NCBI GenBank assembly: GCA_963770835.1 | Contig: CAVYRH010000010.1 | Location: 151,266 to 215,265 of the forward strand | Reading direction: 5' to 3' | From: an uncultured Pseudomonadota bacterium | GTDB taxonomy: Bacteria; Oederibacteriota; Muellerivitia; Muellerivitales; Muellerivitaceae | DNA length: 64,000 nucleotides | Shown here: in pieces, positions 1-64,000 of the stretch | How positions within the stretch are numbered: position 1 is the stretch's first letter | How the letters are laid out: every line of letters begins with the position of its first letter | Notes under the pieces: generated by a model | Databases searched by the model: none | What the model saw: only the letters and a program-made list of their open reading frames with translations | What the model was told of the DNA's origin: nothing | Position numbers and translations under genes: made by a program

Positions 1-1
1 G

Positions 2-1039
2 GGGGAAAACCGGCAATTTCTCCCAATGGACCATGGGTTTTTGTCCCTTTTGACCCTTCCATGGCGCTTGACCATGCCCCAAGCGGGGGATGGTCAGTGG
101 ATCGGACCACTTTTCCTGGCTTTCTTACCGGCGCTTTTCTTTCTTCAAACCAAGGATTTATCCCTCAAATTCCTTACGAAGACCGTCCTTTTGGGCTTTG
201 TTTTAGGCCTTTATCTTTCACACATGCTTCGCTTTGTGATGCCATTTTTTGTTTTGTGTCTCCTTCTTTTTTCGGTCTTTTTCTTCGTACAAAAAGGTAC
301 CAGGTGGAAAACCCTTTGGATAACTTCAGTTTTGGCTAGCGCGATCCTATTTTTCGGAAATTATCTGGATTTAAGTGCCGCGCATTATGGCGGTTCTGGA
401 ATCTGGAGGGGATTGGAAACGAGGCAGGAATACCTGGACCAAGAACTTCCCAATTCTTACGAGCCGTTGGCCCGGTGGACGGATGAAAATTTACCCCAGG
501 ACGCGCGGCTTTTAATCGTGGGGGATTCGCGGGGCGTTTATTATGAACGCCCCTACTTCGCCCAGTCCGTTTTCGACGAGCCCTTTTTCGCCCGTGCGGC
601 CCGGCGGGCCAAGGATGCCGGCGAAATTTCTCGGCAACTTCGGCAATTGGGGGTCACGCATTTGGCGGTCAATATCCCGGAGGGGTTGAGGGTTTCCAAA
701 GAGTACCACCAGTACGAACTCAGTCCGGAGGAATGGGAAAGGCTGGATGACTTTTTCCGGTCGGGGTTAAAACCCATTTATTGGAGGAACTTTCAAGGTG
801 TTTATGAGATAAAACCCCAAGGGAACGGATCGGCAAAGAACCCTGAAATCGATCCTTTTTCCTTTTTCTCTGCCCAGGCATATGATTTTGTCGAAAACTT
901 CCAATTGAAAAATTTTCCCGGGGCCGAAGAGAACCTTTCCGAATTGTTAGTGCTTTTCCCGCAGGACGACTACTGGCGGAGCCAAAAAGCCCTTCTTCGG
1001 AAGGCCGAACGGGAATCCGCCTCGACAACCCGGAATTGA
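2..1039 (+). CDS. GT-C fold (ArnT/PMT-like) membrane glycosyltransferase, 5'-truncated by window edge
   Basis: Frame is open from the window start; several TM segments; C-terminal half is paralogous to the next gene (ARLLIVGDSRGVYYERP vs ARLLVVGDARGLYYDRP). Confidence 0.7.
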   Translation, partial: GENRQFLPMDHGFLSLLTLPWRLTMPQAGDGQWIGPLFLAFLPALFFLQTKDLSLKFLTKTVLLGFVLGLYLSHMLRFVMPFFVLCLLLFSVFFFVQKGTRWKTLWITSVLASAILFFGNYLDLSAAHYGGSGIWRGLETRQEYLDQELPNSYEPLARWTDENLPQDARLLIVGDSRGVYYERPYFAQSVFDEPFFARAARRAKDAGEISRQLRQLGVTHLAVNIPEGLRVSKEYHQYELSPEEWERLDDFFRSGLKPIYWRNFQGVYEIKPQGNGSAKNPEIDPFSFFSAQAYDFVENFQLKNFPGAEENLSELLVLFPQDDYWRSQKALLRKAERESASTTRN

Positions 1040-1046
1040 GGGCACT

Positions 1047-3317
1047 GTGAACCAAGACAGTCATCCGACGGTGGCGGAAAACCGCGGCGGGTTCATCTCT
1101 TTGGGGATTGGGCTGGGTTGGGCATCTTGGGTTTTCTTTAGTTATTTTCTTTCCAAAACCCATCCCTTGCTTCAGGCCTTGTCCTTTACGGCAAAACTGC
1201 TGGATACCGATTCCGCTCTCCCTTCTTCAGGCCAAAGGTTTTGGGAAATCCAATGGGAATCACTCCGGATATTATTAACCGCTTTCGGCATCTCGGGCGC
1301 CACATGGGTTCTGGGCCTTCGGATCCGACGATGGCTTTCCCTGGAACTGCCCGATCCTTGGGTCCGCTTTGCCTTTGATTTCGGTCTGGGGGTTTGTTTC
1401 TTAAACCTTTTTTGGATCGGAACCGGCCTGGCGGGGCTTTGGTACAAGCCCGTCTGGATGGCGGCGGGACTGCCGCTCCTCTTGCCCCTTGTGTTCGAAA
1501 TTTTTTCGCTTTTCAAAAAAGGGATCCGCGGGTTTTTCCCAAAGGAGGCCAGCCTCACTTTTCTTTTCCTTGCGGGTGCCTTCTATTGGATTTTTACCGT
1601 CCTTCAAAACCTGGCGCCTGAAACCTTTTACGATTCGATGGTGTACCACCTGGCTGTGCCGTGCTATTGGTTTTTCCACCACGGCCTCGCGGATTTTCCG
1701 ACGAATTTTTTTTCGAATTATCCCTACGGCGCCGAGCTTTATTTCCTGACCGGCTTGGCCTGGCAGGGAACAGAATGCGCCAAGATATTACACGCCGTTG
1801 CCACCGGCGTTTGCGCCCTGCTGGTGGGCGGTTGGGCGAGGGAAATAGGGGGTGCGAAGGCAGGCTGGCTGGCTTTGGGGTTCACCCTCACCCTGCCGCT
1901 CCTTACCGTCAATAGTTGGAGCACTGAAGTGGAGGGGTTCCTATCCCTTGCCGTCGTGCTTTTCATTTACGCCCTTAATCGTCTCGCGGTGGAAAAGACC
2001 CAGCCCATGGTTTGGGCTTTGGGGACGGGTCTTTTCGCGGGGCTGGCCCTTTCCACCAAATACACCGCATTTTTGGTCGTGGGAGGAGCCCTACTCGTTT
2101 TGGCTATTCAACGGATTCGTTTATTTAAAAGAGAAAATTGGAGGCTTTGGTTGGTCCTGGCATTGGCCAGTCTGCTCCTGATAAGCCCCTGGATTTTTAA
2201 AAACCTCATTTTTACTGGAAATCCCTTCTTCCCTTACTTGATGGCCCATTTTCCGGGCCGGCATCTTCTCCCCGAGGGGTATGAACGCTTATTGCAGGAA
2301 CAGCATGCCCGTGTGACCACCGACGGCTGGTCCTGGCTTTTATTGCCTTGGACCCTCACCATGGCCAACCCCGATAGTTATAACTTTTGTGGGCCCCTGG
2401 CCCTGGCATTAGTGCCCTTTCTCTTCATGTTCCGTCTTCGCCATCCGGCGTTACGGTTCCTGGCAGCCCTTATTCCGCTCCTCTTGGCCGCCGGTTTTGC
2501 GGTCACCCACATCCTTCGTTTCGTGCTTCCAGTCTTTGTCCTTTTGAATATCCTCGCCGGGTCGGTCTTGGCAGGAGGGGACAAGCCAAACTGTGGAAAG
2601 GGATGGGCTTGGGTCGGGGGCTTTTGCGCCATCTTTTGTTTCGTCTATCTAAGCGTAATCAGCTATTACTATTATTCCTGCGCTGGCATTTGGTCGGGAA
2701 AACAAACTAGGGCCGAATACCTCATGAGTCCGGGCAAAATAACGCCCTATTACGATACCGCCCAATGGATCAACCAGAACCTACCTCCGGAGGCTCGCCT
2801 GCTGGTCGTTGGGGACGCCCGCGGGCTTTATTACGATAGGCCCTTCCTCACCAACAGTGTTTTTGACGAACAAGAATTATCAAAGGCGGCAAAGCAGGAA
2901 ACGGCCCCTGGAGGGATCGCCCGACGTCTGAAGGAACTGGGCGTAGATTACCTGGTGGTGAACGGGGCGGAAGGCATCCGCGTGGCTGTCGACTATCACC
3001 ACTACGACCTGACTTCCGAACAATGGAAAAGGCTGGATGATTTCATCCAACAAGATACCGAGGTGGTTTACCAGCAGGGGCTCCAGGGGGTATACCGTAT
3101 TCTTTCATCGCCAACCGCTTCCCACCGGGCCGAGACACTTGATTTGATTTTGTTCTTTTCTAAACCTGCGTCGCAATTTGTCAAGGACGTCCAACGGCAC
3201 CAATGGGGCGAGGCGGAGGAGAATTTGAACGAAGCTTTGAGTTTGTATCCTTTCTCGAAATTTTGGGAAGCGCAAAAAGACCAATTCGACCAATCGATGA
3301 AGGCTGTTGTTAATTGA
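1047..3317 (+). CDS. GT-C fold (family 39/ArnT-like) polytopic glycosyltransferase
   Basis: Many TM helices; YDSMVYHL, GLALSTKYT and GNPFFPY motifs typical of GT-C enzymes. Confidence 0.75.
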   Translation: MNQDSHPTVAENRGGFISLGIGLGWASWVFFSYFLSKTHPLLQALSFTAKLLDTDSALPSSGQRFWEIQWESLRILLTAFGISGATWVLGLRIRRWLSLELPDPWVRFAFDFGLGVCFLNLFWIGTGLAGLWYKPVWMAAGLPLLLPLVFEIFSLFKKGIRGFFPKEASLTFLFLAGAFYWIFTVLQNLAPETFYDSMVYHLAVPCYWFFHHGLADFPTNFFSNYPYGAELYFLTGLAWQGTECAKILHAVATGVCALLVGGWAREIGGAKAGWLALGFTLTLPLLTVNSWSTEVEGFLSLAVVLFIYALNRLAVEKTQPMVWALGTGLFAGLALSTKYTAFLVVGGALLVLAIQRIRLFKRENWRLWLVLALASLLLISPWIFKNLIFTGNPFFPYLMAHFPGRHLLPEGYERLLQEQHARVTTDGWSWLLLPWTLTMANPDSYNFCGPLALALVPFLFMFRLRHPALRFLAALIPLLLAAGFAVTHILRFVLPVFVLLNILAGSVLAGGDKPNCGKGWAWVGGFCAIFCFVYLSVISYYYYSCAGIWSGKQTRAEYLMSPGKITPYYDTAQWINQNLPPEARLLVVGDARGLYYDRPFLTNSVFDEQELSKAAKQETAPGGIARRLKELGVDYLVVNGAEGIRVAVDYHHYDLTSEQWKRLDDFIQQDTEVVYQQGLQGVYRILSSPTASHRAETLDLILFFSKPASQFVKDVQRHQWGEAEENLNEALSLYPFSKFWEAQKDQFDQSMKAVVN

Positions 3318-3351
3318 AGGTCCGGACAGAAATTTTTTAAAGGATGCCCGA

Positions 3352-5241
3352 ATGACCGATCGTATTCAAAAAACTTTATTGGCCCTTCTGATCCTTTGGG
3401 TGCCGCTGTCCTTTTTCGGGCGGGCGGCGGATGGCTTTACGCTCGCGAAAGAGCTGGTGGCCGCAATGGTCATTGCTTTTTTTGCGGTCCGAATCGCTTG
3501 GGAGGGCCGTTGGGTTTTTCGTCAGCCTTTAATACAAGTTTCGCTGTTATTTGTTCTTTGGATGATTCTTGATTCCTTCGGTGTGGGCCTGCTGAAGATG
3601 GAAGTCCTGAAAGGGTCCGTCCATCTTCTCTTAATAGCGGGAACCCTCTTGGCAGTGGTCTTCGCCTCTTCCCGAGGTTTTTCCTATGAGAAGGCTGTCC
3701 GTTATGCCCTCCTGGCCGGCGCCTTGACGGCCCTTTACGGGATCGCGCAAAGCCTGGGGGTGGACCGGGGAAATTGGACGACCCAATTTGAACGGCGGGC
3801 TTTCGCCACCCTGGGCAACCCGGACTACCTGGGGGGCTACTTGGCCGCCCTTCTCCCCATCTCCTTCATCTTCCTACTTCGTGATTTTGGCAAGAAAAGC
3901 GCCTGGCTTTGGCTGAACGCCACCTTACTCATGGGGGCGGCGATCTTCGCCACCCGCGTCCGGGGCGCCGAAGCGGCGGCCCTAGCAGGCTTTTTGTTCC
4001 TTGCAATCGTCCTATTTACACCCTGGGGAAGGGAATTGGCCCGGCGGAACCGGCTTTTCCTTAGGGTCAGCCTAGCCCTAGTTTTATCCCTCGGGGGGAT
4101 TTGGACAGCCCTTCATTGGCAGTCCTTCAGCCGGTCTCAAGTTTCGGTCCAACAACGCGTGGATACTTACAAGGTGGTTTGGGAGATCGTGAAGGACCAT
4201 CCCTGGCTTGGCATCGGCTTGGGCCAACTGGGGGTGGAAGTTCCCCTCTATCAATCCAAGCCTTGGGCTCCCGGCGACTATTCAAGCCACCCCTATACCT
4301 ATACCGAGCACGCTCATAATGAGTTCCTTCAGTTTTGGGCGGAAGGGGGCTTGCCCGGCCTTCTTCTATTTTTGGCCGTATTGGCGGCTTTCGCTTGGGT
4401 GGTAGGACGTTTTTTGAGGAACCCCGAATCGAAAAATGAGGATAAGGAATTGTTGATGGGGGTGACGGGAGGCCTCGTCGCTTTGATGGTCCAGTCCGTA
4501 AGCAACTTCCCCCTCCAGGTGGCGCCTACGGCGGTCCTCTTCGGGCTTTTTCTGGCGGCGCCTTTGGCCCTAAGAAAGACCGCCCAAGTTCCCGCGCCTA
4601 TTTCCGTTCCAGTAGCTCAAAGGGTTGTATTGGTCCTGGTTGCTTCCCTTACGGCCATCATTGGATTAAGGGCGGTGGGGGCTTCCATCGCTTTCCGTGA
4701 CACGGTGGGGGAAAGCAATGTCGGGCATGGGCAACTTGCGGCTGAATACGGAGCGCGGCTGGTCTCTTTCTCGCCCATGAACCCTAAGGCTTGGAACGCC
4801 TATGCCAAGGCCCTGGAAGTAGCGAAGCAACCCGACCAGGCTTACCAGGCCTACCAAAAGGCCCTGGACTTGAATCCCAACTACGTCGAGAACATCTTAC
4901 CGATGGCGGATATACGGGTCCAGCAAGGGCGGTTCGCCGAGGCCGTGGACCTGTGCCGGCAAGCCCTGGCCATAACCCCCAATTACGCCGCCATGCTCTG
5001 GCCCCTGGCCGTGAGCCAATTCGAACTGAAACAATACGACGAATCCGCCAAGGCCTTCGAAAACTATTTGGCTTACGTCCCGAACGACTTCCAAACCTAT
5101 TTGAACCTGGGGGTTTGCTATATCCAATTGAAACGCAAGGCCGACGCCATCAATGTCTGGAAAAAAGCCTACTCCTTGAACCCCAGCGATCCGCAAGTGG
5201 TTCAATACTTGAAATCCCAAGGCGTGAATCCGACTCCTTAA
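3352..5241 (+). CDS. O-antigen ligase / O-oligosaccharyltransferase family protein with C-terminal TPRs
   Basis: TLGNPDYLGGY, HPWLGIGLG and HAHNEFLQ Wzy_C motifs; TPR tail; start chosen at ATG 3352. Confidence 0.85.
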   Translation: MTDRIQKTLLALLILWVPLSFFGRAADGFTLAKELVAAMVIAFFAVRIAWEGRWVFRQPLIQVSLLFVLWMILDSFGVGLLKMEVLKGSVHLLLIAGTLLAVVFASSRGFSYEKAVRYALLAGALTALYGIAQSLGVDRGNWTTQFERRAFATLGNPDYLGGYLAALLPISFIFLLRDFGKKSAWLWLNATLLMGAAIFATRVRGAEAAALAGFLFLAIVLFTPWGRELARRNRLFLRVSLALVLSLGGIWTALHWQSFSRSQVSVQQRVDTYKVVWEIVKDHPWLGIGLGQLGVEVPLYQSKPWAPGDYSSHPYTYTEHAHNEFLQFWAEGGLPGLLLFLAVLAAFAWVVGRFLRNPESKNEDKELLMGVTGGLVALMVQSVSNFPLQVAPTAVLFGLFLAAPLALRKTAQVPAPISVPVAQRVVLVLVASLTAIIGLRAVGASIAFRDTVGESNVGHGQLAAEYGARLVSFSPMNPKAWNAYAKALEVAKQPDQAYQAYQKALDLNPNYVENILPMADIRVQQGRFAEAVDLCRQALAITPNYAAMLWPLAVSQFELKQYDESAKAFENYLAYVPNDFQTYLNLGVCYIQLKRKADAINVWKKAYSLNPSDPQVVQYLKSQGVNPTP

Positions 5242-5382
5242 CCGGAAGCGGTGGAGCTCCAAAACCCGACAAAAATAACGCCTTTGTCCTGAAAAGTTGT
5301 TTTCCCTCCACCCCAATGTTAAATTAAATGGAAGAAAGGGTGTTTTTCGGCTTTGGCCGGGGAATGCTATGAAGGTTTCGCC

Positions 5383-7581
5383 ATGGGTATCCAGGCACTG
5401 TTAGAAAAATCGCCTACCGTCAGTACCTCCGCGCCCGAATCCTCCCTGGATCGCCCCCTCATCCAAAAAGCCTATGAGTTCGCCAAGAAAGCCCATGAGG
5501 GCCAACAACGCCTTTCCGGGGACGCCTACCTGACCCATCTGGTGGGAGTGGCGGACATCCTGGCCGAGCTCCACATGGACTCGGTCACCATCGCGGCAGG
5601 CCTGTTGCACGACATCCTGGAAGACACCAAGGTCACCTACGACGAGCTGAAAGCCGAGTTTGGCGAGGAAATCGCCAACTTGGTGGAAGGCGTCACCAAA
5701 ATCTCCACCCGCCAGTTCCAAGACACCACCCTGCGCCAGGCCGAAAGCACCCGCAAGATGCTGGTAGCCATGGCCAAGGACGTCCGGGTCATCCTCATCA
5801 AGCTGGCCGACCGCACCCATAACATGCGTACCCTCGACTTCCTGCCGCCCGACCGCCGGGAAAAAATGGCCCGGGAAACCCTGGATATCTACGCCCCCCT
5901 AGCCCACCGGCTCGGGATCGCCAAGATCAAGGGCGAGTTGGAGGATCTCTGCCTGAGGTACCTGGAACCCGACGTTTACCAGGATCTGGTCAAGAAGATC
6001 GCCATGAAGCGGTCCGAGAGGGAAAAGGTCCTGGCCCAGGTCATCGAAAGCATCGCGGTCAAGCTGAAAGAGGCGGGCATCTCGGCCCAGGTCCAGGGCC
6101 GTTCCAAGCATTTCACCAGCATCTACCACAAGATGAAACAGCAGCAGAAAAGCTTCGATGAGATCTATGACCTCATGGCCATCCGGGTCCTGACCAATAC
6201 AGTCAAGGAATGCTACGAGGTCCTGGGGATGGTCCACACCATTTGGAAGCCCCTTCCGGGCCGTTTCAAGGATTACGTGGCCATGCCGAAGAACAACATG
6301 TACCAAAGCCTCCATACTACCGTCATGGGTCCCGAGGCCCAGCCCCTGGAAATCCAGATCCGCACCTACGAAATGCACCGTACCGCCGAGGAAGGCATTG
6401 CGGCCCACTGGATTTACAAAGAAGGCCGCGCCGTGGAGAAAGAAGACCAGAAATTCGCCTGGATGCGGCAGCTCCTGGACCTGCAACAGGACATCAAGGA
6501 CAGCAGCGAGTTTGCCGAGGCCATGAAGGTGGACCTCTTCGAGGACGAGGTCTTCGTCTTCACGCCCAAGGGCGAGGTGAAGGAACTGCCCAAGGGCGCC
6601 ACGGCGCTGGACTTTGCCTACGCCGTCCACACGGACGTCGGCACCCATTGCATGGGGGTGAAGGTGAACGGCCAAATGGTGCCGCTGCGTTACGCCCTGA
6701 AGAACGGGGACATCGTGGAAGTGTTGACCCAGTCCTCCCGCACCCCCAGCCGTGATTGGCTGAAGATCGTCGTCACCAGCCGCGCCAAAAACAAGATCCG
6801 CCATTGGTTCCGGACCCATCTTTCCGCCGACGAAATTGACAAAGGAAAACACCTGTTAGAAAAGGAAGCGGTTCGGCTGGGCGTGGATTTCAACGCCGCA
6901 CTGAAATCAGGGGCGGTGGAGGGGCTGATCGGAACCTTCGGCTGCCACAGCCTGCAGGAACTCCTGGCCAATACGGGCCACGGCGAGATATCGCCCAAGC
7001 AAATCCTGAACAAATTGGCCCCCAAGACCCTGGTGGAAGAACACCCCAGGGTCGAGAAGCACGAGGACAAGCCGGCGGAAACCAAGCCCGCAAAGGGATC
7101 ATCCCCGGCTCCGTCATTGGTGGCGGCCCCCGGAAAGGGCATCTCCATCGGAGGCCAGAAGGATTTCCTCATCCGTTTCGCGCGTTGCTGCACCCCCGTC
7201 CCCGGCGATCCCATCGTGGGCTACGTCACAAGGGGCCGGGGTGTCTCCATCCACCGCACCGACTGCCCCAATACCCTCCAATTGCCGGAGGGGGAAAGCC
7301 GCATGATCCCCGTTTCCTGGGAAGGGAACGTGGGCCAGGTTTACGAAGTGGCCGTCGAGGTCAAGGCCAAGGACCGCGAAAAGCTCCTGGCCGACATGCT
7401 CCTGGCGATCTCGGAGGAAGGCGTCATCATCAACGAGGCCAACGCCAAGGCCTCGGAGGGCGGCTGGGCCCAGGGTTATTTCGTCATCGGCATCTCCCAG
7501 TCCGACCAGCTGGAAAAAGTGTTGAAAAAACTGCAGAGGGTCAAGGGCGTGGTCAGCGCCCAGCGTATCGAACCCCGGTAA
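5383..7581 (+). CDS. rel: Bifunctional (p)ppGpp synthetase/hydrolase (long RSH)
   Basis: HD motif LLHDILEDT, KLADRTHNMRTL, RFKDY, YQSLHTT, EIQIRT; TGS, CC and ACT domains. Confidence 0.97.
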   Translation: MGIQALLEKSPTVSTSAPESSLDRPLIQKAYEFAKKAHEGQQRLSGDAYLTHLVGVADILAELHMDSVTIAAGLLHDILEDTKVTYDELKAEFGEEIANLVEGVTKISTRQFQDTTLRQAESTRKMLVAMAKDVRVILIKLADRTHNMRTLDFLPPDRREKMARETLDIYAPLAHRLGIAKIKGELEDLCLRYLEPDVYQDLVKKIAMKRSEREKVLAQVIESIAVKLKEAGISAQVQGRSKHFTSIYHKMKQQQKSFDEIYDLMAIRVLTNTVKECYEVLGMVHTIWKPLPGRFKDYVAMPKNNMYQSLHTTVMGPEAQPLEIQIRTYEMHRTAEEGIAAHWIYKEGRAVEKEDQKFAWMRQLLDLQQDIKDSSEFAEAMKVDLFEDEVFVFTPKGEVKELPKGATALDFAYAVHTDVGTHCMGVKVNGQMVPLRYALKNGDIVEVLTQSSRTPSRDWLKIVVTSRAKNKIRHWFRTHLSADEIDKGKHLLEKEAVRLGVDFNAALKSGAVEGLIGTFGCHSLQELLANTGHGEISPKQILNKLAPKTLVEEHPRVEKHEDKPAETKPAKGSSPAPSLVAAPGKGISIGGQKDFLIRFARCCTPVPGDPIVGYVTRGRGVSIHRTDCPNTLQLPEGESRMIPVSWEGNVGQVYEVAVEVKAKDREKLLADMLLAISEEGVIINEANAKASEGGWAQGYFVIGISQSDQLEKVLKKLQRVKGVVSAQRIEPR

Positions 7582-7603
7582 ATTTGTATTACAATCTGTG
7601 ACT

Positions 7604-8644
7604 ATGAAACTAACATTTGCTGTTTTCTTTTTTCTGACGATTTCTGTCTCTGCCGTCTCTTCTGCACAAATTACTCCGGTTGTTCCTTGGCAAACCTGGA
7701 TGCCCCAATATGAAAAATTTTTAAATCACCCAAGTGGAAACTTATTGAAAGTTCTCGACGAATATCAGGTACCAGACAGAGAAGGAGACGAGTTTTTTAA
7801 GGATCTAAAAGGCAAATATGTTGAAGATGAAAACGAAGAAAGGATTTTCCTAAACGAATTAGCTGCGGCGGAACCTGTTGTTGTTTCGTCAAAATTGAAT
7901 GATGGAAGAATAGTTTTGGTTATTTCCTTTTTAAAAGATGGTCCTGTTTTTAGCGGTGTTTTTTTAGGTGAGAAAGGGAAGTTGACTTATTTAGGCATGG
8001 TTACAACGGATGGCCAATACGAAATGTTTAAACCTATGATTTTTGAAGGGCCTCAAAAAGTATTTGTTTTTCTCGGGAATCAAACTAATGGTGGTACGGG
8101 GATAGCGGCTTATGATTACGACGTATACCAAATTGAAAGTGGGAAATTAATTTCTGTTTGTAATATTCCATTGGAAGGTTCAACAAGTGAATGGTTGCCA
8201 TATTTGACCGTTGACTATAAATCGGAATTCAGAGCTGTAAAAAGGGATTTCCGTGACCAATTGCAGGTAAAAGTGAAATACAAATTCGGAATTGATGTAT
8301 TTGAATTTACGAACACGGGTGGGTGCATAACCGATAAAACGCCGGATAGTGATTTTCTCTTGTTTGATGACGAGTTGGTTTTTAATTATGATCTCCAATA
8401 TTTTCCGATGGGAAATGAGAAAAACAAAACTGTCTTCGAGAAAAATTGTGCTTCAGCTACTACTGAATTGAAGAACTCAACCTTTCTTCAAGACCATTTT
8501 GGAAAATTAAAAATTCTAGCCAAAAGTGGGACAAAATCTCAAAAATGCTGGCTACAGGAACTCTTAAAAGATAATGAAGTCAAGAAGATGAAGGATTCAC
8601 ATTATCGCGATGAATTAGCAACAATTTTAAATGGAAAGATCTAA
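7604..8644 (+). CDS. Hypothetical secreted protein, AT-rich
   Basis: Signal-peptide-like N-terminus; visibly lower GC than flanks. Confidence 0.7.
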   Translation: MKLTFAVFFFLTISVSAVSSAQITPVVPWQTWMPQYEKFLNHPSGNLLKVLDEYQVPDREGDEFFKDLKGKYVEDENEERIFLNELAAAEPVVVSSKLNDGRIVLVISFLKDGPVFSGVFLGEKGKLTYLGMVTTDGQYEMFKPMIFEGPQKVFVFLGNQTNGGTGIAAYDYDVYQIESGKLISVCNIPLEGSTSEWLPYLTVDYKSEFRAVKRDFRDQLQVKVKYKFGIDVFEFTNTGGCITDKTPDSDFLLFDDELVFNYDLQYFPMGNEKNKTVFEKNCASATTELKNSTFLQDHFGKLKILAKSGTKSQKCWLQELLKDNEVKKMKDSHYRDELATILNGKI

Positions 8645-8694
8645 GAATGTTTATCAATAATTCTCTTAGGTATTTAGAATTTGGAGGTTAATTA

Positions 8695-9084
8695 ATGGAC
8701 CGTAAAATTATTAAAACCGACAGGGCGCCGGTGCCCATAGGGCCTTATTCCCAGGCAATTGAAGCATCTGGCTTCATCTTTTGCTCTGGCCAAATACCAC
8801 TTGACCCTCAAACGGGCGTGTTAATTCAGGGCGACATGGTGGCGCAAACCCGTAGAATCTTGGAAAATATGGAAGCTGTACTGATGGCGGCAGGAGCCGA
8901 TCTGAAGAACACGGTGAAGCTGACGGTTTACCTGACCAACTTGGGCGATTTTGATGCCCTTAATAAGGTGCTCGCCGAGAAATTCCCCGATGCCCCGCCG
9001 GCCCGGGCCGTCGTCCAGGTTTCGGCCCTGCCGAAGGGGGCTTCGGTGGAGATGGATTTAATCGCAGTTAAAAGTTCCATTTAA
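8695..9084 (+). CDS. ridA: RidA/YjgF enamine-imine deaminase
   Basis: IGPYSQA, SGQIPLDP, PPARAVVQVSALPKGASVEMD; GGAGG RBS. Confidence 0.92.
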   Translation: MDRKIIKTDRAPVPIGPYSQAIEASGFIFCSGQIPLDPQTGVLIQGDMVAQTRRILENMEAVLMAAGADLKNTVKLTVYLTNLGDFDALNKVLAEKFPDAPPARAVVQVSALPKGASVEMDLIAVKSSI

Positions 9085-9095
9085 GAACGGGAAAA

Positions 9096-10415
9096 ATGTC
9101 CGAAACTTTTTGTGTCAAACACACCGGCAAGATGGCCGTCGGTTATTGCTCCAGGTGCAATAAACCCTATTGCGACGAATGCCTGGACATGGAAACAGGG
9201 AAGCCTGTTTGCCACGATTGCTTGAAAATGAAATCTGCCCCTTCAATGAACCCTGGGCTTGCTGGAGGAGCGCCGACGCCCGCCGCTCCACCAGGACCGA
9301 TGGCCGGATCGCCCCTGAACTTTAAGGGAAGGGGTTTGGACGACGACCCCCTGGGCCTATTTGGAGGGGGGGGCGGGCCCAAGATAGGAGCTCCCAAACC
9401 GAATCCCCTTACTACACCGGCCAAGCCGCCCGTGATGCCCGCACCGACACCGGCTATGCCGCCGTCCCTGAAACCCACAGTCTCTATGCCCAGCTTGGAC
9501 CAACTGGGGAAGCCTTCCACGCCCTCGGAAAAAATAGTGGCTCCCACGCCCAAGATCCCAATGGATTTGGACACCTTGATCCGGGAACCCCAACCCTTAA
9601 GGCCTCCCTTTCCCCAACCTTCCTCCTCCGTGCCAGCCCCCGTTGCGACGCCATCTGCCCTGCCTTTTCCGGTGGATGTTCCGGCCGCGGAAGTGTCGAA
9701 ACAAAAAAAAATATTTTCGCTGGTTAAGATTTGGGCCAAATACCTCATCCGCCGCGCTTATGAGTTTTTTGATCCCCTGGCCAAGAAATTAAAGGTTCCG
9801 ACCTTCGTTGTCCTTGTTCTTTTGATTGCCCTCCTGGTGGGCGGAACCATCGGGATCGGCGCCGTCCTGAACCAACCTTCCGTCCCAACGGTGGATACCA
9901 TCCAGCCCCTCCATTTCGTGGAGGTCAGCTCCAGCCAGGTCAGTGAGATGGACATCACCGCCTATACCGACCTCCAAAACCAGATTCAAACCATGGGTTT
10001 TCAACCCGTCCTGCAGATGACTGTGCCCCAGTTGCCTTCCCCCAATTTTTTCGATGTGAGCATGAAAGAAGACGCCGGCACTTACAGTGAAATCATCAAG
10101 ATGCCCGGCCAATTGGCGCCCCGCCTTTCCTTCGTCACCGTTTTCACGAACGGCGTCTGGTTTTCCACCAACGCCTGGGAGGGGACCAACCAATCACTGA
10201 ATACTTTGGAGAGCGAGTTCTACCCCGGCGACACGCCGGACCAGCTTTACGTCCAACACATACAGACCCTGGAAAAATTGAAACAGGATAAAGAATGGGA
10301 GGTCCAGTCCCTGAGTGAAAACCGCTACATGGCGGCTCTTTCCGACCGTGTCCGGTGGTTCCTCGACAAGAAGGGTGTTCCCGCCTACCAAGCCGATTTC
10401 AACTTGTGGCATTGA
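9096..10415 (+). CDS. B-box zinc finger, Pro-rich linker, single-TM protein
   Basis: CxxH-x8-CxxC-x4-CxxC-CxxC N-terminus, Pro-rich middle, one hydrophobic helix, globular C-terminus. Confidence 0.7.
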   Translation: MSETFCVKHTGKMAVGYCSRCNKPYCDECLDMETGKPVCHDCLKMKSAPSMNPGLAGGAPTPAAPPGPMAGSPLNFKGRGLDDDPLGLFGGGGGPKIGAPKPNPLTTPAKPPVMPAPTPAMPPSLKPTVSMPSLDQLGKPSTPSEKIVAPTPKIPMDLDTLIREPQPLRPPFPQPSSSVPAPVATPSALPFPVDVPAAEVSKQKKIFSLVKIWAKYLIRRAYEFFDPLAKKLKVPTFVVLVLLIALLVGGTIGIGAVLNQPSVPTVDTIQPLHFVEVSSSQVSEMDITAYTDLQNQIQTMGFQPVLQMTVPQLPSPNFFDVSMKEDAGTYSEIIKMPGQLAPRLSFVTVFTNGVWFSTNAWEGTNQSLNTLESEFYPGDTPDQLYVQHIQTLEKLKQDKEWEVQSLSENRYMAALSDRVRWFLDKKGVPAYQADFNLWH

Positions 10416-10460
10416 TCCGCTTCTCTTCACGTCCTCAACTTTTTCCCGAAAAGTGGGCCG

Positions 10461-10489
10461 TTGACACTCCCTGATTGGCGCACTATATT
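10461..10489 (+). promoter_or_regulatory. Sigma70 promoter of guaB operon
   Basis: TTGACA-17bp-TATATT. Confidence 0.75.
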
Positions 10490-10582
10490 AACGCGAATTT
10501 CCCCTCATTTTTCCTAAGCCGAATCGGGCAATGGAAATGGGGGTCACGCAGTTTCCCTCATTGGGCCGGTGGCCTATTTTAA

Positions 10583-12085
<1,503 letters not shown>

Positions 12086-12087
12086 AG

Positions 12088-12170
12088 GGCAGCTCGCAGC
12101 TGACAGTTGGCAGTCCGCAGCAACTGCTTAAAACCATAAAGCCATCTTGCTGTGACTGTGAACAGATTCT
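12088..12170. repeat. Degenerate 7-bp-period repeat array with inverted partner
   Basis: ggcagct cgcagct gacagtt ggcagtc cgcagca followed by tgctgtg actgtga. Confidence 0.6.
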
Positions 12171-12180
12171 GGAGGTTTTC

Positions 12181-12468
12181 ATGATCGTATCCGTCGCCGT
12201 GTTAACTATCCGCAAAGGGCACCAATCCAAGGCCAGCGATATCATTCACGAACACGTCGAGAGGGAAAAAAAGGCCGCCGGGGTGGTCAAGGCCTACTAT
12301 AAAAAAGCCGTAAACAACGACGATACCTTCCTGGTTTACGTGGAATACGACTCCAAAAAAAGCTTCGAAGCTTCCGAAAAAGCCTCCAAAAAAATGAAGG
12401 AAAGCAAGAAGGTCGAATTCGCCCTCCGTCCCCATTTAATGAGGGGCTTTTACGGCAACTTCGAATAA
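12181..12468 (+). CDS. Antibiotic biosynthesis monooxygenase (ABM)-like small protein
   Basis: 95 aa dimeric alpha-beta barrel-like pattern (FLVYVEYDSKKSF); GGAGG RBS. Confidence 0.6.
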   Translation: MIVSVAVLTIRKGHQSKASDIIHEHVEREKKAAGVVKAYYKKAVNNDDTFLVYVEYDSKKSFEASEKASKKMKESKKVEFALRPHLMRGFYGNFE

Positions 12469-12470
12469 AA

Positions 12471-12533
12471 CCAGCCGTTAGCTAGTAGGTTTTGGCTGTT
12501 AGCCAAAAGCCAACAGCTAAACGCCAATAGCTG
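12471..12533. repeat. Degenerate 7-bp-period repeat array (inverted halves)
   Basis: ccagccg ttagcta gtaggtt ttggctg ttagcca aaagcca acagcta aacgcca atagctg. Confidence 0.65.
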
Positions 12534-12548
12534 CCTTGAAGGGTTTTC

Positions 12549-14099
12549 ATGCAACACGATACGGTCATCGTTCTCGACTTCGGCGCCCAATACAGCCAGC
12601 TGATCGCCCGCCGGGTCCGCGAATGCAAGGTTTACTGCGAGATCCTGCCTTTCTCCACGCCGGTGGAAAAAATCCTCGAAAAGAACCCCAAGGGCATCAT
12701 CCTCTCGGGCGGACCCTCTAGCGTTTACGCCCCCGGCGCGCCCCACGTTTCCCCCGAACTCTTCCAGCTGGGCGTTCCCGTCCTCGGCATCTGCTACGGT
12801 ATTCAGATGATTTCCTACGCCTTGAAAGGCAAGGTTCAAAAGGCTCACAAACGGGAATTCGGCCTGGCCACGCTCAAGATCAAGGACCACCACAACCTCT
12901 TCGCGGGGCTCCCCGGCAGCCTCAAGGCCTGGATGAGCCACGGCGACCAGGTGGTCAAGCTTCCCCTGGGCTACAAGGTGTTGGCTTCCACCGACAACTG
13001 TCCCCTGGCCGCTGCGGGCAACGAGTCCAAGAAAATCTACGGCATCCAATTCCACCCCGAGGTTGTGCACACTGAAAAAGGCACAAAAATCCTGGAAAAC
13101 TTTGTCCGGAAGGTTTGCGGCTGCCGGCCCACCTGGAACATGGATGCCTACGAAAAGACGGCTGTCCACCAGATCCGCGAGCAAGTGGGGAAGGGGCGGG
13201 TGCTTTGCGGGGTTTCCGGAGGGGTGGATTCCACCGTCACGGCGGCCCTCATCCATCGCGCCATCGGCGACCAGCTTTCCTGCGTCTTCGTCAACAACGG
13301 CGTGCTGCGCCTGAACGAGGCGGAGCAAGTGGTCGATATCTTCAAGAAACGGATGAAAATTCCTCTCCATTACGTGAATGCCGAGTCCCTTTTCCTGAAG
13401 CTCCTGAATAACGTCAGCGAGCCCGAAAAGAAGCGCAAGATCATCGGCCGCACCTTTATCCGCGTTTTCGAGAAGAAAGCCAAGGAACTCCAACGCCAAA
13501 AGGGGCCTTTCGACTTCCTCGCCCAGGGCACCCTCTACCCCGACGTCATCGAGAGCGTTTCGGTGAAAGGGCCTTCCGCCACCATCAAGAGCCACCACAA
13601 TGTGGGCGGTCTTCCTAAGGACATGAAATTCAAACTCGTGGAACCCTTAAGGGAACTCTTCAAAGACGAGGTGCGGGAACTGGGGGAGAGGCTTCACATC
13701 CCCTATGACCTGCTCTGGCGCCAGCCTTTTCCTGGGCCGGGCTTGGCGGTGCGCCTAGTGGGCCCCATCACCAAGCGGGAACTGGATATCCTGCGCCGGG
13801 CGGACGCCATCGTGCAGGAGGAAATCCGCGAGGCGGGCCTCTACCATTCCATCTGGCAATCCTTCGCGGTGCTGACGCCCTTGAAGTCGGTGGGGGTGAT
13901 GGGGGACGAAAGGACTTACGAGAACGTGTGCGCCATCCGGGCCGTCCATTCCACTGACGGCATGACCGCCGACTGGGTCAAACTGCCGCCCGAGCTCCTG
14001 GGCCGCATTTCCAACCGCATCATCAACGAGGTGCGGGGTATCAATAGGGTTGTCTACGACATAACATCCAAGCCCCCTGGCACCATTGAGTGGGAATAA
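12549..14099 (+). CDS. guaA: GMP synthase (glutamine-hydrolysing)
   Basis: LDFGAQY, GICYG, QFHPEV, SGGVDS, IKSHHNVGG, KPPGTIEWE. Confidence 0.98.
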   Translation: MQHDTVIVLDFGAQYSQLIARRVRECKVYCEILPFSTPVEKILEKNPKGIILSGGPSSVYAPGAPHVSPELFQLGVPVLGICYGIQMISYALKGKVQKAHKREFGLATLKIKDHHNLFAGLPGSLKAWMSHGDQVVKLPLGYKVLASTDNCPLAAAGNESKKIYGIQFHPEVVHTEKGTKILENFVRKVCGCRPTWNMDAYEKTAVHQIREQVGKGRVLCGVSGGVDSTVTAALIHRAIGDQLSCVFVNNGVLRLNEAEQVVDIFKKRMKIPLHYVNAESLFLKLLNNVSEPEKKRKIIGRTFIRVFEKKAKELQRQKGPFDFLAQGTLYPDVIESVSVKGPSATIKSHHNVGGLPKDMKFKLVEPLRELFKDEVRELGERLHIPYDLLWRQPFPGPGLAVRLVGPITKRELDILRRADAIVQEEIREAGLYHSIWQSFAVLTPLKSVGVMGDERTYENVCAIRAVHSTDGMTADWVKLPPELLGRISNRIINEVRGINRVVYDITSKPPGTIEWE

Positions 14100-14172
14100 G
14101 TCATTTCCTTAGTTTTACTAAGTCTTCCTAAATCCCCTTCTTTTTTCATTGTTTGACCTCTTTCGGTTAAGG

Positions 14173-14203
14173 TGCTTCCGTTTTGCTTCCGAAATGCTAT
14201 AAT
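14173..14203 (+). promoter_or_regulatory. TA promoter/operator
   Basis: Extended -10 TGcTATAAT preceded by tandem TGCTTCCG repeats. Confidence 0.5.
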
Positions 14204-14223
14204 TCCCAAAAAGGAGGCCCTCC

Positions 14224-14454
14224 ATGCCCACATTGGTGATTAAAGACCTGCCAGTCGAGCTGCACCGCCGATTGAAGGAAGAGGCTGAAAAAACCCACCG
14301 GTCCATGACCAAGGAAGCCATTTATTTGATGGAAACCGCCTTGCAGGGCGAAGCCGCGCCCTCTGAAGCCCGAGAATTGCAGGCTCCTTACCGGGGTTCC
14401 AAGCCTCTGACCGATAAAATGATCCAAAAATGGAAACACAAGGGAATGGCTTGA
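14224..14454 (+). CDS. FitA-like ribbon-helix-helix antitoxin
   Basis: MPTLVIKDLPVELHRRLKEEAEKTHRSM RHH pattern; overlaps PIN toxin start. Confidence 0.85.
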   Translation: MPTLVIKDLPVELHRRLKEEAEKTHRSMTKEAIYLMETALQGEAAPSEARELQAPYRGSKPLTDKMIQKWKHKGMA

Positions 14455-14852
14455 TCGTCGTCGACACCAACATCGTCGCTTACTTACTTATCCAAGGCGA
14501 ACAGACTCACCTCGCCCGAAGGCTTATGGAACGCGACTCCCAATGGTTCGCGCCTTCCTTCTGGAGGATTGAGTTTCTCAATGTCCTCATGAATTACTCC
14601 CGGCACTTGAAAATGCCGCCAGAGGATGTCCGCCGTATATGGAACGCGTCTTTTCGACTCCCCCATTTACGGGAAGAGGGAGTTGATCCCCAGCAGGCGT
14701 TGAACACGGCCCTAGCGCACCGGATCAGTGGTTACGACGCTTTGTTCCTTTCCCTCGCGCAAAACCTTAAAACGGTCTGCGTCACCCAGGATAAGGCCTT
14801 GCGGAAAGCCGCGCCCCGGCTGACCGCAACCCTCGACGAAATCCTGGAGTAA
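14451..14852 (+). CDS. vapC: PIN-domain VapC toxin
   Basis: IVVDTN, SGYDALF, VTQDKAL. Confidence 0.9.
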   Translation: MIVVDTNIVAYLLIQGEQTHLARRLMERDSQWFAPSFWRIEFLNVLMNYSRHLKMPPEDVRRIWNASFRLPHLREEGVDPQQALNTALAHRISGYDALFLSLAQNLKTVCVTQDKALRKAAPRLTATLDEILE

Positions 14853-14942
14853 GATCATGTACCGATTGACTTTTCCAAAAGGAAATATAAGGAAATCGGG
14901 ACTATGCCGACCTCCTTATAAACCTTCGAATAGAAGGTCGGT

Positions 14943-17900
14943 ATGACCCGCCCCGAATTTGTACACCTCCACCTCCACAGCCAGTTTTCCCTCCTGGAAA
15001 GCACCGTCCGCTTCGAACCCCTCATGGCGCGCCTGAAGGAACTCCAGATGCACGCCGTGGCCTTGACCGACAAGGCCAACCTCTTCGGCGCCGTTGCCTT
15101 CTATCAAAGCGCCCTGGAAAACGGCCTCAAGCCCATCCTAGGCTGTGAAATCTGGGTGGCCCCCGATTCCCGCTTCGAGAAAAGCAACGGGCAAGGGCGT
15201 CCGGAGGCGGTCTATCCCTTGGTGCTCCTGGCCGAGAACGAGGAAGGCTACAAGAACATCATGAAGCTGTCCTCGGCGGGTTACCTGCAAGGTTTCCACC
15301 GCGTGCCGCGCGTGGACAAGGCCCTCCTGGCCCGGCACAGCGGGGGCATCCTGGCGCTCTCCGGTGGAGCGGAGGGTGAAATCAACCGGTACCTTTTCAA
15401 GGCCGAGGCGCCCATGGCGATGCGCGTCGCCGGGGAATACCAGGAAATCTTCGGCAAGGACCGGTTTTTCCTCGAGCTGACGGACCACGGGGCGGCCGCC
15501 GACCGCACGGCCCTTAAACAGCTTTTGGAAATTTCCGCCAAGACGGCCATTCCCGTCGTGGCCGCCAACGAGGTGCGCTACCTCCGCCGTGAGGAGGCCC
15601 CCTTCCACGAGGTCTTAACCTGCCTGGGCCGGGGCGAGGTGATGTCCGACCCCAACCATTATTCACTCGGCTCGGACGAATACTATTTGAAGAGCGCGGA
15701 GGAAATGGCCAAGCTTTTCGCAGAAACGCCGGAGGCCCTCAAACGCACGCTGGAGATCGCCGAGCGCTGTCATTTGACCATCGAATTCGGGAAAACCTAC
15801 ATGCCTTCCTTCCCGTCGCCCCAGGCGGGGGTGACCGAGGAAAGCTACCTGGAACAACTCTGCAGACAGGCCCTTCCAAAGCGTTACGGTGAAAAAGCCG
15901 CCGACGCCGAAATCGTCCAGCGCATGAACGAGGAGCTTTCCGTCATCAAGAAAACCGGGTTTTCCGGCTACTTCCTCATCGTCTGGGACATCATCGCCAA
16001 GGCGCGGGCCAAGGGAATTTCGGTGGGGCCGGGGCGCGGTTCGGCGGCGGGCAGCCTGGTTTCCTACCTGCTGGGCATCACCGATGTTGACCCCATCCGT
16101 TATGACTTGCTCTTTGAGCGCTTCATCAATCCCGAACGGGTTTCCGCCCCCGATATCGATGTGGACGTCTGCGACCGAAGGCGCGACGAGGTCCTCCATT
16201 ACATCACCCAAACCTACGGGCAGGACCGGGTGGCCTCCATCGTCACCTTCGGCACCATGGCCGCCAAGGCCGTCGTGCGCGACGTGGGACGGGTTTTGGA
16301 AGTGCCGCTGCCAGAGGTGGACCGCATCGCAAAGCTCATCCCCGGCGGCCCTAAGGTGTCCCTCGAGGACGCCATGGAAAGGGCGCCGGAGCTTCGCGCC
16401 ATTGCCAGCGAACAGGGGCCCTACCGGAGGCTCTGGGACGTTTCCCGGGCGCTCGAGGGCATCGTGCGGCACGTTTCCACGCACGCAGCCGGCATCCTCA
16501 TCAGCAACGAGCCGCTCCTGGAAAAAATCCCCCTTTGCAAGGGGGCGGGGGACGAAGTGCTGACCCAGTACGATATGAACGCCCTGAAAGACGTGGGGCT
16601 CCTCAAGCTCGACATCCTGGGCCTGCGGACCCTCACTGTCATCGACGACACACTCGAACTCATCGCCGGGCGCCGCAAGGAAAAGGTCGATCTCGGCCAC
16701 ATTCCCTTGGAGGACGACGCCACCTTCAAACTTCTGCGCGAGGCCAAGACGGCGGGCGTCTTCCAGCTGGAATCGCGCGGCATGCGCGATTACATCCGCA
16801 AGCTGGAACCCCGGGTCCTGGAGGACCTGATCGCCCTCAACGCCCTCTACCGTCCGGGCCCCCTGGGGAGCGACATGGTGGACGACTTCTTCCACCGCAA
16901 GAAGGGGCTGGTCAAGGTGGAGTACCTTCACCCCAAGCTGGAACCCATCTTGAAAACCACCTACGGACTCATGCTCTACCAGGAACAGGTCATGCGCGTG
17001 GCCAAGGATCTGGCGGGCTTCACCCTGGGCCAGGCCGATATCCTCAGGCGGGCCATGGGCAGCAAAAACCCCGAGAAAATGGAGCAAATGCGGGGCAAGT
17101 TCCTCTCCGGCGCCAAGGAAAGGGGGATTTCCACCGACGTCGCCGAGGCCATCTTCAACCAGATGGCCAAGTTCGCGGGCTACGGGTTCAACAAGTCCCA
17201 CAGCGCCGCTTATTCCCTGGTGGCTTACCAGACCGCCTACCTGAAGACCAATTATCCGCCGGAGTTCATGGCGGCGCTCTTGACCAGCGAGGCGGGCAAC
17301 CAGGACAAGATTTCCCAATACATCTTCGAATGCAAAAAGCTGGGTGTGAAGGTCCTGCCGCCGGACGTCAACGAAAGCGGAACCGAGTTCACAGTGACTC
17401 CCGACGGTTCAGTGCGTTTCGCCCTTACCGCCATCAAGAACGTGGGGAGCCCTGCCATCGCCGCTATTTTGGAGGCGCGGGAAAGGGGCGGGAAGTTCAA
17501 ATCCCTTTTCGACTTTTGCCGGCGGGCGGACCTGAAGTCCTTTACCCCCAAGATGGTGGAATGCCTGGTCCTAGCCGGGGCTTTTGACTTCACGGGCGCG
17601 CCCCGGGCGGCCATGAAGGAATCCATCGAAAAAATATTCCGGCAGTCCCAGGGCCTCCAGGCCGATTCCCAAAGGGGCCAGACATCCCTTTTTGGGGAAA
17701 CAGGCTCGCAGACGCCCGACATTCTGCCCGAGGTCCCGGAATATTCCCCGGCCCAAATTCTCTCCGCGGAAAAAGAAGTGTTGGGCTTTTACCTTTCGGG
17801 CCACCCCCTCTCCGAGCATGAGTGGCAGCTGGAGCACTACGTGACGCCCCTGAACGAGCTGGAGGACCTTCCGGACGGGTTCGAGATCCGCGTGGCGGGG

Positions 17901-18383
17901 CTCATCCGGGGCTTTTCCAAGAGCGTGGTCAAAAAAACCAAGGAAGTCTATGGCCGCTTCATCCTGGAGGATCTCCATTCACACGTGGAAGTCATCGCCT
18001 GGCCGGAGGTGTACCGCAAGCATGGGAAGCTCCTGGGCAAAGACCAACTGGTGGCCTTGAAGGGGCGACTCGACAAGTCCGGCGAAAGGACCCAGGTCAT
18101 CGCCAATGAGGCCATCGAGCTGGAGGGTATGGCCGCCAAGTGGGCCAAGGGCGTGCGCCTGATGATGAACGTGGTGGGCCTGGACGACAGCCTGCTTCCC
18201 AAGGTCAAGGAAATCTGCGAGCGGCACCCGGGCAGCGCCAAGGTGTATTTCCACATGCAGACCACCCACCATGGACTGATGGTGGTGGAGGCGGGGGAGA
18301 ACCTGCGGGTGAAGCCCTCCCGGAGTTTCCTGAGGGAGATCACCGCGCTCTTGGGAGAAGAGGGAATCGAAATCGAACTCTAA
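14943..18383 (+). CDS. dnaE: DNA polymerase III alpha subunit
   Basis: PHP domain, GPGRGSAAGS, PDIDVD, FAGYGFNKSH, QTSLF clamp-binding motif, OB fold. Confidence 0.97.
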   Translation: MTRPEFVHLHLHSQFSLLESTVRFEPLMARLKELQMHAVALTDKANLFGAVAFYQSALENGLKPILGCEIWVAPDSRFEKSNGQGRPEAVYPLVLLAENEEGYKNIMKLSSAGYLQGFHRVPRVDKALLARHSGGILALSGGAEGEINRYLFKAEAPMAMRVAGEYQEIFGKDRFFLELTDHGAAADRTALKQLLEISAKTAIPVVAANEVRYLRREEAPFHEVLTCLGRGEVMSDPNHYSLGSDEYYLKSAEEMAKLFAETPEALKRTLEIAERCHLTIEFGKTYMPSFPSPQAGVTEESYLEQLCRQALPKRYGEKAADAEIVQRMNEELSVIKKTGFSGYFLIVWDIIAKARAKGISVGPGRGSAAGSLVSYLLGITDVDPIRYDLLFERFINPERVSAPDIDVDVCDRRRDEVLHYITQTYGQDRVASIVTFGTMAAKAVVRDVGRVLEVPLPEVDRIAKLIPGGPKVSLEDAMERAPELRAIASEQGPYRRLWDVSRALEGIVRHVSTHAAGILISNEPLLEKIPLCKGAGDEVLTQYDMNALKDVGLLKLDILGLRTLTVIDDTLELIAGRRKEKVDLGHIPLEDDATFKLLREAKTAGVFQLESRGMRDYIRKLEPRVLEDLIALNALYRPGPLGSDMVDDFFHRKKGLVKVEYLHPKLEPILKTTYGLMLYQEQVMRVAKDLAGFTLGQADILRRAMGSKNPEKMEQMRGKFLSGAKERGISTDVAEAIFNQMAKFAGYGFNKSHSAAYSLVAYQTAYLKTNYPPEFMAALLTSEAGNQDKISQYIFECKKLGVKVLPPDVNESGTEFTVTPDGSVRFALTAIKNVGSPAIAAILEARERGGKFKSLFDFCRRADLKSFTPKMVECLVLAGAFDFTGAPRAAMKESIEKIFRQSQGLQADSQRGQTSLFGETGSQTPDILPEVPEYSPAQILSAEKEVLGFYLSGHPLSEHEWQLEHYVTPLNELEDLPDGFEIRVAGLIRGFSKSVVKKTKEVYGRFILEDLHSHVEVIAWPEVYRKHGKLLGKDQLVALKGRLDKSGERTQVIANEAIELEGMAAKWAKGVRLMMNVVGLDDSLLPKVKEICERHPGSAKVYFHMQTTHHGLMVVEAGENLRVKPSRSFLREITALLGEEGIEIEL

Positions 18384-18410
18384 CAGTACTTATTTAAGGA
18401 TTTTCCATAT

Positions 18411-20561
18411 ATGAAACCCGATATTGCCTGCCCCAACCACCCCAAATCGGAAGGGTTATTCCCATGTCGCTATTGCAGGGAAAACTTCTGCGAAGCCTGC
18501 GCCCTAACCGAACCCGGATTTTACCGCTGCCGCCGGCCTGCCTGCGTCAAAGCCTATCAAAAAGAAGCCGCCGGCCCGCTCCGGCGCTGTCCCCATTGCG
18601 TCTCTAAAAACCTGCCCCTCGCTACTTTTTGCGGCAGGTGTGGGGGAGAAATGTCCTCGAAACCGCCGAAAGATCCGGAAACCCCAGTCACGGTGGGGAG
18701 GTATGCCGGCGTCACCGAGGCCGGCCTGGCCCGCGCCACACTCGCGAGCCAAGGCATCGATTCCTTCGTGGCCGATGAAGCCGTGGGCACCCTCTATTCG
18801 GGCGGTAATACCTTTTTAGGCGGGGTAAGGCTCCAGACCCGGGCCGCCGATTCCCAAAAGGCCCAGGAGCTTTTGGCTGCCCGCCCGAAGGGCCGGGGAA
18901 AGGCCCAGGAACCCACCGGCTCCTGCCGCTATTGTGGAAAAATCCTCAGCAAAAGAGAACTAGCCCCGGGCCCGGGGCCCCTCCATTGCCGGAAAGCCAA
19001 ATGCCTCAAGGCTTACCGGGCGGAAATGAAAAGCCTCGCGAGGGTCTGCCCCTCCTGCAGAACGAAAATTCCCTATCCCGAAGTCCTTTGCCCGAAATGC
19101 GGGAAAAAACTGGCCGAACTCCAGCTCGGGCTGGAGCCAGGGGAGCTTCCCGCGAGCCCGGTGGGCCCCGAGGAAAAATGGGACTTCCGCTGGGCCTTTT
19201 TGCTGTGGCTGACCCTTTTCTCGGTCGAGGTCGCCCCCTGTATGGTCTTCAGCTGGATTCATTATCGGAAGGGTGTTCTTCCGGACCCCCATTGGATTCA
19301 AGTGGTGTTGTATTCCAGTGAATTGGCCTGTGTCTTCCTGGCCCTCTATTGGACCAAGCGGTTCCAATCCCTTTCCTGGGGGGAAAGCCTGAGGCACATG
19401 GGCTTTAAGGCCCCGAATCCCCGGCAACTTCTTGCGGGGGTTCTCATCCTTCTTCCGGTCCTTGTGGGTGACTTCCTGGCTTTCCAGGGATACCAACAGG
19501 AAGGGGTTCCCATCCAGCTGAAATGGTATTGGGGCATCCGGCTTTCGGACATCCTGGTTGGGGCGGCCCTCTTCGAGGAAACCCTCTATCGGGGTTTCCT
19601 TTTCCGGTTCCTCCGGCGGGGCCGTTCCTTCACTTCCGCCGCCGTTTTGTCCTCGGGACTCTGGGCCCTCAGCCACGTTACCCACCTCATGCCTTTGTAC
19701 GGGCCCGAACACAGCCATTTCCAGCAGGCCGGGGGTTTGATGCTCCAGGTTTTCGTGGATGGATTGATGGGTGCCTATCTCTTTGAAAAGGGCGGGAATA
19801 ATATTTGGGGATGGATGCTGGTCCACATCGGCTATGACCTTTTCAGCCTGGTCAACCTCCAGGGGAGCGACTTTTACGTCTCGTCCATTCCCGAAAATTA
19901 TTTCGATATCGGACATTGGTTCTCCGTGCTGGCGACAATTCTGATCGTCCTTTGGATTTTTCCGGCGGGAAAAGGGAAGAAGCCCAGGGTAGCGGGCGTT
20001 TTCCGGGGAAACGCGCTGTCCCTGAAATGGAAGCCCCTCCTGCTTCCCCTGGTTATCACTTCGGCCTTGGTCCTGGCCTTCTGCTTGGTCCCGTCCCAAA
20101 GGCTGTGCGAGGAAGCCAACAATCAGGACTGGCAAAAGATCATGGATTCCCGCCCCCGCTTCGCGGACGGCTATCGGGAATGGGCTTTTGACCTTTGGAA
20201 GCTGGATAAATACGATGAGGCGGTTGAAAAATGCCGGCAGGCCCTGGCCATCGACCCGAAAAATTACAAGGCTTGGCTGCTTTGGGGAAAAGCCTTGAGA
20301 GGAAAGAACGTTTATGAAGATGCCTTGGAGAAGTTCCAGCAAGCCGCCGAATGCGCCCCTCGAAACGCCGCCACATACTTATGGTGGGGTTATGATTTAG
20401 AAGATGTCGATCAAAAGGATGACGCTATTGAAAAATACCGGACGGTGCTTTCCTTAAACCCGGACGAAACCTCATTCACCAATTTCGCGAATTATAGGAT
20501 TGAACGGTTGGAAGCCAAAAAAAGGGGAGGGTGGCAACCCGAGCCTCGGATTTCTTATTGA
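18411..20561 (+). CDS. Multidomain CPBP (CAAX/Abi) intramembrane metalloprotease with Zn-finger modules, DUF2007-like domain and TPRs
   Basis: FEETLYRG, WALSH and HIGYD motifs; two Cys-rich modules; LASQGIDSFVADE...GGVRLQ; TPR tail. Confidence 0.75.
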   Translation: MKPDIACPNHPKSEGLFPCRYCRENFCEACALTEPGFYRCRRPACVKAYQKEAAGPLRRCPHCVSKNLPLATFCGRCGGEMSSKPPKDPETPVTVGRYAGVTEAGLARATLASQGIDSFVADEAVGTLYSGGNTFLGGVRLQTRAADSQKAQELLAARPKGRGKAQEPTGSCRYCGKILSKRELAPGPGPLHCRKAKCLKAYRAEMKSLARVCPSCRTKIPYPEVLCPKCGKKLAELQLGLEPGELPASPVGPEEKWDFRWAFLLWLTLFSVEVAPCMVFSWIHYRKGVLPDPHWIQVVLYSSELACVFLALYWTKRFQSLSWGESLRHMGFKAPNPRQLLAGVLILLPVLVGDFLAFQGYQQEGVPIQLKWYWGIRLSDILVGAALFEETLYRGFLFRFLRRGRSFTSAAVLSSGLWALSHVTHLMPLYGPEHSHFQQAGGLMLQVFVDGLMGAYLFEKGGNNIWGWMLVHIGYDLFSLVNLQGSDFYVSSIPENYFDIGHWFSVLATILIVLWIFPAGKGKKPRVAGVFRGNALSLKWKPLLLPLVITSALVLAFCLVPSQRLCEEANNQDWQKIMDSRPRFADGYREWAFDLWKLDKYDEAVEKCRQALAIDPKNYKAWLLWGKALRGKNVYEDALEKFQQAAECAPRNAATYLWWGYDLEDVDQKDDAIEKYRTVLSLNPDETSFTNFANYRIERLEAKKRGGWQPEPRISY

Positions 20562-20772
20562 AGCCTTGTTTCACTAAGGCGGTGAATTTTGAAACTATTC
20601 CTGCCGTAATTCGTCCAACAGATGATATGGGTTCTCCGCGTCGGGGACCCGAATTGAATCAAAGAGGGCAAATCACTGGGTGGAATTTTTGGGGAAAGTT
20701 CTTTGGGAAATTTGGGATAATCCAACCCTTAAGAAATCCGGCTTCAAAATAACCAAGGGAAAAAACGACTAA

Positions 20773-21780
20773 ATGAAAAAACCCCGACCCTTCAAGCACG
20801 TCCTTTATCCAACCGCGGCGGGAATCGCCTTGTTCCTCCTGCCCCTTGGGGCGCGGGCTTTCGACTTTTCCCCCGACGCCTCCCGGGTGCTTTCGGACCC
20901 GGCCTATATGCCCTTGCAGGGCCAGGTTTTCGGAAGCACCGAATATACCTACGGAAACACGGGCTCGACCACGGAGAATCCCGTGGGGGCGCTAAAGTTC
21001 TCAACCACGACCCTTTCCAATACGGCCAACCAAACGCTGGGGTACGGCCTCACCAGCGAGATTGAACTCCGGGTCACCGATTCCTACGAATGGCCCTCGA
21101 CCACGAACAGTTTCCCGACCGGCACGGTGACGGTGACCCATTCGGACGGTTTTATCGACCCGACTTTCACGGCGCTGTTTCGCATGGTGGACCAGCAGGA
21201 CCATCCCATTAGTTGGGATCTCCAGGCGAGTTACTCCCCCAACCTGGTCAACGCCCAATCGGCGGACCCGGTGGAGAATGGAACCGTGGGGCGGGGAGGG
21301 GCTTCGGGAACCCTCGGCACCGCGATCAGCCAGGAAACGAGGGATTTTACTTTTTACCTCCAGGCCACCGCGACCTACCTGGACAACCGGTCGATTTTCA
21401 ACCCGGCCAATAATATCACCACCAGTTACAACCCCAGCTGGCAGTATTTGATTAACGTGGCCACCCAGACGCGCTTTGGTGCGCAATGGTCCCTCAATTT
21501 GAACTACGCTGAAACCTTCAACAACGGTGTCAATACCTCTTTCGTCAACGGCGCCGGCAACACCATCAACTCCCTCAACCAGTCCGGGCAGACGCAGGAG
21601 TTCACGGCGGGCCTCAATTTTCACGTCGTTCCTAACCGGTTTGTTCTCTCGCTCATCTACAACCATTACTTCTACAACGGCGTTAGCAACATCAACCAGA
21701 CCTTGCCCGCCAACAGCACCCAGACGGATGAAAAAGACCAGGATGTCCTCAACGGGGAATTGCGTTACGTCTTTTTTTGA
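20773..21780 (+). CDS. Outer-membrane beta-barrel protein
   Basis: Signal peptide, alternating beta-strand pattern, C-terminal ELRYVFF signature. Confidence 0.65.
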   Translation: MKKPRPFKHVLYPTAAGIALFLLPLGARAFDFSPDASRVLSDPAYMPLQGQVFGSTEYTYGNTGSTTENPVGALKFSTTTLSNTANQTLGYGLTSEIELRVTDSYEWPSTTNSFPTGTVTVTHSDGFIDPTFTALFRMVDQQDHPISWDLQASYSPNLVNAQSADPVENGTVGRGGASGTLGTAISQETRDFTFYLQATATYLDNRSIFNPANNITTSYNPSWQYLINVATQTRFGAQWSLNLNYAETFNNGVNTSFVNGAGNTINSLNQSGQTQEFTAGLNFHVVPNRFVLSLIYNHYFYNGVSNINQTLPANSTQTDEKDQDVLNGELRYVFF

Positions 21781-22545
21781 CGAAAGGGGTTTAGCGGCAG
21801 GCAGCCCACTGCGGGGATCCGTGCAATGCCCCCCGCCCGTCTTTTCCGGACAGTTTTTAGGCTGAAACACTTAAATCTTTCCTCCCGCCGTGTTTTTCAT
21901 TGCCCAATCCTTTCGTCACGACTAGAATTTTTCATATCTTTTTATTTATGCTGTTTTGAATTTTGAACCCAAAGAATGTGCCGAAGGGTTCGAATATTTC
22001 TTTAGCTTATGGAGGTCCACCATGCCCACAGCCACCCTGGTTTCCATCGTTCTCTCCAAAATCCTGCCTAACCCGCAGCAGCCCCGCCGGCGCTTTCGGA
22101 GGGGGTCCATCCAGGAAATGGCCGACTCCCTTATAGACCTCGGCCAGCAAACCCCCGCCAAGGTTCGCCCGCTGACACCGGATGAAAAAGCCCTCAACCC
22201 CGGCTTCGACTACATGCTCATCGGTGGCCACCGGCGCCTAGCCGGAGCCAAGCTGGCCGGATGGAGGGCTCTGGACTGCATCATTCTGGACATCCCCCCC
22301 GGCGATACCCACATGGCCGCCCTGGTTGACAATGACGCGGAGGAAATGGACTGGTGGGACTGGGATTTGGCCATTGAGGTGGAAGCTAAGGCCCAGGCGG
22401 TCCCCTCCCAACGGCAACTGGCCACCCGGTTGGGGATAGGTCTTACGAAGGTGAATATCGCCTTGAAGATCACCAAGGCCCTTTCCGCTAACGCCAGGGA
22501 GCTGGTGACCCAAAACCTGGACAAAGCCGCATCCGAGGGGGGGAG

Positions 22546-22566
22546 GGTGTTCGGACTCCGAACACC
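22546..22566. promoter_or_regulatory. Perfect palindrome, candidate parS-like site inside ParB-like gene
   Basis: GGTGTTCGGA C TCCGAACACC. Confidence 0.55.
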
Positions 22567-22965
22567 GGGGGGGCTTATTACCAGATAACCGAGTATGTCT
22601 TGTTGGCTTTGGCCAACTTGGAAGACCAACTTTTGATTTACCGGGCCCTGAAAGTGGTCCTAGATCAGCATTTGACTGAGCAAAAGACCAAGAAACTGGT
22701 GGATTGGGTCAAACAGGGGGGGCAACCGGATGATTTCGATCGAAAAGAAGAGGGCAACCGCCCGGAAGACCCCTATGAGACCCAATGGGCCCTATTGCGG
22801 CCGGGGATCAAGGTGAAATACAAGGGCCGGGAGACTTACCAGGTCCAAATGACGATTCAGGGGGAGCAAGAAACCTGGAATGTGGCTTCCGCAGTCGCCA
22901 ACGCTCTCAAAGGCCAGGGTAGTCCAACCACCGACCCTGTGTTGAGCCCGTCGCAGGACCCCGCC

Positions 22966-23057
22966 CCTCCAAGCCACCCTTCCACCGAAGCCTTGGCGCA
23001 GGTGGATGGCGCAGGAGGCTTATTCCCCCTATCCCCCGAAGCCGTGGCAAAGGGGGA
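22966..23057. repeat. In-frame GAA-tagged palindromic repeats (nested and tandem)
   Basis: TCCACC GAA GCCTTGGC GCA GGTGGA and TCCCCC GAA GCCGTGGC AAA GGGGGA. Confidence 0.7.
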
Positions 23058-23633
23058 GGCTGGCGGGGTTGAGGCCGTCCCGGACCTGGCCGTTCCTCCC
23101 CAAAAAGGTTTTCTTGGTGTCTTGATTTCTTGGCGGACGAACTTCGGCCGTGCCTGGGCGAAGAAGAATATCCCCGAACTTGTTAAGGCCGCCGCAAAGT
23201 CGGCCTGGCAAAATGGGAGCCTTGCTGTCCGTAATCCGGCCCAAACAGCGAAAGAGCTTTTCAACGGCCAAGACAAAACCGCCGCTCTCGTTAGCTATTG
23301 GGCAATTGGCTTGGGGTTGGTTTGGGTAGTTTTTAAGGTTCTCAGTCTTGTTTGGCACATCCTAAGGAGCTGGTTTTAAGGGGCGCCGGGGCGCTTCCGG
23401 GTTCCGGCGTTTATTTGAACATCAATTACACCAACGGTGGTTTGACGACGACCAATGATACAACGGGTAATCCCGTCGCCATGCCCGGGACTTTGGCCGG
23501 GCAAAGGAATGAACCCGAGCCCTGCATCTCCGCCGATTGGGTCCACCCTTAACCTCCCCACCCTTCCCGAAGAATTCCACTGAACTCCTCCATGAAGGAC
23601 TAAAATCAAGGAAATCAAAGAAAAGGAGTTTTC

Positions 23634-24116
23634 ATGAAAAAAGCCTCCGCCGATCGCCCCAACATCCTCTTGTATCCGCCCCTGATTCCTTTGGGGGTCC
23701 TCCTTGCCGGCGTGCTATTGGGTTACCTCCTTCCGGTTTGGGGACAGGCACCCCATTTGACCGGCGGCCTTTGGCTGGCGGCTGGAATCCTCTTGGCGGT
23801 TTTGGGGTTTGCCCTTGTTATTTCCGCCCTGGTCCTATTCCGGAAACACGGAACACCCGCCCAACCCCACAAACCCACCAAGAAGATCGTCCGGGGGGGA
23901 CCTTACCGGTTCACCCGCAACCCGATGTACTTGGGGGGGAACCTAGCCCTCCTGGGGCTGTCTTTCCTGTTCTACCTGCCTTGGGTTTGGGCTGTGTTTT
24001 TGATCGGCCTGCCGATCAACCATTGGGGCATTGTTTTGGAGGAGGAAAAATACCTGGAGAAAAAATTCGGCAAACAGTACCGGGACTACAAAAAAAGCGT
24101 CCGGCGATGGATTTGA
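23634..24116 (+). CDS. Isoprenylcysteine carboxylmethyltransferase family protein
   Basis: GPYRFTRNPMYLG, EEKYLEKKFGKQYRDYKKSVRRWI. Confidence 0.9.
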   Translation: MKKASADRPNILLYPPLIPLGVLLAGVLLGYLLPVWGQAPHLTGGLWLAAGILLAVLGFALVISALVLFRKHGTPAQPHKPTKKIVRGGPYRFTRNPMYLGGNLALLGLSFLFYLPWVWAVFLIGLPINHWGIVLEEEKYLEKKFGKQYRDYKKSVRRWI

Positions 24117-24349
24117 CTTTGGGGAAGACCGGGGCCGGTACCGATTCCTGGATAAAGTGGGATCCAATTTAGGAGAACCCCGGGGGCCCGAGGCGGCGCC
24201 CGACGAAAACCACGTCCATTGCCTGCGCGGGGGTTCTTGCGAGAGCGACGCCACCCGTTTACGCTAAGCCTTCCGAGGCGAAGCCGGCGCGGGGAGCGAC
24301 CACATCGGGTTTCGCTGCGCCAGGACTCCTTAGGCTTGCCCTTTTGTTT

Positions 24350-24793
24350 TTAGCCCTGCCCCATTTTTTGTCGGATCAGGTAATCCGCGATGCGCTTCAC
24401 GTCTTCCTTGCTAATGGCTATGATCCTCATTCCGGCGGAGTAAACGGTCCGGCCCATTTCCAGGATTTTTTCCACGTGCCGGACCTCCGCCAAAAACTTC
24501 AGGCTGACCGGGAAATTCGGCAGGTCCATGTTCACCTCGACCACGGACCCTTTCGGGAGGGGGTGCTGGCTGTGCATGGCCAAGCCGCAAATGGAGATAT
24601 CCTTGGTGACGGCCTTGTACAGGGTTGATTTTTTGGAAAGCTCTGGAAGATGTTCCGCCGTCGTGGTCCGGTAACGGTCTTGTTTCAGAAGTTTCTTGGT
24701 TTCATCCGCAGTGACGGTCATATAGTTCACCTTCAGGGTGGCCAGGACCCGTTCATGCTTTCGTTTTTCCATCCACCCGCTCTTGGCTTCCAT
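24350..24793 (-). CDS. PilZ domain protein
   Basis: RKHER (RxxxR) and DISICG (DxSxxG); GGAGG RBS. Confidence 0.8.
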   Translation of the reverse strand: MEAKSGWMEKRKHERVLATLKVNYMTVTADETKKLLKQDRYRTTTAEHLPELSKKSTLYKAVTKDISICGLAMHSQHPLPKGSVVEVNMDLPNFPVSLKFLAEVRHVEKILEMGRTVYSAGMRIIAISKEDVKRIADYLIRQKMGQG

Positions 24794-25078
24794 CGCAACC
24801 TCCCTTGTGAAAATCACCCCGCCCGAAACGGTAAGTTAAGTAAGGCATTATAAAAAAGTATGAAAATGGAATGTGAGATATTTTGGGCTATAGACGATCA
24901 ACAAATAATGGTTATTCGTCTGTCGGAAGGGCGGCCGCCAAACTTCGCAGGAAACCTTGGGAGGGACCCCCGCCGTATCAAATGGAAATACCGAACGGGA
25001 ACCAGAAAAGAAATCCGCACTTGTCTTTGAGGGAAGGCCTTGGTTATAAAAGGACAACTTTAATAATTGGAGGGAAGT

Positions 25079-25855
25079 ATGAGGAAATGGCTTGCCGCGG
25101 TTTTGCTGTTTTGCGTGTCGTTGGGTTTCGCCCAGGCGAAAGTGGTCACCCAAACCATTGATTACAAGGACGGCGACACGGTCCTCGAAGGTTACCTGGC
25201 TTACGACGATTCCATCCAGGGCAAAAGGCCGGGGATCCTGGTGGTTCACGAGTGGAACGGCCTGGGACATTACGTCCAGGGGCGGGCCGAGCAGTTGGCC
25301 CAACTGGGTTACGTGGCCTTCGCACCGGATATTTACGGAAAAGGGGTCAGGCCTGATGGCTTCGAGGCCTGCAAGGCCGAATCCTCGAAATTTTACGCCG
25401 ACCGGGCCCTCTTGCGCCGCCGGGTCAGCCTGGGATTTGACCAATTGAGGGACAACCCCCTGGTGGATCCCTCCAAGACCGCCGCCATTGGTTATTGTTT
25501 TGGGGGCGCCACGGTTTTGGAATTAGGGCGAAGCGGGGCGGATATCGCCGGAATCGTCACTTTCCACGGGGGACTGGACAATCCCACGCCGGCGGACGCC
25601 AAGAACATTAAGGCCAAGGTCCTCGTCTGCCAGGGCGGGGCGGACCAGTTCACCCTCCCGGCGCTTCCGGGTTTTAAAAAGGAAATGGACGACGCCAAGG
25701 TGGATTATAAAATCATCCTATACAAGGGCGCGGTCCATGGGTTCACGAATCCGGACAACAAGGGCACGGTTCCCGGGCTGAAATACGACGCCGACGCGGA
25801 CAAGAAATCCTGGAAAGCCATGAGGGATTTCCTCAACAAGATATTTAAATCGTAA
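25079..25855 (+). CDS. Dienelactone hydrolase family protein, secreted
   Basis: HEWNG, GYCFGG, HGFTNP; signal peptide. Confidence 0.92.
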   Translation: MRKWLAAVLLFCVSLGFAQAKVVTQTIDYKDGDTVLEGYLAYDDSIQGKRPGILVVHEWNGLGHYVQGRAEQLAQLGYVAFAPDIYGKGVRPDGFEACKAESSKFYADRALLRRRVSLGFDQLRDNPLVDPSKTAAIGYCFGGATVLELGRSGADIAGIVTFHGGLDNPTPADAKNIKAKVLVCQGGADQFTLPALPGFKKEMDDAKVDYKIILYKGAVHGFTNPDNKGTVPGLKYDADADKKSWKAMRDFLNKIFKS

Positions 25856-25934
25856 CCCAGCCAACCAGGCATCCTTCCTTCGGGACCCCCGGACATTCGT
25901 GGGACCCCAAGAGGCAAGGCCGACCCGTAGCCCT

Positions 25935-28289
25935 TTACTTTTTCGCCTGGCCGATTAAATCCTCCAACCCCTGAATTGAAGGGTTCTTCTCTGCTGTCGG
26001 GTTCAGGCCCTCGGCCGCTTCCAGGTCCCTCAAAGCCAAGTTTTTCTTTCTTTCCTGCAGATAAAGGATACCCCGGCAATAGTAGGCCTCCGCGCTGGAG
26101 GTGTTCCTTTGGATGGCCTCAGCCAGGAGGCCGAAGGCCTGGGGCTTGTCGCCCGCATGGTATTCCTCAAAAGCCTTTTGGGAGAGGACCTTGGAGGTGA
26201 AAGCGGGGTCGAGCGCGAAGGCCGTTTCTAACTGGGCCTGCGAATCTTGTGTTCTTCCCAGCTTTTGGAGCGCGTTGGACCAATTAATAATGAAAAGGGG
26301 GCTGGCGGGGTCCCAATGAACGGCTTGCCGGTAGGCTTCCTCGGCCCTGGCCGGGTAGTCGCCGCCGTAACGGCTTAACGTGTCGCAAAGGCGGCCTTCA
26401 TCGTTGTAGTAATAGGAGTTGGCCGGGCTCATTTGGAGAGCCTGCTCGTAACAGCTGAGGGCCTCCAGGTCCCAATCCTTAGCGCGGTCGGGGTCGATTT
26501 GGGCCCTTTGCTCGTAGGCCAGTCCCAGGTAGAGGACATACTTCACTTCCAGAGGACACAATTGGACCGCCCGTTTCATTTGGCCGATCTCAAAATCCGA
26601 ATATTCGGAGTAAAGCTCCGGCGAGGTTTGGGGGTTGGGGTTTTTGAGGGCTTCGGCAACGGTGCCGCCCAGGCCAAAGGCGATGTCGGCGCCCAGGCGA
26701 TTCAAGGGAAACCAGGGGATCACCAGCAAGAGCAAAATTAGCGCCGGTTTTTCAAGGAACATGAAGAAACGGGTGCCGGCGGAAGCCCCGGCCGCGGGTT
26801 GGGAGGACCGGTAGTTCCATTGCACCGCGGCCAAAAGCAAAAACCAAAGCAGGTTGATGCTGGCGACCCCAAAACTGAAGAAATTTTGAGCATGGTAGGC
26901 GAGGGCGGAGGCGAAAACGGCGGCCAAAAGCCACTTCACGGGCGCGGAGGTGGCCTGATAGGCCTTCCATCCCATGAATAGAAATGATCCCAGGACCCCC
27001 AGGTAGGCCGCGAGCCCCAGGAAGCCGGTGGTGCAGGCCATCTGCAAGAGTTCGTTGTGGGCCATGCGGGAGCTCATAAACATGCCGTCGATCTGGTTGA
27101 ACTCGATGCCGCTGTAATAGGGGAAGGCGATCTTGAAGGTATCCAGCCCCACGCCCAGGACTGGCTTGGCCTCGGCCATTTTCAGACCCGGCCTCCATAT
27201 ATGAAGGCGGGAAACGGCCAAGCTTTGGCCGACGTGGAGGGTGGAATCCCAAAGCCGGTTGAGGAACCCGCGCCCCAAGAAAAAGAACAGGGCGAAAACC
27301 GCGCAAAGGACGATCGCGCCGAAAATTTTTGGAATTTTCGAGAGCCTTTTGCGGATCGGCTCCGAATAGTCCTTGTTCCCGGCGGCGAGGAAGATCCAAA
27401 AACCGAGGCTCAAAACGGCGGCCAGGAATCCACCCCGGCTGCCGGTGCTTAAAAGGCCCAGGATGAGGATGATGACCCCCCCAAAAGCTTCCACCCAGGA
27501 GCGAATCAGCATAAATCGCAGGCCCGCCACCGAAAACATACACAATCCAGCGGCCCTCAGGATGAACTGGAATGTGCTGGAGGGTTCTAAGTGAAGAAAG
27601 GAAGCGCCCTTCGCCGTTCCGAGGACCAAGAATAAAAGACCCCAGGCGCCGAAAACATAGTAAAGGAATTCCGACATGGGGGCCGGTTTGGGTTCCCCGG
27701 AAAGACGCTTGAGGGAAACCGAAAGAAAAAGCGGAAGGGACATCGCCAGGTAAGCCGAAAGGAAATTTGGGTTGCCCAGGGCCGCGAATTCGCGGCTTGC
27801 GACGACTGATTCGGGGTTCCATTGGATGAAATCGAAACCGAAATGCTGGCCAATGGCGTAAAGTGCGGAAAGGAAAGCCGTCAGGGAGTTCAAAACAAAT
27901 AGCTTTTCCAATTTTTCGTTGTTGAGGCGGCGGCTGAAAACCCGGAACCAAAGCAGATAAACGATGAAAGTGGTTAATCCCGAGAAATTCTCATAGTCGC
28001 CTAGGAGGCTGGTGCGCCAGCTCAGGCTGGTGGTGGGTAGGGAAGCGGCGGTTTCCACTGCGAGGAGGATCAAAAGGGCGGTGCTTAAGGGGGTCGGGCA
28101 CAGGCAACCTGTTTCTTTCAGCTCCCAAAGCAGCGCCGGAACCGCCAAAAGGGCCAAAAAAACAAGTTTCGGCAGTTCGAACTGGTCGTGGCTGTGGATG
28201 AAGAACAAAAGGGGGGTGAAAAAAATGGAGAAGAGAATTAAAAGATCGAAAATTTTGGAAAAGACCCGCTTCTGGAACATTTCATTCAT
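25935..28289 (-). CDS. O-antigen ligase family protein with TPRs
   Basis: ALGNPNFLSAY, TGSRGG, PVLGVG, AHNELLQ; TPR tail. Confidence 0.85.
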   Translation of the reverse strand: MNEMFQKRVFSKIFDLLILFSIFFTPLLFFIHSHDQFELPKLVFLALLAVPALLWELKETGCLCPTPLSTALLILLAVETAASLPTTSLSWRTSLLGDYENFSGLTTFIVYLLWFRVFSRRLNNEKLEKLFVLNSLTAFLSALYAIGQHFGFDFIQWNPESVVASREFAALGNPNFLSAYLAMSLPLFLSVSLKRLSGEPKPAPMSEFLYYVFGAWGLLFLVLGTAKGASFLHLEPSSTFQFILRAAGLCMFSVAGLRFMLIRSWVEAFGGVIILILGLLSTGSRGGFLAAVLSLGFWIFLAAGNKDYSEPIRKRLSKIPKIFGAIVLCAVFALFFFLGRGFLNRLWDSTLHVGQSLAVSRLHIWRPGLKMAEAKPVLGVGLDTFKIAFPYYSGIEFNQIDGMFMSSRMAHNELLQMACTTGFLGLAAYLGVLGSFLFMGWKAYQATSAPVKWLLAAVFASALAYHAQNFFSFGVASINLLWFLLLAAVQWNYRSSQPAAGASAGTRFFMFLEKPALILLLLVIPWFPLNRLGADIAFGLGGTVAEALKNPNPQTSPELYSEYSDFEIGQMKRAVQLCPLEVKYVLYLGLAYEQRAQIDPDRAKDWDLEALSCYEQALQMSPANSYYYNDEGRLCDTLSRYGGDYPARAEEAYRQAVHWDPASPLFIINWSNALQKLGRTQDSQAQLETAFALDPAFTSKVLSQKAFEEYHAGDKPQAFGLLAEAIQRNTSSAEAYYCRGILYLQERKKNLALRDLEAAEGLNPTAEKNPSIQGLEDLIGQAKK

Positions 28290-28401
28290 CCTTCGTGATG
28301 GGAAATCATCTTAACATGATGAAGCCGTGAAATATTTTTTCAAAAACGAATCTGAAAAAATATTTTTTCGCTCCTCGAAGAGTGAGAAACCGGTTTTTTT
28401 C

Positions 28402-28429
28402 TTGACAGTGTTGGGCAAAGCTTTATACT
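28402..28429 (+). promoter_or_regulatory. Sigma70 promoter upstream of speE
   Basis: TTGACA-16bp-TATACT. Confidence 0.65.
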
Positions 28430-28563
28430 TAAAAAAATTCATAACAAAATCCAAAAAACAGGGAACAATTTTTGATTTTTAACCCTAAAGCTGTCCCCAC
28501 CCAACCCCAAAAACCCCACCGACCTGCCATTTTGTTAAAAAAATACAAACTGAGGCTTTTTTC

Positions 28564-29505
28564 ATGAACGACATCAGCCCCCATTGGCACATCGAATTTT
28601 ACGCGCCCGATGAAGCCCATATGCGCGGTATTTCGAAGATTTACGCCTCCGAGAAGACCCCCTACCAGCAAGTGGAAGTCATCCAATCCAACCATTACGG
28701 GAAATGCTTGATCCTGGATGGACATATGCAGTCGGCCCAACTGGACGAGTTCATTTACCACGAAAACCTGGTGCACCCGGCCATGGTGACCTGCCCCAAC
28801 CCCAAAAAAGTGGTGATCATCGGGGGAGGAGAGGGGGCCACCCTTTACGAGGTCCTGCGGCACAAGACCGTGGAGAAGGCCTGGATGATCGACATCGACA
28901 AGCGGGTGGTGGATTTGTGCGACCAATACTTGCCCGAGTGGCACCGGGGTGCCTTCAAGGACAAGCGGACCACCCTTTTGTTCCAGGATGGGCGAAAGTT
29001 TTTGGAGAAGAGCAAGGAAAAGTTCGACGTCATCATCATCGACATCCCCGAGCCCGTCGAAGCGGGCCCGGCTTACCTGCTTTATACCGAGGAATTCTAC
29101 AAGATGGTCTCCGGTAAGCTCTCGGAAAACGGCATGGTGGCCCTGCAATCCGGCTGTTCGGCAGAAAAGGAACTGCGGTGCCTGGCGGCTGTGCACCACA
29201 CCCTGAAGAAGGTTTTCCCGATGGTTTATTCCTGGCCCGCCAACGTGCCTTCCTTCGATATTCCCTGGAGTTTCACCATGGCCTCAAAGTCGGTGGATCC
29301 GAAGAGCCTGAAGCGCGACCAAGTGGACAAGATCCTCAAGGAAAGGGGCGTGGGCCTCTTGAAGTATTACGACGGCGAGACCCATGAGGGGATTTTCTTC
29401 GTCCCCAAGTACATCCGGGACGGTTTCAAAAGCCTCAAGGAAATCATTCGGGACGACAAACCGCTCACTTACCGTTTCATTGGAGAGGAGAAGAATTCAA
29501 AGTAA
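28564..29505 (+). CDS. speE: Polyamine aminopropyltransferase (spermidine synthase)
   Basis: KTPYQ, LDGHMQS, DEFIYHE, IIGGGEGAT, FDVIIID. Confidence 0.93.
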   Translation: MNDISPHWHIEFYAPDEAHMRGISKIYASEKTPYQQVEVIQSNHYGKCLILDGHMQSAQLDEFIYHENLVHPAMVTCPNPKKVVIIGGGEGATLYEVLRHKTVEKAWMIDIDKRVVDLCDQYLPEWHRGAFKDKRTTLLFQDGRKFLEKSKEKFDVIIIDIPEPVEAGPAYLLYTEEFYKMVSGKLSENGMVALQSGCSAEKELRCLAAVHHTLKKVFPMVYSWPANVPSFDIPWSFTMASKSVDPKSLKRDQVDKILKERGVGLLKYYDGETHEGIFFVPKYIRDGFKSLKEIIRDDKPLTYRFIGEEKNSK

Positions 29506-31028
29506 ATGTCACTTTACGACGGCCAGGATAAAACCCCCCTCTTTGACGCCATCGTCAGCTACGCCAACGAAAATAAGATCTCCTTCCATACGCCGGGCCA
29601 CAAACACGGCAAGGGAATCCTGAAGGTCTTCACGCTAATTCGTCGGGGACAAGGTGTTCCGGCTCGACCTGTCGGTGATGAGCGAGGTCGACTCCCTCCA
29701 CGAGCCCAGTTCCGTCATCAAGGAGGCCCAGGTCCTGGCCGCCAAGGCCTACGGCGCCGATTATTCCTTCTTCCTGGTCAACGGCACCACGGGCGGCAAC
29801 CAGGCCATGATCCTTTCCGCCTGCGACCCCGGCGACAAGATCATCATCCCCCGCAACGCGCACAAATCGGTCATTTCCGCCGTCATCCTGGCGGGCGCCG
29901 AGCCCGTCTATATCATGCCCAAGATCGACGAGGTCTCGGACCTGATCCTGAACCTGACCCCCGAGCAGGTGGACGAGGCCTGCCGCCAGCATCCCGACGC
30001 CAAGGCGGTGTTGGTGACCAACCCCACTTATTTCGGACTCACCGCCGACTTGGAAGCCATCGCCGAGATCGTGCACCAATACGACAAGATCTTTTTGGTG
30101 GACGAGGCCCACGGGGCACACCTGCATTTCCACCCAGGCCTTCCCAAGTAGCGCCATCGATTCGGGCGCGGATATGTGCGTGCAATCCACCCACAAGCAC
30201 CTGGCAGCCTTAAGCCAGGGCTCCATGCTGCACGTGAAGGGGGTGCGGGTGGACATCCTGCGCCTGAAGACCACCCTGCAGATGCTGCAAACCACCAGCC
30301 CCTCCTACGTTATCCTGGGGTCGCTCGACCTGTCGCGCTACCAGATGGTGCACGGCGGGGAGCAGGCGCTCGACGAAGTCATCCAAATGTGCGAGGACAC
30401 CCGGGCCAAAGTCAACAAAATCCCGGGTTTGACCTGCCTGACGCGTGAGCAAGTGCGCAAGATCCCCAGCTTAGACCTGGATCCCACCAAGCTGACGATT
30501 TCCACCAAGGGCCTGCCCTGCTCGGGTTACGACATGGCCAAGATCCTGAACGCCGAGTACGGCATCCAAACCGAAATGGCGGATTTCCAGAACGTCCTGC
30601 TGTTCGTTTCGCTGGGGAATACGGCCAAGGAACTCAAGCGCTTCGTTTCGGCCCTGGAAAAGATCGTCGTGGATTATAAGGACATGTTCATCAACCAAAA
30701 GAAGCGCAAGCGCATCGTTTTTCCCCACTTCGTGCCCCGCAAGGAAGTGAACCCCCGTGAAGCCCTGACCAAACTGACCCGTAAGATCCCCTTCAAGCGG
30801 TCCGTGGGGAAGATCTGCGCCGAGATCGTCTGCCCGTATCCCCCCGGCATCCCCGTGCTTTGCCCGGGGGAAGTGATCACCCAGGAGATCTACAGCTACC
30901 TGATGAATGTCTTGGATTCTGGGGCCCGAATCAACGGCCAGTCCGACGGCCGCCTTCAAACTATAAAGGTTTTGGAGGACGTCCCCGCCGCCTCCAGCAG
31001 CCAGAAAAAACTTTTCGCCATCGGTTGA
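29506..31028 (+). pseudogene. Orn/Lys/Arg decarboxylase (fold type I PLP) split by two +1 frameshifts
   Basis: FHTPGHK, LVNGTT, VDEAHG, QSTHK and PYPPGIP lie in three frames; removing T29636 and T30149 restores one ORF. Confidence 0.85.
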
Positions 31029-31050
31029 ATTTCCTTGGTTTGAAACTAGG

Positions 31051-31722
31051 ATGGGGCCCATGTCATCCTCGCTTGAAGCGTTGTCGAAGCTGCGCGAAAA
31101 CAAGGCCATTTTTCTGCGCGCCGTGGGTTCGGCGTCCTGGGATAAAAGCCGGGTGGAGATGGCCTTGGGCCGGCTCCTCCACGCCGCCCATCCGATCCGA
31201 AGGGGGAGCCTGGCGCCCGTTACCCCGAAAGAGGACATCGAAGTCGGGTTTTCCGTTGGGGAAGAGTTTTTCACCTTTTTCAGCGTTGTCTTGGAAGCGC
31301 GGCGCAAACCTATCCCCCTGTTGGTGCTTCAGCGCCCCTCGGTCAACGAATTGGTCAACGTCAAGCGCCGCATGTCCGAGCGGGTGGACTCGTTGGTCCC
31401 CATTTCCTTTGAAATCCGGGAGAGGGGATTCTCATCCCCGCCGAGGCACACTCTGGCCCTGAACTTGAGCGGCACGGGGTTGGCGCTCAATGCCTCGGAG
31501 CCGATTTCTCCTGGCACCTACCTTGCAATGGAAATTCACCTTCCCAACTCGACGGGAGGCCTTTCCGCGGCGGGCACCATCGTTTCCTGCGCCAAGCTCC
31601 TCCATCCCCGCGAGGAGCGCTATAAAATCCGGGTCCATTTTAATTCCATTGTTCCGCTCAACCGGCAAAGGATCGAGGAATTCGTGAAACTCAAGAAGGA
31701 AGCGCAAGAGAGGCTGGAGTAG
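31051..31722 (+). CDS. PilZ domain protein (YcgR-like architecture)
   Basis: RMSER and NLSGTG motifs in the C-terminal half. Confidence 0.75.
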   Translation: MGPMSSSLEALSKLRENKAIFLRAVGSASWDKSRVEMALGRLLHAAHPIRRGSLAPVTPKEDIEVGFSVGEEFFTFFSVVLEARRKPIPLLVLQRPSVNELVNVKRRMSERVDSLVPISFEIRERGFSSPPRHTLALNLSGTGLALNASEPISPGTYLAMEIHLPNSTGGLSAAGTIVSCAKLLHPREERYKIRVHFNSIVPLNRQRIEEFVKLKKEAQERLE

Positions 31723-31795
31723 GCCGAAGAACGTGACTGGATTTGCAGGAAGGTTTTTGATCCTGAGGCAGGACTTAAACGGAGCGGGGAACGCC

Positions 31796-32917
31796 TCAGG
31801 CCAGGGCTTTTTGGATTTCCTGGTAACTCCGAACGCAATTGCGGCCCCGGGCTTTAGCCTCGTACATGGCCTTGTCCGCGCGGTCGATCAAAGTCACGCC
31901 GCCGATGCCCTCAGCCGATTCATAGGTGTCCACGCCGATGCTTACCGACACCTGGAGGGTGCGACCCCGGACCATAATCTGGTAATTCCCGAGGGATTCC
32001 TGAACCCGTTTCGCCAGGATCATGGCGCCATCCCCCGCCGTGGCGGGCAAGATGGCCACGAATTCATCGCCGGCGTAACGCGCCACCAAGTCGGTGGTGC
32101 GGAACAGGGAAAAAAGCTTTTGGGCGATTTGCTTCAAGAATTGGTCGCCCACTGAATGGCCGAATTGGTCATTGATTTCCTTGAAATGATCCAAGTCGAT
32201 GAAAATCAGGGAGAGGGATTGGCGGTAGCGCTTGGCGCGGTTGAGCTCGTAATCGAGGATCTGGTGGAAGTAACGGCGGTTGTAAAGGCCAGTCAGGGTG
32301 TCCCGGATGGCCATTTCCTCGACCTTCGCGAAGAGCTTGGCGTTCTCAATGGTCAGGGCCGCCTGGCGGGAGAAGATGACGAGGATTTCCTGGTGCAACA
32401 AAGCCGGGGTCTTTTCGTAGATCAAGACGCCGATCAAATGGTCGCGGATTTCCAGGGCCACCATTCCGGCGTCCTTTAATTCCAACTCATTCTCAAAAAG
32501 CCGGAGTAACCGATCCTGGGCCGGGTATCCTCCGTTGGACTCCACGGGCGCCTGACAGGTTTTGAGGAGATCGGTTTCTTCCTCAACCGTCAAGAGGACG
32601 TTCATTTCCTGGATTTTCTTTTCATTGAGGCCGATACCGACGCATCCGGTCAGGCTGAAGGAGGATTCGTCCTTGATAAAGATCGAAGCCTTGGAAATTC
32701 CGGTTCCGTCCTTGAGGCCGCGGAGAATGGACTTCAGGAGAGAGTTGAGGGGTTTTGAAAATTGGAGCTCAGCGCTCGCATGATACAATGACAGCAAGCC
32801 TTGGTTGAGTGTCGCCAGCCGTTCGTTGGAAGCTGCGTTCTGGGCAATACGGAACATTTTCGCATTTTCAGATGCGGTATTTTTTTTGGAAGGCAAGGTA
32901 GGTTCCCGTAATTTCAA
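31796..32917 (-). CDS. GAF-like plus GGDEF diguanylate cyclase (AGDEF variant)
   Basis: DTLTGLYNRR, DLDHFKEIND, RTTD I-site, RYAGDEF; start uncertain. Confidence 0.9.
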   Translation of the reverse strand: MKLREPTLPSKKNTASENAKMFRIAQNAASNERLATLNQGLLSLYHASAELQFSKPLNSLLKSILRGLKDGTGISKASIFIKDESSFSLTGCVGIGLNEKKIQEMNVLLTVEEETDLLKTCQAPVESNGGYPAQDRLLRLFENELELKDAGMVALEIRDHLIGVLIYEKTPALLHQEILVIFSRQAALTIENAKLFAKVEEMAIRDTLTGLYNRRYFHQILDYELNRAKRYRQSLSLIFIDLDHFKEINDQFGHSVGDQFLKQIAQKLFSLFRTTDLVARYAGDEFVAILPATAGDGAMILAKRVQESLGNYQIMVRGRTLQVSVSIGVDTYESAEGIGGVTLIDRADKAMYEAKARGRNCVRSYQEIQKALA

Positions 32918-33121
32918 AACAGGATTCGGTGTCGAGGTGGATTGTTGGGGCTATTATTAAGCAGTGTTTTATGCGCGTATAGCCAAAAATACAGCAATTC
33001 AAGGAAACTGTTTTACCTGGAAGCGCTTTTTTCCCAGGTGAAGTAGTTTGAACAAAAAGGGAAAAAAGTTTATTTTTCCATAATCGAAAATCACTTTACC
33101 GTGAAATGAAATGAGGTTTAC

Positions 33122-34126
33122 TTGAAAAAACTTCCGGTTGTTCTCATCACAGGAGGGGCCGGCTATATCGGGAGCCACGCCGTTTCGGAAGCGAAGACTT
33201 TCGGGTTTGAGCCCGTCACCTACGACAACCTTTCCATGGGGCATAGTTGGGCGGTCCAGGGGAAATTCGTCAAGGGCGACTTGAACGACCGAAGTCGGTT
33301 GTTGAAGACTTTCCGCAAGTTCAAACCAGCGGCCGTGATGCATTTCGCCTCCCACACCTATGTGGGGGAATCAGTCACGAATCCCCAGAAGTACTACCAG
33401 GACAACCTTACCAACGCCATGAACCTTTTTTCCGTCATGCTGGAGCAAAAGACGAAGTTTTTTATCCTATCCTCCACTTGCGCGGTTTATGGCGACCCCG
33501 TGAAAATTCCAATCCCTGAGGACCATCCCCGCAATCCGGTCAATCCCTACGGCGATTCCAAAATGATGCTGGAAAAAATACTGGCCTGGTATGACAAGGC
33601 CTATGGTCTTCGATCCACCTTCCTGCGTTATTTCAACGCGGCGGGGGCGGATGCCTCGGGGAAAATGGGGGAAGTTCACGATCCCGAGACCCATTTGATC
33701 CCCCTGGTGCTGGACACCGCCATGGGGCGGCGCAAGGATATCACGGTTTTCGGGCAGGATTATCCCACGCCCGATGGAACCTGCGTGCGGGACTATATCC
33801 ACGTCACGGACCTGGCCGGCGCCCATTTCCTGGCCTTGAAGCTCATGATGGAAACCGACAAGAGCGATTTCTTCAATTTGGGGACTGGCAAAGGCTACTC
33901 GGTCCGGGAAGTCATCACCCAGGCCGAAGAGGTGACGGGAAAGAAGATACCCGTCCAGATGGGGCTGCGGAGGCCGGGTGACCCGCCCGAGCTGGTGGCC
34001 CAGGCCCAGAAAGCCCAGGAGGTTCTCCGTTGGCAGCCCCGGCACTCCAGCCTAGAGAATATCCTAAGGACGGCCTGGGCCTGGCATCAAGGTTACTTTG
34101 GGAAGAAGGCCAAACGGAAGAAGTAA
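33122..34126 (+). CDS. galE: UDP-glucose 4-epimerase
   Basis: TGGAGYIGSH, YGDSK, LRYFNAAGA, DGTCVRDYIHV. Confidence 0.95.
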   Translation: MKKLPVVLITGGAGYIGSHAVSEAKTFGFEPVTYDNLSMGHSWAVQGKFVKGDLNDRSRLLKTFRKFKPAAVMHFASHTYVGESVTNPQKYYQDNLTNAMNLFSVMLEQKTKFFILSSTCAVYGDPVKIPIPEDHPRNPVNPYGDSKMMLEKILAWYDKAYGLRSTFLRYFNAAGADASGKMGEVHDPETHLIPLVLDTAMGRRKDITVFGQDYPTPDGTCVRDYIHVTDLAGAHFLALKLMMETDKSDFFNLGTGKGYSVREVITQAEEVTGKKIPVQMGLRRPGDPPELVAQAQKAQEVLRWQPRHSSLENILRTAWAWHQGYFGKKAKRKK

Positions 34127-34127
34127 T

Positions 34128-34673
34128 CTATTTGAAGACGGTCTTGCGATAGAACTTCAATTCCTCGACGGTTTCCAGGATATCGTCCAGGGCTTTGTGC
34201 TTTTGCTTTTTCGCGGGCGCCTGGAACTCCGGCCCGTACCAGCGTTTGACCAGTTCCTTGATGGTGCTTACGTCCACCAGCCGGTAGTGAAGGTAGCCTT
34301 CTAGCTTGGGCATGTACTCGATCAAAAACCGGCGGTCCTGGTAGATGGTGTTCCCGCAGAGGGGGCTGCTTTTGGGCTTGCAATGCCGGGAGATGAATTC
34401 CAGGGTCTGTTGCTCGGCTTCGGCGAGGCTTGTTTTCGAGCCCTTCACCGCCTGGATCAATCCCGATTCCTTGTGGTGTTTCTTGTTCCAGTCGTCCATG
34501 GCATCCAGGATGGAATCGGGCTGGTGAACCACCAGGGCTGGCCCCTGGGCCACGGGATTCAATTCCTTATCGGTGATGAGGGTGGCGATTTCCAGGATGA
34601 CGCAGGTTTTGGGGTCCAAACCCGACATTTCCAAATCCATCCAAACGAAGTTTGTCTCTAGTTCCGGGGCCAT
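34128..34673 (-). CDS. orn: Oligoribonuclease
   Basis: WMDLEMSGLD, LCGNTIYQDRRF, DVSTIKEL, HKALDDI. Confidence 0.95.
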   Translation of the reverse strand: MAPELETNFVWMDLEMSGLDPKTCVILEIATLITDKELNPVAQGPALVVHQPDSILDAMDDWNKKHHKESGLIQAVKGSKTSLAEAEQQTLEFISRHCKPKSSPLCGNTIYQDRRFLIEYMPKLEGYLHYRLVDVSTIKELVKRWYGPEFQAPAKKQKHKALDDILETVEELKFYRKTVFK

Positions 34674-34740
34674 GGAATTCCCTTTAAAGGAAAATTTAAA
34701 TTCGAATTAAAGCTCACAAAGTAGAACGGGCGACAGCATA

Positions 34741-34775
34741 AAAGAAAAGCCCCTGGAAGAAAAGGTTTCCAGGGG
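34741..34775 (-). terminator. Intrinsic terminator on minus strand
   Basis: CCCCTGGAA/TTCCAGGGG stem followed by a U-rich tract on the minus strand. Confidence 0.5.
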
Positions 34776-34806
34776 TTTAGGATAAAAAACGGATTTGAAA
34801 TCAGCC

Positions 34807-34980
34807 GGCATTGCGAGAAACCCCGAAATTAAGAGGGCGACGAAGCAATCCATAAAAATTCAAAAATTGCAGTTTTATGGAATATTAATGATTGTCCTTG
34901 GCTTTTGGCCAAGGATGGTTGGCCTGGAATAAGGCCAACTACCGCAGGCATGTCGCCCTTTGGGCTCCTCGTAATTACGG
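34807..34980. repeat. Degenerate CGTC/TGTC-type REP doublet
   Basis: cattgcgag...gcgacgaagcaatcc left part and ctcctcgtaattac right part, related to the 42522-42603 element. Confidence 0.45.
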
Positions 34981-35065
34981 GTGATCGTCCTATTATCGGC
35001 GGGGGTGGAAAACAAAAAGTGCCTCCTGAATCAGGAAGCACTTTGGGACGGCTTGGAGTTTCGGA

Positions 35066-37282
35066 TTAACGGCCGCCGCCGCCGAACACCCGCATGATAG
35101 CGAAGTCGGCATTGTCACTGAACATTTTGGAGGCCATGGGGTCATATTTGACGGCCGCGCGCACCAGGTCCTTGGCCACGTCGATGTTGTCCTTGGCAAA
35201 GGACATGATGGCGGTCTTGGCCTCGCCCGGATCGGTCTGGGTCACTAGTTTCAGGATGGCCGCGATGTTCTTCTCGATCTTGTCGAACAGCACGTACCGT
35301 AGCAGGATCGCTATTCTGCGCTTGCTGATCTTGGGCGAGGGAGCGATGTTGTTGGCGATGGCGTTGATGAAATCGATGTAGTCGCTGATCGCGTCGTCGC
35401 GGCTGGCCTCGTCCTGCATGCTCTGGGTGGCCGCCAGGGAGAACTTCTTGTCCTGCCCCGTCCACTTCACCTTGGTTTCCTTCTCGATCTTGCCCATGTA
35501 GTCGCCCATAAAGGTCCCGGTCCTCACCTCGCCCCGGTAGTCATAAATGGGGTCCTTGGTGAGGTAAAGGGCGCAAAGGCGCAGCATCTGCACCTCCATC
35601 GGGTTGAATGTCACGAAGGCGCCCTTACGGACCGTTTCGCCGGAGACGAAGGACATGACGAACCGGTCTTCGAAGAAATCCACGAAGTTGCGCAGGGGCT
35701 CAATCATGATGGAGGGAATGATGTGTTTTCCCTCCCAGTCCCGGTTGAAGAGGTTGGTATGGATCTTCAGGATCTTGTCCAGAGCCGCCAGAACGGCAGG
35801 GGGGGTGCAGAGGCTGTCCATCGGGTCCCCCTGGTCGGGGAACTGCTTGGAAAGGAGAACGCGGGCCGCGGAAAAGGGGATCCTCATGGGGGAGGTGTCG
35901 GCCGCCCTCACGCAGACGTTGTTGGTGGTGTCGATGTCGGTGCGGATCTGCGCGATGACGACTTGTTCGAAAAGGGGGCCGGAAGTGGGGGGGGCCACCG
36001 TCGCCAGGCCGGTATCGGCGTTGGCGATTTCCTGTTGGCACTTGACCACGCTCTGGTATTTCTCCTCCACCTGCTTGCCGTTCTCGGAAATCTTGCCCAT
36101 GAGGGGCATGATCGGCGTGACCACTTTTGTCAGTTCCGCGGCGCTTGACCCCATCCTCCCCTCGGAGGCCTTAAGCGCGCCTTTGTCCTGTTCAGTCAGG
36201 GTATCTCCCTTGGTCCAGATGACTGCTATGGTCCGGAGGGTCTCCATGGCGCTTTTGGCGCTCTGTCCGGTGGAGGCATTCAAGGCGGCGATGACCTTGG
36301 GTGAGTTAGCATCGATCTGACCGATGGACAGGACGACCTCGCCCTTGACCTGGTCCATCTTGCGCTTCCACTCGTCGCGGATCTTCTGGCCGTCCACGGG
36401 GGAGGTGCGCATCATCACTTCGGCCTTGGCCATTTCCTGCTGGCACTTAAGGACCATCTGGTATTTCTCCTCGACCTGCCGGCTGTGCTCGGAGATGATT
36501 CCCATTTGGGCCTGCAACTCGTCCAACCACTTGGCCATGCCCCCGCCCGCCAGGCCGGTCTTGCCCTCGAAGGCCTTGAGGAAGGCTAATTCCTGTTCGG
36601 TCACGTTCTCGCCCCGGCCCCAAATGGCGGCCACCTTCTTGAGGATCTCCATGGCGCTCTTGGCGTTCTTTCCCGCGGCCTCATTGAAAGAGCCGATGAA
36701 CCTTGAGAAGTTGGACTCCATTTGGCCGATGGATATCCCGATCTCGGTCCGCAACTGGTTCATCTTGCGCTTCCACTCGTTCTTGACGTAGCTGTTATCG
36801 GAACCGGAGGCATTGCGCAGGTCCCGCTCCCGCTCCTTGCCCATTTTGAAGGAGACCAACTCGTTGCGGGCGATGGCCATGAACTTGTCGACCACGCAAT
36901 AAGCGGGGGCGGGGATCGTCTCGGGATTACGGCCCGAAAATGTTTTTAGGAGGGACGCATAAAAATGGGTCGGCAGTAGCTCAATGGCCTTGGTCTCTTT
37001 CTCGGTTTGGACGGTGATCTTGTCCCCGATGGCCCCGGTGCAAAGGAAGGTGGATTGCTCGGGATTGAGGTTGTTCAAGAGGTTGGAAACGATGTAATCC
37101 ACGAGTGCGTTGTAGGCGTTGCGCAATTTATCCGAGCGGGACTTTTCCGCCAGGGCCGAAGTGTCGGCGTCGTTGGCGAAGAAGCGGATAAAGTCCTCGA
37201 CCTTACCCCGGACTTCGCCATCCACCCCCTTCATGAGCTGTTCGTAATGGGTGCCGGTGACAGATTGAGTGGCAGTGGACAT
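35066..37282 (-). CDS. Hypothetical helical protein with internal 135-aa tandem duplication
   Basis: GGAGG RBS before MSTATQ; EWKRKM...AKSAME...QVEEKYQ..KCQQE occurs twice, 405 bp apart. Confidence 0.8.
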   Translation of the reverse strand: MSTATQSVTGTHYEQLMKGVDGEVRGKVEDFIRFFANDADTSALAEKSRSDKLRNAYNALVDYIVSNLLNNLNPEQSTFLCTGAIGDKITVQTEKETKAIELLPTHFYASLLKTFSGRNPETIPAPAYCVVDKFMAIARNELVSFKMGKERERDLRNASGSDNSYVKNEWKRKMNQLRTEIGISIGQMESNFSRFIGSFNEAAGKNAKSAMEILKKVAAIWGRGENVTEQELAFLKAFEGKTGLAGGGMAKWLDELQAQMGIISEHSRQVEEKYQMVLKCQQEMAKAEVMMRTSPVDGQKIRDEWKRKMDQVKGEVVLSIGQIDANSPKVIAALNASTGQSAKSAMETLRTIAVIWTKGDTLTEQDKGALKASEGRMGSSAAELTKVVTPIMPLMGKISENGKQVEEKYQSVVKCQQEIANADTGLATVAPPTSGPLFEQVVIAQIRTDIDTTNNVCVRAADTSPMRIPFSAARVLLSKQFPDQGDPMDSLCTPPAVLAALDKILKIHTNLFNRDWEGKHIIPSIMIEPLRNFVDFFEDRFVMSFVSGETVRKGAFVTFNPMEVQMLRLCALYLTKDPIYDYRGEVRTGTFMGDYMGKIEKETKVKWTGQDKKFSLAATQSMQDEASRDDAISDYIDFINAIANNIAPSPKISKRRIAILLRYVLFDKIEKNIAAILKLVTQTDPGEAKTAIMSFAKDNIDVAKDLVRAAVKYDPMASKMFSDNADFAIMRVFGGGGR

Positions 37283-37379
37283 AAAAGAAGCCTCCAGGGG
37301 CGAAATGGAAAACTTAGGGAGCGCCATTATATATAAAAAAGGGAATTAAACCAAAGGAGGTTTAAAGTCGCCGCATTGA

Positions 37380-37400
37380 AACCACGGCTTTAGTCGTGGG
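37380..37400. repeat. IS200/IS605-end-like hairpin
   Basis: CCACGGCT TT AGTCGTGG resembles IS605-group subterminal hairpins; no tnpA or tnpB nearby. Confidence 0.4.
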
Positions 37401-37711
37401 TGAAAGACGTCCCAGCCAAAGGCTGGGCAAGCCCGGGGGGCTCCAACCAGGCCGGGGACGGGAGCGCCCTGAAACTAAAAACAAGGCGCATTTTTTAAGG
37501 CCGTTTTACCGTTTAAAGGTTTATGGATGGAGAATACACTCGCAACATTTCGTCATGAGGTAGTTGTACACAGGGGTCTTTCCCTGTGAGTGGCTTTGGA
37601 ACAAGGGGAACTCCAACGGGGTTTCTACCCTTGTCAGCCACTTCAGGCTTGTTTTTTATGGGAGCCGTGCTTCAATAGTGATCCCCAATACCCCTTGAGC
37701 AAGGAGAGGCG

Positions 37712-38338
37712 ATGAAATTCTATAGCGACAGCTTCAGCGACGGTTCCCGTATGCGGGAGGAATATGTCTTCCTCAAGCCCCACAACACCCACCAAGCGGA
37801 GTTGGCCAGGAACCGCAACCCCCATTTCTCCTGGGGCGATATGCCGGAGGGCACCAAATCCCTCGTCATCGTCATGCACGACATCGACGCCCCGACCAGC
37901 CGCGACTTCGTGAACAAGGCAGGAAAAGTGGTCCCCTATGAATATCCCCGCACCGAGTTCTACCATTGGGCGATGGTGGACCTGGACACCAAGACCTTCA
38001 TCCAGACCGGCGAATTCAGCAAGGAGGTCACGGTCAAGGGCAAGCCCGGCCCGTCCGGCGCCCGCGGCACCCGGCATGCCATTAACGATTTCACTGAATG
38101 GTACAAGGGAAACCCGAACATGGAAGGCACTTACTTCGGCTATGACGGGCCCGCTCCGCCCTGGAACGACGAAAAACTCCACACCTACATCTTCACCCTC
38201 TACGCCTTGAGGGAAAAGAGGTGCCCGGTCGAAGGCAACTTCACCTGCAAGGACGTCTTGAACGCCTTGAGCGGCTTGATTTTGGACAAAGCCACACTCA
38301 AGTGCACCTACGCCATCTACTCCAAGGCACGGCCCTAG
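37712..38338 (+). CDS. YbhB/YbcL (PEBP) family protein
   Basis: NPHFSW, HDIDAP, FYHW, GYDGPAPPWND, HTYIFTLYAL. Confidence 0.92.
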   Translation: MKFYSDSFSDGSRMREEYVFLKPHNTHQAELARNRNPHFSWGDMPEGTKSLVIVMHDIDAPTSRDFVNKAGKVVPYEYPRTEFYHWAMVDLDTKTFIQTGEFSKEVTVKGKPGPSGARGTRHAINDFTEWYKGNPNMEGTYFGYDGPAPPWNDEKLHTYIFTLYALREKRCPVEGNFTCKDVLNALSGLILDKATLKCTYAIYSKARP

Positions 38339-38344
38339 CAGAGG

Positions 38345-38670
38345 CCCAGCCTACCCTTGTTTTCCTTTCAAAATCGGGCGAAGCCCGAATAAGGAAACAA
38401 GGGTCATACCGTTCTCACTGTTTGGGCCAAAGGCCCAATTTAATTATGAAGAACGGCATAGCAGTGGCGATTTCGAAGGCTCCATCGCCTTGGCTGGGCA
38501 CAACCAAAGCGCGCCCCCGGTCCTAACGGCGCTCACAGGGAGACCCACTGTGTACCCTCAAAACCGAACTGGCCGAGGGGCAGGTGCCTGCTACCGGCCC
38601 TCTACCTAGCGGCCCGCGGCCTTGAATTCGTCCTCGCACAAAGGGCCTGGCATTGCCGCTTGGCGGAATT
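38345..38670. other. Multi-hairpin intergenic element (candidate ncRNA or composite repeat)
   Basis: At least six consecutive stems between convergent genes. Confidence 0.4.
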
Positions 38671-38688
38671 TTTGAGATTTAGGTTTCA

Positions 38689-39153
38689 TCATTTGAACGT
38701 AGAAGGATCAAGCGACCAAAGCCATTTCCAGGTTTTGCCCTTCCGCTCGAAAGCAACCACACCCCCCGTGGGGAAGGTTATCTCGGCTTCGGGTGAATCG
38801 CCCGCCAGCAGGGACGCCAGTTCCCCGATGAAGGGAAGATGGCTGACCAATACAAGGGAGTTCCCCTTGAAGTCATTGATTTCCCCATAAACCTCCTGGG
38901 CATCCCCTTCGGGTTTCAATTCCTTTTTTTCCTCAACTTTGGTTCCGTTTTTTCCGACGACCCCCAGGAAGATCTCGGCGGTTTGAACGGCGCGGGTTTT
39001 GGGGCTGTGCCAAAGGTTTTGGACCTTGAGGCCTTTTTTTTTGAAATAGCCGGCCACGCGGGCTACCTCCTCCCGGCCCGTTGAAGTCAGGGAACGGGGC
39101 CCGTCGGGGTCCTGCCGCGCGGCTTTGCCGTGGCGAAGAAGATAAAGCACCAT
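38689..39153 (-). CDS. sixA: Phosphohistidine phosphatase
   Basis: LYLLRHGKA, HSPKTRAVQTA, LVSHLP. Confidence 0.9.
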   Translation of the reverse strand: MVLYLLRHGKAARQDPDGPRSLTSTGREEVARVAGYFKKKGLKVQNLWHSPKTRAVQTAEIFLGVVGKNGTKVEEKKELKPEGDAQEVYGEINDFKGNSLVLVSHLPFIGELASLLAGDSPEAEITFPTGGVVAFERKGKTWKWLWSLDPSTFK

Positions 39154-39222
39154 AAGTTCACCTCATTATATAAACCGCTATTCATTATTGATTCGACGGC
39201 ATAACCGGCTGGCGGTGGCGTC

Positions 39223-39771
39223 CTATTTGCGGTCCTGGACGCGTGCCTTGAAGCGCCGGTTGAACTCCTCCAAGTGCATCCAGGATTTCCAATCCCTCAT
39301 ACGGTCAATATAGAAGAAGCCGTTCAAGTGGTCCACTTCATGTTGCACCACGCGGGCCTCGAAGCCCCGGACGGTCCGCCGGATCCTCAAGCCGCCGGGC
39401 GTGGTCGCCTCGAAGGTCACCCAGCGGGAGCGAGGGACGATACCCCTAAACCCCGGGATGCTCAGGCACCCTTCCCAGCCCTTTACAACGGATTTGGAAT
39501 ATTTCACGATACGGGCGTTCACGTAGGCTTGAAGGGGAAAGGAAGCCACCTTGGGATAGCGCTTGTTGCCGTGGCATTCCATCACGAAAACACGGCGATT
39601 TTGCCCGATTTGGTTGGCCGCCAAGCCGACTCCCTGGGCCTTTCGCATGGTCAAAGCCATTTGTTTCAGGAAAGCCTGAAACTTTTTATTTTTCAATTGA
39701 TATAAGCTGACATTCGAAATCTTGCGGCGAAGGACCGGGTTTCCGATTTTGACGATAGTAGGTATCTTCAT
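39223..39771 (-). CDS. def: Peptide deformylase
   Basis: GVGLAANQIG, EGCLS, QHEVDHLNG. Confidence 0.95.
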   Translation of the reverse strand: MKIPTIVKIGNPVLRRKISNVSLYQLKNKKFQAFLKQMALTMRKAQGVGLAANQIGQNRRVFVMECHGNKRYPKVASFPLQAYVNARIVKYSKSVVKGWEGCLSIPGFRGIVPRSRWVTFEATTPGGLRIRRTVRGFEARVVQHEVDHLNGFFYIDRMRDWKSWMHLEEFNRRFKARVQDRK

Positions 39772-39870
39772 GAAAGAGCTTTCTTTTTGGTTATCCCTAA
39801 GTTTGCGCTTCATTTTTAACCGAAAAACAATAAACTGACGGACACTTTTTGTGAAAGGCTCCAACCCGAC

Positions 39871-41250
39871 ATGCCCTCCCAGTTTATTTCATTCCCCAAG
39901 GACTTTCTATGGGGCGCCGCCACCAGTTCCTTCCAGATCGAAGGTCACCCCCTGGCCGACGGGGCCGCCTCCAGCGACTGGTACCGCTTCACGAAGATGC
40001 CCGGCCGTATCGACAAGGGCGACAATGCCGACATTGCCTGTGACCACTACCACCGTTACAAAGAAGACGTGGCCTTGATGAAGGGCTTGGGGCTCAATAC
40101 CTACCGCTTTTCCATTTCCTGGCCGCGCGTCATGGCCGGGCGTGGACAGGTCAACGCCAAGGGCCTGGATTTCTACCGACGTCTCCTGGGGGAACTGAAC
40201 AACGCGGGTATCATCCCCAATGTCACCCTGTTCCACTGGGAAGTTCCGGACTGGGCCGAGGGCAACTGGGAAAACCGCGAGACCGCCTACGCCTTCCGCG
40301 AATACGCCGAGGTCGTTTTCAAGGCCCTCGGCAAGGAAGCCCCTTTCTGGAGCACCATGAACGAACCCATCTGCGTGGCCGAACTGGGCCGCCTCTTTGG
40401 ACACTTCCCCCCGGGGATCAGCGACCGCAAATCCTACGGCCTTGTGGCCCACCACCTCAACCTGGCCCACGGCCTGGCGGTGCAAACCTTCCGACAGATG
40501 AACCTGCCGGGCGAGATCGGCTGGGTCCACGCGCTCCACCAAATGGTGCCTGTCTCCCAGGACGAAAAAGATCTCGAGCACGCCAAGTGGATGCAGGACA
40601 TCCAACACGGCGTCTACCTCGCCCCCGCCGCGGGCCGGGGCTACCCGAAAGTCTTCTTCGAGTACGCCGGGAAACCGGAGGGCTACCGGGACGAAGACCT
40701 CAAAACCATCGCCCAGCCCATCGACTTCCTGGGCGTGAACAATTATTTCCCAACCTACGTGCGCTACTCCCCCGGGTTTGACGCTCTTAACAACAACCGC
40801 AGCCCCTTGCCGGGCGAACCCTTGAACGACCTGGATTGGCCCGTGGCACCCGGATCCCTTTACGATCTTTTGACCTACCTTTGGAAGGACTACGGCTTCA
40901 AGAAGATGCTCATCACCGAGAACGGCTTCGCCACCCGCGATTCCCTGCGCAGCCTGGAACAAACCCTGCACGACGACGCGCGGGTGCACTACCTGGGCAT
41001 CCACCTGGAGGCGGTGCACCGGGCCCTGGCGGCCGGCGTGCCCTTGAAGGGTTATTACGCCTGGTCGCTACTGGACAATTTCGAGTGGGCCTACGGCTAT
41101 GACCCGCGCTTTGGGATCGTCCATGTCGATTACAAAACGCAGAAGCGCACTCTCAAGGACAGCGCCAAGTGGTATAAAGAAGTCATCACCCAGAATGGCT
41201 TCGACCCAGGGGGCCTACCTAAGAACCCCAGCTACCGGTATAAAAAATAA
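39871..41250 (+). CDS. Glycoside hydrolase family 1 beta-glucosidase
   Basis: FLWGAATSSFQIEG, NEP, ITENG, WSLLDNFEW. Confidence 0.95.
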   Translation: MPSQFISFPKDFLWGAATSSFQIEGHPLADGAASSDWYRFTKMPGRIDKGDNADIACDHYHRYKEDVALMKGLGLNTYRFSISWPRVMAGRGQVNAKGLDFYRRLLGELNNAGIIPNVTLFHWEVPDWAEGNWENRETAYAFREYAEVVFKALGKEAPFWSTMNEPICVAELGRLFGHFPPGISDRKSYGLVAHHLNLAHGLAVQTFRQMNLPGEIGWVHALHQMVPVSQDEKDLEHAKWMQDIQHGVYLAPAAGRGYPKVFFEYAGKPEGYRDEDLKTIAQPIDFLGVNNYFPTYVRYSPGFDALNNNRSPLPGEPLNDLDWPVAPGSLYDLLTYLWKDYGFKKMLITENGFATRDSLRSLEQTLHDDARVHYLGIHLEAVHRALAAGVPLKGYYAWSLLDNFEWAYGYDPRFGIVHVDYKTQKRTLKDSAKWYKEVITQNGFDPGGLPKNPSYRYKK

Positions 41251-41262
41251 CCATCTCGAATT

Positions 41263-41338
41263 ACAGAGTACACAGAGTTGAAGCTTTAGAATTTTGTTTA
41301 AATTCGAGGTCGGAATTTTTACTCTGTGTACTCTGTGG
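41263..41338. repeat. ACAGAGTACACAGAG inverted repeat element, copy 1
   Basis: acagagtacacagagt ... actctgtgtactctgt. Confidence 0.75.
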
Positions 41339-41361
41339 CTAAAGATTTTAGGGGTGTGCCC

Positions 41362-42510
41362 ATGCCGACTTTCCACGACGACCTTGAATTCCTAAAAAAC
41401 CATACCGAAATCCACGTCCTTTCCGACAGCAAAGGACGGCAAGTTATCGTTTCTCCCAAACTACAGGGCCGGGTTTTTACCAGTACCCTGGGTGGCCCTT
41501 TGGGCTTGAGCCATGGCTGGGTCAACCGGGAACTGCTGGCTTCGGGCGAATCAAAGCCTCACTTCAACGCTTATGGCGGCGAGGACCGCTTTTGGTTGGG
41601 CCCAGAAGGCGGCCAGTTCGCACTTTTTTTCGCGCCCGGCGCGCCCTTCGACCTGGAACATTCCTACGTCCCCGTGCCTTTCGACAAGGAACCTTTTGAA
41701 ACAGCGGAAAAAAATGAAAGAACCATCCATCTCCGCAAGGAAATGCGGCTTCCCAATTACTCCGGATTCATCTTTCGACTCGAGGTGGACCGTTCGGTGA
41801 ACCTTTTGGGCGATCGGGAAATTTTTCCGGCCCTAGGACTGGAACCCACCGGCCTGAAAACCGTCGGTTTCGAATCGGTCAACACCGTTTGGAACCGGGG
41901 TCCGGAAGCCTGGCAAAGGGAAACGGGGCTGGTTTCCATCTGGATCCTGGGCATGTTCCAGCCTTCCGAAAAATCCACGGTGGTCATTCCCTTCGTCCCT
42001 GGCCCGGAGAAGGAATTGGGTCCTACGGTGAATGATTCCTATTTCGGCAAGGTGCCGGAGGGCCGGCTGAAGGTGGGGAAGGACGCGCTTTTTTTCAGCG
42101 GCGACGGCCAATGCCGCAGCAAGATCGGGATCGCCCCGAAAAGGGCGAAGCCGGTCATGGGTTCCTGGGATGCCCGGGAGAAAATCCTGACCATCGCCAA
42201 GTACACCCTGCCAGAAAAGCCCGGGACTTACGTGAATTCCATGTGGGAAATCCAGAAGGATCCCTTCGGGGGGGACGTGGTCAACAGCTACAACGACGGT
42301 CCGCCGGGGCTGGGCCTGAAGCCCCAGGGGCCCTTTTTCGAGCTGGAAACCTCCTCGCCCGCCGCGGCCTTAAAGCCGGGGGAAAGCCTCACCCACGTCC
42401 ACCAGACTTTCCACTTCGCCGGCGATACCCAGGCCCTGGACAAGGCCGCCCGCAAGCTTTTGGGGGTGTCCCTCGCTGAGATTGAATCGGCGCTTTCGCC
42501 GAAGGTGTGA
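41362..42510 (+). CDS. Conserved protein (DUF6786-like, possible mutarotase-type fold)
   Basis: QGRVFTST, YGGEDRFWLGPEGGQF, NSYNDGP, ELETSSPA. Confidence 0.65.
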   Translation: MPTFHDDLEFLKNHTEIHVLSDSKGRQVIVSPKLQGRVFTSTLGGPLGLSHGWVNRELLASGESKPHFNAYGGEDRFWLGPEGGQFALFFAPGAPFDLEHSYVPVPFDKEPFETAEKNERTIHLRKEMRLPNYSGFIFRLEVDRSVNLLGDREIFPALGLEPTGLKTVGFESVNTVWNRGPEAWQRETGLVSIWILGMFQPSEKSTVVIPFVPGPEKELGPTVNDSYFGKVPEGRLKVGKDALFFSGDGQCRSKIGIAPKRAKPVMGSWDAREKILTIAKYTLPEKPGTYVNSMWEIQKDPFGGDVVNSYNDGPPGLGLKPQGPFFELETSSPAAALKPGESLTHVHQTFHFAGDTQALDKAARKLLGVSLAEIESALSPKV

Positions 42511-42521
42511 TTTTTCTTTTT

Positions 42522-42603
42522 TGTCATTCCGAGGAGCCGATAGGCTCGGCTCCTCGGAATGACAGCAAACTAAAACGTCTCCTGACAGTTCCTCGCAATG
42601 ACA
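42522..42603. repeat. TGTC/CGTC-type REP palindrome plus half-site
   Basis: 19-bp perfect arms TGTCATTCCGAGGAGCCGA / TCGGCTCCTCGGAATGACA, then CCTCGCAATGACA. Confidence 0.75.
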
Positions 42604-42634
42604 ACCCTTTAAAGCGTTGTTATATTAAAGCCCC

Positions 42635-44209
42635 ATGAAGCCCCGTTCCCCTAGCGCCTTTGGCACCTTCCGCCCCCACTATCCGATCATCAGCTTCCTG
42701 CTTTTTTACTTCCTGTTCGTCCTCTTCACTTACCGGGACTACGGCGTGGCCTGGGACGAGTACGACGTCTATTCCCGGGGCGGGGCCCTGTTCCACTTCC
42801 TATTCGGGAAGGGCTTCGATCCCTCTTATTTCCTAGTTAACGACGGCAAGGCCGACGGCTGGGTGCTTTACGACTACTGGTACCCCATGCTCCTGTTCCT
42901 CCTCAACCACGGCTTCTCCCTGGAGTTCTTCCATTGGCTCAACCTGGGGTTCTCCGCCATCGTCTTTGTCGCGGTCTATGAACTGCTCTACAGCCAATAC
43001 CGCAACCCCTTCTTGGCGCTCCAGGGGCCGGTGTTCCTGTTTTTCATGCCCCGGTTCCTGGGCCACCTGCCTTTTACCCCCCGGGACACCCCCTTCGCCA
43101 TCACCTATTTCGCGGCCCTGTCCGCCCTCTATTTTCTGCGCACCAAAACGGGCGCGGTCAAAATCCTGGTCTTAGGCCTATTGTTCGGCATGGCCCAGGC
43201 TTCCCGCATGGTGGGGCTGTCCCTTTATGTCATTTGGGTTTTGTTCTATTTATACGAGCGGTACCAGGACAATGCCCTCTGGAAGCACAAGCCGGAAAGC
43301 GGAAAGAAACATATCCGCTTCGCCATCGACCTGGCTTCGACCTTCGCCGTTTCGCTCCTCTTCATGGCGGCCACCTGGCCCTACCTGGCCCACGGCTTTT
43401 TCTCCCGTTTCATGGAAATCCTGGGCGCCGCCTCCCGCTTCCCCTGGACGGGCCAGTTTCTCTTCAACGGCCAGATGGTCTCGGCCACGGACCTGCCCTT
43501 AACCTACCTGCCCCTCTGGGTTTTCTTTTCCACGCCGCCCTTCATCCTTTTTTTCCTGGCGGCGGCCCCCTTCACCGCCAAGCGGCAGCGGCCCAACCGC
43601 CTGCTGGCCTTTTTCGCCCTGGCCCTGGGGGTCAACCTGCTCCTGGTTTTCCTTCTGAAACCGGTGGTCTACTTGGGAATGCGCCATTTCCTCTACCTGC
43701 TTCCCATCCTGGGGCTCCTGGCCGCGGTTTCGGCCTCCGAATTCCTCATGAACATCCGCAGCCGCATCGTGTTCTGGGGCGTGTCCCTTCTCATCCTGGC
43801 CAATATGGGGGGGGTAGCCCGGCAGATGGAGAAACTGCATCCTTACGAGTACGTCTATTTCAATGAATTCACCGGCAGGCTGCCCGGGGCCTTTGGCCGG
43901 TTTGAGATCGAGGACCGGGGAAGCGCGGCCAAGGAGGCGGTGGAATGGCTTAAGAAGAACCGCTTCACGGACCCCCAAAAGACCTACCATGTTTCCTCCC
44001 TCCAGGACCCCTTCTCGACGGTTTATTACCTGCCCCCCAACGTGAAGTATGAGGATTCCCTGGACAAGGCCGATTTCCTTATCACCCTGCCTTTCAGCGG
44101 CCAGCACCGGTTCAAGAACAACCTCCTTTATTCTGTCACCCGCGAAGGGGTGCCGCTGATGGATATATACGAAAAAAGTCCGCAGTCGGCAGTCCACGGT
44201 CCGCAGTAA
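42635..44209 (+). CDS. GT-C fold membrane glycosyltransferase-like protein
   Basis: DYGVAWDE, PRFLGH..RDTPFA, TWPYL, LHPYEYVYFN; many TM segments. Confidence 0.7.
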   Translation: MKPRSPSAFGTFRPHYPIISFLLFYFLFVLFTYRDYGVAWDEYDVYSRGGALFHFLFGKGFDPSYFLVNDGKADGWVLYDYWYPMLLFLLNHGFSLEFFHWLNLGFSAIVFVAVYELLYSQYRNPFLALQGPVFLFFMPRFLGHLPFTPRDTPFAITYFAALSALYFLRTKTGAVKILVLGLLFGMAQASRMVGLSLYVIWVLFYLYERYQDNALWKHKPESGKKHIRFAIDLASTFAVSLLFMAATWPYLAHGFFSRFMEILGAASRFPWTGQFLFNGQMVSATDLPLTYLPLWVFFSTPPFILFFLAAAPFTAKRQRPNRLLAFFALALGVNLLLVFLLKPVVYLGMRHFLYLLPILGLLAAVSASEFLMNIRSRIVFWGVSLLILANMGGVARQMEKLHPYEYVYFNEFTGRLPGAFGRFEIEDRGSAAKEAVEWLKKNRFTDPQKTYHVSSLQDPFSTVYYLPPNVKYEDSLDKADFLITLPFSGQHRFKNNLLYSVTREGVPLMDIYEKSPQSAVHGPQ

Positions 44210-44285
44210 GACTTTTGTGATCCAGGCCATTGAAGAACCCAATTTCCAATACTAAATTGCTCTCAACTGACGAAGACAAAATTTG

Positions 44286-44368
44286 AACCACGGAGTACAC
44301 AGAGTGAGGCGTGGGATTTAAAAAAATCTTAAAGTCTTAACTCTGTGACCTCTGTGTACTCTGTGGTT
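44286..44368. repeat. ACAGAGTACACAGAG inverted repeat element, copy 2
   Basis: aaccacggagtacacagagt ... ctctgtgacctctgtgtactctgtggtt. Confidence 0.75.
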
Positions 44369-44380
44369 GAAGAAGGTTTT

Positions 44381-46975
44381 ATGGATATCAATAAATTCAC
44401 CCTTAACGCCCAGAACGCCCTGCAGGCCGCCCAGACGCTGGCCTCCGAATACGGCCACGCCCAAGTGGACAACGAACACCTGATGCTCACCCTTTTGCAA
44501 CAGGAAGAAAGCGTGGTTCCGCCCCTCTTGAAGAAGATTGGCGTGGACCCGTCTTTGCTGGAAAGGTCCCTGGAAAAGGACTTGAAGGGCCTGCCCAAGG
44601 TGGAAGGCGGCGGCCAGATCTATGTCACGCCCCGCCTCGCCAAGGCCCTCGACCAGGCCCACAAGGAAGCGGACAAGATGAAGGACGAGTACGTTTCCAC
44701 CGAGCACCTTTTCCTCGCCCTCCTGGAAGCGCCCCACGCCCCCGGTTACGGGGAGGATTGGGGAGTGAAGGGCCTCACCAAGCGCTATGGCTTGAACCGG
44801 GACAACATCCTCAGGGCCCTCGCGGAAGTCCGGGGTTCCAGCCGCGTCACCGACCAAAACCCGGAAGCCAAGTACCAGGCCCTTGAAAAATACGGCAAGG
44901 ACCTCACCGACCTCGCCCGCCGGGGCAAGCTGGACCCGGTCATCGGCCGCGACGAGGAAATCCGCCGCGTCATCCAAGTGCTGTCGCGCCGAACCAAGAA
45001 TAATCCCGTTTTGATCGGCGAACCCGGCGTGGGCAAGACCGCCATCGCGGAAGGCCTAGCGGGGCGCATCGTTTCCGGCGACGTGCCGGAAGGCTTGAAG
45101 GGGAAAAGGGTCATCGCGATGGACCTGGGGTCCATGGTGGCCGGCGCCAAGTTTCGCGGCGAATTCGAGGACCGCTTGAAGGCCTTCTTAAAGGAAGTCA
45201 CCGAAAGCGAAGGCCAGATCATCCTTTTCATCGACGAACTCCACAACCTGGTGGGCGCGGGCCGCGCCGAGGGCTCCATGGACGCCTCCAATATGCTCAA
45301 GCCCGCCCTGGCGCGCGGGGAACTGCGGGCCGTCGGCGCCACCACGCTCGACGAATACCGGAAGTACATCGAGAAGGACCCGGCCCTGGAACGCCGCTTC
45401 CAGCAGGTTTACGTGGGTGAACCCTCGGTGCCCGACACCATTTCCATCCTGCGGGGCCTCAAGGAACGCTACGAACTGCACCATGGCGTGCGCATCCAGG
45501 ACGCGGCCCTGGTGGCCGCCGCGGTTCTTTCCAACCGCTATATCACCAACCGCTTCCTGCCGGATAAGGCCATCGACTTGATCGACGAAGCCGCCTCCAA
45601 GCTCCGCATCGAGATCGACTCCATGCCGGTGGAACTCGACGAGGTGGAACGCAAGATCCGCCAGCTGGAGATTGAAAAACAGGCCCTGCAAAAAGAAAAA
45701 GACGAGGCCTCCAAGGACCGGCTGGCCAAGCTGGAAAAAGAAATGGCCAACCTCAAGGAAAACTCCTCGGGCATGAAGGCCCAATGGCAGGGCGAAAAGA
45801 AAGCTATCCAGGAACTCCGCAAGATCAAGGAAGACCTCGACGCGCTCAAGCTCCAGGAAACCCATTTCGAAAGGGAGGGGAAGCTCGATAAGGTAGCGGA
45901 AATCCGCTACGACAAGCTGCCCAAGCTCCAGAAACACGTGAAGGACCTGGAGGATAAACTCGCGGAAATCCAAAAGAAGGGCGGCTTGCTGAAAGAAGAA
46001 GTTACCGAACAGGAAATCGCCGAGGTGGTGGCCAAGTGGACGGGCATTCCCGTTTCCAAAATGATGGAAGGGGAAACCGAAAAGCTTATCAAGCTGGAAG
46101 ACGCACTCAAGAAACGCGTGGTGGGGCAGGAGGAGGCAGTTTCCGCCGTGGCCAATGCCATCCGCCGGTCGCGCTCCGGCCTGGCCGACCCCAATAGGCC
46201 CTTAGGGTCCTTCCTCTTCGTGGGGCCTACCGGCGTGGGTAAGACCGAACTGGCGAAAGCTTTGGCAGGGTACCTCTTCGACGACGAAAAGATGATGATC
46301 CGAATCGACATGAGCGAATACATGGAAAAGCACTCGGTGGCGCGGCTTATCGGCGCACCCCCGGGCTATGTGGGCTACGACGAAGGCGGGCAATTGACCG
46401 AGGCCGTGCGCCGCAGGCCCTATTCGGTGGTGCTTTTTGACGAGGTCGAAAAGGCCCACCCGGACGTTTTCAACGTGCTCTTGCAGGTTCTGGACGATGG
46501 CCGCCTGACCGACAGCCAGGGAAGGGTGGTGGATTTCAAGAACACCGTCCTCATCATGACCAGCAATATCGCCTCCCAGAAGATCATGGAGGGGAATAAG
46601 GACGAGGATTTAAAGGACGCTTTGCAGAAGGAACTGCGCCAGTTCTTCCGGCCCGAGTTCCTCAACCGCATCGACGACATCGTGATTTTCCACCGGCTTC
46701 ATGAAGACCAGTTGGAATCCATCGTGAATATCCAGCTCGAGGCCCTTCGCAACCGCCTGGCGGATAAGAAGATCAAGCTGGAGATGTCCAAAGGCGCCCT
46801 GGCCTACCTCGCCGAACGCGGCTATGACCCGGTTTATGGCGCGCGTCCGCTCAAAAGATTAATTCAACACGAACTTGTGGACAAAATGGCCTTAAAGCTC
46901 CTCGACGGGGAAATAAAAGAAAACACCATCGTTCATGTCGATGTCTCCAAGGGCGGCCAGTTATCCATTATTTAA
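44381..46975 (+). CDS. clpB: ATP-dependent chaperone ClpB
   Basis: Two AAA+ modules ([16 protein letters not shown]), long middle coiled coil, GAPPGYVGY. Confidence 0.97.
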
Positions 46976-47066
46976 ATTTGAGAAAACTGGCCATGTGCAA
47001 ATTTCAAAAATAATGTTCTGACAATGTGAATTTGCCGGAGAAATCATAATTAAGTAAGATGGCTTG

Positions 47067-47124
47067 CCCTCCGAAGCCGCCTGTCTCCCGAAGCTTTAGC
47101 GAAGGGAGATGGCGTAGGAGTGGG
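47067..47124. repeat. Nested GAA-tagged palindromic repeat
   Basis: CTCC GAA GCC[..TCTCCC GAA GCTTTAGC GAA GGGAGA]TGGC GTA GGAG. Confidence 0.7.
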
Positions 47125-47607
47125 AAAGCAAGTAGGTCTCTTCTCTTTTCGAAAAAAAACAGGGAAAACGGTTTTTCCCAAGTGGGACACCCCTATTCGG
47201 GGGGGTGGCCGTTGGGTGAAGTTTGCGCTCGTGGCACGAGGGTGATAGCCTATTTATAGAAGACCGACTTCCCGAAAGAAGTCCTCTTCCATCGTTTTTT
47301 CAGGCCCGGCTTGCGGTCGGGTTTGCCATCCGAGCTGTTCGATTGGTTTGCCCACCAAAGATTTCATTCATCCCCGGCTTCCTGTCCTTTGGAGCGCCCT
47401 CTTGAGGCGGGAGTCCGGTTTCTCAACCCCGGCCTGGTTTTTCCATGCCGGGACTGTTTTCCGCTTCGCCCAAGAAATGATGGCCCACTGACAAGGAAAG
47501 CCATGGTTTCTTTCCACAAGGACCGGCTTTTGAAGCGGCCCTGGAACCACCCCACCTAGGCTGAAACCTAGCCCATCGATTGATCGGTGTTTCGCTAGGA
47601 GGATGCG

Positions 47608-47907
47608 ATGAGAAAAATAAAACTGGTCTCGTTTTTGGTTTTGAGCCTGGCCCTGTCGGTGGGGCTCCCCGCCTTGGTTATGGGGCAATCAGCGCCAACC
47701 GGTGGAAATGGCTCCGGCACTTCGAACCCGGGTGGAAAGCCAACCCCGGTTCCCACACCGGCCCCGACCCCTGTCATCGGGGATTGCGATGGCGATGCGG
47801 ACGCGGAGGGTTGCTTGGGGGCGCTGTATTTCCTGTTCGACTGGGATGGATGCCATCACTTCGACTATTCCAGGTTCGGTGACCGGGGGAGATGCGGACG
47901 CGACTAA
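47608..47907 (+). CDS. Small secreted Pro/Thr-linker, 4-Cys protein
   Basis: AGGAGG RBS, signal peptide, PTP repeats, terminator downstream. Confidence 0.7.
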   Translation: MRKIKLVSFLVLSLALSVGLPALVMGQSAPTGGNGSGTSNPGGKPTPVPTPAPTPVIGDCDGDADAEGCLGALYFLFDWDGCHHFDYSRFGDRGRCGRD

Positions 47908-47928
47908 AACTGGAGAAGGTGTAATGGG

Positions 47929-47961
47929 GGCCGGTTCCTCTTGGAGGGCCGGCCTTTTTTT
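47929..47961 (+). terminator. Intrinsic terminator
   Basis: GGCCGGTTCCTC-TTG-GAGGGCCGGCC followed by T7. Confidence 0.75.
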
Positions 47962-48110
47962 ATTGATTGAGGCGGTCCATGGAGAAGAAACAAAGGGGCC
48001 AGTGTGGCCCCTTTTCCGCGGTTCCGTAAGCCTTACCTCCTGGCCGTTCGAACTGCGATATACTTCATCCCGATATGACAATGAACCTGTTTATTTAAAG
48101 GTATCTTACT

Positions 48111-49406
48111 ATGCGCTTCCAGACGGCAAGTCTTTTCCGCCGGGCAATTCTCCCCGCCCTCTTCCTGGCCGTCCTCGGGGGCTCCTCCCGGTTGGCGGCC
48201 CAAACCAAGGTCCTGATTTACTTTAATTCCGATGACCCGGCTGCCTCCGCGGAACCGATGACTGTGGTCACGAACATACTCACCGCCGAGGGTGCCCAGG
48301 TGACCTCCATCGGCGTCTCGACCGCGGGGTATTGCCCCACGGCCGACAACTGGGGTGCTTACAACCAAGTCTGGGACATGCGGATGGAGAACAGCGGATC
48401 GGGTTGCCCCCCCACGACCACCCTTGCCGACGTCTTCAGCGCCTGTTGGCAGAACCAGGCCGTGACCTACCTGGAATCCGGCGGGGACATCTACCTGACC
48501 GGGGAGTGGAGTTTTATCGCCAACAGGACCCAGGGCGTCGCCGACTTTCTCATCACCATCGGGGCCGTCTCGGCGGGATACACCGATTGCCCGGGAACGA
48601 CCGGCAACGGCTTGGACCAGAACCAGGCATTCCTTCCCGCCGTTTTCCCGGGCCAGGCGGGCCCGACCAGTTTCTTGGGGATCGCGGTGGGGGGCATCCC
48701 TTTGCAGTACCTCAACGGGACCAATTTTGTCAGTGACCCGGTCCTGGCCGATTGGACCGACGGGGAGAACCGCTCCATGGCCTCCGGTTGGAAGGGCAGT
48801 TTGGGGCAAATGGCCAACCTGACCGGTACCGTGGGGAACCTCGTGACCGTTTGGGATTCCAGCTACCTGGTTCAGCCCTATTTCCAGGGGGTCACCCAAA
48901 CGGAGAATACGGTTTTTGTGGAAGCCATCTACTGTTACCTGGGCGGGGGGACCTGTCCGAATACGCCCACGCCCAGCGCCACCCCCGCCCTTACCCCCAC
49001 GGCCACTTCGACTTTCACCCCCACCCCCACGCCCGCACTGACCGCCACGGGCACCCCGACCCAAACGCCCACGGTCACACCGACCGGCATGGTCACTACA
49101 ACCCAAACCCCCACGGCTTCCCCTACTCCCCCCTGCCAGACGCATCTTTGGCCCGATCCCTTTAACCTGAAATATGCGGTGAACGGGGTCTTGAATATAA
49201 GCTGCTTGCCGGCAGGGACGACCGTGGTTTTCTACACCCTTTCGGGGGAACAGGTCCAGGGCCTTCCGGAAACAGGGGGGATGGTCCAATGGAACGGCCA
49301 CAATTCATCAGGCGCCCGGGTCTCCTCGGGCATCTACTTCTACGCGATCCTGCAGGGAAATAATGTTTTGGGGACGGGGAAATTCATGTTGATCGATCAT
49401 AACTAA
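48111..49406 (+). CDS. Secreted protein with PT-rich linker and C-terminal FlgD/T9SS-CTD-like Ig domain
   Basis: Signal peptide; TPT repeats; WPDPFN...FYTLSGEQV...WNG...VSSGIYFY. Confidence 0.75.
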   Translation: MRFQTASLFRRAILPALFLAVLGGSSRLAAQTKVLIYFNSDDPAASAEPMTVVTNILTAEGAQVTSIGVSTAGYCPTADNWGAYNQVWDMRMENSGSGCPPTTTLADVFSACWQNQAVTYLESGGDIYLTGEWSFIANRTQGVADFLITIGAVSAGYTDCPGTTGNGLDQNQAFLPAVFPGQAGPTSFLGIAVGGIPLQYLNGTNFVSDPVLADWTDGENRSMASGWKGSLGQMANLTGTVGNLVTVWDSSYLVQPYFQGVTQTENTVFVEAIYCYLGGGTCPNTPTPSATPALTPTATSTFTPTPTPALTATGTPTQTPTVTPTGMVTTTQTPTASPTPPCQTHLWPDPFNLKYAVNGVLNISCLPAGTTVVFYTLSGEQVQGLPETGGMVQWNGHNSSGARVSSGIYFYAILQGNNVLGTGKFMLIDHN

Positions 49407-49488
49407 GTGAACAGCGAGGCCAATTTGATCCCTTTGATGTTATCGGTTCTTACAGGATGCTGAAGAAGCCGTATAAGCGCTGTCGTTG

Positions 49489-49520
49489 TCGTAGGGGCAA
49501 GGCATGCCTTGCCCCTACGA
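49489..49520. repeat. GTAG-type REP, 32-bp perfect palindrome
   Basis: TCGTAGGGGCAAGGCATGCCTTGCCCCTACGA. Confidence 0.8.
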
Positions 49521-49683
49521 AAAACCTGCGTTTTTAAGAATCCGCCGGACTGGGAAAGCCGTATCAAGCCCCCGGGAAATGTGATAGATATTGGGACATG
49601 AATCCATCACTTGAATGGTTCCGCGGCAGGGGCGCCTTTAAGGGGCCCGGCCCAGCCTTCCGCGGAACACGCCCTTTTCCCCT

Positions 49684-50238
49684 ATGAACACGCCAGTTTC
49701 CTTGATCGTTACGGCGCTGATTGCCGTTCCTTTCGTTGGTTGGCGCGTTTACACGCGTTTTCACCGCATGGTCGGACGGCAGCGGTTGTCCAAGCGGCGC
49801 ATGTGGATCCCCTTGGTCCTTTACACCACCTTGCTGTCCCTCCTCTGTTGGGCCGGGCGCGCCCAACCGGAAAGCTTGGGGTGGCTTGCCCTCGGCCTGG
49901 GCTTGGGTTCGGGGCTGGGCTTCTTCGGCCTGAAAAATACGGTTTTCGAACCTACCCCGAAAGGGCTGTTCTATACGCCCCATACCCACTTTGGCGTCGC
50001 TCTCTCTTTCTTGTTCGCCGCGCGCGTGGCCTACCGTCTCGCCGTCGTTTTTGCCGCCGGAGGAACGGCGCCCCCGGCAATGGGCGGTTTCGGGCGCAGC
50101 CCCATAACCCTTGTTGTGTTCGGACTGCTGGCGGGTTACTCCCTCACCTACGCCATCGGCCTGATGCGTTGGCGGTTCCGTGTTTTACGGGCCAAGCGCC
50201 GGCGCGAGGCGCTGAAATCGGGGACGGGAAACGCCTAA
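49684..50238 (+). CDS. DUF1453/CcdC-like membrane protein
   Basis: GRQRL, TVFEPTPKGLFYTPHTHFG, RVAYR, SPIT. Confidence 0.7.
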   Translation: MNTPVSLIVTALIAVPFVGWRVYTRFHRMVGRQRLSKRRMWIPLVLYTTLLSLLCWAGRAQPESLGWLALGLGLGSGLGFFGLKNTVFEPTPKGLFYTPHTHFGVALSFLFAARVAYRLAVVFAAGGTAPPAMGGFGRSPITLVVFGLLAGYSLTYAIGLMRWRFRVLRAKRRREALKSGTGNA

Positions 50239-50370
50239 GCCGTCTTGAGACAAAGGGGCAGCTATTGATTACCAGCGGTCAGCTTCTCTAAACGAGGGAC
50301 CAGGCAGTGAAGGTGGATGCTTCCAAGAGTGGGGAACTGATCATTAAATCTTAAAGTGTTGAACGGCCTG

Positions 50371-50429
50371 TCTACCGGCCCGTCCACCGAAGCTCAACGA
50401 GCGTAGGTGGAAGCTTTAGCGTAGGTAGA
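50371..50429. repeat. Nested GAA-tagged palindromic repeat
   Basis: TCTACC[..TCCACC GAA GCTCAACGAGC GTA GGTGGA]AGCTTTAGC GTA GGTAGA. Confidence 0.7.
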
Positions 50430-50491
50430 TGGCCCGGCTCCTTTGTTTCACTAAAGAATCACCCTGACCCTTTTGTCCCCGGAGTTGAAAC

Positions 50492-51682
50492 ATGATGGGT
50501 AAAGATTTGGAAAACGGATGGGCCCGTCGCTTCAGGCTTTCAGTATTGCTTTTGGCGGCTTTCCTTTGGCCCGGGGCCCTTCAGGCCCTGGATTGCACGG
50601 GGAAGCTGGTGGTTTCCCAGGTCAAGAAGGGTAAAGAAACCTATTTTTACGCCGTCAACAAGGACCCCTGGTTCCCGATCCACGTGAAGTTTGAAATGGC
50701 GCTTCAGGGCCATTACAAATTCTCCGCCCCTCTTCCTGTCCAAACGGTCGTGCCGCCCGGCCAGGAGGTATTGCTGGGCGTCTTGAGGGTGGAACCGGGC
50801 CCGGGTTCCAGCCATTGCTCGACCAATGCCGGGTTCTTTTACGGCGACCCCGGCGCCGTTCCCGACCCGAATGCCGTCTACCTTTTCCCCTGGGAGCACG
50901 GCGTGAAGCACGTGGTGGTGCAAGGCTATTACGGCCATTACACCCACCAGACCTGCCAGTGCCTGGACTTCGACCTGAAGGAAAACAGCCCCGTTTGCGC
51001 CGCCCGGGACGGCCAAGTGGTGGCCCTGAAGCAGGATTCGGACATTGGCGGCCCGGACGCCCGCTTCGGGAAGGATGCCAATTACGTCGTCATCCTCCAT
51101 TCGGACGGCACCTGGGCCAATTACGACCACTTGCGCCGGAATGGGGCCGCGGTCGAACTGGGGCAATGGGTGAAGGCCGGGCAGGTTATCGGCTACAGCG
51201 GCCACACGGGATGGGCCAAGGGGCCCCACCTTCATTTCGACGTGCGAAAGGCCAGCTGGGAAAAGGGGGAATCCCCGACCCTGGCCACCCTGTTCCTCCA
51301 GCAGGACGGCGGGGCCGTCAGCGCCGAGGAGGGAAAATATTATTATTCCTACCATCCGGGCGGAAAGGCTTTTACGGAAATAAGGGCCGAACTGTACACC
51401 GAGGCGGCGCTGGACCAATACTCCGTACCCGCCACCCTCAGCGGCTCGGTCACCCTCCGCCAGTTCGACCTGGATTCGGACGTCCTGATCTACGCCCAGA
51501 ACGGGACGGGCCGGGACGAGACCTTCACGGTTAATTTTCCGACCCTGGAGGACTACACCTGCTCCAAGCCCCTGCCCTATACCAAGGTGGTCCCGGCGGG
51601 AAAGGAAGTCTACCTCCTGAGGCTCCACCGGGCCGCATTGGATTCGCCCTCCCGCTATAATGTCCATTATTCCTACCGCTAA
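50492..51682 (+). CDS. M23 family metallopeptidase, secreted
   Basis: H..LDF, AARDG, YDHL, GYSGHTG, GPHLHF. Confidence 0.9.
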   Translation: MMGKDLENGWARRFRLSVLLLAAFLWPGALQALDCTGKLVVSQVKKGKETYFYAVNKDPWFPIHVKFEMALQGHYKFSAPLPVQTVVPPGQEVLLGVLRVEPGPGSSHCSTNAGFFYGDPGAVPDPNAVYLFPWEHGVKHVVVQGYYGHYTHQTCQCLDFDLKENSPVCAARDGQVVALKQDSDIGGPDARFGKDANYVVILHSDGTWANYDHLRRNGAAVELGQWVKAGQVIGYSGHTGWAKGPHLHFDVRKASWEKGESPTLATLFLQQDGGAVSAEEGKYYYSYHPGGKAFTEIRAELYTEAALDQYSVPATLSGSVTLRQFDLDSDVLIYAQNGTGRDETFTVNFPTLEDYTCSKPLPYTKVVPAGKEVYLLRLHRAALDSPSRYNVHYSYR

Positions 51683-51813
51683 AATCAAAACGGACGGGGC
51701 CTGTCCAACGGAACGAGGCATCTATGCCTTTAAAATGGAAAAGGCAGGCCAGGCATCTTTGTTCCGGAGCTGAACGCACGGCCTTTTGGGCGGGGAAAAA
51801 GGCGTGAAAGGGG

Positions 51814-51972
51814 GGTCATGCATCAGTTTGAAAAGAAAATGTTACTCCACCCTCACCCCTCCCTCTCCCCTCAAGGGAGAGGGGGAAACACCGCTAAAAA
51901 CCCTCGCCCCTTGGGGGAGAGGGTAGGGTGAGGGGTGCCTTAAGGTTGTCTAACTCAAACTGAGTCATTACC
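51814..51972 (+). mobile_element. IS1-like MITE, short form (159 bp)
   Basis: 18-bp imperfect TIRs; 8-bp TSD GAAAGGGG. Confidence 0.85.
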
Positions 51973-51985
51973 GAAAGGGGATTTC

Positions 51986-54187
51986 ATGAGAAACATCCAT
52001 AAAATTTTGCTGGGCTCCATCCTGGTTTTTCTGGGGGCCGCCTTAGCCGCCACGGCGCAAACCACGGACAAGGCCGGCGCCGCGAAGCTGCCATATCCCC
52101 CGGCGCGCCGCGATTCCACGGTGGACACCTACTTCGGTGTCAAAGTGCCCGCGCCCTACCAGTGGATGGAAAACCTCGACAGCCCCGAAGTGAAGAAATG
52201 GGTCGCGCAAGAGAACGCGCTCACTTTTTCTTACCTGGATAAAATCCCGGTCCGAAGCTGGATGAATAAGCGGCTGACGCGGCTCTGGAACTATGCCAAG
52301 GAACGTACTCCTGACCAGGTCGCCGGCGGGCGGGTCTTTTTCAGTAAGAATTCGGGCCTCCAGGACCAATTCGTCGTGTATGTCCAGGACTCACCCAAGG
52401 CGGCGCCCCAGGAACTGCTGGACCCGAACGCCCTCTCCCCGGACGGCTCGATCGCGCTCATGGGCTATGAGCCCTCCCCGCGCGGCGTTTATCTCGCCTA
52501 TTACCTCTCCCAGGGCGGCTCGGACTGGCGGACCCTCCACGTCCGCGAGGTGGCAACCGGAAAAGACCTGCCGGATACCATCCAGTGGATGAAGTTCTCC
52601 GCTGTTTCCTGGACCGAGGATGGGAAAGGTTTTTTCTACTCCCGCTACCCGGCGCCGCCGGAAGGCCAGGCCATCCGCCAGCAAGTCACCCACCATCAGC
52701 TCTACTACCACCGCCTGGGCACCGGCCAGGGCGCGGACAAGCTCATCTACGCGCGGCCGGACCTCCCGGAATGGCTCATCGAGGGAAGCGTGAGCGAGGA
52801 CGGCCGCTGCTTGTTTATCTACCTTGAGAACGGCACCGCGCCGCAGAATGAACTTTTCTACATGGACCTGGGCGACCCGCAGAAACCTTCCGTCTCCGGC
52901 AAGATCCAGCCGCTCTATACGAAAAACGACGCCAAATATTGGGTGGTTGGCCTCGAGGGGAAGACCTTGTTCCTCCAGACCGACCTGGACGCGCCCAAGG
53001 GCCGTATCGTGGCCGGCGCCCTCGACCAGCCTGATCCCGCCCAATGGCGCGTCCTCGTGCCCGAGGGCGAGGGGGCCATCCAAAGCTCGGACATGGCGGG
53101 CGGCCGGATCCTCGTCAATTACCAGGTCGTCGCCAAGAGCAAGCTCGCCCTGTTCTCGACGGACGGAAAACCGCGGGGCGAAATCAGCCTACCAACGCCC
53201 GGCTCCATCGCCGACCTGTCCGCGCGCGACGATTCCCAAACGGTTTATTACGGGTTCACCTCGTTTCTCTATCCCGGCTCGGTATTCCGCTACAACCTGA
53301 AAGTGGGAAGAAGCCGGGTGTTCTTCAAGCCCGATGCCCCCTTCGATCCAACCCCTTATGACGTCAAACAGGTCTTTTATCCCTCCAAAGACGGCACCCA
53401 GATTCCCATGTTCATCGTCGCGAGGAAGAACCTTCCACTCGACGGCAGCCATCCCACCATCCTTTACGGATACGGCGGTTTCGGCGCAATCCTTTCGCCC
53501 TGGTTCAACCCGGTACTGCCGGTGTGGCTGGAGTTGGGCGGCGTCTTCGCGGTCGCCAACCTCCGGGGAGACGGCACCTATGGCGAGCAATCGCACCAAG
53601 CCGGCACGCTGGGAAAAAAGCAGAACGTCTTCGATGATTTCGCTTGGGCGGCGAAATACCTGGTCGCGGGGCATTACACCTCGTCCCGCCGCCTCGGAAT
53701 CCAAGGCTACTCGAACGGGGGATTGCTCGCCGGGGCCAGCCTCACCCAAAACCCGGATTTGTTCGGCGCGGCCTACGCCGGCGCCGGGGTCCTGGACATG
53801 CTGCGCTACCAGCATTTCTCAGGCGGCGCCCTGTGGGCGCCGGAGTATGGAACCTCGGACGACGGGAAGGCGTTCCGCTGGCTCTATGCCTATTCCCCCC
53901 TCGCCAACCTGCGCGAGGGCGCCTGTTACCCCCCGACCATCCTCACGACGGCCGACCACGACGACCGCGTCGTGCCCAGCCACTCCTACCAGTTCGCCGC
54001 GGCCTTGCAGCACGACCAGGGCTGTGACAACCCGGTGCTTATCCGCGTCGATACCCAGACCAGCCACGGCTATATGCCGACGGACAAGCTCATCGCCCAA
54101 ATCGCCGATGTTTTGGCCTTCGAGGCTTACAACATGGGCATCGTGAACGCGCCTCAAACGGACCCGGCCGGCGGACCGGGCCGTTGA
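51986..54187 (+). CDS. Prolyl oligopeptidase (S9A), secreted
   Basis: LYGYGGF, GYSNGG, DHDDRV, SHG; signal peptide. Confidence 0.95.
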   Translation: MRNIHKILLGSILVFLGAALAATAQTTDKAGAAKLPYPPARRDSTVDTYFGVKVPAPYQWMENLDSPEVKKWVAQENALTFSYLDKIPVRSWMNKRLTRLWNYAKERTPDQVAGGRVFFSKNSGLQDQFVVYVQDSPKAAPQELLDPNALSPDGSIALMGYEPSPRGVYLAYYLSQGGSDWRTLHVREVATGKDLPDTIQWMKFSAVSWTEDGKGFFYSRYPAPPEGQAIRQQVTHHQLYYHRLGTGQGADKLIYARPDLPEWLIEGSVSEDGRCLFIYLENGTAPQNELFYMDLGDPQKPSVSGKIQPLYTKNDAKYWVVGLEGKTLFLQTDLDAPKGRIVAGALDQPDPAQWRVLVPEGEGAIQSSDMAGGRILVNYQVVAKSKLALFSTDGKPRGEISLPTPGSIADLSARDDSQTVYYGFTSFLYPGSVFRYNLKVGRSRVFFKPDAPFDPTPYDVKQVFYPSKDGTQIPMFIVARKNLPLDGSHPTILYGYGGFGAILSPWFNPVLPVWLELGGVFAVANLRGDGTYGEQSHQAGTLGKKQNVFDDFAWAAKYLVAGHYTSSRRLGIQGYSNGGLLAGASLTQNPDLFGAAYAGAGVLDMLRYQHFSGGALWAPEYGTSDDGKAFRWLYAYSPLANLREGACYPPTILTTADHDDRVVPSHSYQFAAALQHDQGCDNPVLIRVDTQTSHGYMPTDKLIAQIADVLAFEAYNMGIVNAPQTDPAGGPGR

Positions 54188-54300
54188 GGGGCCAAAGGGT
54201 GTTGCCGCCATACCTCAATCCAGGCCGCAATACCTAAAGCCGGCCCTCTATCCGCCAGGACTTATTGGCCCGCGCATCGGCCTTCCTGGACGGAAAACCG

Positions 54301-54507
54301 GGTGGTGCATCAGTTTGAAAAGAAAATGTCGCTTCACCCTCACCCTGCCCTCTCCCCTCAAGGGAGAGGGGGAAACAGCACTAAAAACCCTCGCCCCTTG
54401 GCTTTGGTTTTGGGGGTACATAGGGGATTTCCCCTATGAGGGCCGTTTGGGAGACGGGTAGGGTGAGGGGTGCCTTAAGGTCATACAACTCAAACTGATG
54501 CACTACC
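54301..54507 (+). mobile_element. IS1-like MITE, long form (207 bp)
   Basis: TIRs GGTGGTGCATCAGTTTGA / TCAAACTGATGCACTACC; TSD GAAAACCG. Confidence 0.88.
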
Positions 54508-54610
54508 GAAAACCGGTTAACCGCATTCCCGTTAATTCAACATCCGTTGAGTGGACCTGAAAGGGCCCTGTGGTATATTCCAGGCGATCCTTTTGAGAGG
54601 GAGGTAAAAA

Positions 54611-55528
54611 GTGAAAAAAGACATCCTATTCGCCGTTGTGATCCTGGGGGCCGCGATGGGCCTGGCCGGCTGCGGCAAGAATCTCCCCACACCCACCGCC
54701 GCTTCCAACTCCTCCCCGGCTATGTCCTTTTCCTACACCCTGGCCGGCGCCATCGGCATCCCCTCGGGGGGCGTGAGCATGGACTATCCCGCGGGCTTGG
54801 CCCTCTTCGGGAACGACCTTTGGGTTACCAACACAACGGGGAACGACTTCCAGGCCTGGACCCTGGACGGCGCCCCGGTAACCAACATTACAACCTACAA
54901 CTCCACGAGCTTCACCGGCCCCCTTGGGGCCGCAGTAGGCCCGGATGGGTTCCTCTACGTGGTGGACGCAGGCAACAACCAGCTGGCGGTCTTCCGCCCG
55001 AACGGCGACTATTACACCACGCTGGGGCACAACAAACTGTTCTCGCCCAGCGGGGTGGCTGTGAACGCCTCCTATATCTGCGTGGCCGAGGACAATTATC
55101 CGGGGGCTATTTACCAGATCGCCGTCACGGGTACGGGGGACATGAAGACCTACGGAGCCCCGGTCACCATCACCCCCACCGGTTCGGGGGCCCTCAGTAA
55201 TCCCCTGGGGCTGGCCTTGGACTCCTCCAACAACCTCTACGTGGCCGACCAGGCCAGCCAGCGGGTCGCCAAGTTCAACGCCTCGATGGTCTTCCAGTCG
55301 GCCTTGACGCTCCAGGGCAACACTTGGGGGGTGGCGCTGGACCCGTCGGGGAACCTCTTCGTCAGCGCCCAGCTTGAGCCAATCCAGGTCTACAACCCCT
55401 CGGGAAGCCCCATCACCCAGTTCGGGTCCAATAGCGACGACTATGGCTTGATCGCGCTGGACCCGAACGACGACGTTTATGTGACGGATACCCTTCAGCA
55501 GGAAGTGCTGTTCTACAAAAGGAACTAG
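54611..55528 (+). CDS. NHL-repeat beta-propeller lipoprotein
   Basis: Lipobox LAGC; repeated PxGxAxD..LYVxD motifs. Confidence 0.85.
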   Translation: MKKDILFAVVILGAAMGLAGCGKNLPTPTAASNSSPAMSFSYTLAGAIGIPSGGVSMDYPAGLALFGNDLWVTNTTGNDFQAWTLDGAPVTNITTYNSTSFTGPLGAAVGPDGFLYVVDAGNNQLAVFRPNGDYYTTLGHNKLFSPSGVAVNASYICVAEDNYPGAIYQIAVTGTGDMKTYGAPVTITPTGSGALSNPLGLALDSSNNLYVADQASQRVAKFNASMVFQSALTLQGNTWGVALDPSGNLFVSAQLEPIQVYNPSGSPITQFGSNSDDYGLIALDPNDDVYVTDTLQQEVLFYKRN

Positions 55529-55554
55529 CCCGCGGTATTGGCTTCGACGAAGCT

Positions 55555-55700
55555 CGACGACCGCGCCGTGCCCAGCCACGGCTATATGCCACGGACAAGC
55601 TCATCGCCCAAACCGCCGATGTTTGCGCCTTCGAGGCTTACAACTTGGGCATCGTGAGCGCGCCCCAAACGGGCCCGGCCGGCGGACCGGGCCGTTGAGG
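55555..55700 (+). pseudogene. Degenerate duplicate of prolyl oligopeptidase 3' end
   Basis: Near-identical to 53959-53983 joined to 54060-54189. Confidence 0.85.
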
Positions 55701-55724
55701 CCGGCCGCCTTTGCTTCGATTTGC

Positions 55725-55931
55725 GGTAGTGCATCAGTTTGAAAAGAAAATGTTACTCCACCCTCACCCCGCCCTCTCCCCTCAAGGGAGAGGGGGAAAC
55801 AGCACTAAAAACCCTCGCCCCTTGGCTTTGGTTTTGGGGGTACATAGGGGATTTCCCCTATGAGGGCCGTTTGGGAGACGGGTAGGGTGAGGGGTGTCTT
55901 AAGGTCGTCCAACTCAAACTGAGTCACTACC
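55725..55931 (+). mobile_element. IS1-like MITE, long form (207 bp)
   Basis: Same TIRs; TSD CGATTTGC/CAATTTGC (7 of 8 match). Confidence 0.85.
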
Positions 55932-55999
55932 CAATTTGCCGATGGTTTACTGGTTAAAACCTGAAAAACCTTGCTCCGCCGTTTTGCTATAATAGGGGC

Positions 56000-56182
56000 A
56001 TGAAAAAGACCGTAAAAAAATTAAAGTTGGGCCAGGAGTCTCCGAAAGATGATTTGGCCTATTGGTTAAGCCGTCCCGCGGAGGAACGTATCGAAGCCAT
56101 GGAGATTTTGCGGAGGGAATGGTTTGGAAATTCAGCCCGACTTCAAAGAACTGCTCGCGTTATTAAATCAAAACAAGGTTGA
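56000..56182 (+). CDS. Small hypothetical partner of nucleotidyltransferase
   Basis: DDLAYWLSRPAEERIEAMEILR; extended -10 directly upstream; overlaps next gene. Confidence 0.65.
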   Translation: MKKTVKKLKLGQESPKDDLAYWLSRPAEERIEAMEILRREWFGNSARLQRTARVIKSKQG

Positions 56183-56570
56183 ATATATCGTTGTTGGGGC
56201 CTTCGCCATGGCTTTTCATGGTGCCCCCCGCTTTTCGGGCGATATCGATATTTACGTCAATCCCGCTTCCGAAAACGCCCGCCGAGTCACAAAAACAATC
56301 CAAGATTTTGGCTTTGGGTCCCTTGGCCTCAAAGAGGGGGATTTCGACCGGCCCGGCCAAATCATCCAACTGGGCCAGCTGCCCGTTCGAATTGACCTGA
56401 TTACCTCCATTTCCGGCGTCACGTGGGAAGAGGCCGACGCCGGAAAGGCCCCCGGTCAATACGGCGATATTCCTGTTCATTATTTGGGCCGCAAGCAAAT
56501 CATCGCCAACAAAAGAGCGTCGGGCCGTAAGAAAGACTTAGCGGATTTGGAAGCACTTGGTGAAGAATAG
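56124..56570 (+). CDS. Nucleotidyltransferase (DUF6036/AbiEii-like)
   Basis: VVGAFAMAFHGAPRFSGDIDI, NKRASGRKKDLADL. Confidence 0.8.
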   Translation: MEIQPDFKELLALLNQNKVEYIVVGAFAMAFHGAPRFSGDIDIYVNPASENARRVTKTIQDFGFGSLGLKEGDFDRPGQIIQLGQLPVRIDLITSISGVTWEEADAGKAPGQYGDIPVHYLGRKQIIANKRASGRKKDLADLEALGEE

Positions 56571-56617
56571 GCCGCGAACAAAAAGAGTTGGCGGCTGACT
56601 TGACCCTAAAGCGCTGA

Positions 56618-56965
56618 ATGTTGGCCAGGCACCTTTTTTTGATGTTTGAATTTATCCACGATTTGAAAAAACTGGGCAGGGGTCTCGAACAGGGGGGTTT
56701 AAGAATTCCACCCGAAATTCGTGAAGCCTTCCGGTTGACGAAATACGTGCTTGAAAGCCGTTATCCCGGAACTATTGAAAGGGTCACGGAAAAAGAATAC
56801 AGGGAAACCGTGGCATTGGCCGAGGCCGCCGTGAAATGGGCTGAGAAGATCATCCAATCCTCGGAAGGCTTCCAGGGCCTCTCCGTCCACGAAACCCCGG
56901 CGGTTTACGCCGCGCGCCCGAAAGCCAAGGGCAGGGCGCGGGGCAAGAAGCGCAAAAGCAAATAA
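56618..56965 (+). pseudogene. HEPN-domain protein, N-terminally eroded
   Basis: IHDLKKL and LTKY..ESRYPG motifs; upstream helix missing. Confidence 0.6.
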
Positions 56966-57057
56966 CCGGACCCTTCGGTCCAACGTTGGCCTGACCCCTT
57001 TGTTACGCTCATGTTTGGGTTTGACCTCTTTAAACCGCGCTGGATCGGGGGCGAAAA

Positions 57058-57360
57058 ATGAAATTGGAATTCACGATTGGGGGCAAGGAAAAGCTCCATA
57101 TTGTCATCAAACGGAATTGGTTCACCGGCAGTTTCACCTACGCCGTGAACGGGAAGTTCCAAACCCTCCAAAGCGCCTGGAACCCCACCACCCACTTCGG
57201 CTTGAAATTACAAAGGACATACGACTTCGAGGTTAGCACCCGGGAGAAGCACCGGATTTGCATCGAGAAAATACGGCCGCTGCTGTTTGCCGGCTTCCGG
57301 CCGCAAGAGTATAAGGTTACGGTGGATGGGAATAGGGTGGCCCAATCCAAAGGCTTTTAG
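57058..57360 (+). CDS. Hypothetical all-beta small protein
   Basis: 100 aa ORF with plausible composition. Confidence 0.6.
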   Translation: MKLEFTIGGKEKLHIVIKRNWFTGSFTYAVNGKFQTLQSAWNPTTHFGLKLQRTYDFEVSTREKHRICIEKIRPLLFAGFRPQEYKVTVDGNRVAQSKGF

Positions 57361-57690
57361 GCCAATTGACCCGGAACCAAAGTGTTAGGTGAATATACCT
57401 TCAAGACAAGTAACGGCGATTTTGCCGCCGAGCGGCGCCGATACCCCACATGTCCGTTGTTCTAAAGTTTTAGGAAATGTGGGGTCATACCACCCTCCTT
57501 ATTAAAATAAATGACGGATGAGGGGTGGCATAAACGCCGAAAAATCTTTGAATTTCTTTCCTTTCCGCGTCAATCCGCGTGTGTCGGCGGCCCCCTTTTT
57601 TATGTCTTTCCGGTTTTTGCATTTCACTTGTCGTCATGGGATAGTCGCCCCCAAAGCCCCGCCTTTTTTATCGCGGGCCCCGGCGCTTTC

Positions 57691-57897
57691 GGTAGTGCAT
57701 CGGTTTGAAAAGAAAATGTTACTCCACCCTCACCCCGCCCTCTCCCCTCAAGGGAGAGGGGGAAATACCACTATAAACCCTCGCCCCTTGGCTTTGGTTT
57801 TGGGGGTACATAGGGGATTTCCCCTATGAGGGCCGTTTGGGAGACGGGCAGGGTGAGGGGTGCCATAAGGTTGTCCAACTCAAACTGAGTCACTACC
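57691..57897 (+). mobile_element. IS1-like MITE, long form (207 bp)
   Basis: Same TIRs; TSD GCGCTTTC. Confidence 0.88.
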
Positions 57898-57948
57898 GCG
57901 CTTTCATTCGGGTTGAAATCACTATCCAGCTTCGTTATAAGGATCGCT

Positions 57949-58794
57949 GTGAACGAACTGGACTTGGTTGAACAATATTTCCTGAGGGATCTCACCGAGG
58001 ACGAGAAAATAGCCTTGGACGAGCTGCTCGAGAGGTCCCCCGAGGCCGCCGGGCTTTTCCAGGAAAGGGCCGGGGCTGTTTCCCCGCCCCGCAGCCTGCC
58101 TGAGATCCAGTTGCCGCCGCCGCTCCCGCCCCCCGAGGCCGCCGGGCTTTTCCAGGAAAGGGCCGGGGCTGTTTCCCCGCCCCGCAGCCTGCCTGAGCTC
58201 AAGTTGCCGCCGTCGCTCCCGCCCCCCAAGCGCGGCGTGATCCCCCTTTCCCTATGGCTGTGGGTTTTGGCGGGGTATGTGCTGCTGGCCGCGGCCTTTT
58301 GGTTTTGGTCCAGGAACCACGACATCCATTGGCCTTGGAGCCTATCGGAACCGGTTGCCTCGTCCGGTCCGGCTGATTCCCCAGCCCAAGAGATTCCGAA
58401 AACCGCCTCCCGGGGCCTGGTTTCCCCTTTGGCGAATGAAATTGTAACGGATAACGACGCGGCCCTGGCCATGGGAGTCCCGCCGACGCCCGAGGACGAA
58501 CCCAATGACGGCGTCACCCCGGTACCCGCGTCCGCTTTATCCCCAAACTCGGGGAACCCCGGCCTGCGGATCCTGGTGGAAAGGCCCATGCCCGGCTTGG
58601 TCACGGTGACGGTGCTGGACTCGGCAGGGGATGAGATCCGGACGCTCTATAACGGAACCCTCCAAGCCGGCCGATGGGCCATTGACTGGGACGGACGCCT
58701 CGCCGACGGAAACAAGGCCCCCATCGGGGCCTATGCCCTCCTGGCCCGGTCGGGTTCCAAGGACCAAAAACAAGAAGTCTGGATCGGCCAATAA
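57949..58794 (+). CDS. Single-TM protein with anti-sigma-like N-terminus and C-terminal FlgD Ig domain
   Basis: LVEQYFLRDLTEDE, 93-bp tandem duplication, TM, VLDSAGDEIRTL..WDGR..GAY. Confidence 0.65.
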   Translation: MNELDLVEQYFLRDLTEDEKIALDELLERSPEAAGLFQERAGAVSPPRSLPEIQLPPPLPPPEAAGLFQERAGAVSPPRSLPELKLPPSLPPPKRGVIPLSLWLWVLAGYVLLAAAFWFWSRNHDIHWPWSLSEPVASSGPADSPAQEIPKTASRGLVSPLANEIVTDNDAALAMGVPPTPEDEPNDGVTPVPASALSPNSGNPGLRILVERPMPGLVTVTVLDSAGDEIRTLYNGTLQAGRWAIDWDGRLADGNKAPIGAYALLARSGSKDQKQEVWIGQ

Positions 58795-58937
58795 GGCCGG
58801 CGTCCACGGGGGCTCCACCATTTTAAGCAGCCATAAATCCGGCATTTCGTAGGAGGCGCGGAGGGTAGAATTGTGCGGATTTAAAACATTCTCTGGGTCG
58901 AGAAGAAACCGAAGTTCTAAGCTTTTATGAGGGATTG

Positions 58938-59903
58938 ATGAAAAGCAAATTTTATTTATTAGCCGTCATTTTTTTTCTGATTTTTCAATTCTTTCCCCAC
59001 GCTCTTAAGGCCGAGCCTGTCGATTTGTATGACCAGGGCCTCGATTATTACTATGGCATAGGGGTTAAGCAGGATTATCAAAAAGCCATGCAATGCTTTC
59101 AAGCCGAGGGTTCGTATGGGTCCCTGTTCGTCATCCTGATGTACATCAATGGACAGGGGGTAAAGGTGGATTTGGATAAGGTACAAAAGTTGTTGGATAG
59201 CACCAGTGAGGATGAACTTGGTGCCAGCCCTGAGGAGATAAAAAGGGCTATCGAAGAAAGAAGGAATAATCCCGGAAAAACGTTTCAGCCTCTTACTTGC
59301 GATGACGTAGCGGAAACAACACCGGAAATAAACCAGTGCGAAGGCATCAAAATGGATATCGCCAAAAACCGGTATAAGTCCGAAATCGAAGAGGCTCAAA
59401 AATACATGGGGCCCGGCGAAGTAAATGTCTTAGCCGTGGTGGAAGAAAAATTCGAGACGTATGAAAAGAATGATTCCGAGCGTGTACTCGACAATAGCGA
59501 CGGCTCTATGAGGACCCTCTATGAATTGGGCCAAAGCGAAGAATTGATGGAAAACCACGGGGCCCGGATCGAAATGTGGCTCATTCAACGCCGATTAAAG
59601 TTGTTTAGGGCAGATGATTTTGAAAAAGCGGATAGAGATTTAAACGTGGCGTACAATCACATGATGGGAGAAAGCTACGACATCCGGAAGCACTCCATGG
59701 AATCGGAAAATAGCCAAGATTCTAAGGATCGTGCTTCCGTTGCCATCACAGCGGAAAAAGCCTGGATTGATTACCGTGACGCTTGGGTCAATTTATTAAA
59801 ACTGTACCGGCCGAAAGGGAATTTGAGCGACGCCGATATTGAAAACTCCGTTAAAACTCAATTGAGTCTCGATCGTATAAACGAATTGAAAGAGGATGAT
59901 TGA
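58938..59903 (+). CDS. Secreted Sel1-repeat plus LprI (DUF1311)-like protein, AT-rich
   Basis: YYYGIGVKQDYQKA, ADRDLNVAY, AEKAWIDYRD. Confidence 0.75.
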   Translation: MKSKFYLLAVIFFLIFQFFPHALKAEPVDLYDQGLDYYYGIGVKQDYQKAMQCFQAEGSYGSLFVILMYINGQGVKVDLDKVQKLLDSTSEDELGASPEEIKRAIEERRNNPGKTFQPLTCDDVAETTPEINQCEGIKMDIAKNRYKSEIEEAQKYMGPGEVNVLAVVEEKFETYEKNDSERVLDNSDGSMRTLYELGQSEELMENHGARIEMWLIQRRLKLFRADDFEKADRDLNVAYNHMMGESYDIRKHSMESENSQDSKDRASVAITAEKAWIDYRDAWVNLLKLYRPKGNLSDADIENSVKTQLSLDRINELKEDD

Positions 59904-60276
59904 AAAAAACGTATTGGGGCAAAGTGTTGAATGTTGGGCTGGCCCTTTGGTTTCCTTGTTGTAAATGCAGAGCCGAAAACTAGTGCGTCGAAGGTTAAGT
60001 AAACCGCGAAATCTTTTATTGTCAAATGGATCCAGCAAAGGGGTCACAGCAAAGGGGTCAGGCCTACATTTTCCACTTTAAACTTCAAACCCCAATTCCC
60101 GTAACAATTTGAGCCCTTCTGTCCATAACCTGCACAATAGCTGTCCTCTTAAAGCCTTTACCCTCCCTTTAAACCTCTTTTTACAAAAGAACTCTGGAAA
60201 TCCTGAAAAGCTCAATTTATCTTTCATGAAACGACCCGGTTTAAACGGGTTGGAAATATTGATATGGAGGCCCTAT

Positions 60277-62172
60277 ATGTCCGTCCAAAAACCCGCCTTG
60301 CAGGTCATTGAAATCCCCGTCGATAAAATCCTCCCCAACCCGGATAACCCCCGGGGGCCGATTGATCCTGAAGACGCCAAAACCATGGCCGAGTCCCTCA
60401 TCGAAGAAGGCCAAAAGGACGAGGTGCGGGTGAGGCACCTGACCGAGGCCGAAGAGGCCCGGCACCCGGGCTATGAATGGTTCATGATAGGCGGCCATCG
60501 GCGGCTGGCGGGGGCCAAGCTGGCGGGCTTACCCACCCTGCGGGCCATCGTGGTGGAAGCGAGCACCCCAGAACAGGAGTTTTTGGATGCCCTTTTGGAC
60601 AATCGCTCGGAAGACATGGGCTGGTGGAAGTGGGACTTGGCCATTGAGAAGGTCCTCAAGCCCGCCAACGGGGAGGGCCAAAGGAAGCTGGCGGCCCAAC
60701 TGGGGTATAACCCGGCAAAGATAAATAGGGCCTGGAAGATCACCCAGGCTTTGAGCCCCGCCGCACGGGCTTTGGTGGAGGAAAGTGTTGCGCCGCGCAA
60801 CACCCAAAATAAGGGTTTTTTGATAACTGAGAGCATCCTGCTGGCTTTGGCCGACCTGGAGGACCCCCAGGAGGTCGAAAAGGCCCTGACCCGGGTGGTG
60901 GAAGACAAGATGACCGAATCCCAGGTCCGCCAGATGGTCGCAAACCTCAAGGGTGGGTTGGCCACGGCCCAAACCGCCCCTAAAGCAAGCCAACAACCTG
61001 GGATCACCCCCTCGGCAACCAGCCCAAAAGCAAACCAACAACCCACTTCACCCTCATCCCTTCCTTCTCCCCTAAAGGGAGAAGGGGAAGGCAAGGCTGC
61101 GGGCAAGGGGGCAGTCGCCGGGTTATTAGCCGGACTGTTTAAAAGGCACAGCGGGCATTCCAAACAAGCGGCGCCGGGATGGGGAGGGGTGGGGAAGTTC
61201 CTGTCCCAGAACTTCAAGCGGGCCCTGGGCACCCTCGCCCGGCGGTGGATGGTCCAAGGCTTGGCGGTCATCGTCATAGTCCTTCTCATCAGCCCCCATT
61301 TGCCCTTCTCCCTCTATCACCTGGTATCCGGTTCCATTTCTTCCCAACCGAAGGCGGCCGGCTTCCAGGCACCCCAGGGGAAAACCCAAGCCACAGCCCA
61401 AGCCTTGGTTTTGCCGGCTTCTGGGCTGAGGTCTCAAACCGAAGCCCAAGGTTTGAATGTACCAATTCCTGAGAAACAGGGAATTGGTAACCAAGGGGTT
61501 TCAACTCCGAAATCTCTATCCCCCGAAGCCTTGGCGAAGGGGGACAAACACCACACTTCGAACTCGGCCCAGGTAGTTCCTTCCTGGGCTAGGGAAGAGC
61601 GCATTTTCGCCGCCGAATTCGGAAGCCGCTTTTACGGCGTCAATGCCCAGAATTGGGACGATACCCAAAACTATTTCATCGACCACCTCAACCCTTCCTA
61701 CTTGGCCCCTTTCCTTCACCAGTATTTCGGGGCGGATTTCACAAATCAGGTGCGGCATCATAACCTGGCTTATTCCCTCGATGGCGCCCAGTCCCAGTTC
61801 CTGCGGATGAAGGGGGGCTCGGGGATATTCTTGTTCAAGGGCCTGCAAACCAAGGAGGGGGATGGGCAATCCCCCGTAAGCCTACCCGTTGCCCTGGTCA
61901 TTCAAATCCAGCACCACCCGGACGGGAATAGCCTGGTGGAAAAGGTAACGGTTGTGAATCCCGGGGAAGAAGGGGACCAGGCCGAAAAAACAGACGGGTC
62001 CGCGAAGGGGGACCTGTCTCCCGGAGCTGGAGCGGTAGCGGGAGGTTCAGCGAAGGGAGAAGACCCGCTCAAGGCCGTGAGTGATAGGGTGAAGGATGTT
62101 CAAGGCGCGGTCAACACGGCCAATGACGCCAAATCGGCTGCCGATAAGGCAAGGGCCCTGTTTGGGTTTTAA
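60277..62172 (+). CDS. ParB-like CTPase/HTH protein with TM helix and extracytoplasmic domain
   Basis: ILPNPDNPR, IGGHRRLAGAK, HTH QRKLAAQLG, TM LAVIVIVLLI; GGAGG RBS. Confidence 0.85.
   Translation: MSVQKPALQVIEIPVDKILPNPDNPRGPIDPEDAKTMAESLIEEGQKDEVRVRHLTEAEEARHPGYEWFMIGGHRRLAGAKLAGLPTLRAIVVEASTPEQEFLDALLDNRSEDMGWWKWDLAIEKVLKPANGEGQRKLAAQLGYNPAKINRAWKITQALSPAARALVEESVAPRNTQNKGFLITESILLALADLEDPQEVEKALTRVVEDKMTESQVRQMVANLKGGLATAQTAPKASQQPGITPSATSPKANQQPTSPSSLPSPLKGEGEGKAAGKGAVAGLLAGLFKRHSGHSKQAAPGWGGVGKFLSQNFKRALGTLARRWMVQGLAVIVIVLLISPHLPFSLYHLVSGSISSQPKAAGFQAPQGKTQATAQALVLPASGLRSQTEAQGLNVPIPEKQGIGNQGVSTPKSLSPEALAKGDKHHTSNSAQVVPSWAREERIFAAEFGSRFYGVNAQNWDDTQNYFIDHLNPSYLAPFLHQYFGADFTNQVRHHNLAYSLDGAQSQFLRMKGGSGIFLFKGLQTKEGDGQSPVSLPVALVIQIQHHPDGNSLVEKVTVVNPGEEGDQAEKTDGSAKGDLSPGAGAVAGGSAKGEDPLKAVSDRVKDVQGAVNTANDAKSAADKARALFGF
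60785..60803. promoter_or_regulatory. Perfect palindrome, candidate parS-like site inside ParB-like gene
   Basis: GTGTTGCGC C GCGCAACAC. Confidence 0.55.
61519..61544. repeat. In-frame GAA-tagged palindromic repeat
   Basis: TCCCCC GAA GCCTTGGC GAA GGGGGA encoding SPEALAKGD; a related copy lies at 62017-62060. Confidence 0.7.
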
Positions 62173-62269
62173 TGGTGGCCGACCAAGAAACGGGATTGCT
62201 TGTCCACGACGGGGACCCTTCGTGGACAGCAAAAGTGGTGAAAAATATTCTGTGTAAAAGGAGGATCGC

Positions 62270-62959
62270 ATGAAAACCAGTTATCTTAAAATCGGAATCT
62301 TGACGGGGCTTTTTTCCCTTATCCTCCCAAACCTTTTGGCCCAAACAGTCGTATCCACCCCTACTGCCTCCCCAGTCACTATTTTTAGCACCCCGGAAAG
62401 TAAACCTAAAAGTCCATATCAAATTTACCGTTTAAAACAGTATCAAGTTGAAATGGCATATCTCCCCGCTAAGTTGATTCCGGACCCCGAGTACGACACC
62501 TTTTAATCAAAAGATTTTCAAACCTACATCACTTTCTGGAAACTCCAGAAAATTCCGGGTAAAACTTGGGAGGATGAGTTTCCCCGTATGATTAGCCTTC
62601 TACGCCAACTGGGCAATCAAATAACTTATAAGGTTTTCAAAAAGAACTTCTTTGTAATATCGGGCTATAAGGGTGACAGTGTTATCTATTGGAAAATAAT
62701 TCCAACAGAACGAGACTTTTTCAAGGTCACGGTCTCGGTGGACGGTGAGGCGCTCATCACGCTTCCAAACTACCGCTTGGTTCAAACCGAGAAGGGGTTG
62801 AAGGTAGACGCCGCAATCCACGAGGTCAAGAAGGCGAAGGAACAAGGTGGCAAGCCGGAATTCATCAAGTGCTACTACCCCTTCAACAACCTCAACGACG
62901 AGGTTCTGCCCGAAGCCGAAAAAGTCTTCAAGTCTCTCCCGGTGAAAAAGGGAAAGTAA
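62270..62959 (+). pseudogene. Secreted-protein remnant with in-frame TAA, fused to a GC-richer fragment
   Basis: ORFs 62270-62506 and 62588-62959 share a frame and are separated by one stop; composition switches near 62720. Confidence 0.55.
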
Positions 62960-63006
62960 GAGGAACGGCCCCGCCGGGGGCCTTATACCCGGCAATTAGT
63001 CTTTAT

Positions 63007-63069
63007 TTGACTACGGTTCAATAAAGTTGTACCTTATAAATAAGTTATACATAGTAAATATGTTTTACT
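63007..63069 (+). promoter_or_regulatory. TA promoter and operator
   Basis: TTGACT-17bp-TACCTT; inverted repeat AGTAAA-5-TTTACT. Confidence 0.45.
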
Positions 63070-63083
63070 TTTGGGAGGTTTTT

Positions 63084-63314
63084 ATGCTGGTTACACACGT
63101 TTCCGAAAAAGGCCAAGTAGTCATTCCGGCTGAATTTAGGGAAAAATTCGGAATCAAGAAGGGAACTTCCGTCAAATTTTTTGAGAAAGACGGGGAGATC
63201 CGCATAGTTCCCATGACCAAGGATTTGATAAGGAAGAACTGCGGGATTCTCGGGACCAAGGGCAAGCTTTTAAAGCTTTTGGCGGAAGAAAAGAAAGCTG
63301 AGCGCGAGCTTTGA
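63084..63314 (+). CDS. AbrB/MazE-fold antitoxin
   Basis: VSEKGQVVIPAEFREKFGIKKG; GGAGG RBS. Confidence 0.9.
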   Translation: MLVTHVSEKGQVVIPAEFREKFGIKKGTSVKFFEKDGEIRIVPMTKDLIRKNCGILGTKGKLLKLLAEEKKAEREL

Positions 63315-63712
63315 AACATTACGTTTTGGACGCCCACGCTCTTTTGGCCTATTTGGAAGGGGAAGAGGGCAAGGAAATCGTTGTTTCCGTTTTAAATGAA
63401 ATCGCGGACGGCCACGCCGAGGCTTTCCTTTGTATTGTGAATTGGGGAGAGGTTTGGTACACGGCTTTTCGGGAGGGCGGGGAAGAAAGAGCGATGCTGT
63501 ATGAAAAAACGCTTGCGGAAATGGATATCCAGGTTTTGGACGTGGGTAGGGAATTGACCCTTGTCGCGGCGCGATTCAAAGGGACTCATAAGATGTCTTA
63601 CGCCGATGCATACGCCGCCGCCACGGCAAAATCGAGAAACGCCCACCTCGTGACCGGGGACAAAGAATTCAAATCCGTTGAAAAAGACATAAAGGTAAAG
63701 TGGATTCGATAA
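63311..63712 (+). CDS. vapC: PIN-domain VapC toxin
   Basis: YVLDAHA, NWGEV, MSYADA, LVTGDKEF. Confidence 0.9.
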   Translation: MKHYVLDAHALLAYLEGEEGKEIVVSVLNEIADGHAEAFLCIVNWGEVWYTAFREGGEERAMLYEKTLAEMDIQVLDVGRELTLVAARFKGTHKMSYADAYAAATAKSRNAHLVTGDKEFKSVEKDIKVKWIR

Positions 63713-63778
63713 GTTTAAATATTTCAGCCGCGGGCACGCTGGAGTTATTCGCCACGTTCTTATTAGGAAAGGCTTTGG

Positions 63779-64000
63779 ATGAAAAGCAAATTCGTGATGA
63801 TCCGTTTCAAAGCTAAATCTTCCCAGGCAAAGTATTGGGAAGAAGCCCTGAAAGCTTTGGGCGTGAAGGACTTCTCATCCTTCGCCGGCTGGTGCCGTCC
63901 AGGCCGCCATCGAAATGGGCCAAAAAGCCCATGACCCCAAGTGGCAGGATTTCCTTGAGGCCATCCAGCCTATCGCCAAGAAGAAGCTGGGTTATGGCAT
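63779..64000 (+). pseudogene. Possible RHH-like protein, frameshifted near 63890, runs off window
   Basis: MKSKFVMIRF...DFSSFA continues in another frame as AVQAAIEMGQKAHDPKWQDFL. Confidence 0.35.

Follow-up and report, generated by a model that had tools for sequence, protein, structure and literature searches.

The window analysed here is a 64,000-nucleotide stretch of DNA from an uncultured bacterium and holds two genes, A and B, in which Pfam ParB_N scores above its cut-off. The features we refer to are the following.

22022..23379, + strand: gene A (ParB_N, E 2.4e-10), split in the assembly by one missing G
22409..22480, + strand: HTH of gene A, with Arg at position 2, Leu at position 12 and Ile at position 17
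22537..22543, + strand: G7 run in gene A, G8 in the contigs of two public runs
22546..22566, strand-less: site A, an odd palindrome (10+1+10) centred on 22556
23305..23361, + strand: predicted membrane helix of gene A, close to its C-terminus (Kyte-Doolittle 2.0)
60277..62172, + strand: gene B, 631 aa (ParB_N, E 1.2e-6)
60679..60750, + strand: HTH of gene B, with Arg at position 2, Pro at position 12 (codon 60712-60714) and Arg at position 17
60785..60803, strand-less: site B, an odd palindrome (9+1+9) centred on 60794
60806..60820, + strand: A-rich 3' flank of site B (codons for NKGF)
61258..61314, + strand: predicted membrane helix of gene B (Kyte-Doolittle 2.2)
61573..61974, + strand: VirB8/DotI-like NTF2 domain of gene B (pLDDT 93; Z 14.7, rmsd 2.3-2.7)

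Both gene products begin with ParB_N, HTH, a site-encoding linker and a helical domain. In gene A these are followed by a small beta/alpha domain, a low-complexity stretch and a C-terminal hydrophobic helix, without a VirB8-like domain, and in gene B by a low-complexity linker, the membrane helix and the VirB8-like domain. A sequence-only reading of the window had placed the two palindromes exactly where we find them and at the same codon position; indeed, in A and B alike the centre is codon base 2, 10 codons before the 'ITE' helix. The gap-free match that it saw between the two proteins holds locally, but A has about 11 extra residues between HTH and site, and the inner bases, said to differ at four positions of four, do differ, but at three. 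The neighbours of A and B in the window are a PEMT-type methyltransferase, an LprI/Sel1 protein and a PIN gene. A second copy of gene B on contig C22 belongs to a 99.9% duplicate of the window's contig end.

As assembled, the ParB_N frame of gene A opens at 22022 and stops at 22588. The codons for the peptide VRTPNT, which had been read as part of gene A, are present but lie in another frame than ParB_N. An extra G follows 22536 in the contigs of runs X1 and X2, which come from two studies; X1 may be the source sample, and runs X4 and X6 have no coverage there. Since G8 stands in contigs from two public runs, an assembly error is the most likely cause of the frameshift. With the extra G in both covering runs, neither programmed frameshifting nor phase variation at this run of G needs to be invoked, although contigs drop rare variants and the comparison is blind to minor phase variants.

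The ParB-like part was modelled with a pLDDT of 91 and matches Noc (Foldseek E 3.5e-10; TM 0.62 to Noc 7nfu). A family HMM matches Noc and Spo0J with E 1e-28, and KorB is among the structural matches of the family. The P-loop Gly, the second Arg and the Asn of the nucleotide boxes are retained in all 150 representatives, while the first Arg of GxRR is found in 43 of them; genes A and B read GGHRR. The ENLQR box is altered, with Glu replaced by Asp (116 of 150) or Ser (21 of 150) and no conserved Arg after the Asn. A clamp had been proposed for A and B; CTP-gated clamping would be plausible for the family proteins. Among orphan ParBs, ATP or GTP binding is reported for some members, and Box III is often divergent (10.1101/2025.10.10.680097).

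We compared the genes with canonical ParABS and Noc systems. The small domain of gene A (10 sequences) gave an hhalign probability of 3.9% against canonical ParB C-termini, and a ParB C-terminal dimerisation domain was not detected in gene B. No ParA was found among 150 scanned of 184 called neighbouring ORFs, and the source genome has a separate canonical parB. The family sites are of odd length with variable arms, unlike the even 16-bp parS consensus, of which one 2-mismatch copy lies elsewhere in the genome. The suggested likeness to parS through TGTT...AACA ends therefore does not extend to the family, in which 47 of 99 sites have G at -7. The Noc NBS specificity (QKKR) is matched by neither protein, A having L12 and B P12. 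An N-terminal amphipathic membrane helix is a feature of Noc; the hydrophobic helices of A and B are C-terminal.

Rather than two paralogs, as first proposed, the genome holds ten distinct site-bearing genes, of which one carries an imperfect site. We looked at the palindrome across the homologs. In 83 of 112 family domains the linker palindrome exceeds a synonymous-recoding null, compared with 1 of 17 canonical ParBs and 2 of 16 weak or second domains; the null was not beaten in the other 29 of 112. The palindrome is odd, centred on codon position 2 and scores at least 6 in 89 of 112, and fewer than 7 of 9 positions are paired in 11 of 114. For comparison, the 4.58-Mb genome has 112 perfect 9+1+9 centres (2.4e-5 per base). 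Where sites are repeated within a gene, they are spaced 42, 63 or 84 nt apart. Copies of a gene's own site near promoters were not found upstream in any of 99 loci, and one was found downstream. We conclude from these sequence patterns that, in this lineage of uncultured soil bacteria, the members of a large ParB-like protein family probably each have a DNA docking site of their own within the gene that encodes them.

A profile search of a genome contig collection gave 1 weak locus and a search of viral contigs 1 weak match; phage and plasmid collections gave just generic ParB-level matches, below 60% identity. Of 7 loci from a single-protein scan of metagenome contigs, 1 was clearly a family member, with a codon-position-2 site and T at -6 together with P12, as expected (n=1).

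Bases of the palindrome go with residues of the HTH. We numbered the HTH in a register set from Q162/G170/N178 named in PMC7383237, in which residue 12 equals Caulobacter ParB R173 (codon 22442-22444 in gene A). Over 225 columns and 9 site positions, the top pairs that are not self-coded were HTH2/-7, HTH12/-6 and HTH17/-4. Arg at residue 12 occurs with G at -6 in 10 of 10 cases and Gln with A at -6 in 20 of 20, and R2 is paired with G at -7 in 38 of 40. Counted independently on a quick tree built without HTH and linker, these pairs held in 5.8/6 (R12, p 0.031), 7.9/8 (Q12, p 0.008) and 7.9/9 (R2, p 0.008), the residue-base tests having been picked after the tables were seen. All 14 wrong-position controls gave p >= 0.25, and D/E12-C, E13-C, E13-G, Q2-T, Y17, N/W17, S16 and P/A13 were not significant. 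ParB R173-guanine and Noc Q158-adenine contacts are seen in crystals (PMC7383237). The Arg-G/Gln-A pairing at residue 12 of the family is, at the level of sequence, the same residue and the same chemistry as this ParB/Noc switch.

In 53 of 99 genes just 73 nt separate the helix codons from the site, which would suit hitch-hiking by short-segment recombination as the source of the covariation, with the palindrome itself serving as an RNA hairpin or a peptide motif or being left over from template switching. Quasi-palindrome correction can produce symmetric changes. Even so, we regard this explanation as very improbable. The palindrome has a one-base loop, and its mismatches, concentrated at the centre, show no G-U bias (10 G-U, 8 A-C, 16 other); it also beats the synonymous-recoding null. 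The covariation persists among pairs with both a dissimilar helix (<35%) and a dissimilar site (<50%): base -6 is shared by 31 of 31 R12-R12 pairs and 62 of 62 Q12-Q12 pairs, against 0.28-0.29. R12 is, moreover, encoded by five different codons, and the phasing described below matches the period of dsDNA.

What is new beyond the sequence-only reading is that mixed family-type sites also form phased intergenic arrays, in the source genome and 10 relatives. Spacings fell at multiples of 10.5 bp in 53 of 58 cases in a first set, chosen by eye, and in 51 of 59 in a second (R 0.82 and 0.74), against 20 of 47 in the control (R 0.03); the array calls cover selected stretches. Together, 104 of 117 spacings in 11 genomes are phased. 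Exact matches to the site of a family gene were found for 13 of 49 array sites and 4 of 1038 non-gene palindromes. The suggested scan for further copies found site A (positions 2-8, both arms) exactly inside an array at G000:C26:332065 and with one mismatch at C4:644187. Site B has no further intact exact copy in the genome besides the C22 duplicate; C20:85140, the closest array site, departs from it by one base pair in each arm. The array units retain gene-derived flanks. The A-rich flank type of site B trails many array sites, and a site lies 9-14 bp upstream in 11 of 195 genome matches of this flank (background 0.2%).

These flanks could also mean that the proteins are simple autoregulated repressors and the arrays functionless scars of decayed genes. 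Gene remnants and IS-broken family genes do exist in the genome, and all 4 IS1595-family copies lie inside array units. We nevertheless think this quite unlikely: the phased spacing would not be expected from random decay, and the palindromes stay near-perfect even after coding loss. At the level of sequence, the paralog-specific self-recognition that had been proposed for A and B finds good support in conservation across the family, in residue-to-base covariation and in the helical phasing. The cassettes are self-contained in that the site lies in its own gene, but not in view of the phased mixed arrays elsewhere and the membrane helix and VirB8-like domain of gene B.

Resident specificities were not enriched in the arrays (4 exact, 1.6 expected, p 0.08), which are mainly non-resident; this weakens the idea of docking for the cell's own proteins. 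It would fit selfish addiction cassettes, in which a protein harmful unless site-bound is countered by the in-gene site as self-immunity, and host arrays of many specificities act as decoys that give broad immunity to cassettes not yet acquired. The family genes are patchy and non-syntenic among genomes (a same-genus genome has other cargo at the spot of gene A), specificity shifts fast between close relatives, and PIN, PemK, Fic, ORF6N and DUF1016 genes are among the neighbours. A pure decoy sink would not need helical phasing, however, and Pfam detected no toxic domain in 50 long family representatives. The arrays were also confined to genomes with family genes (6/17 against 0/10 first-hit loci, p 0.057). 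We consider addiction improbable, if less so than the scars.

Gene B may link the family to conjugation. Its C-terminal part, a membrane helix and then an NTF2-like domain, was given no name by Pfam, a PDB sequence search or the protein atlas, but a fold search gave one. VirB8/DotI folds match with Z 13-14.7 and other NTF2-like proteins with Z 9-11; since the latter share it, the fold alone proves no function. The domain is homologous to a T4SS-encoded VirB8-like gene that follows VirB4 in the conjugative elements of the lineage (hhalign 94%, E 1.2e-7) and was matched behind VirB4 in 16 of 20 VirB4 loci. Among 100 complete family ORFs, 24 have a VirB8-like domain and 43 neither that domain nor a membrane helix.

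A divergent VirB8-like mimic might jam the channel as an anti-conjugation defence, with the ParB part mainly autoregulatory. The fused domains are indeed far more variable than the element's homologous protein (15-49% to B, one near-copy apart, while the copies of the element share 57-66%), and in both cases looked at the family genes lay outside the T4SS operon; the nearest is about 11 kb beyond an integrase (G015). VirB4 was matched in 11 of 19 genomes with family genes and 2 of 12 without (p 0.03, kin not being independent), leaving 8 of 19 with family genes and no VirB4 match. This defence is likewise doubtful, as it leaves the phased mixed arrays and the three quarters of the family without a VirB8-like domain unexplained. 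No family-type sites were found in seven stretches of the source genome's conjugative elements, and that genome (96% complete) gave no match to the Pfam families of VirB9 and VirB10.

The explanation we prefer, and consider likely as a whole, is a self-sited orphan ParB/Noc-fold family with phased arrays and putative DNA tethering. A and B would be members of this expanded family, each dimer reading through its HTH an odd-length dsDNA operator (about 8+1+8 bp) that is written in frame into the gene itself, 70-280 nt 3' of the codons for the recognition helix. We strongly infer from the sequences that the dimer reads its own in-gene operator and that, because the operator is written in the gene, gene and cognate site would travel and diversify as a unit. 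Loading within the ORF might make expression self-limiting, by roadblock or spreading. In the arrays, where the same kinds of site with gene-derived flanks are gathered, the phasing would let several paralogs share one DNA face. With a membrane helix in over half of the proteins and a VirB8-like domain in a quarter, the most likely job would be tethering tagged DNA to the inner membrane, and forms with a VirB8-like domain would probably do so at the type IV secretion channel of conjugative elements in the same cell; we propose this tentatively. Speaking against it are the family ORFs with neither that domain nor a membrane helix, the seven element stretches without family-type sites, the position of family genes outside T4SS operons in the two cases, and the family-bearing genomes without a VirB4 match. 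A bolder and less probable version is conjugation by address label, without relaxase: ParB-fold adaptors, some fused to a captured VirB8 domain, would plug into the channel and keep hold of DNA that carries their palindrome. A gene would then mark itself for tethering or transfer, and chromosomes would assemble phased multi-specificity arrays to be gripped by any combination of adaptors.

The family shares with chromosomal ParB/Spo0J-parS and Noc-NBS the N-terminal and DNA-binding fold and a palindromic site (PMC7383237, PMC7333895, PMC7022226), as well as the specificity residue with its Arg-G/Gln-A switch (PMC7383237). It differs in having no neighbouring ParA, about ten paralogs per genome with differing odd-length sites, altered NTP boxes, membrane and VirB8-like fusions, and mixed arrays away from a single origin cluster. 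A parS lies inside spo0J of B. subtilis; in the family the site falls inside the code for the DNA-binding domain in most genes. The orphan ParB-CTPase-fold proteins KorB, VirB, BisD (10.1101/2025.10.10.680097) and HerB (PMC13370423) are also ParA-less, on mobile DNA and variously fused. Nothing in the available text of these papers describes a cognate site within the gene, a code among paralogs, phased mixed-site arrays or a fusion to VirB8, and the main text of the survey (10.1101/2025.10.10.680097) does not contain 'palindrom'. mRNA structure at the parB 5' end is the subject of PMC13371061, and ToxB is described without DNA binding (10.64898/2026.05.05.722872). The oriT subfamilies and SmpO of Staphylococcus pWBG749 are a functional analogy: divergent proteins each recognise one conjugation-linked site variant, and passenger DNA gathers several oriT variants (PMC4652767). 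SmpO, though, is a ribbon-helix-helix protein beside a true oriT with relaxase (PMC4652767), whereas the family is ParB-fold with its site in the ORF, and we found neither a nick site nor a linked relaxase for it. With VirB8/DotI/TraM inner-membrane T4SS subunits, gene B shares the bitopic topology and NTF2-like outer fold, but it is fused to a 230-residue ParB-like head, lies outside a T4SS operon and is highly variable. In the literature searched, mostly open-access papers, we found no description of the family, of phased mixed-site arrays or of a ParB-VirB8 fusion.

The roughly 100 natural protein-site pairs amount to a readable recognition code of the ParB HTH, reaching far beyond the two dissected specificities, parS and NBS (PMC7383237). 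They make the evolution of specificity directly testable and are candidate orthogonal ParB/parS tags. An in-frame site beside the recognition helix offers one route by which protein and site may change jointly. Family and arrays point to an undescribed multi-specificity DNA-tethering system, possibly tied to conjugation, and the phased arrays and the ParB-VirB8 fusion hint at a so far unrecognised connection between conjugation and the ParB-type handling of DNA.

The palindromes that the sequence-only reading had placed in two ParB-like paralogs of the window are present in both genes:

22022..23379 (+), gene A, ParB-like paralog
22546-22566, site A within gene A, perfect palindrome (10+1+10)
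60277..62172 (+), gene B, ParB-like paralog
60785-60803, site B within gene B, perfect palindrome (9+1+9)

Each is rare by chance, since the 4.58 Mb genome holds 112 perfect 9+1+9 centres. Both are centred on codon position 2, 10 codons ahead of the 'ITE' helix. The inner bases, claimed to differ throughout, do so at three of four positions and agree at the fourth. The post-HTH peptides do share their codon position, but that of gene A lies outside the ParB_N frame as assembled: in the window gene A has a frameshift, and its ParB_N frame ends at a stop at 22588. Contigs from two sequencing runs of different studies (X1, which may be the window's source sample, and X2) extend the G run at 22537-22543 by one base, so gene A is most likely intact; contigs of the runs X4 and X6 do not cover this G run. 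Three more family genes of this genome are split by frameshifts in the assembly (C8:162460, C16:14700 and C26:677950), and by likeness to gene A these may be homopolymer errors. A 6.6-kb contig (C22) matches the end of the window's contig, including gene B, with 99.92% identity over 5.2 kb, which reflects either assembly redundancy or a recent duplication.

Two paralogs proved too low a count. The genome has ten distinct site-bearing ones, besides a divergent copy that lacks a site, a truncated remnant and, separate from this family, a canonical parB. Profile matches at E <= 1e-25, canonical ParB counted in, occur in 47 of 99 phylum genomes; they reach 16 per genome and lie mostly within the window's own taxonomic family. 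At 50% identity, 236 clusters pass 1e-30. From fetched loci we built 145 domains, classed by profile score and motifs with the palindrome not used, and compared the best linker palindrome with 60 synonymous recodings (p <= 0.05). The predicted palindrome at the linker position was borne out in the homologs: it exceeded the recoding null in 83 of the 112 family domains, compared with 2/16 domains that were weak or second and 1/17 among the canonical ParBs. An odd palindrome centred on codon position 2 with a score >= 6 was found in 89 of the 112 family domains. One subfamily has two tandem ParB-like modules (C26:622550 and C3:134620 in this genome; L066, L074, L076 and others among the fetched loci), the second without a site and with degenerate nucleotide and HTH motifs.

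The residues of the HTH covary with the bases of the site. Starting from 114 domains (the 112 and two that were added manually), we left out 11 with fewer than 7/9 pairs and four duplicate or gapped rows. With palindrome-coded residues set aside, the column-base pairs that ranked highest in the remaining 99 linked HTH position 2 to base -7, position 12 to base -6 and position 17 to base -4. Position 12 corresponds to R173 of Caulobacter ParB (register from Q162/G170/N178). Where this residue is Gln, base -6 is A (20/20); where it is Arg, the base is G (10/10); for a mostly non-polar group of residues it is T (31/35). In PMC7383237, R173 of Caulobacter ParB is reported to bond guanine 1 of parS, and Q158 of Noc to bond adenine 1 of NBS; our family shows this switch too. 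Independent pairs were drawn from a quick tree of 97 rows (HTH and linker excluded from the alignment). They ran in the same direction for R12 (5.8/6, p 0.031), Q12 (7.9/8, p 0.008), R2-G (7.9/9, p 0.008) and R17-G (6.0/11, p 0.031). The residue-base pairings were picked post hoc from tables already seen, and 9/15 were without significance on the tree, as were all 14 wrong-position controls.

The distance from helix to site is often just 73 nt, and we therefore tested for hitch-hiking with pairs less than 35% alike in the helix and less than 50% in the site. Among these, base -6 was common to 31/31 R12-R12 and 62/62 Q12-Q12 pairs, vs 0.28-0.29. Five different R12 codons occur across the family. 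A rival explanation takes the palindrome as a mutational by-product; the covariation speaks against it, as does the recoding null. Site mismatches are concentrated at the centre and are not biased towards G-U, a pattern that favours double-stranded DNA, not RNA, as the form of the site. R2 and a non-polar residue at position 12 are common to A and B, in keeping with the outer arm that both sites share; residues 13 and 17 are unlike, in keeping with the unlike cores of the two sites. Judged from these sequences, each protein very probably binds the cognate site in its own gene.

The N-terminal 243 residues (model pLDDT 91) match Noc, ParB and KorB, and in the gene B model the peptide encoded by the site is flanked by two helices behind the HTH. 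CTP as the ligand is an assumption, since the nucleotide boxes are kept only in part and, according to 10.1101/2025.10.10.680097, binding of ATP or GTP occurs among orphan ParBs. In 100 complete ORFs we counted 56 with a hydrophobic helix following the domain, 24 with a conserved outer domain, which B has and A lacks, and 43 with neither feature. The predicted structure of the outer domain resembles VirB8/DotI (Z 14.7, rmsd 2.3-2.7 A). The outer-domain profile matches a 200-residue gene directly behind VirB4 in 16/20 VirB4 loci of the window's taxonomic family (profile-profile probability 94%); among the 16 is the element of this genome that also carries integrase, VirB6 and ArdC. Element copies are 57-66% alike, fused copies mostly 15-26%.

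Of the genomes with family genes, 11/19 had a VirB4 match, compared with 2/12 of those lacking family genes (p 0.03, related genomes not being independent). A tight link to conjugative elements is weakened, because seven stretches of this genome's elements held no family-type site and the two T4SS operons examined no family gene. Tethering at the membrane or a channel might tentatively be proposed as the purpose of the family, with channel jamming as a rival. The elements themselves (C2:170300-190500, C12, C9/C5 and C1) carry VirB4, VirB6, VirD4-like, integrase, ArdC, SpoVG-like and GGDEF genes in an order kept in two other genomes (G015 and G004); no Pfam match to VirB9 or VirB10 was found in this genome.

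The neighbours of family genes differ from locus to locus, toxin-antitoxin, ORF6N and DUF1016 genes being among them; ORF6N (4) and DUF1016 (1) genes also adjoin them in other genomes. No ParA or T4SS gene was found in the 150/184 neighbouring ORFs scanned. A same-genus genome has other cargo at the gene A position, and the family genes behave as accessory cassettes. An ORF6N-type gene near a truncated family gene contains a 16+1+16 palindrome (C19:472993-473025). The window also holds a 170-211 nt intergenic repeat that looks like a REP/MITE-type element (51806-51975, 54297-54507, 55721-55931 and 57687-57897), with an inner even palindrome (54419, 55843 and 57809) in all four copies except the first, and two tandem 93-bp proline-rich coding repeats in a FlgD-Ig gene (58037-58222).

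A genome scan revealed intergenic clusters of similar odd palindromes with the same flanks as in the genes. In nine regions selected by eye, these arrays comprise 58 sites with a wide mix of cores. Exact matches to a family gene site at positions 2-8 were seen in 13/49 well-paired array sites vs 4/1038 non-gene palindromes. One array includes an exact copy of site A; site B has no intact counterpart in the arrays. Specificities of the own genome were not enriched in the arrays (4 vs 1.6 expected, p 0.08). Of the spacings of 15-130 bp, 53/58 deviated by no more than 2 bp from a multiple of 10.5 (R 0.82, phase near 0), as did 51/59 in a second, separately fetched set (R 0.74), vs 20/47 for other neighbouring palindromes (R 0.03). 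Within genes, tandem sites are spaced at 42, 63 or 84 nt. Ten relatives have arrays of this kind. Among first-hit loci, arrays were present at 6/17 from genomes with family genes vs 0/10 from genomes without (p 0.057). The arrays would probably serve as one-face platforms for several paralogs. Rival explanations treat them as functionless scars, against which the phasing speaks, or as decoys in an addiction system, which the toxin-antitoxin neighbours and the missing enrichment favour and the phasing disfavours. One very regular nine-site array (L166:1470-1980, genome G073; spacings 42-73 bp, repeated flanks) is superficially CRISPR-like and follows what we take to be the gene for ribosomal protein L9.

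All four IS1595-family copies (Pfam) lie inside a family-type site, directly after an inverted A-rich flank, which suggests that the element chooses such sites as its target:

C4:643075, IS1595-family copy within a family-type site
C4:85210, IS1595-family copy within a family-type site
C26:330764, IS1595-family copy within a family-type site
C19:97377, IS1595-family copy within a family-type site

Among the sites broken in this way, two are similar to site B. A DDE element, presumably IS5-like, has 2/6 copies in the flank just behind a site (C3:135130 and C4:470700), one of which breaks a family gene.

Our literature search found no published description of the family; members may be listed in the supplements of the orphan-ParB survey. 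The nearest functional analogy is offered by the multi-oriT plasmids of Staphylococcus (PMC4652767). The family combines an in-frame palindrome with residue-base covariation, phased mixed arrays and a VirB8-like fusion. The observation is real, and it is a new variant of the ParB-site theme.
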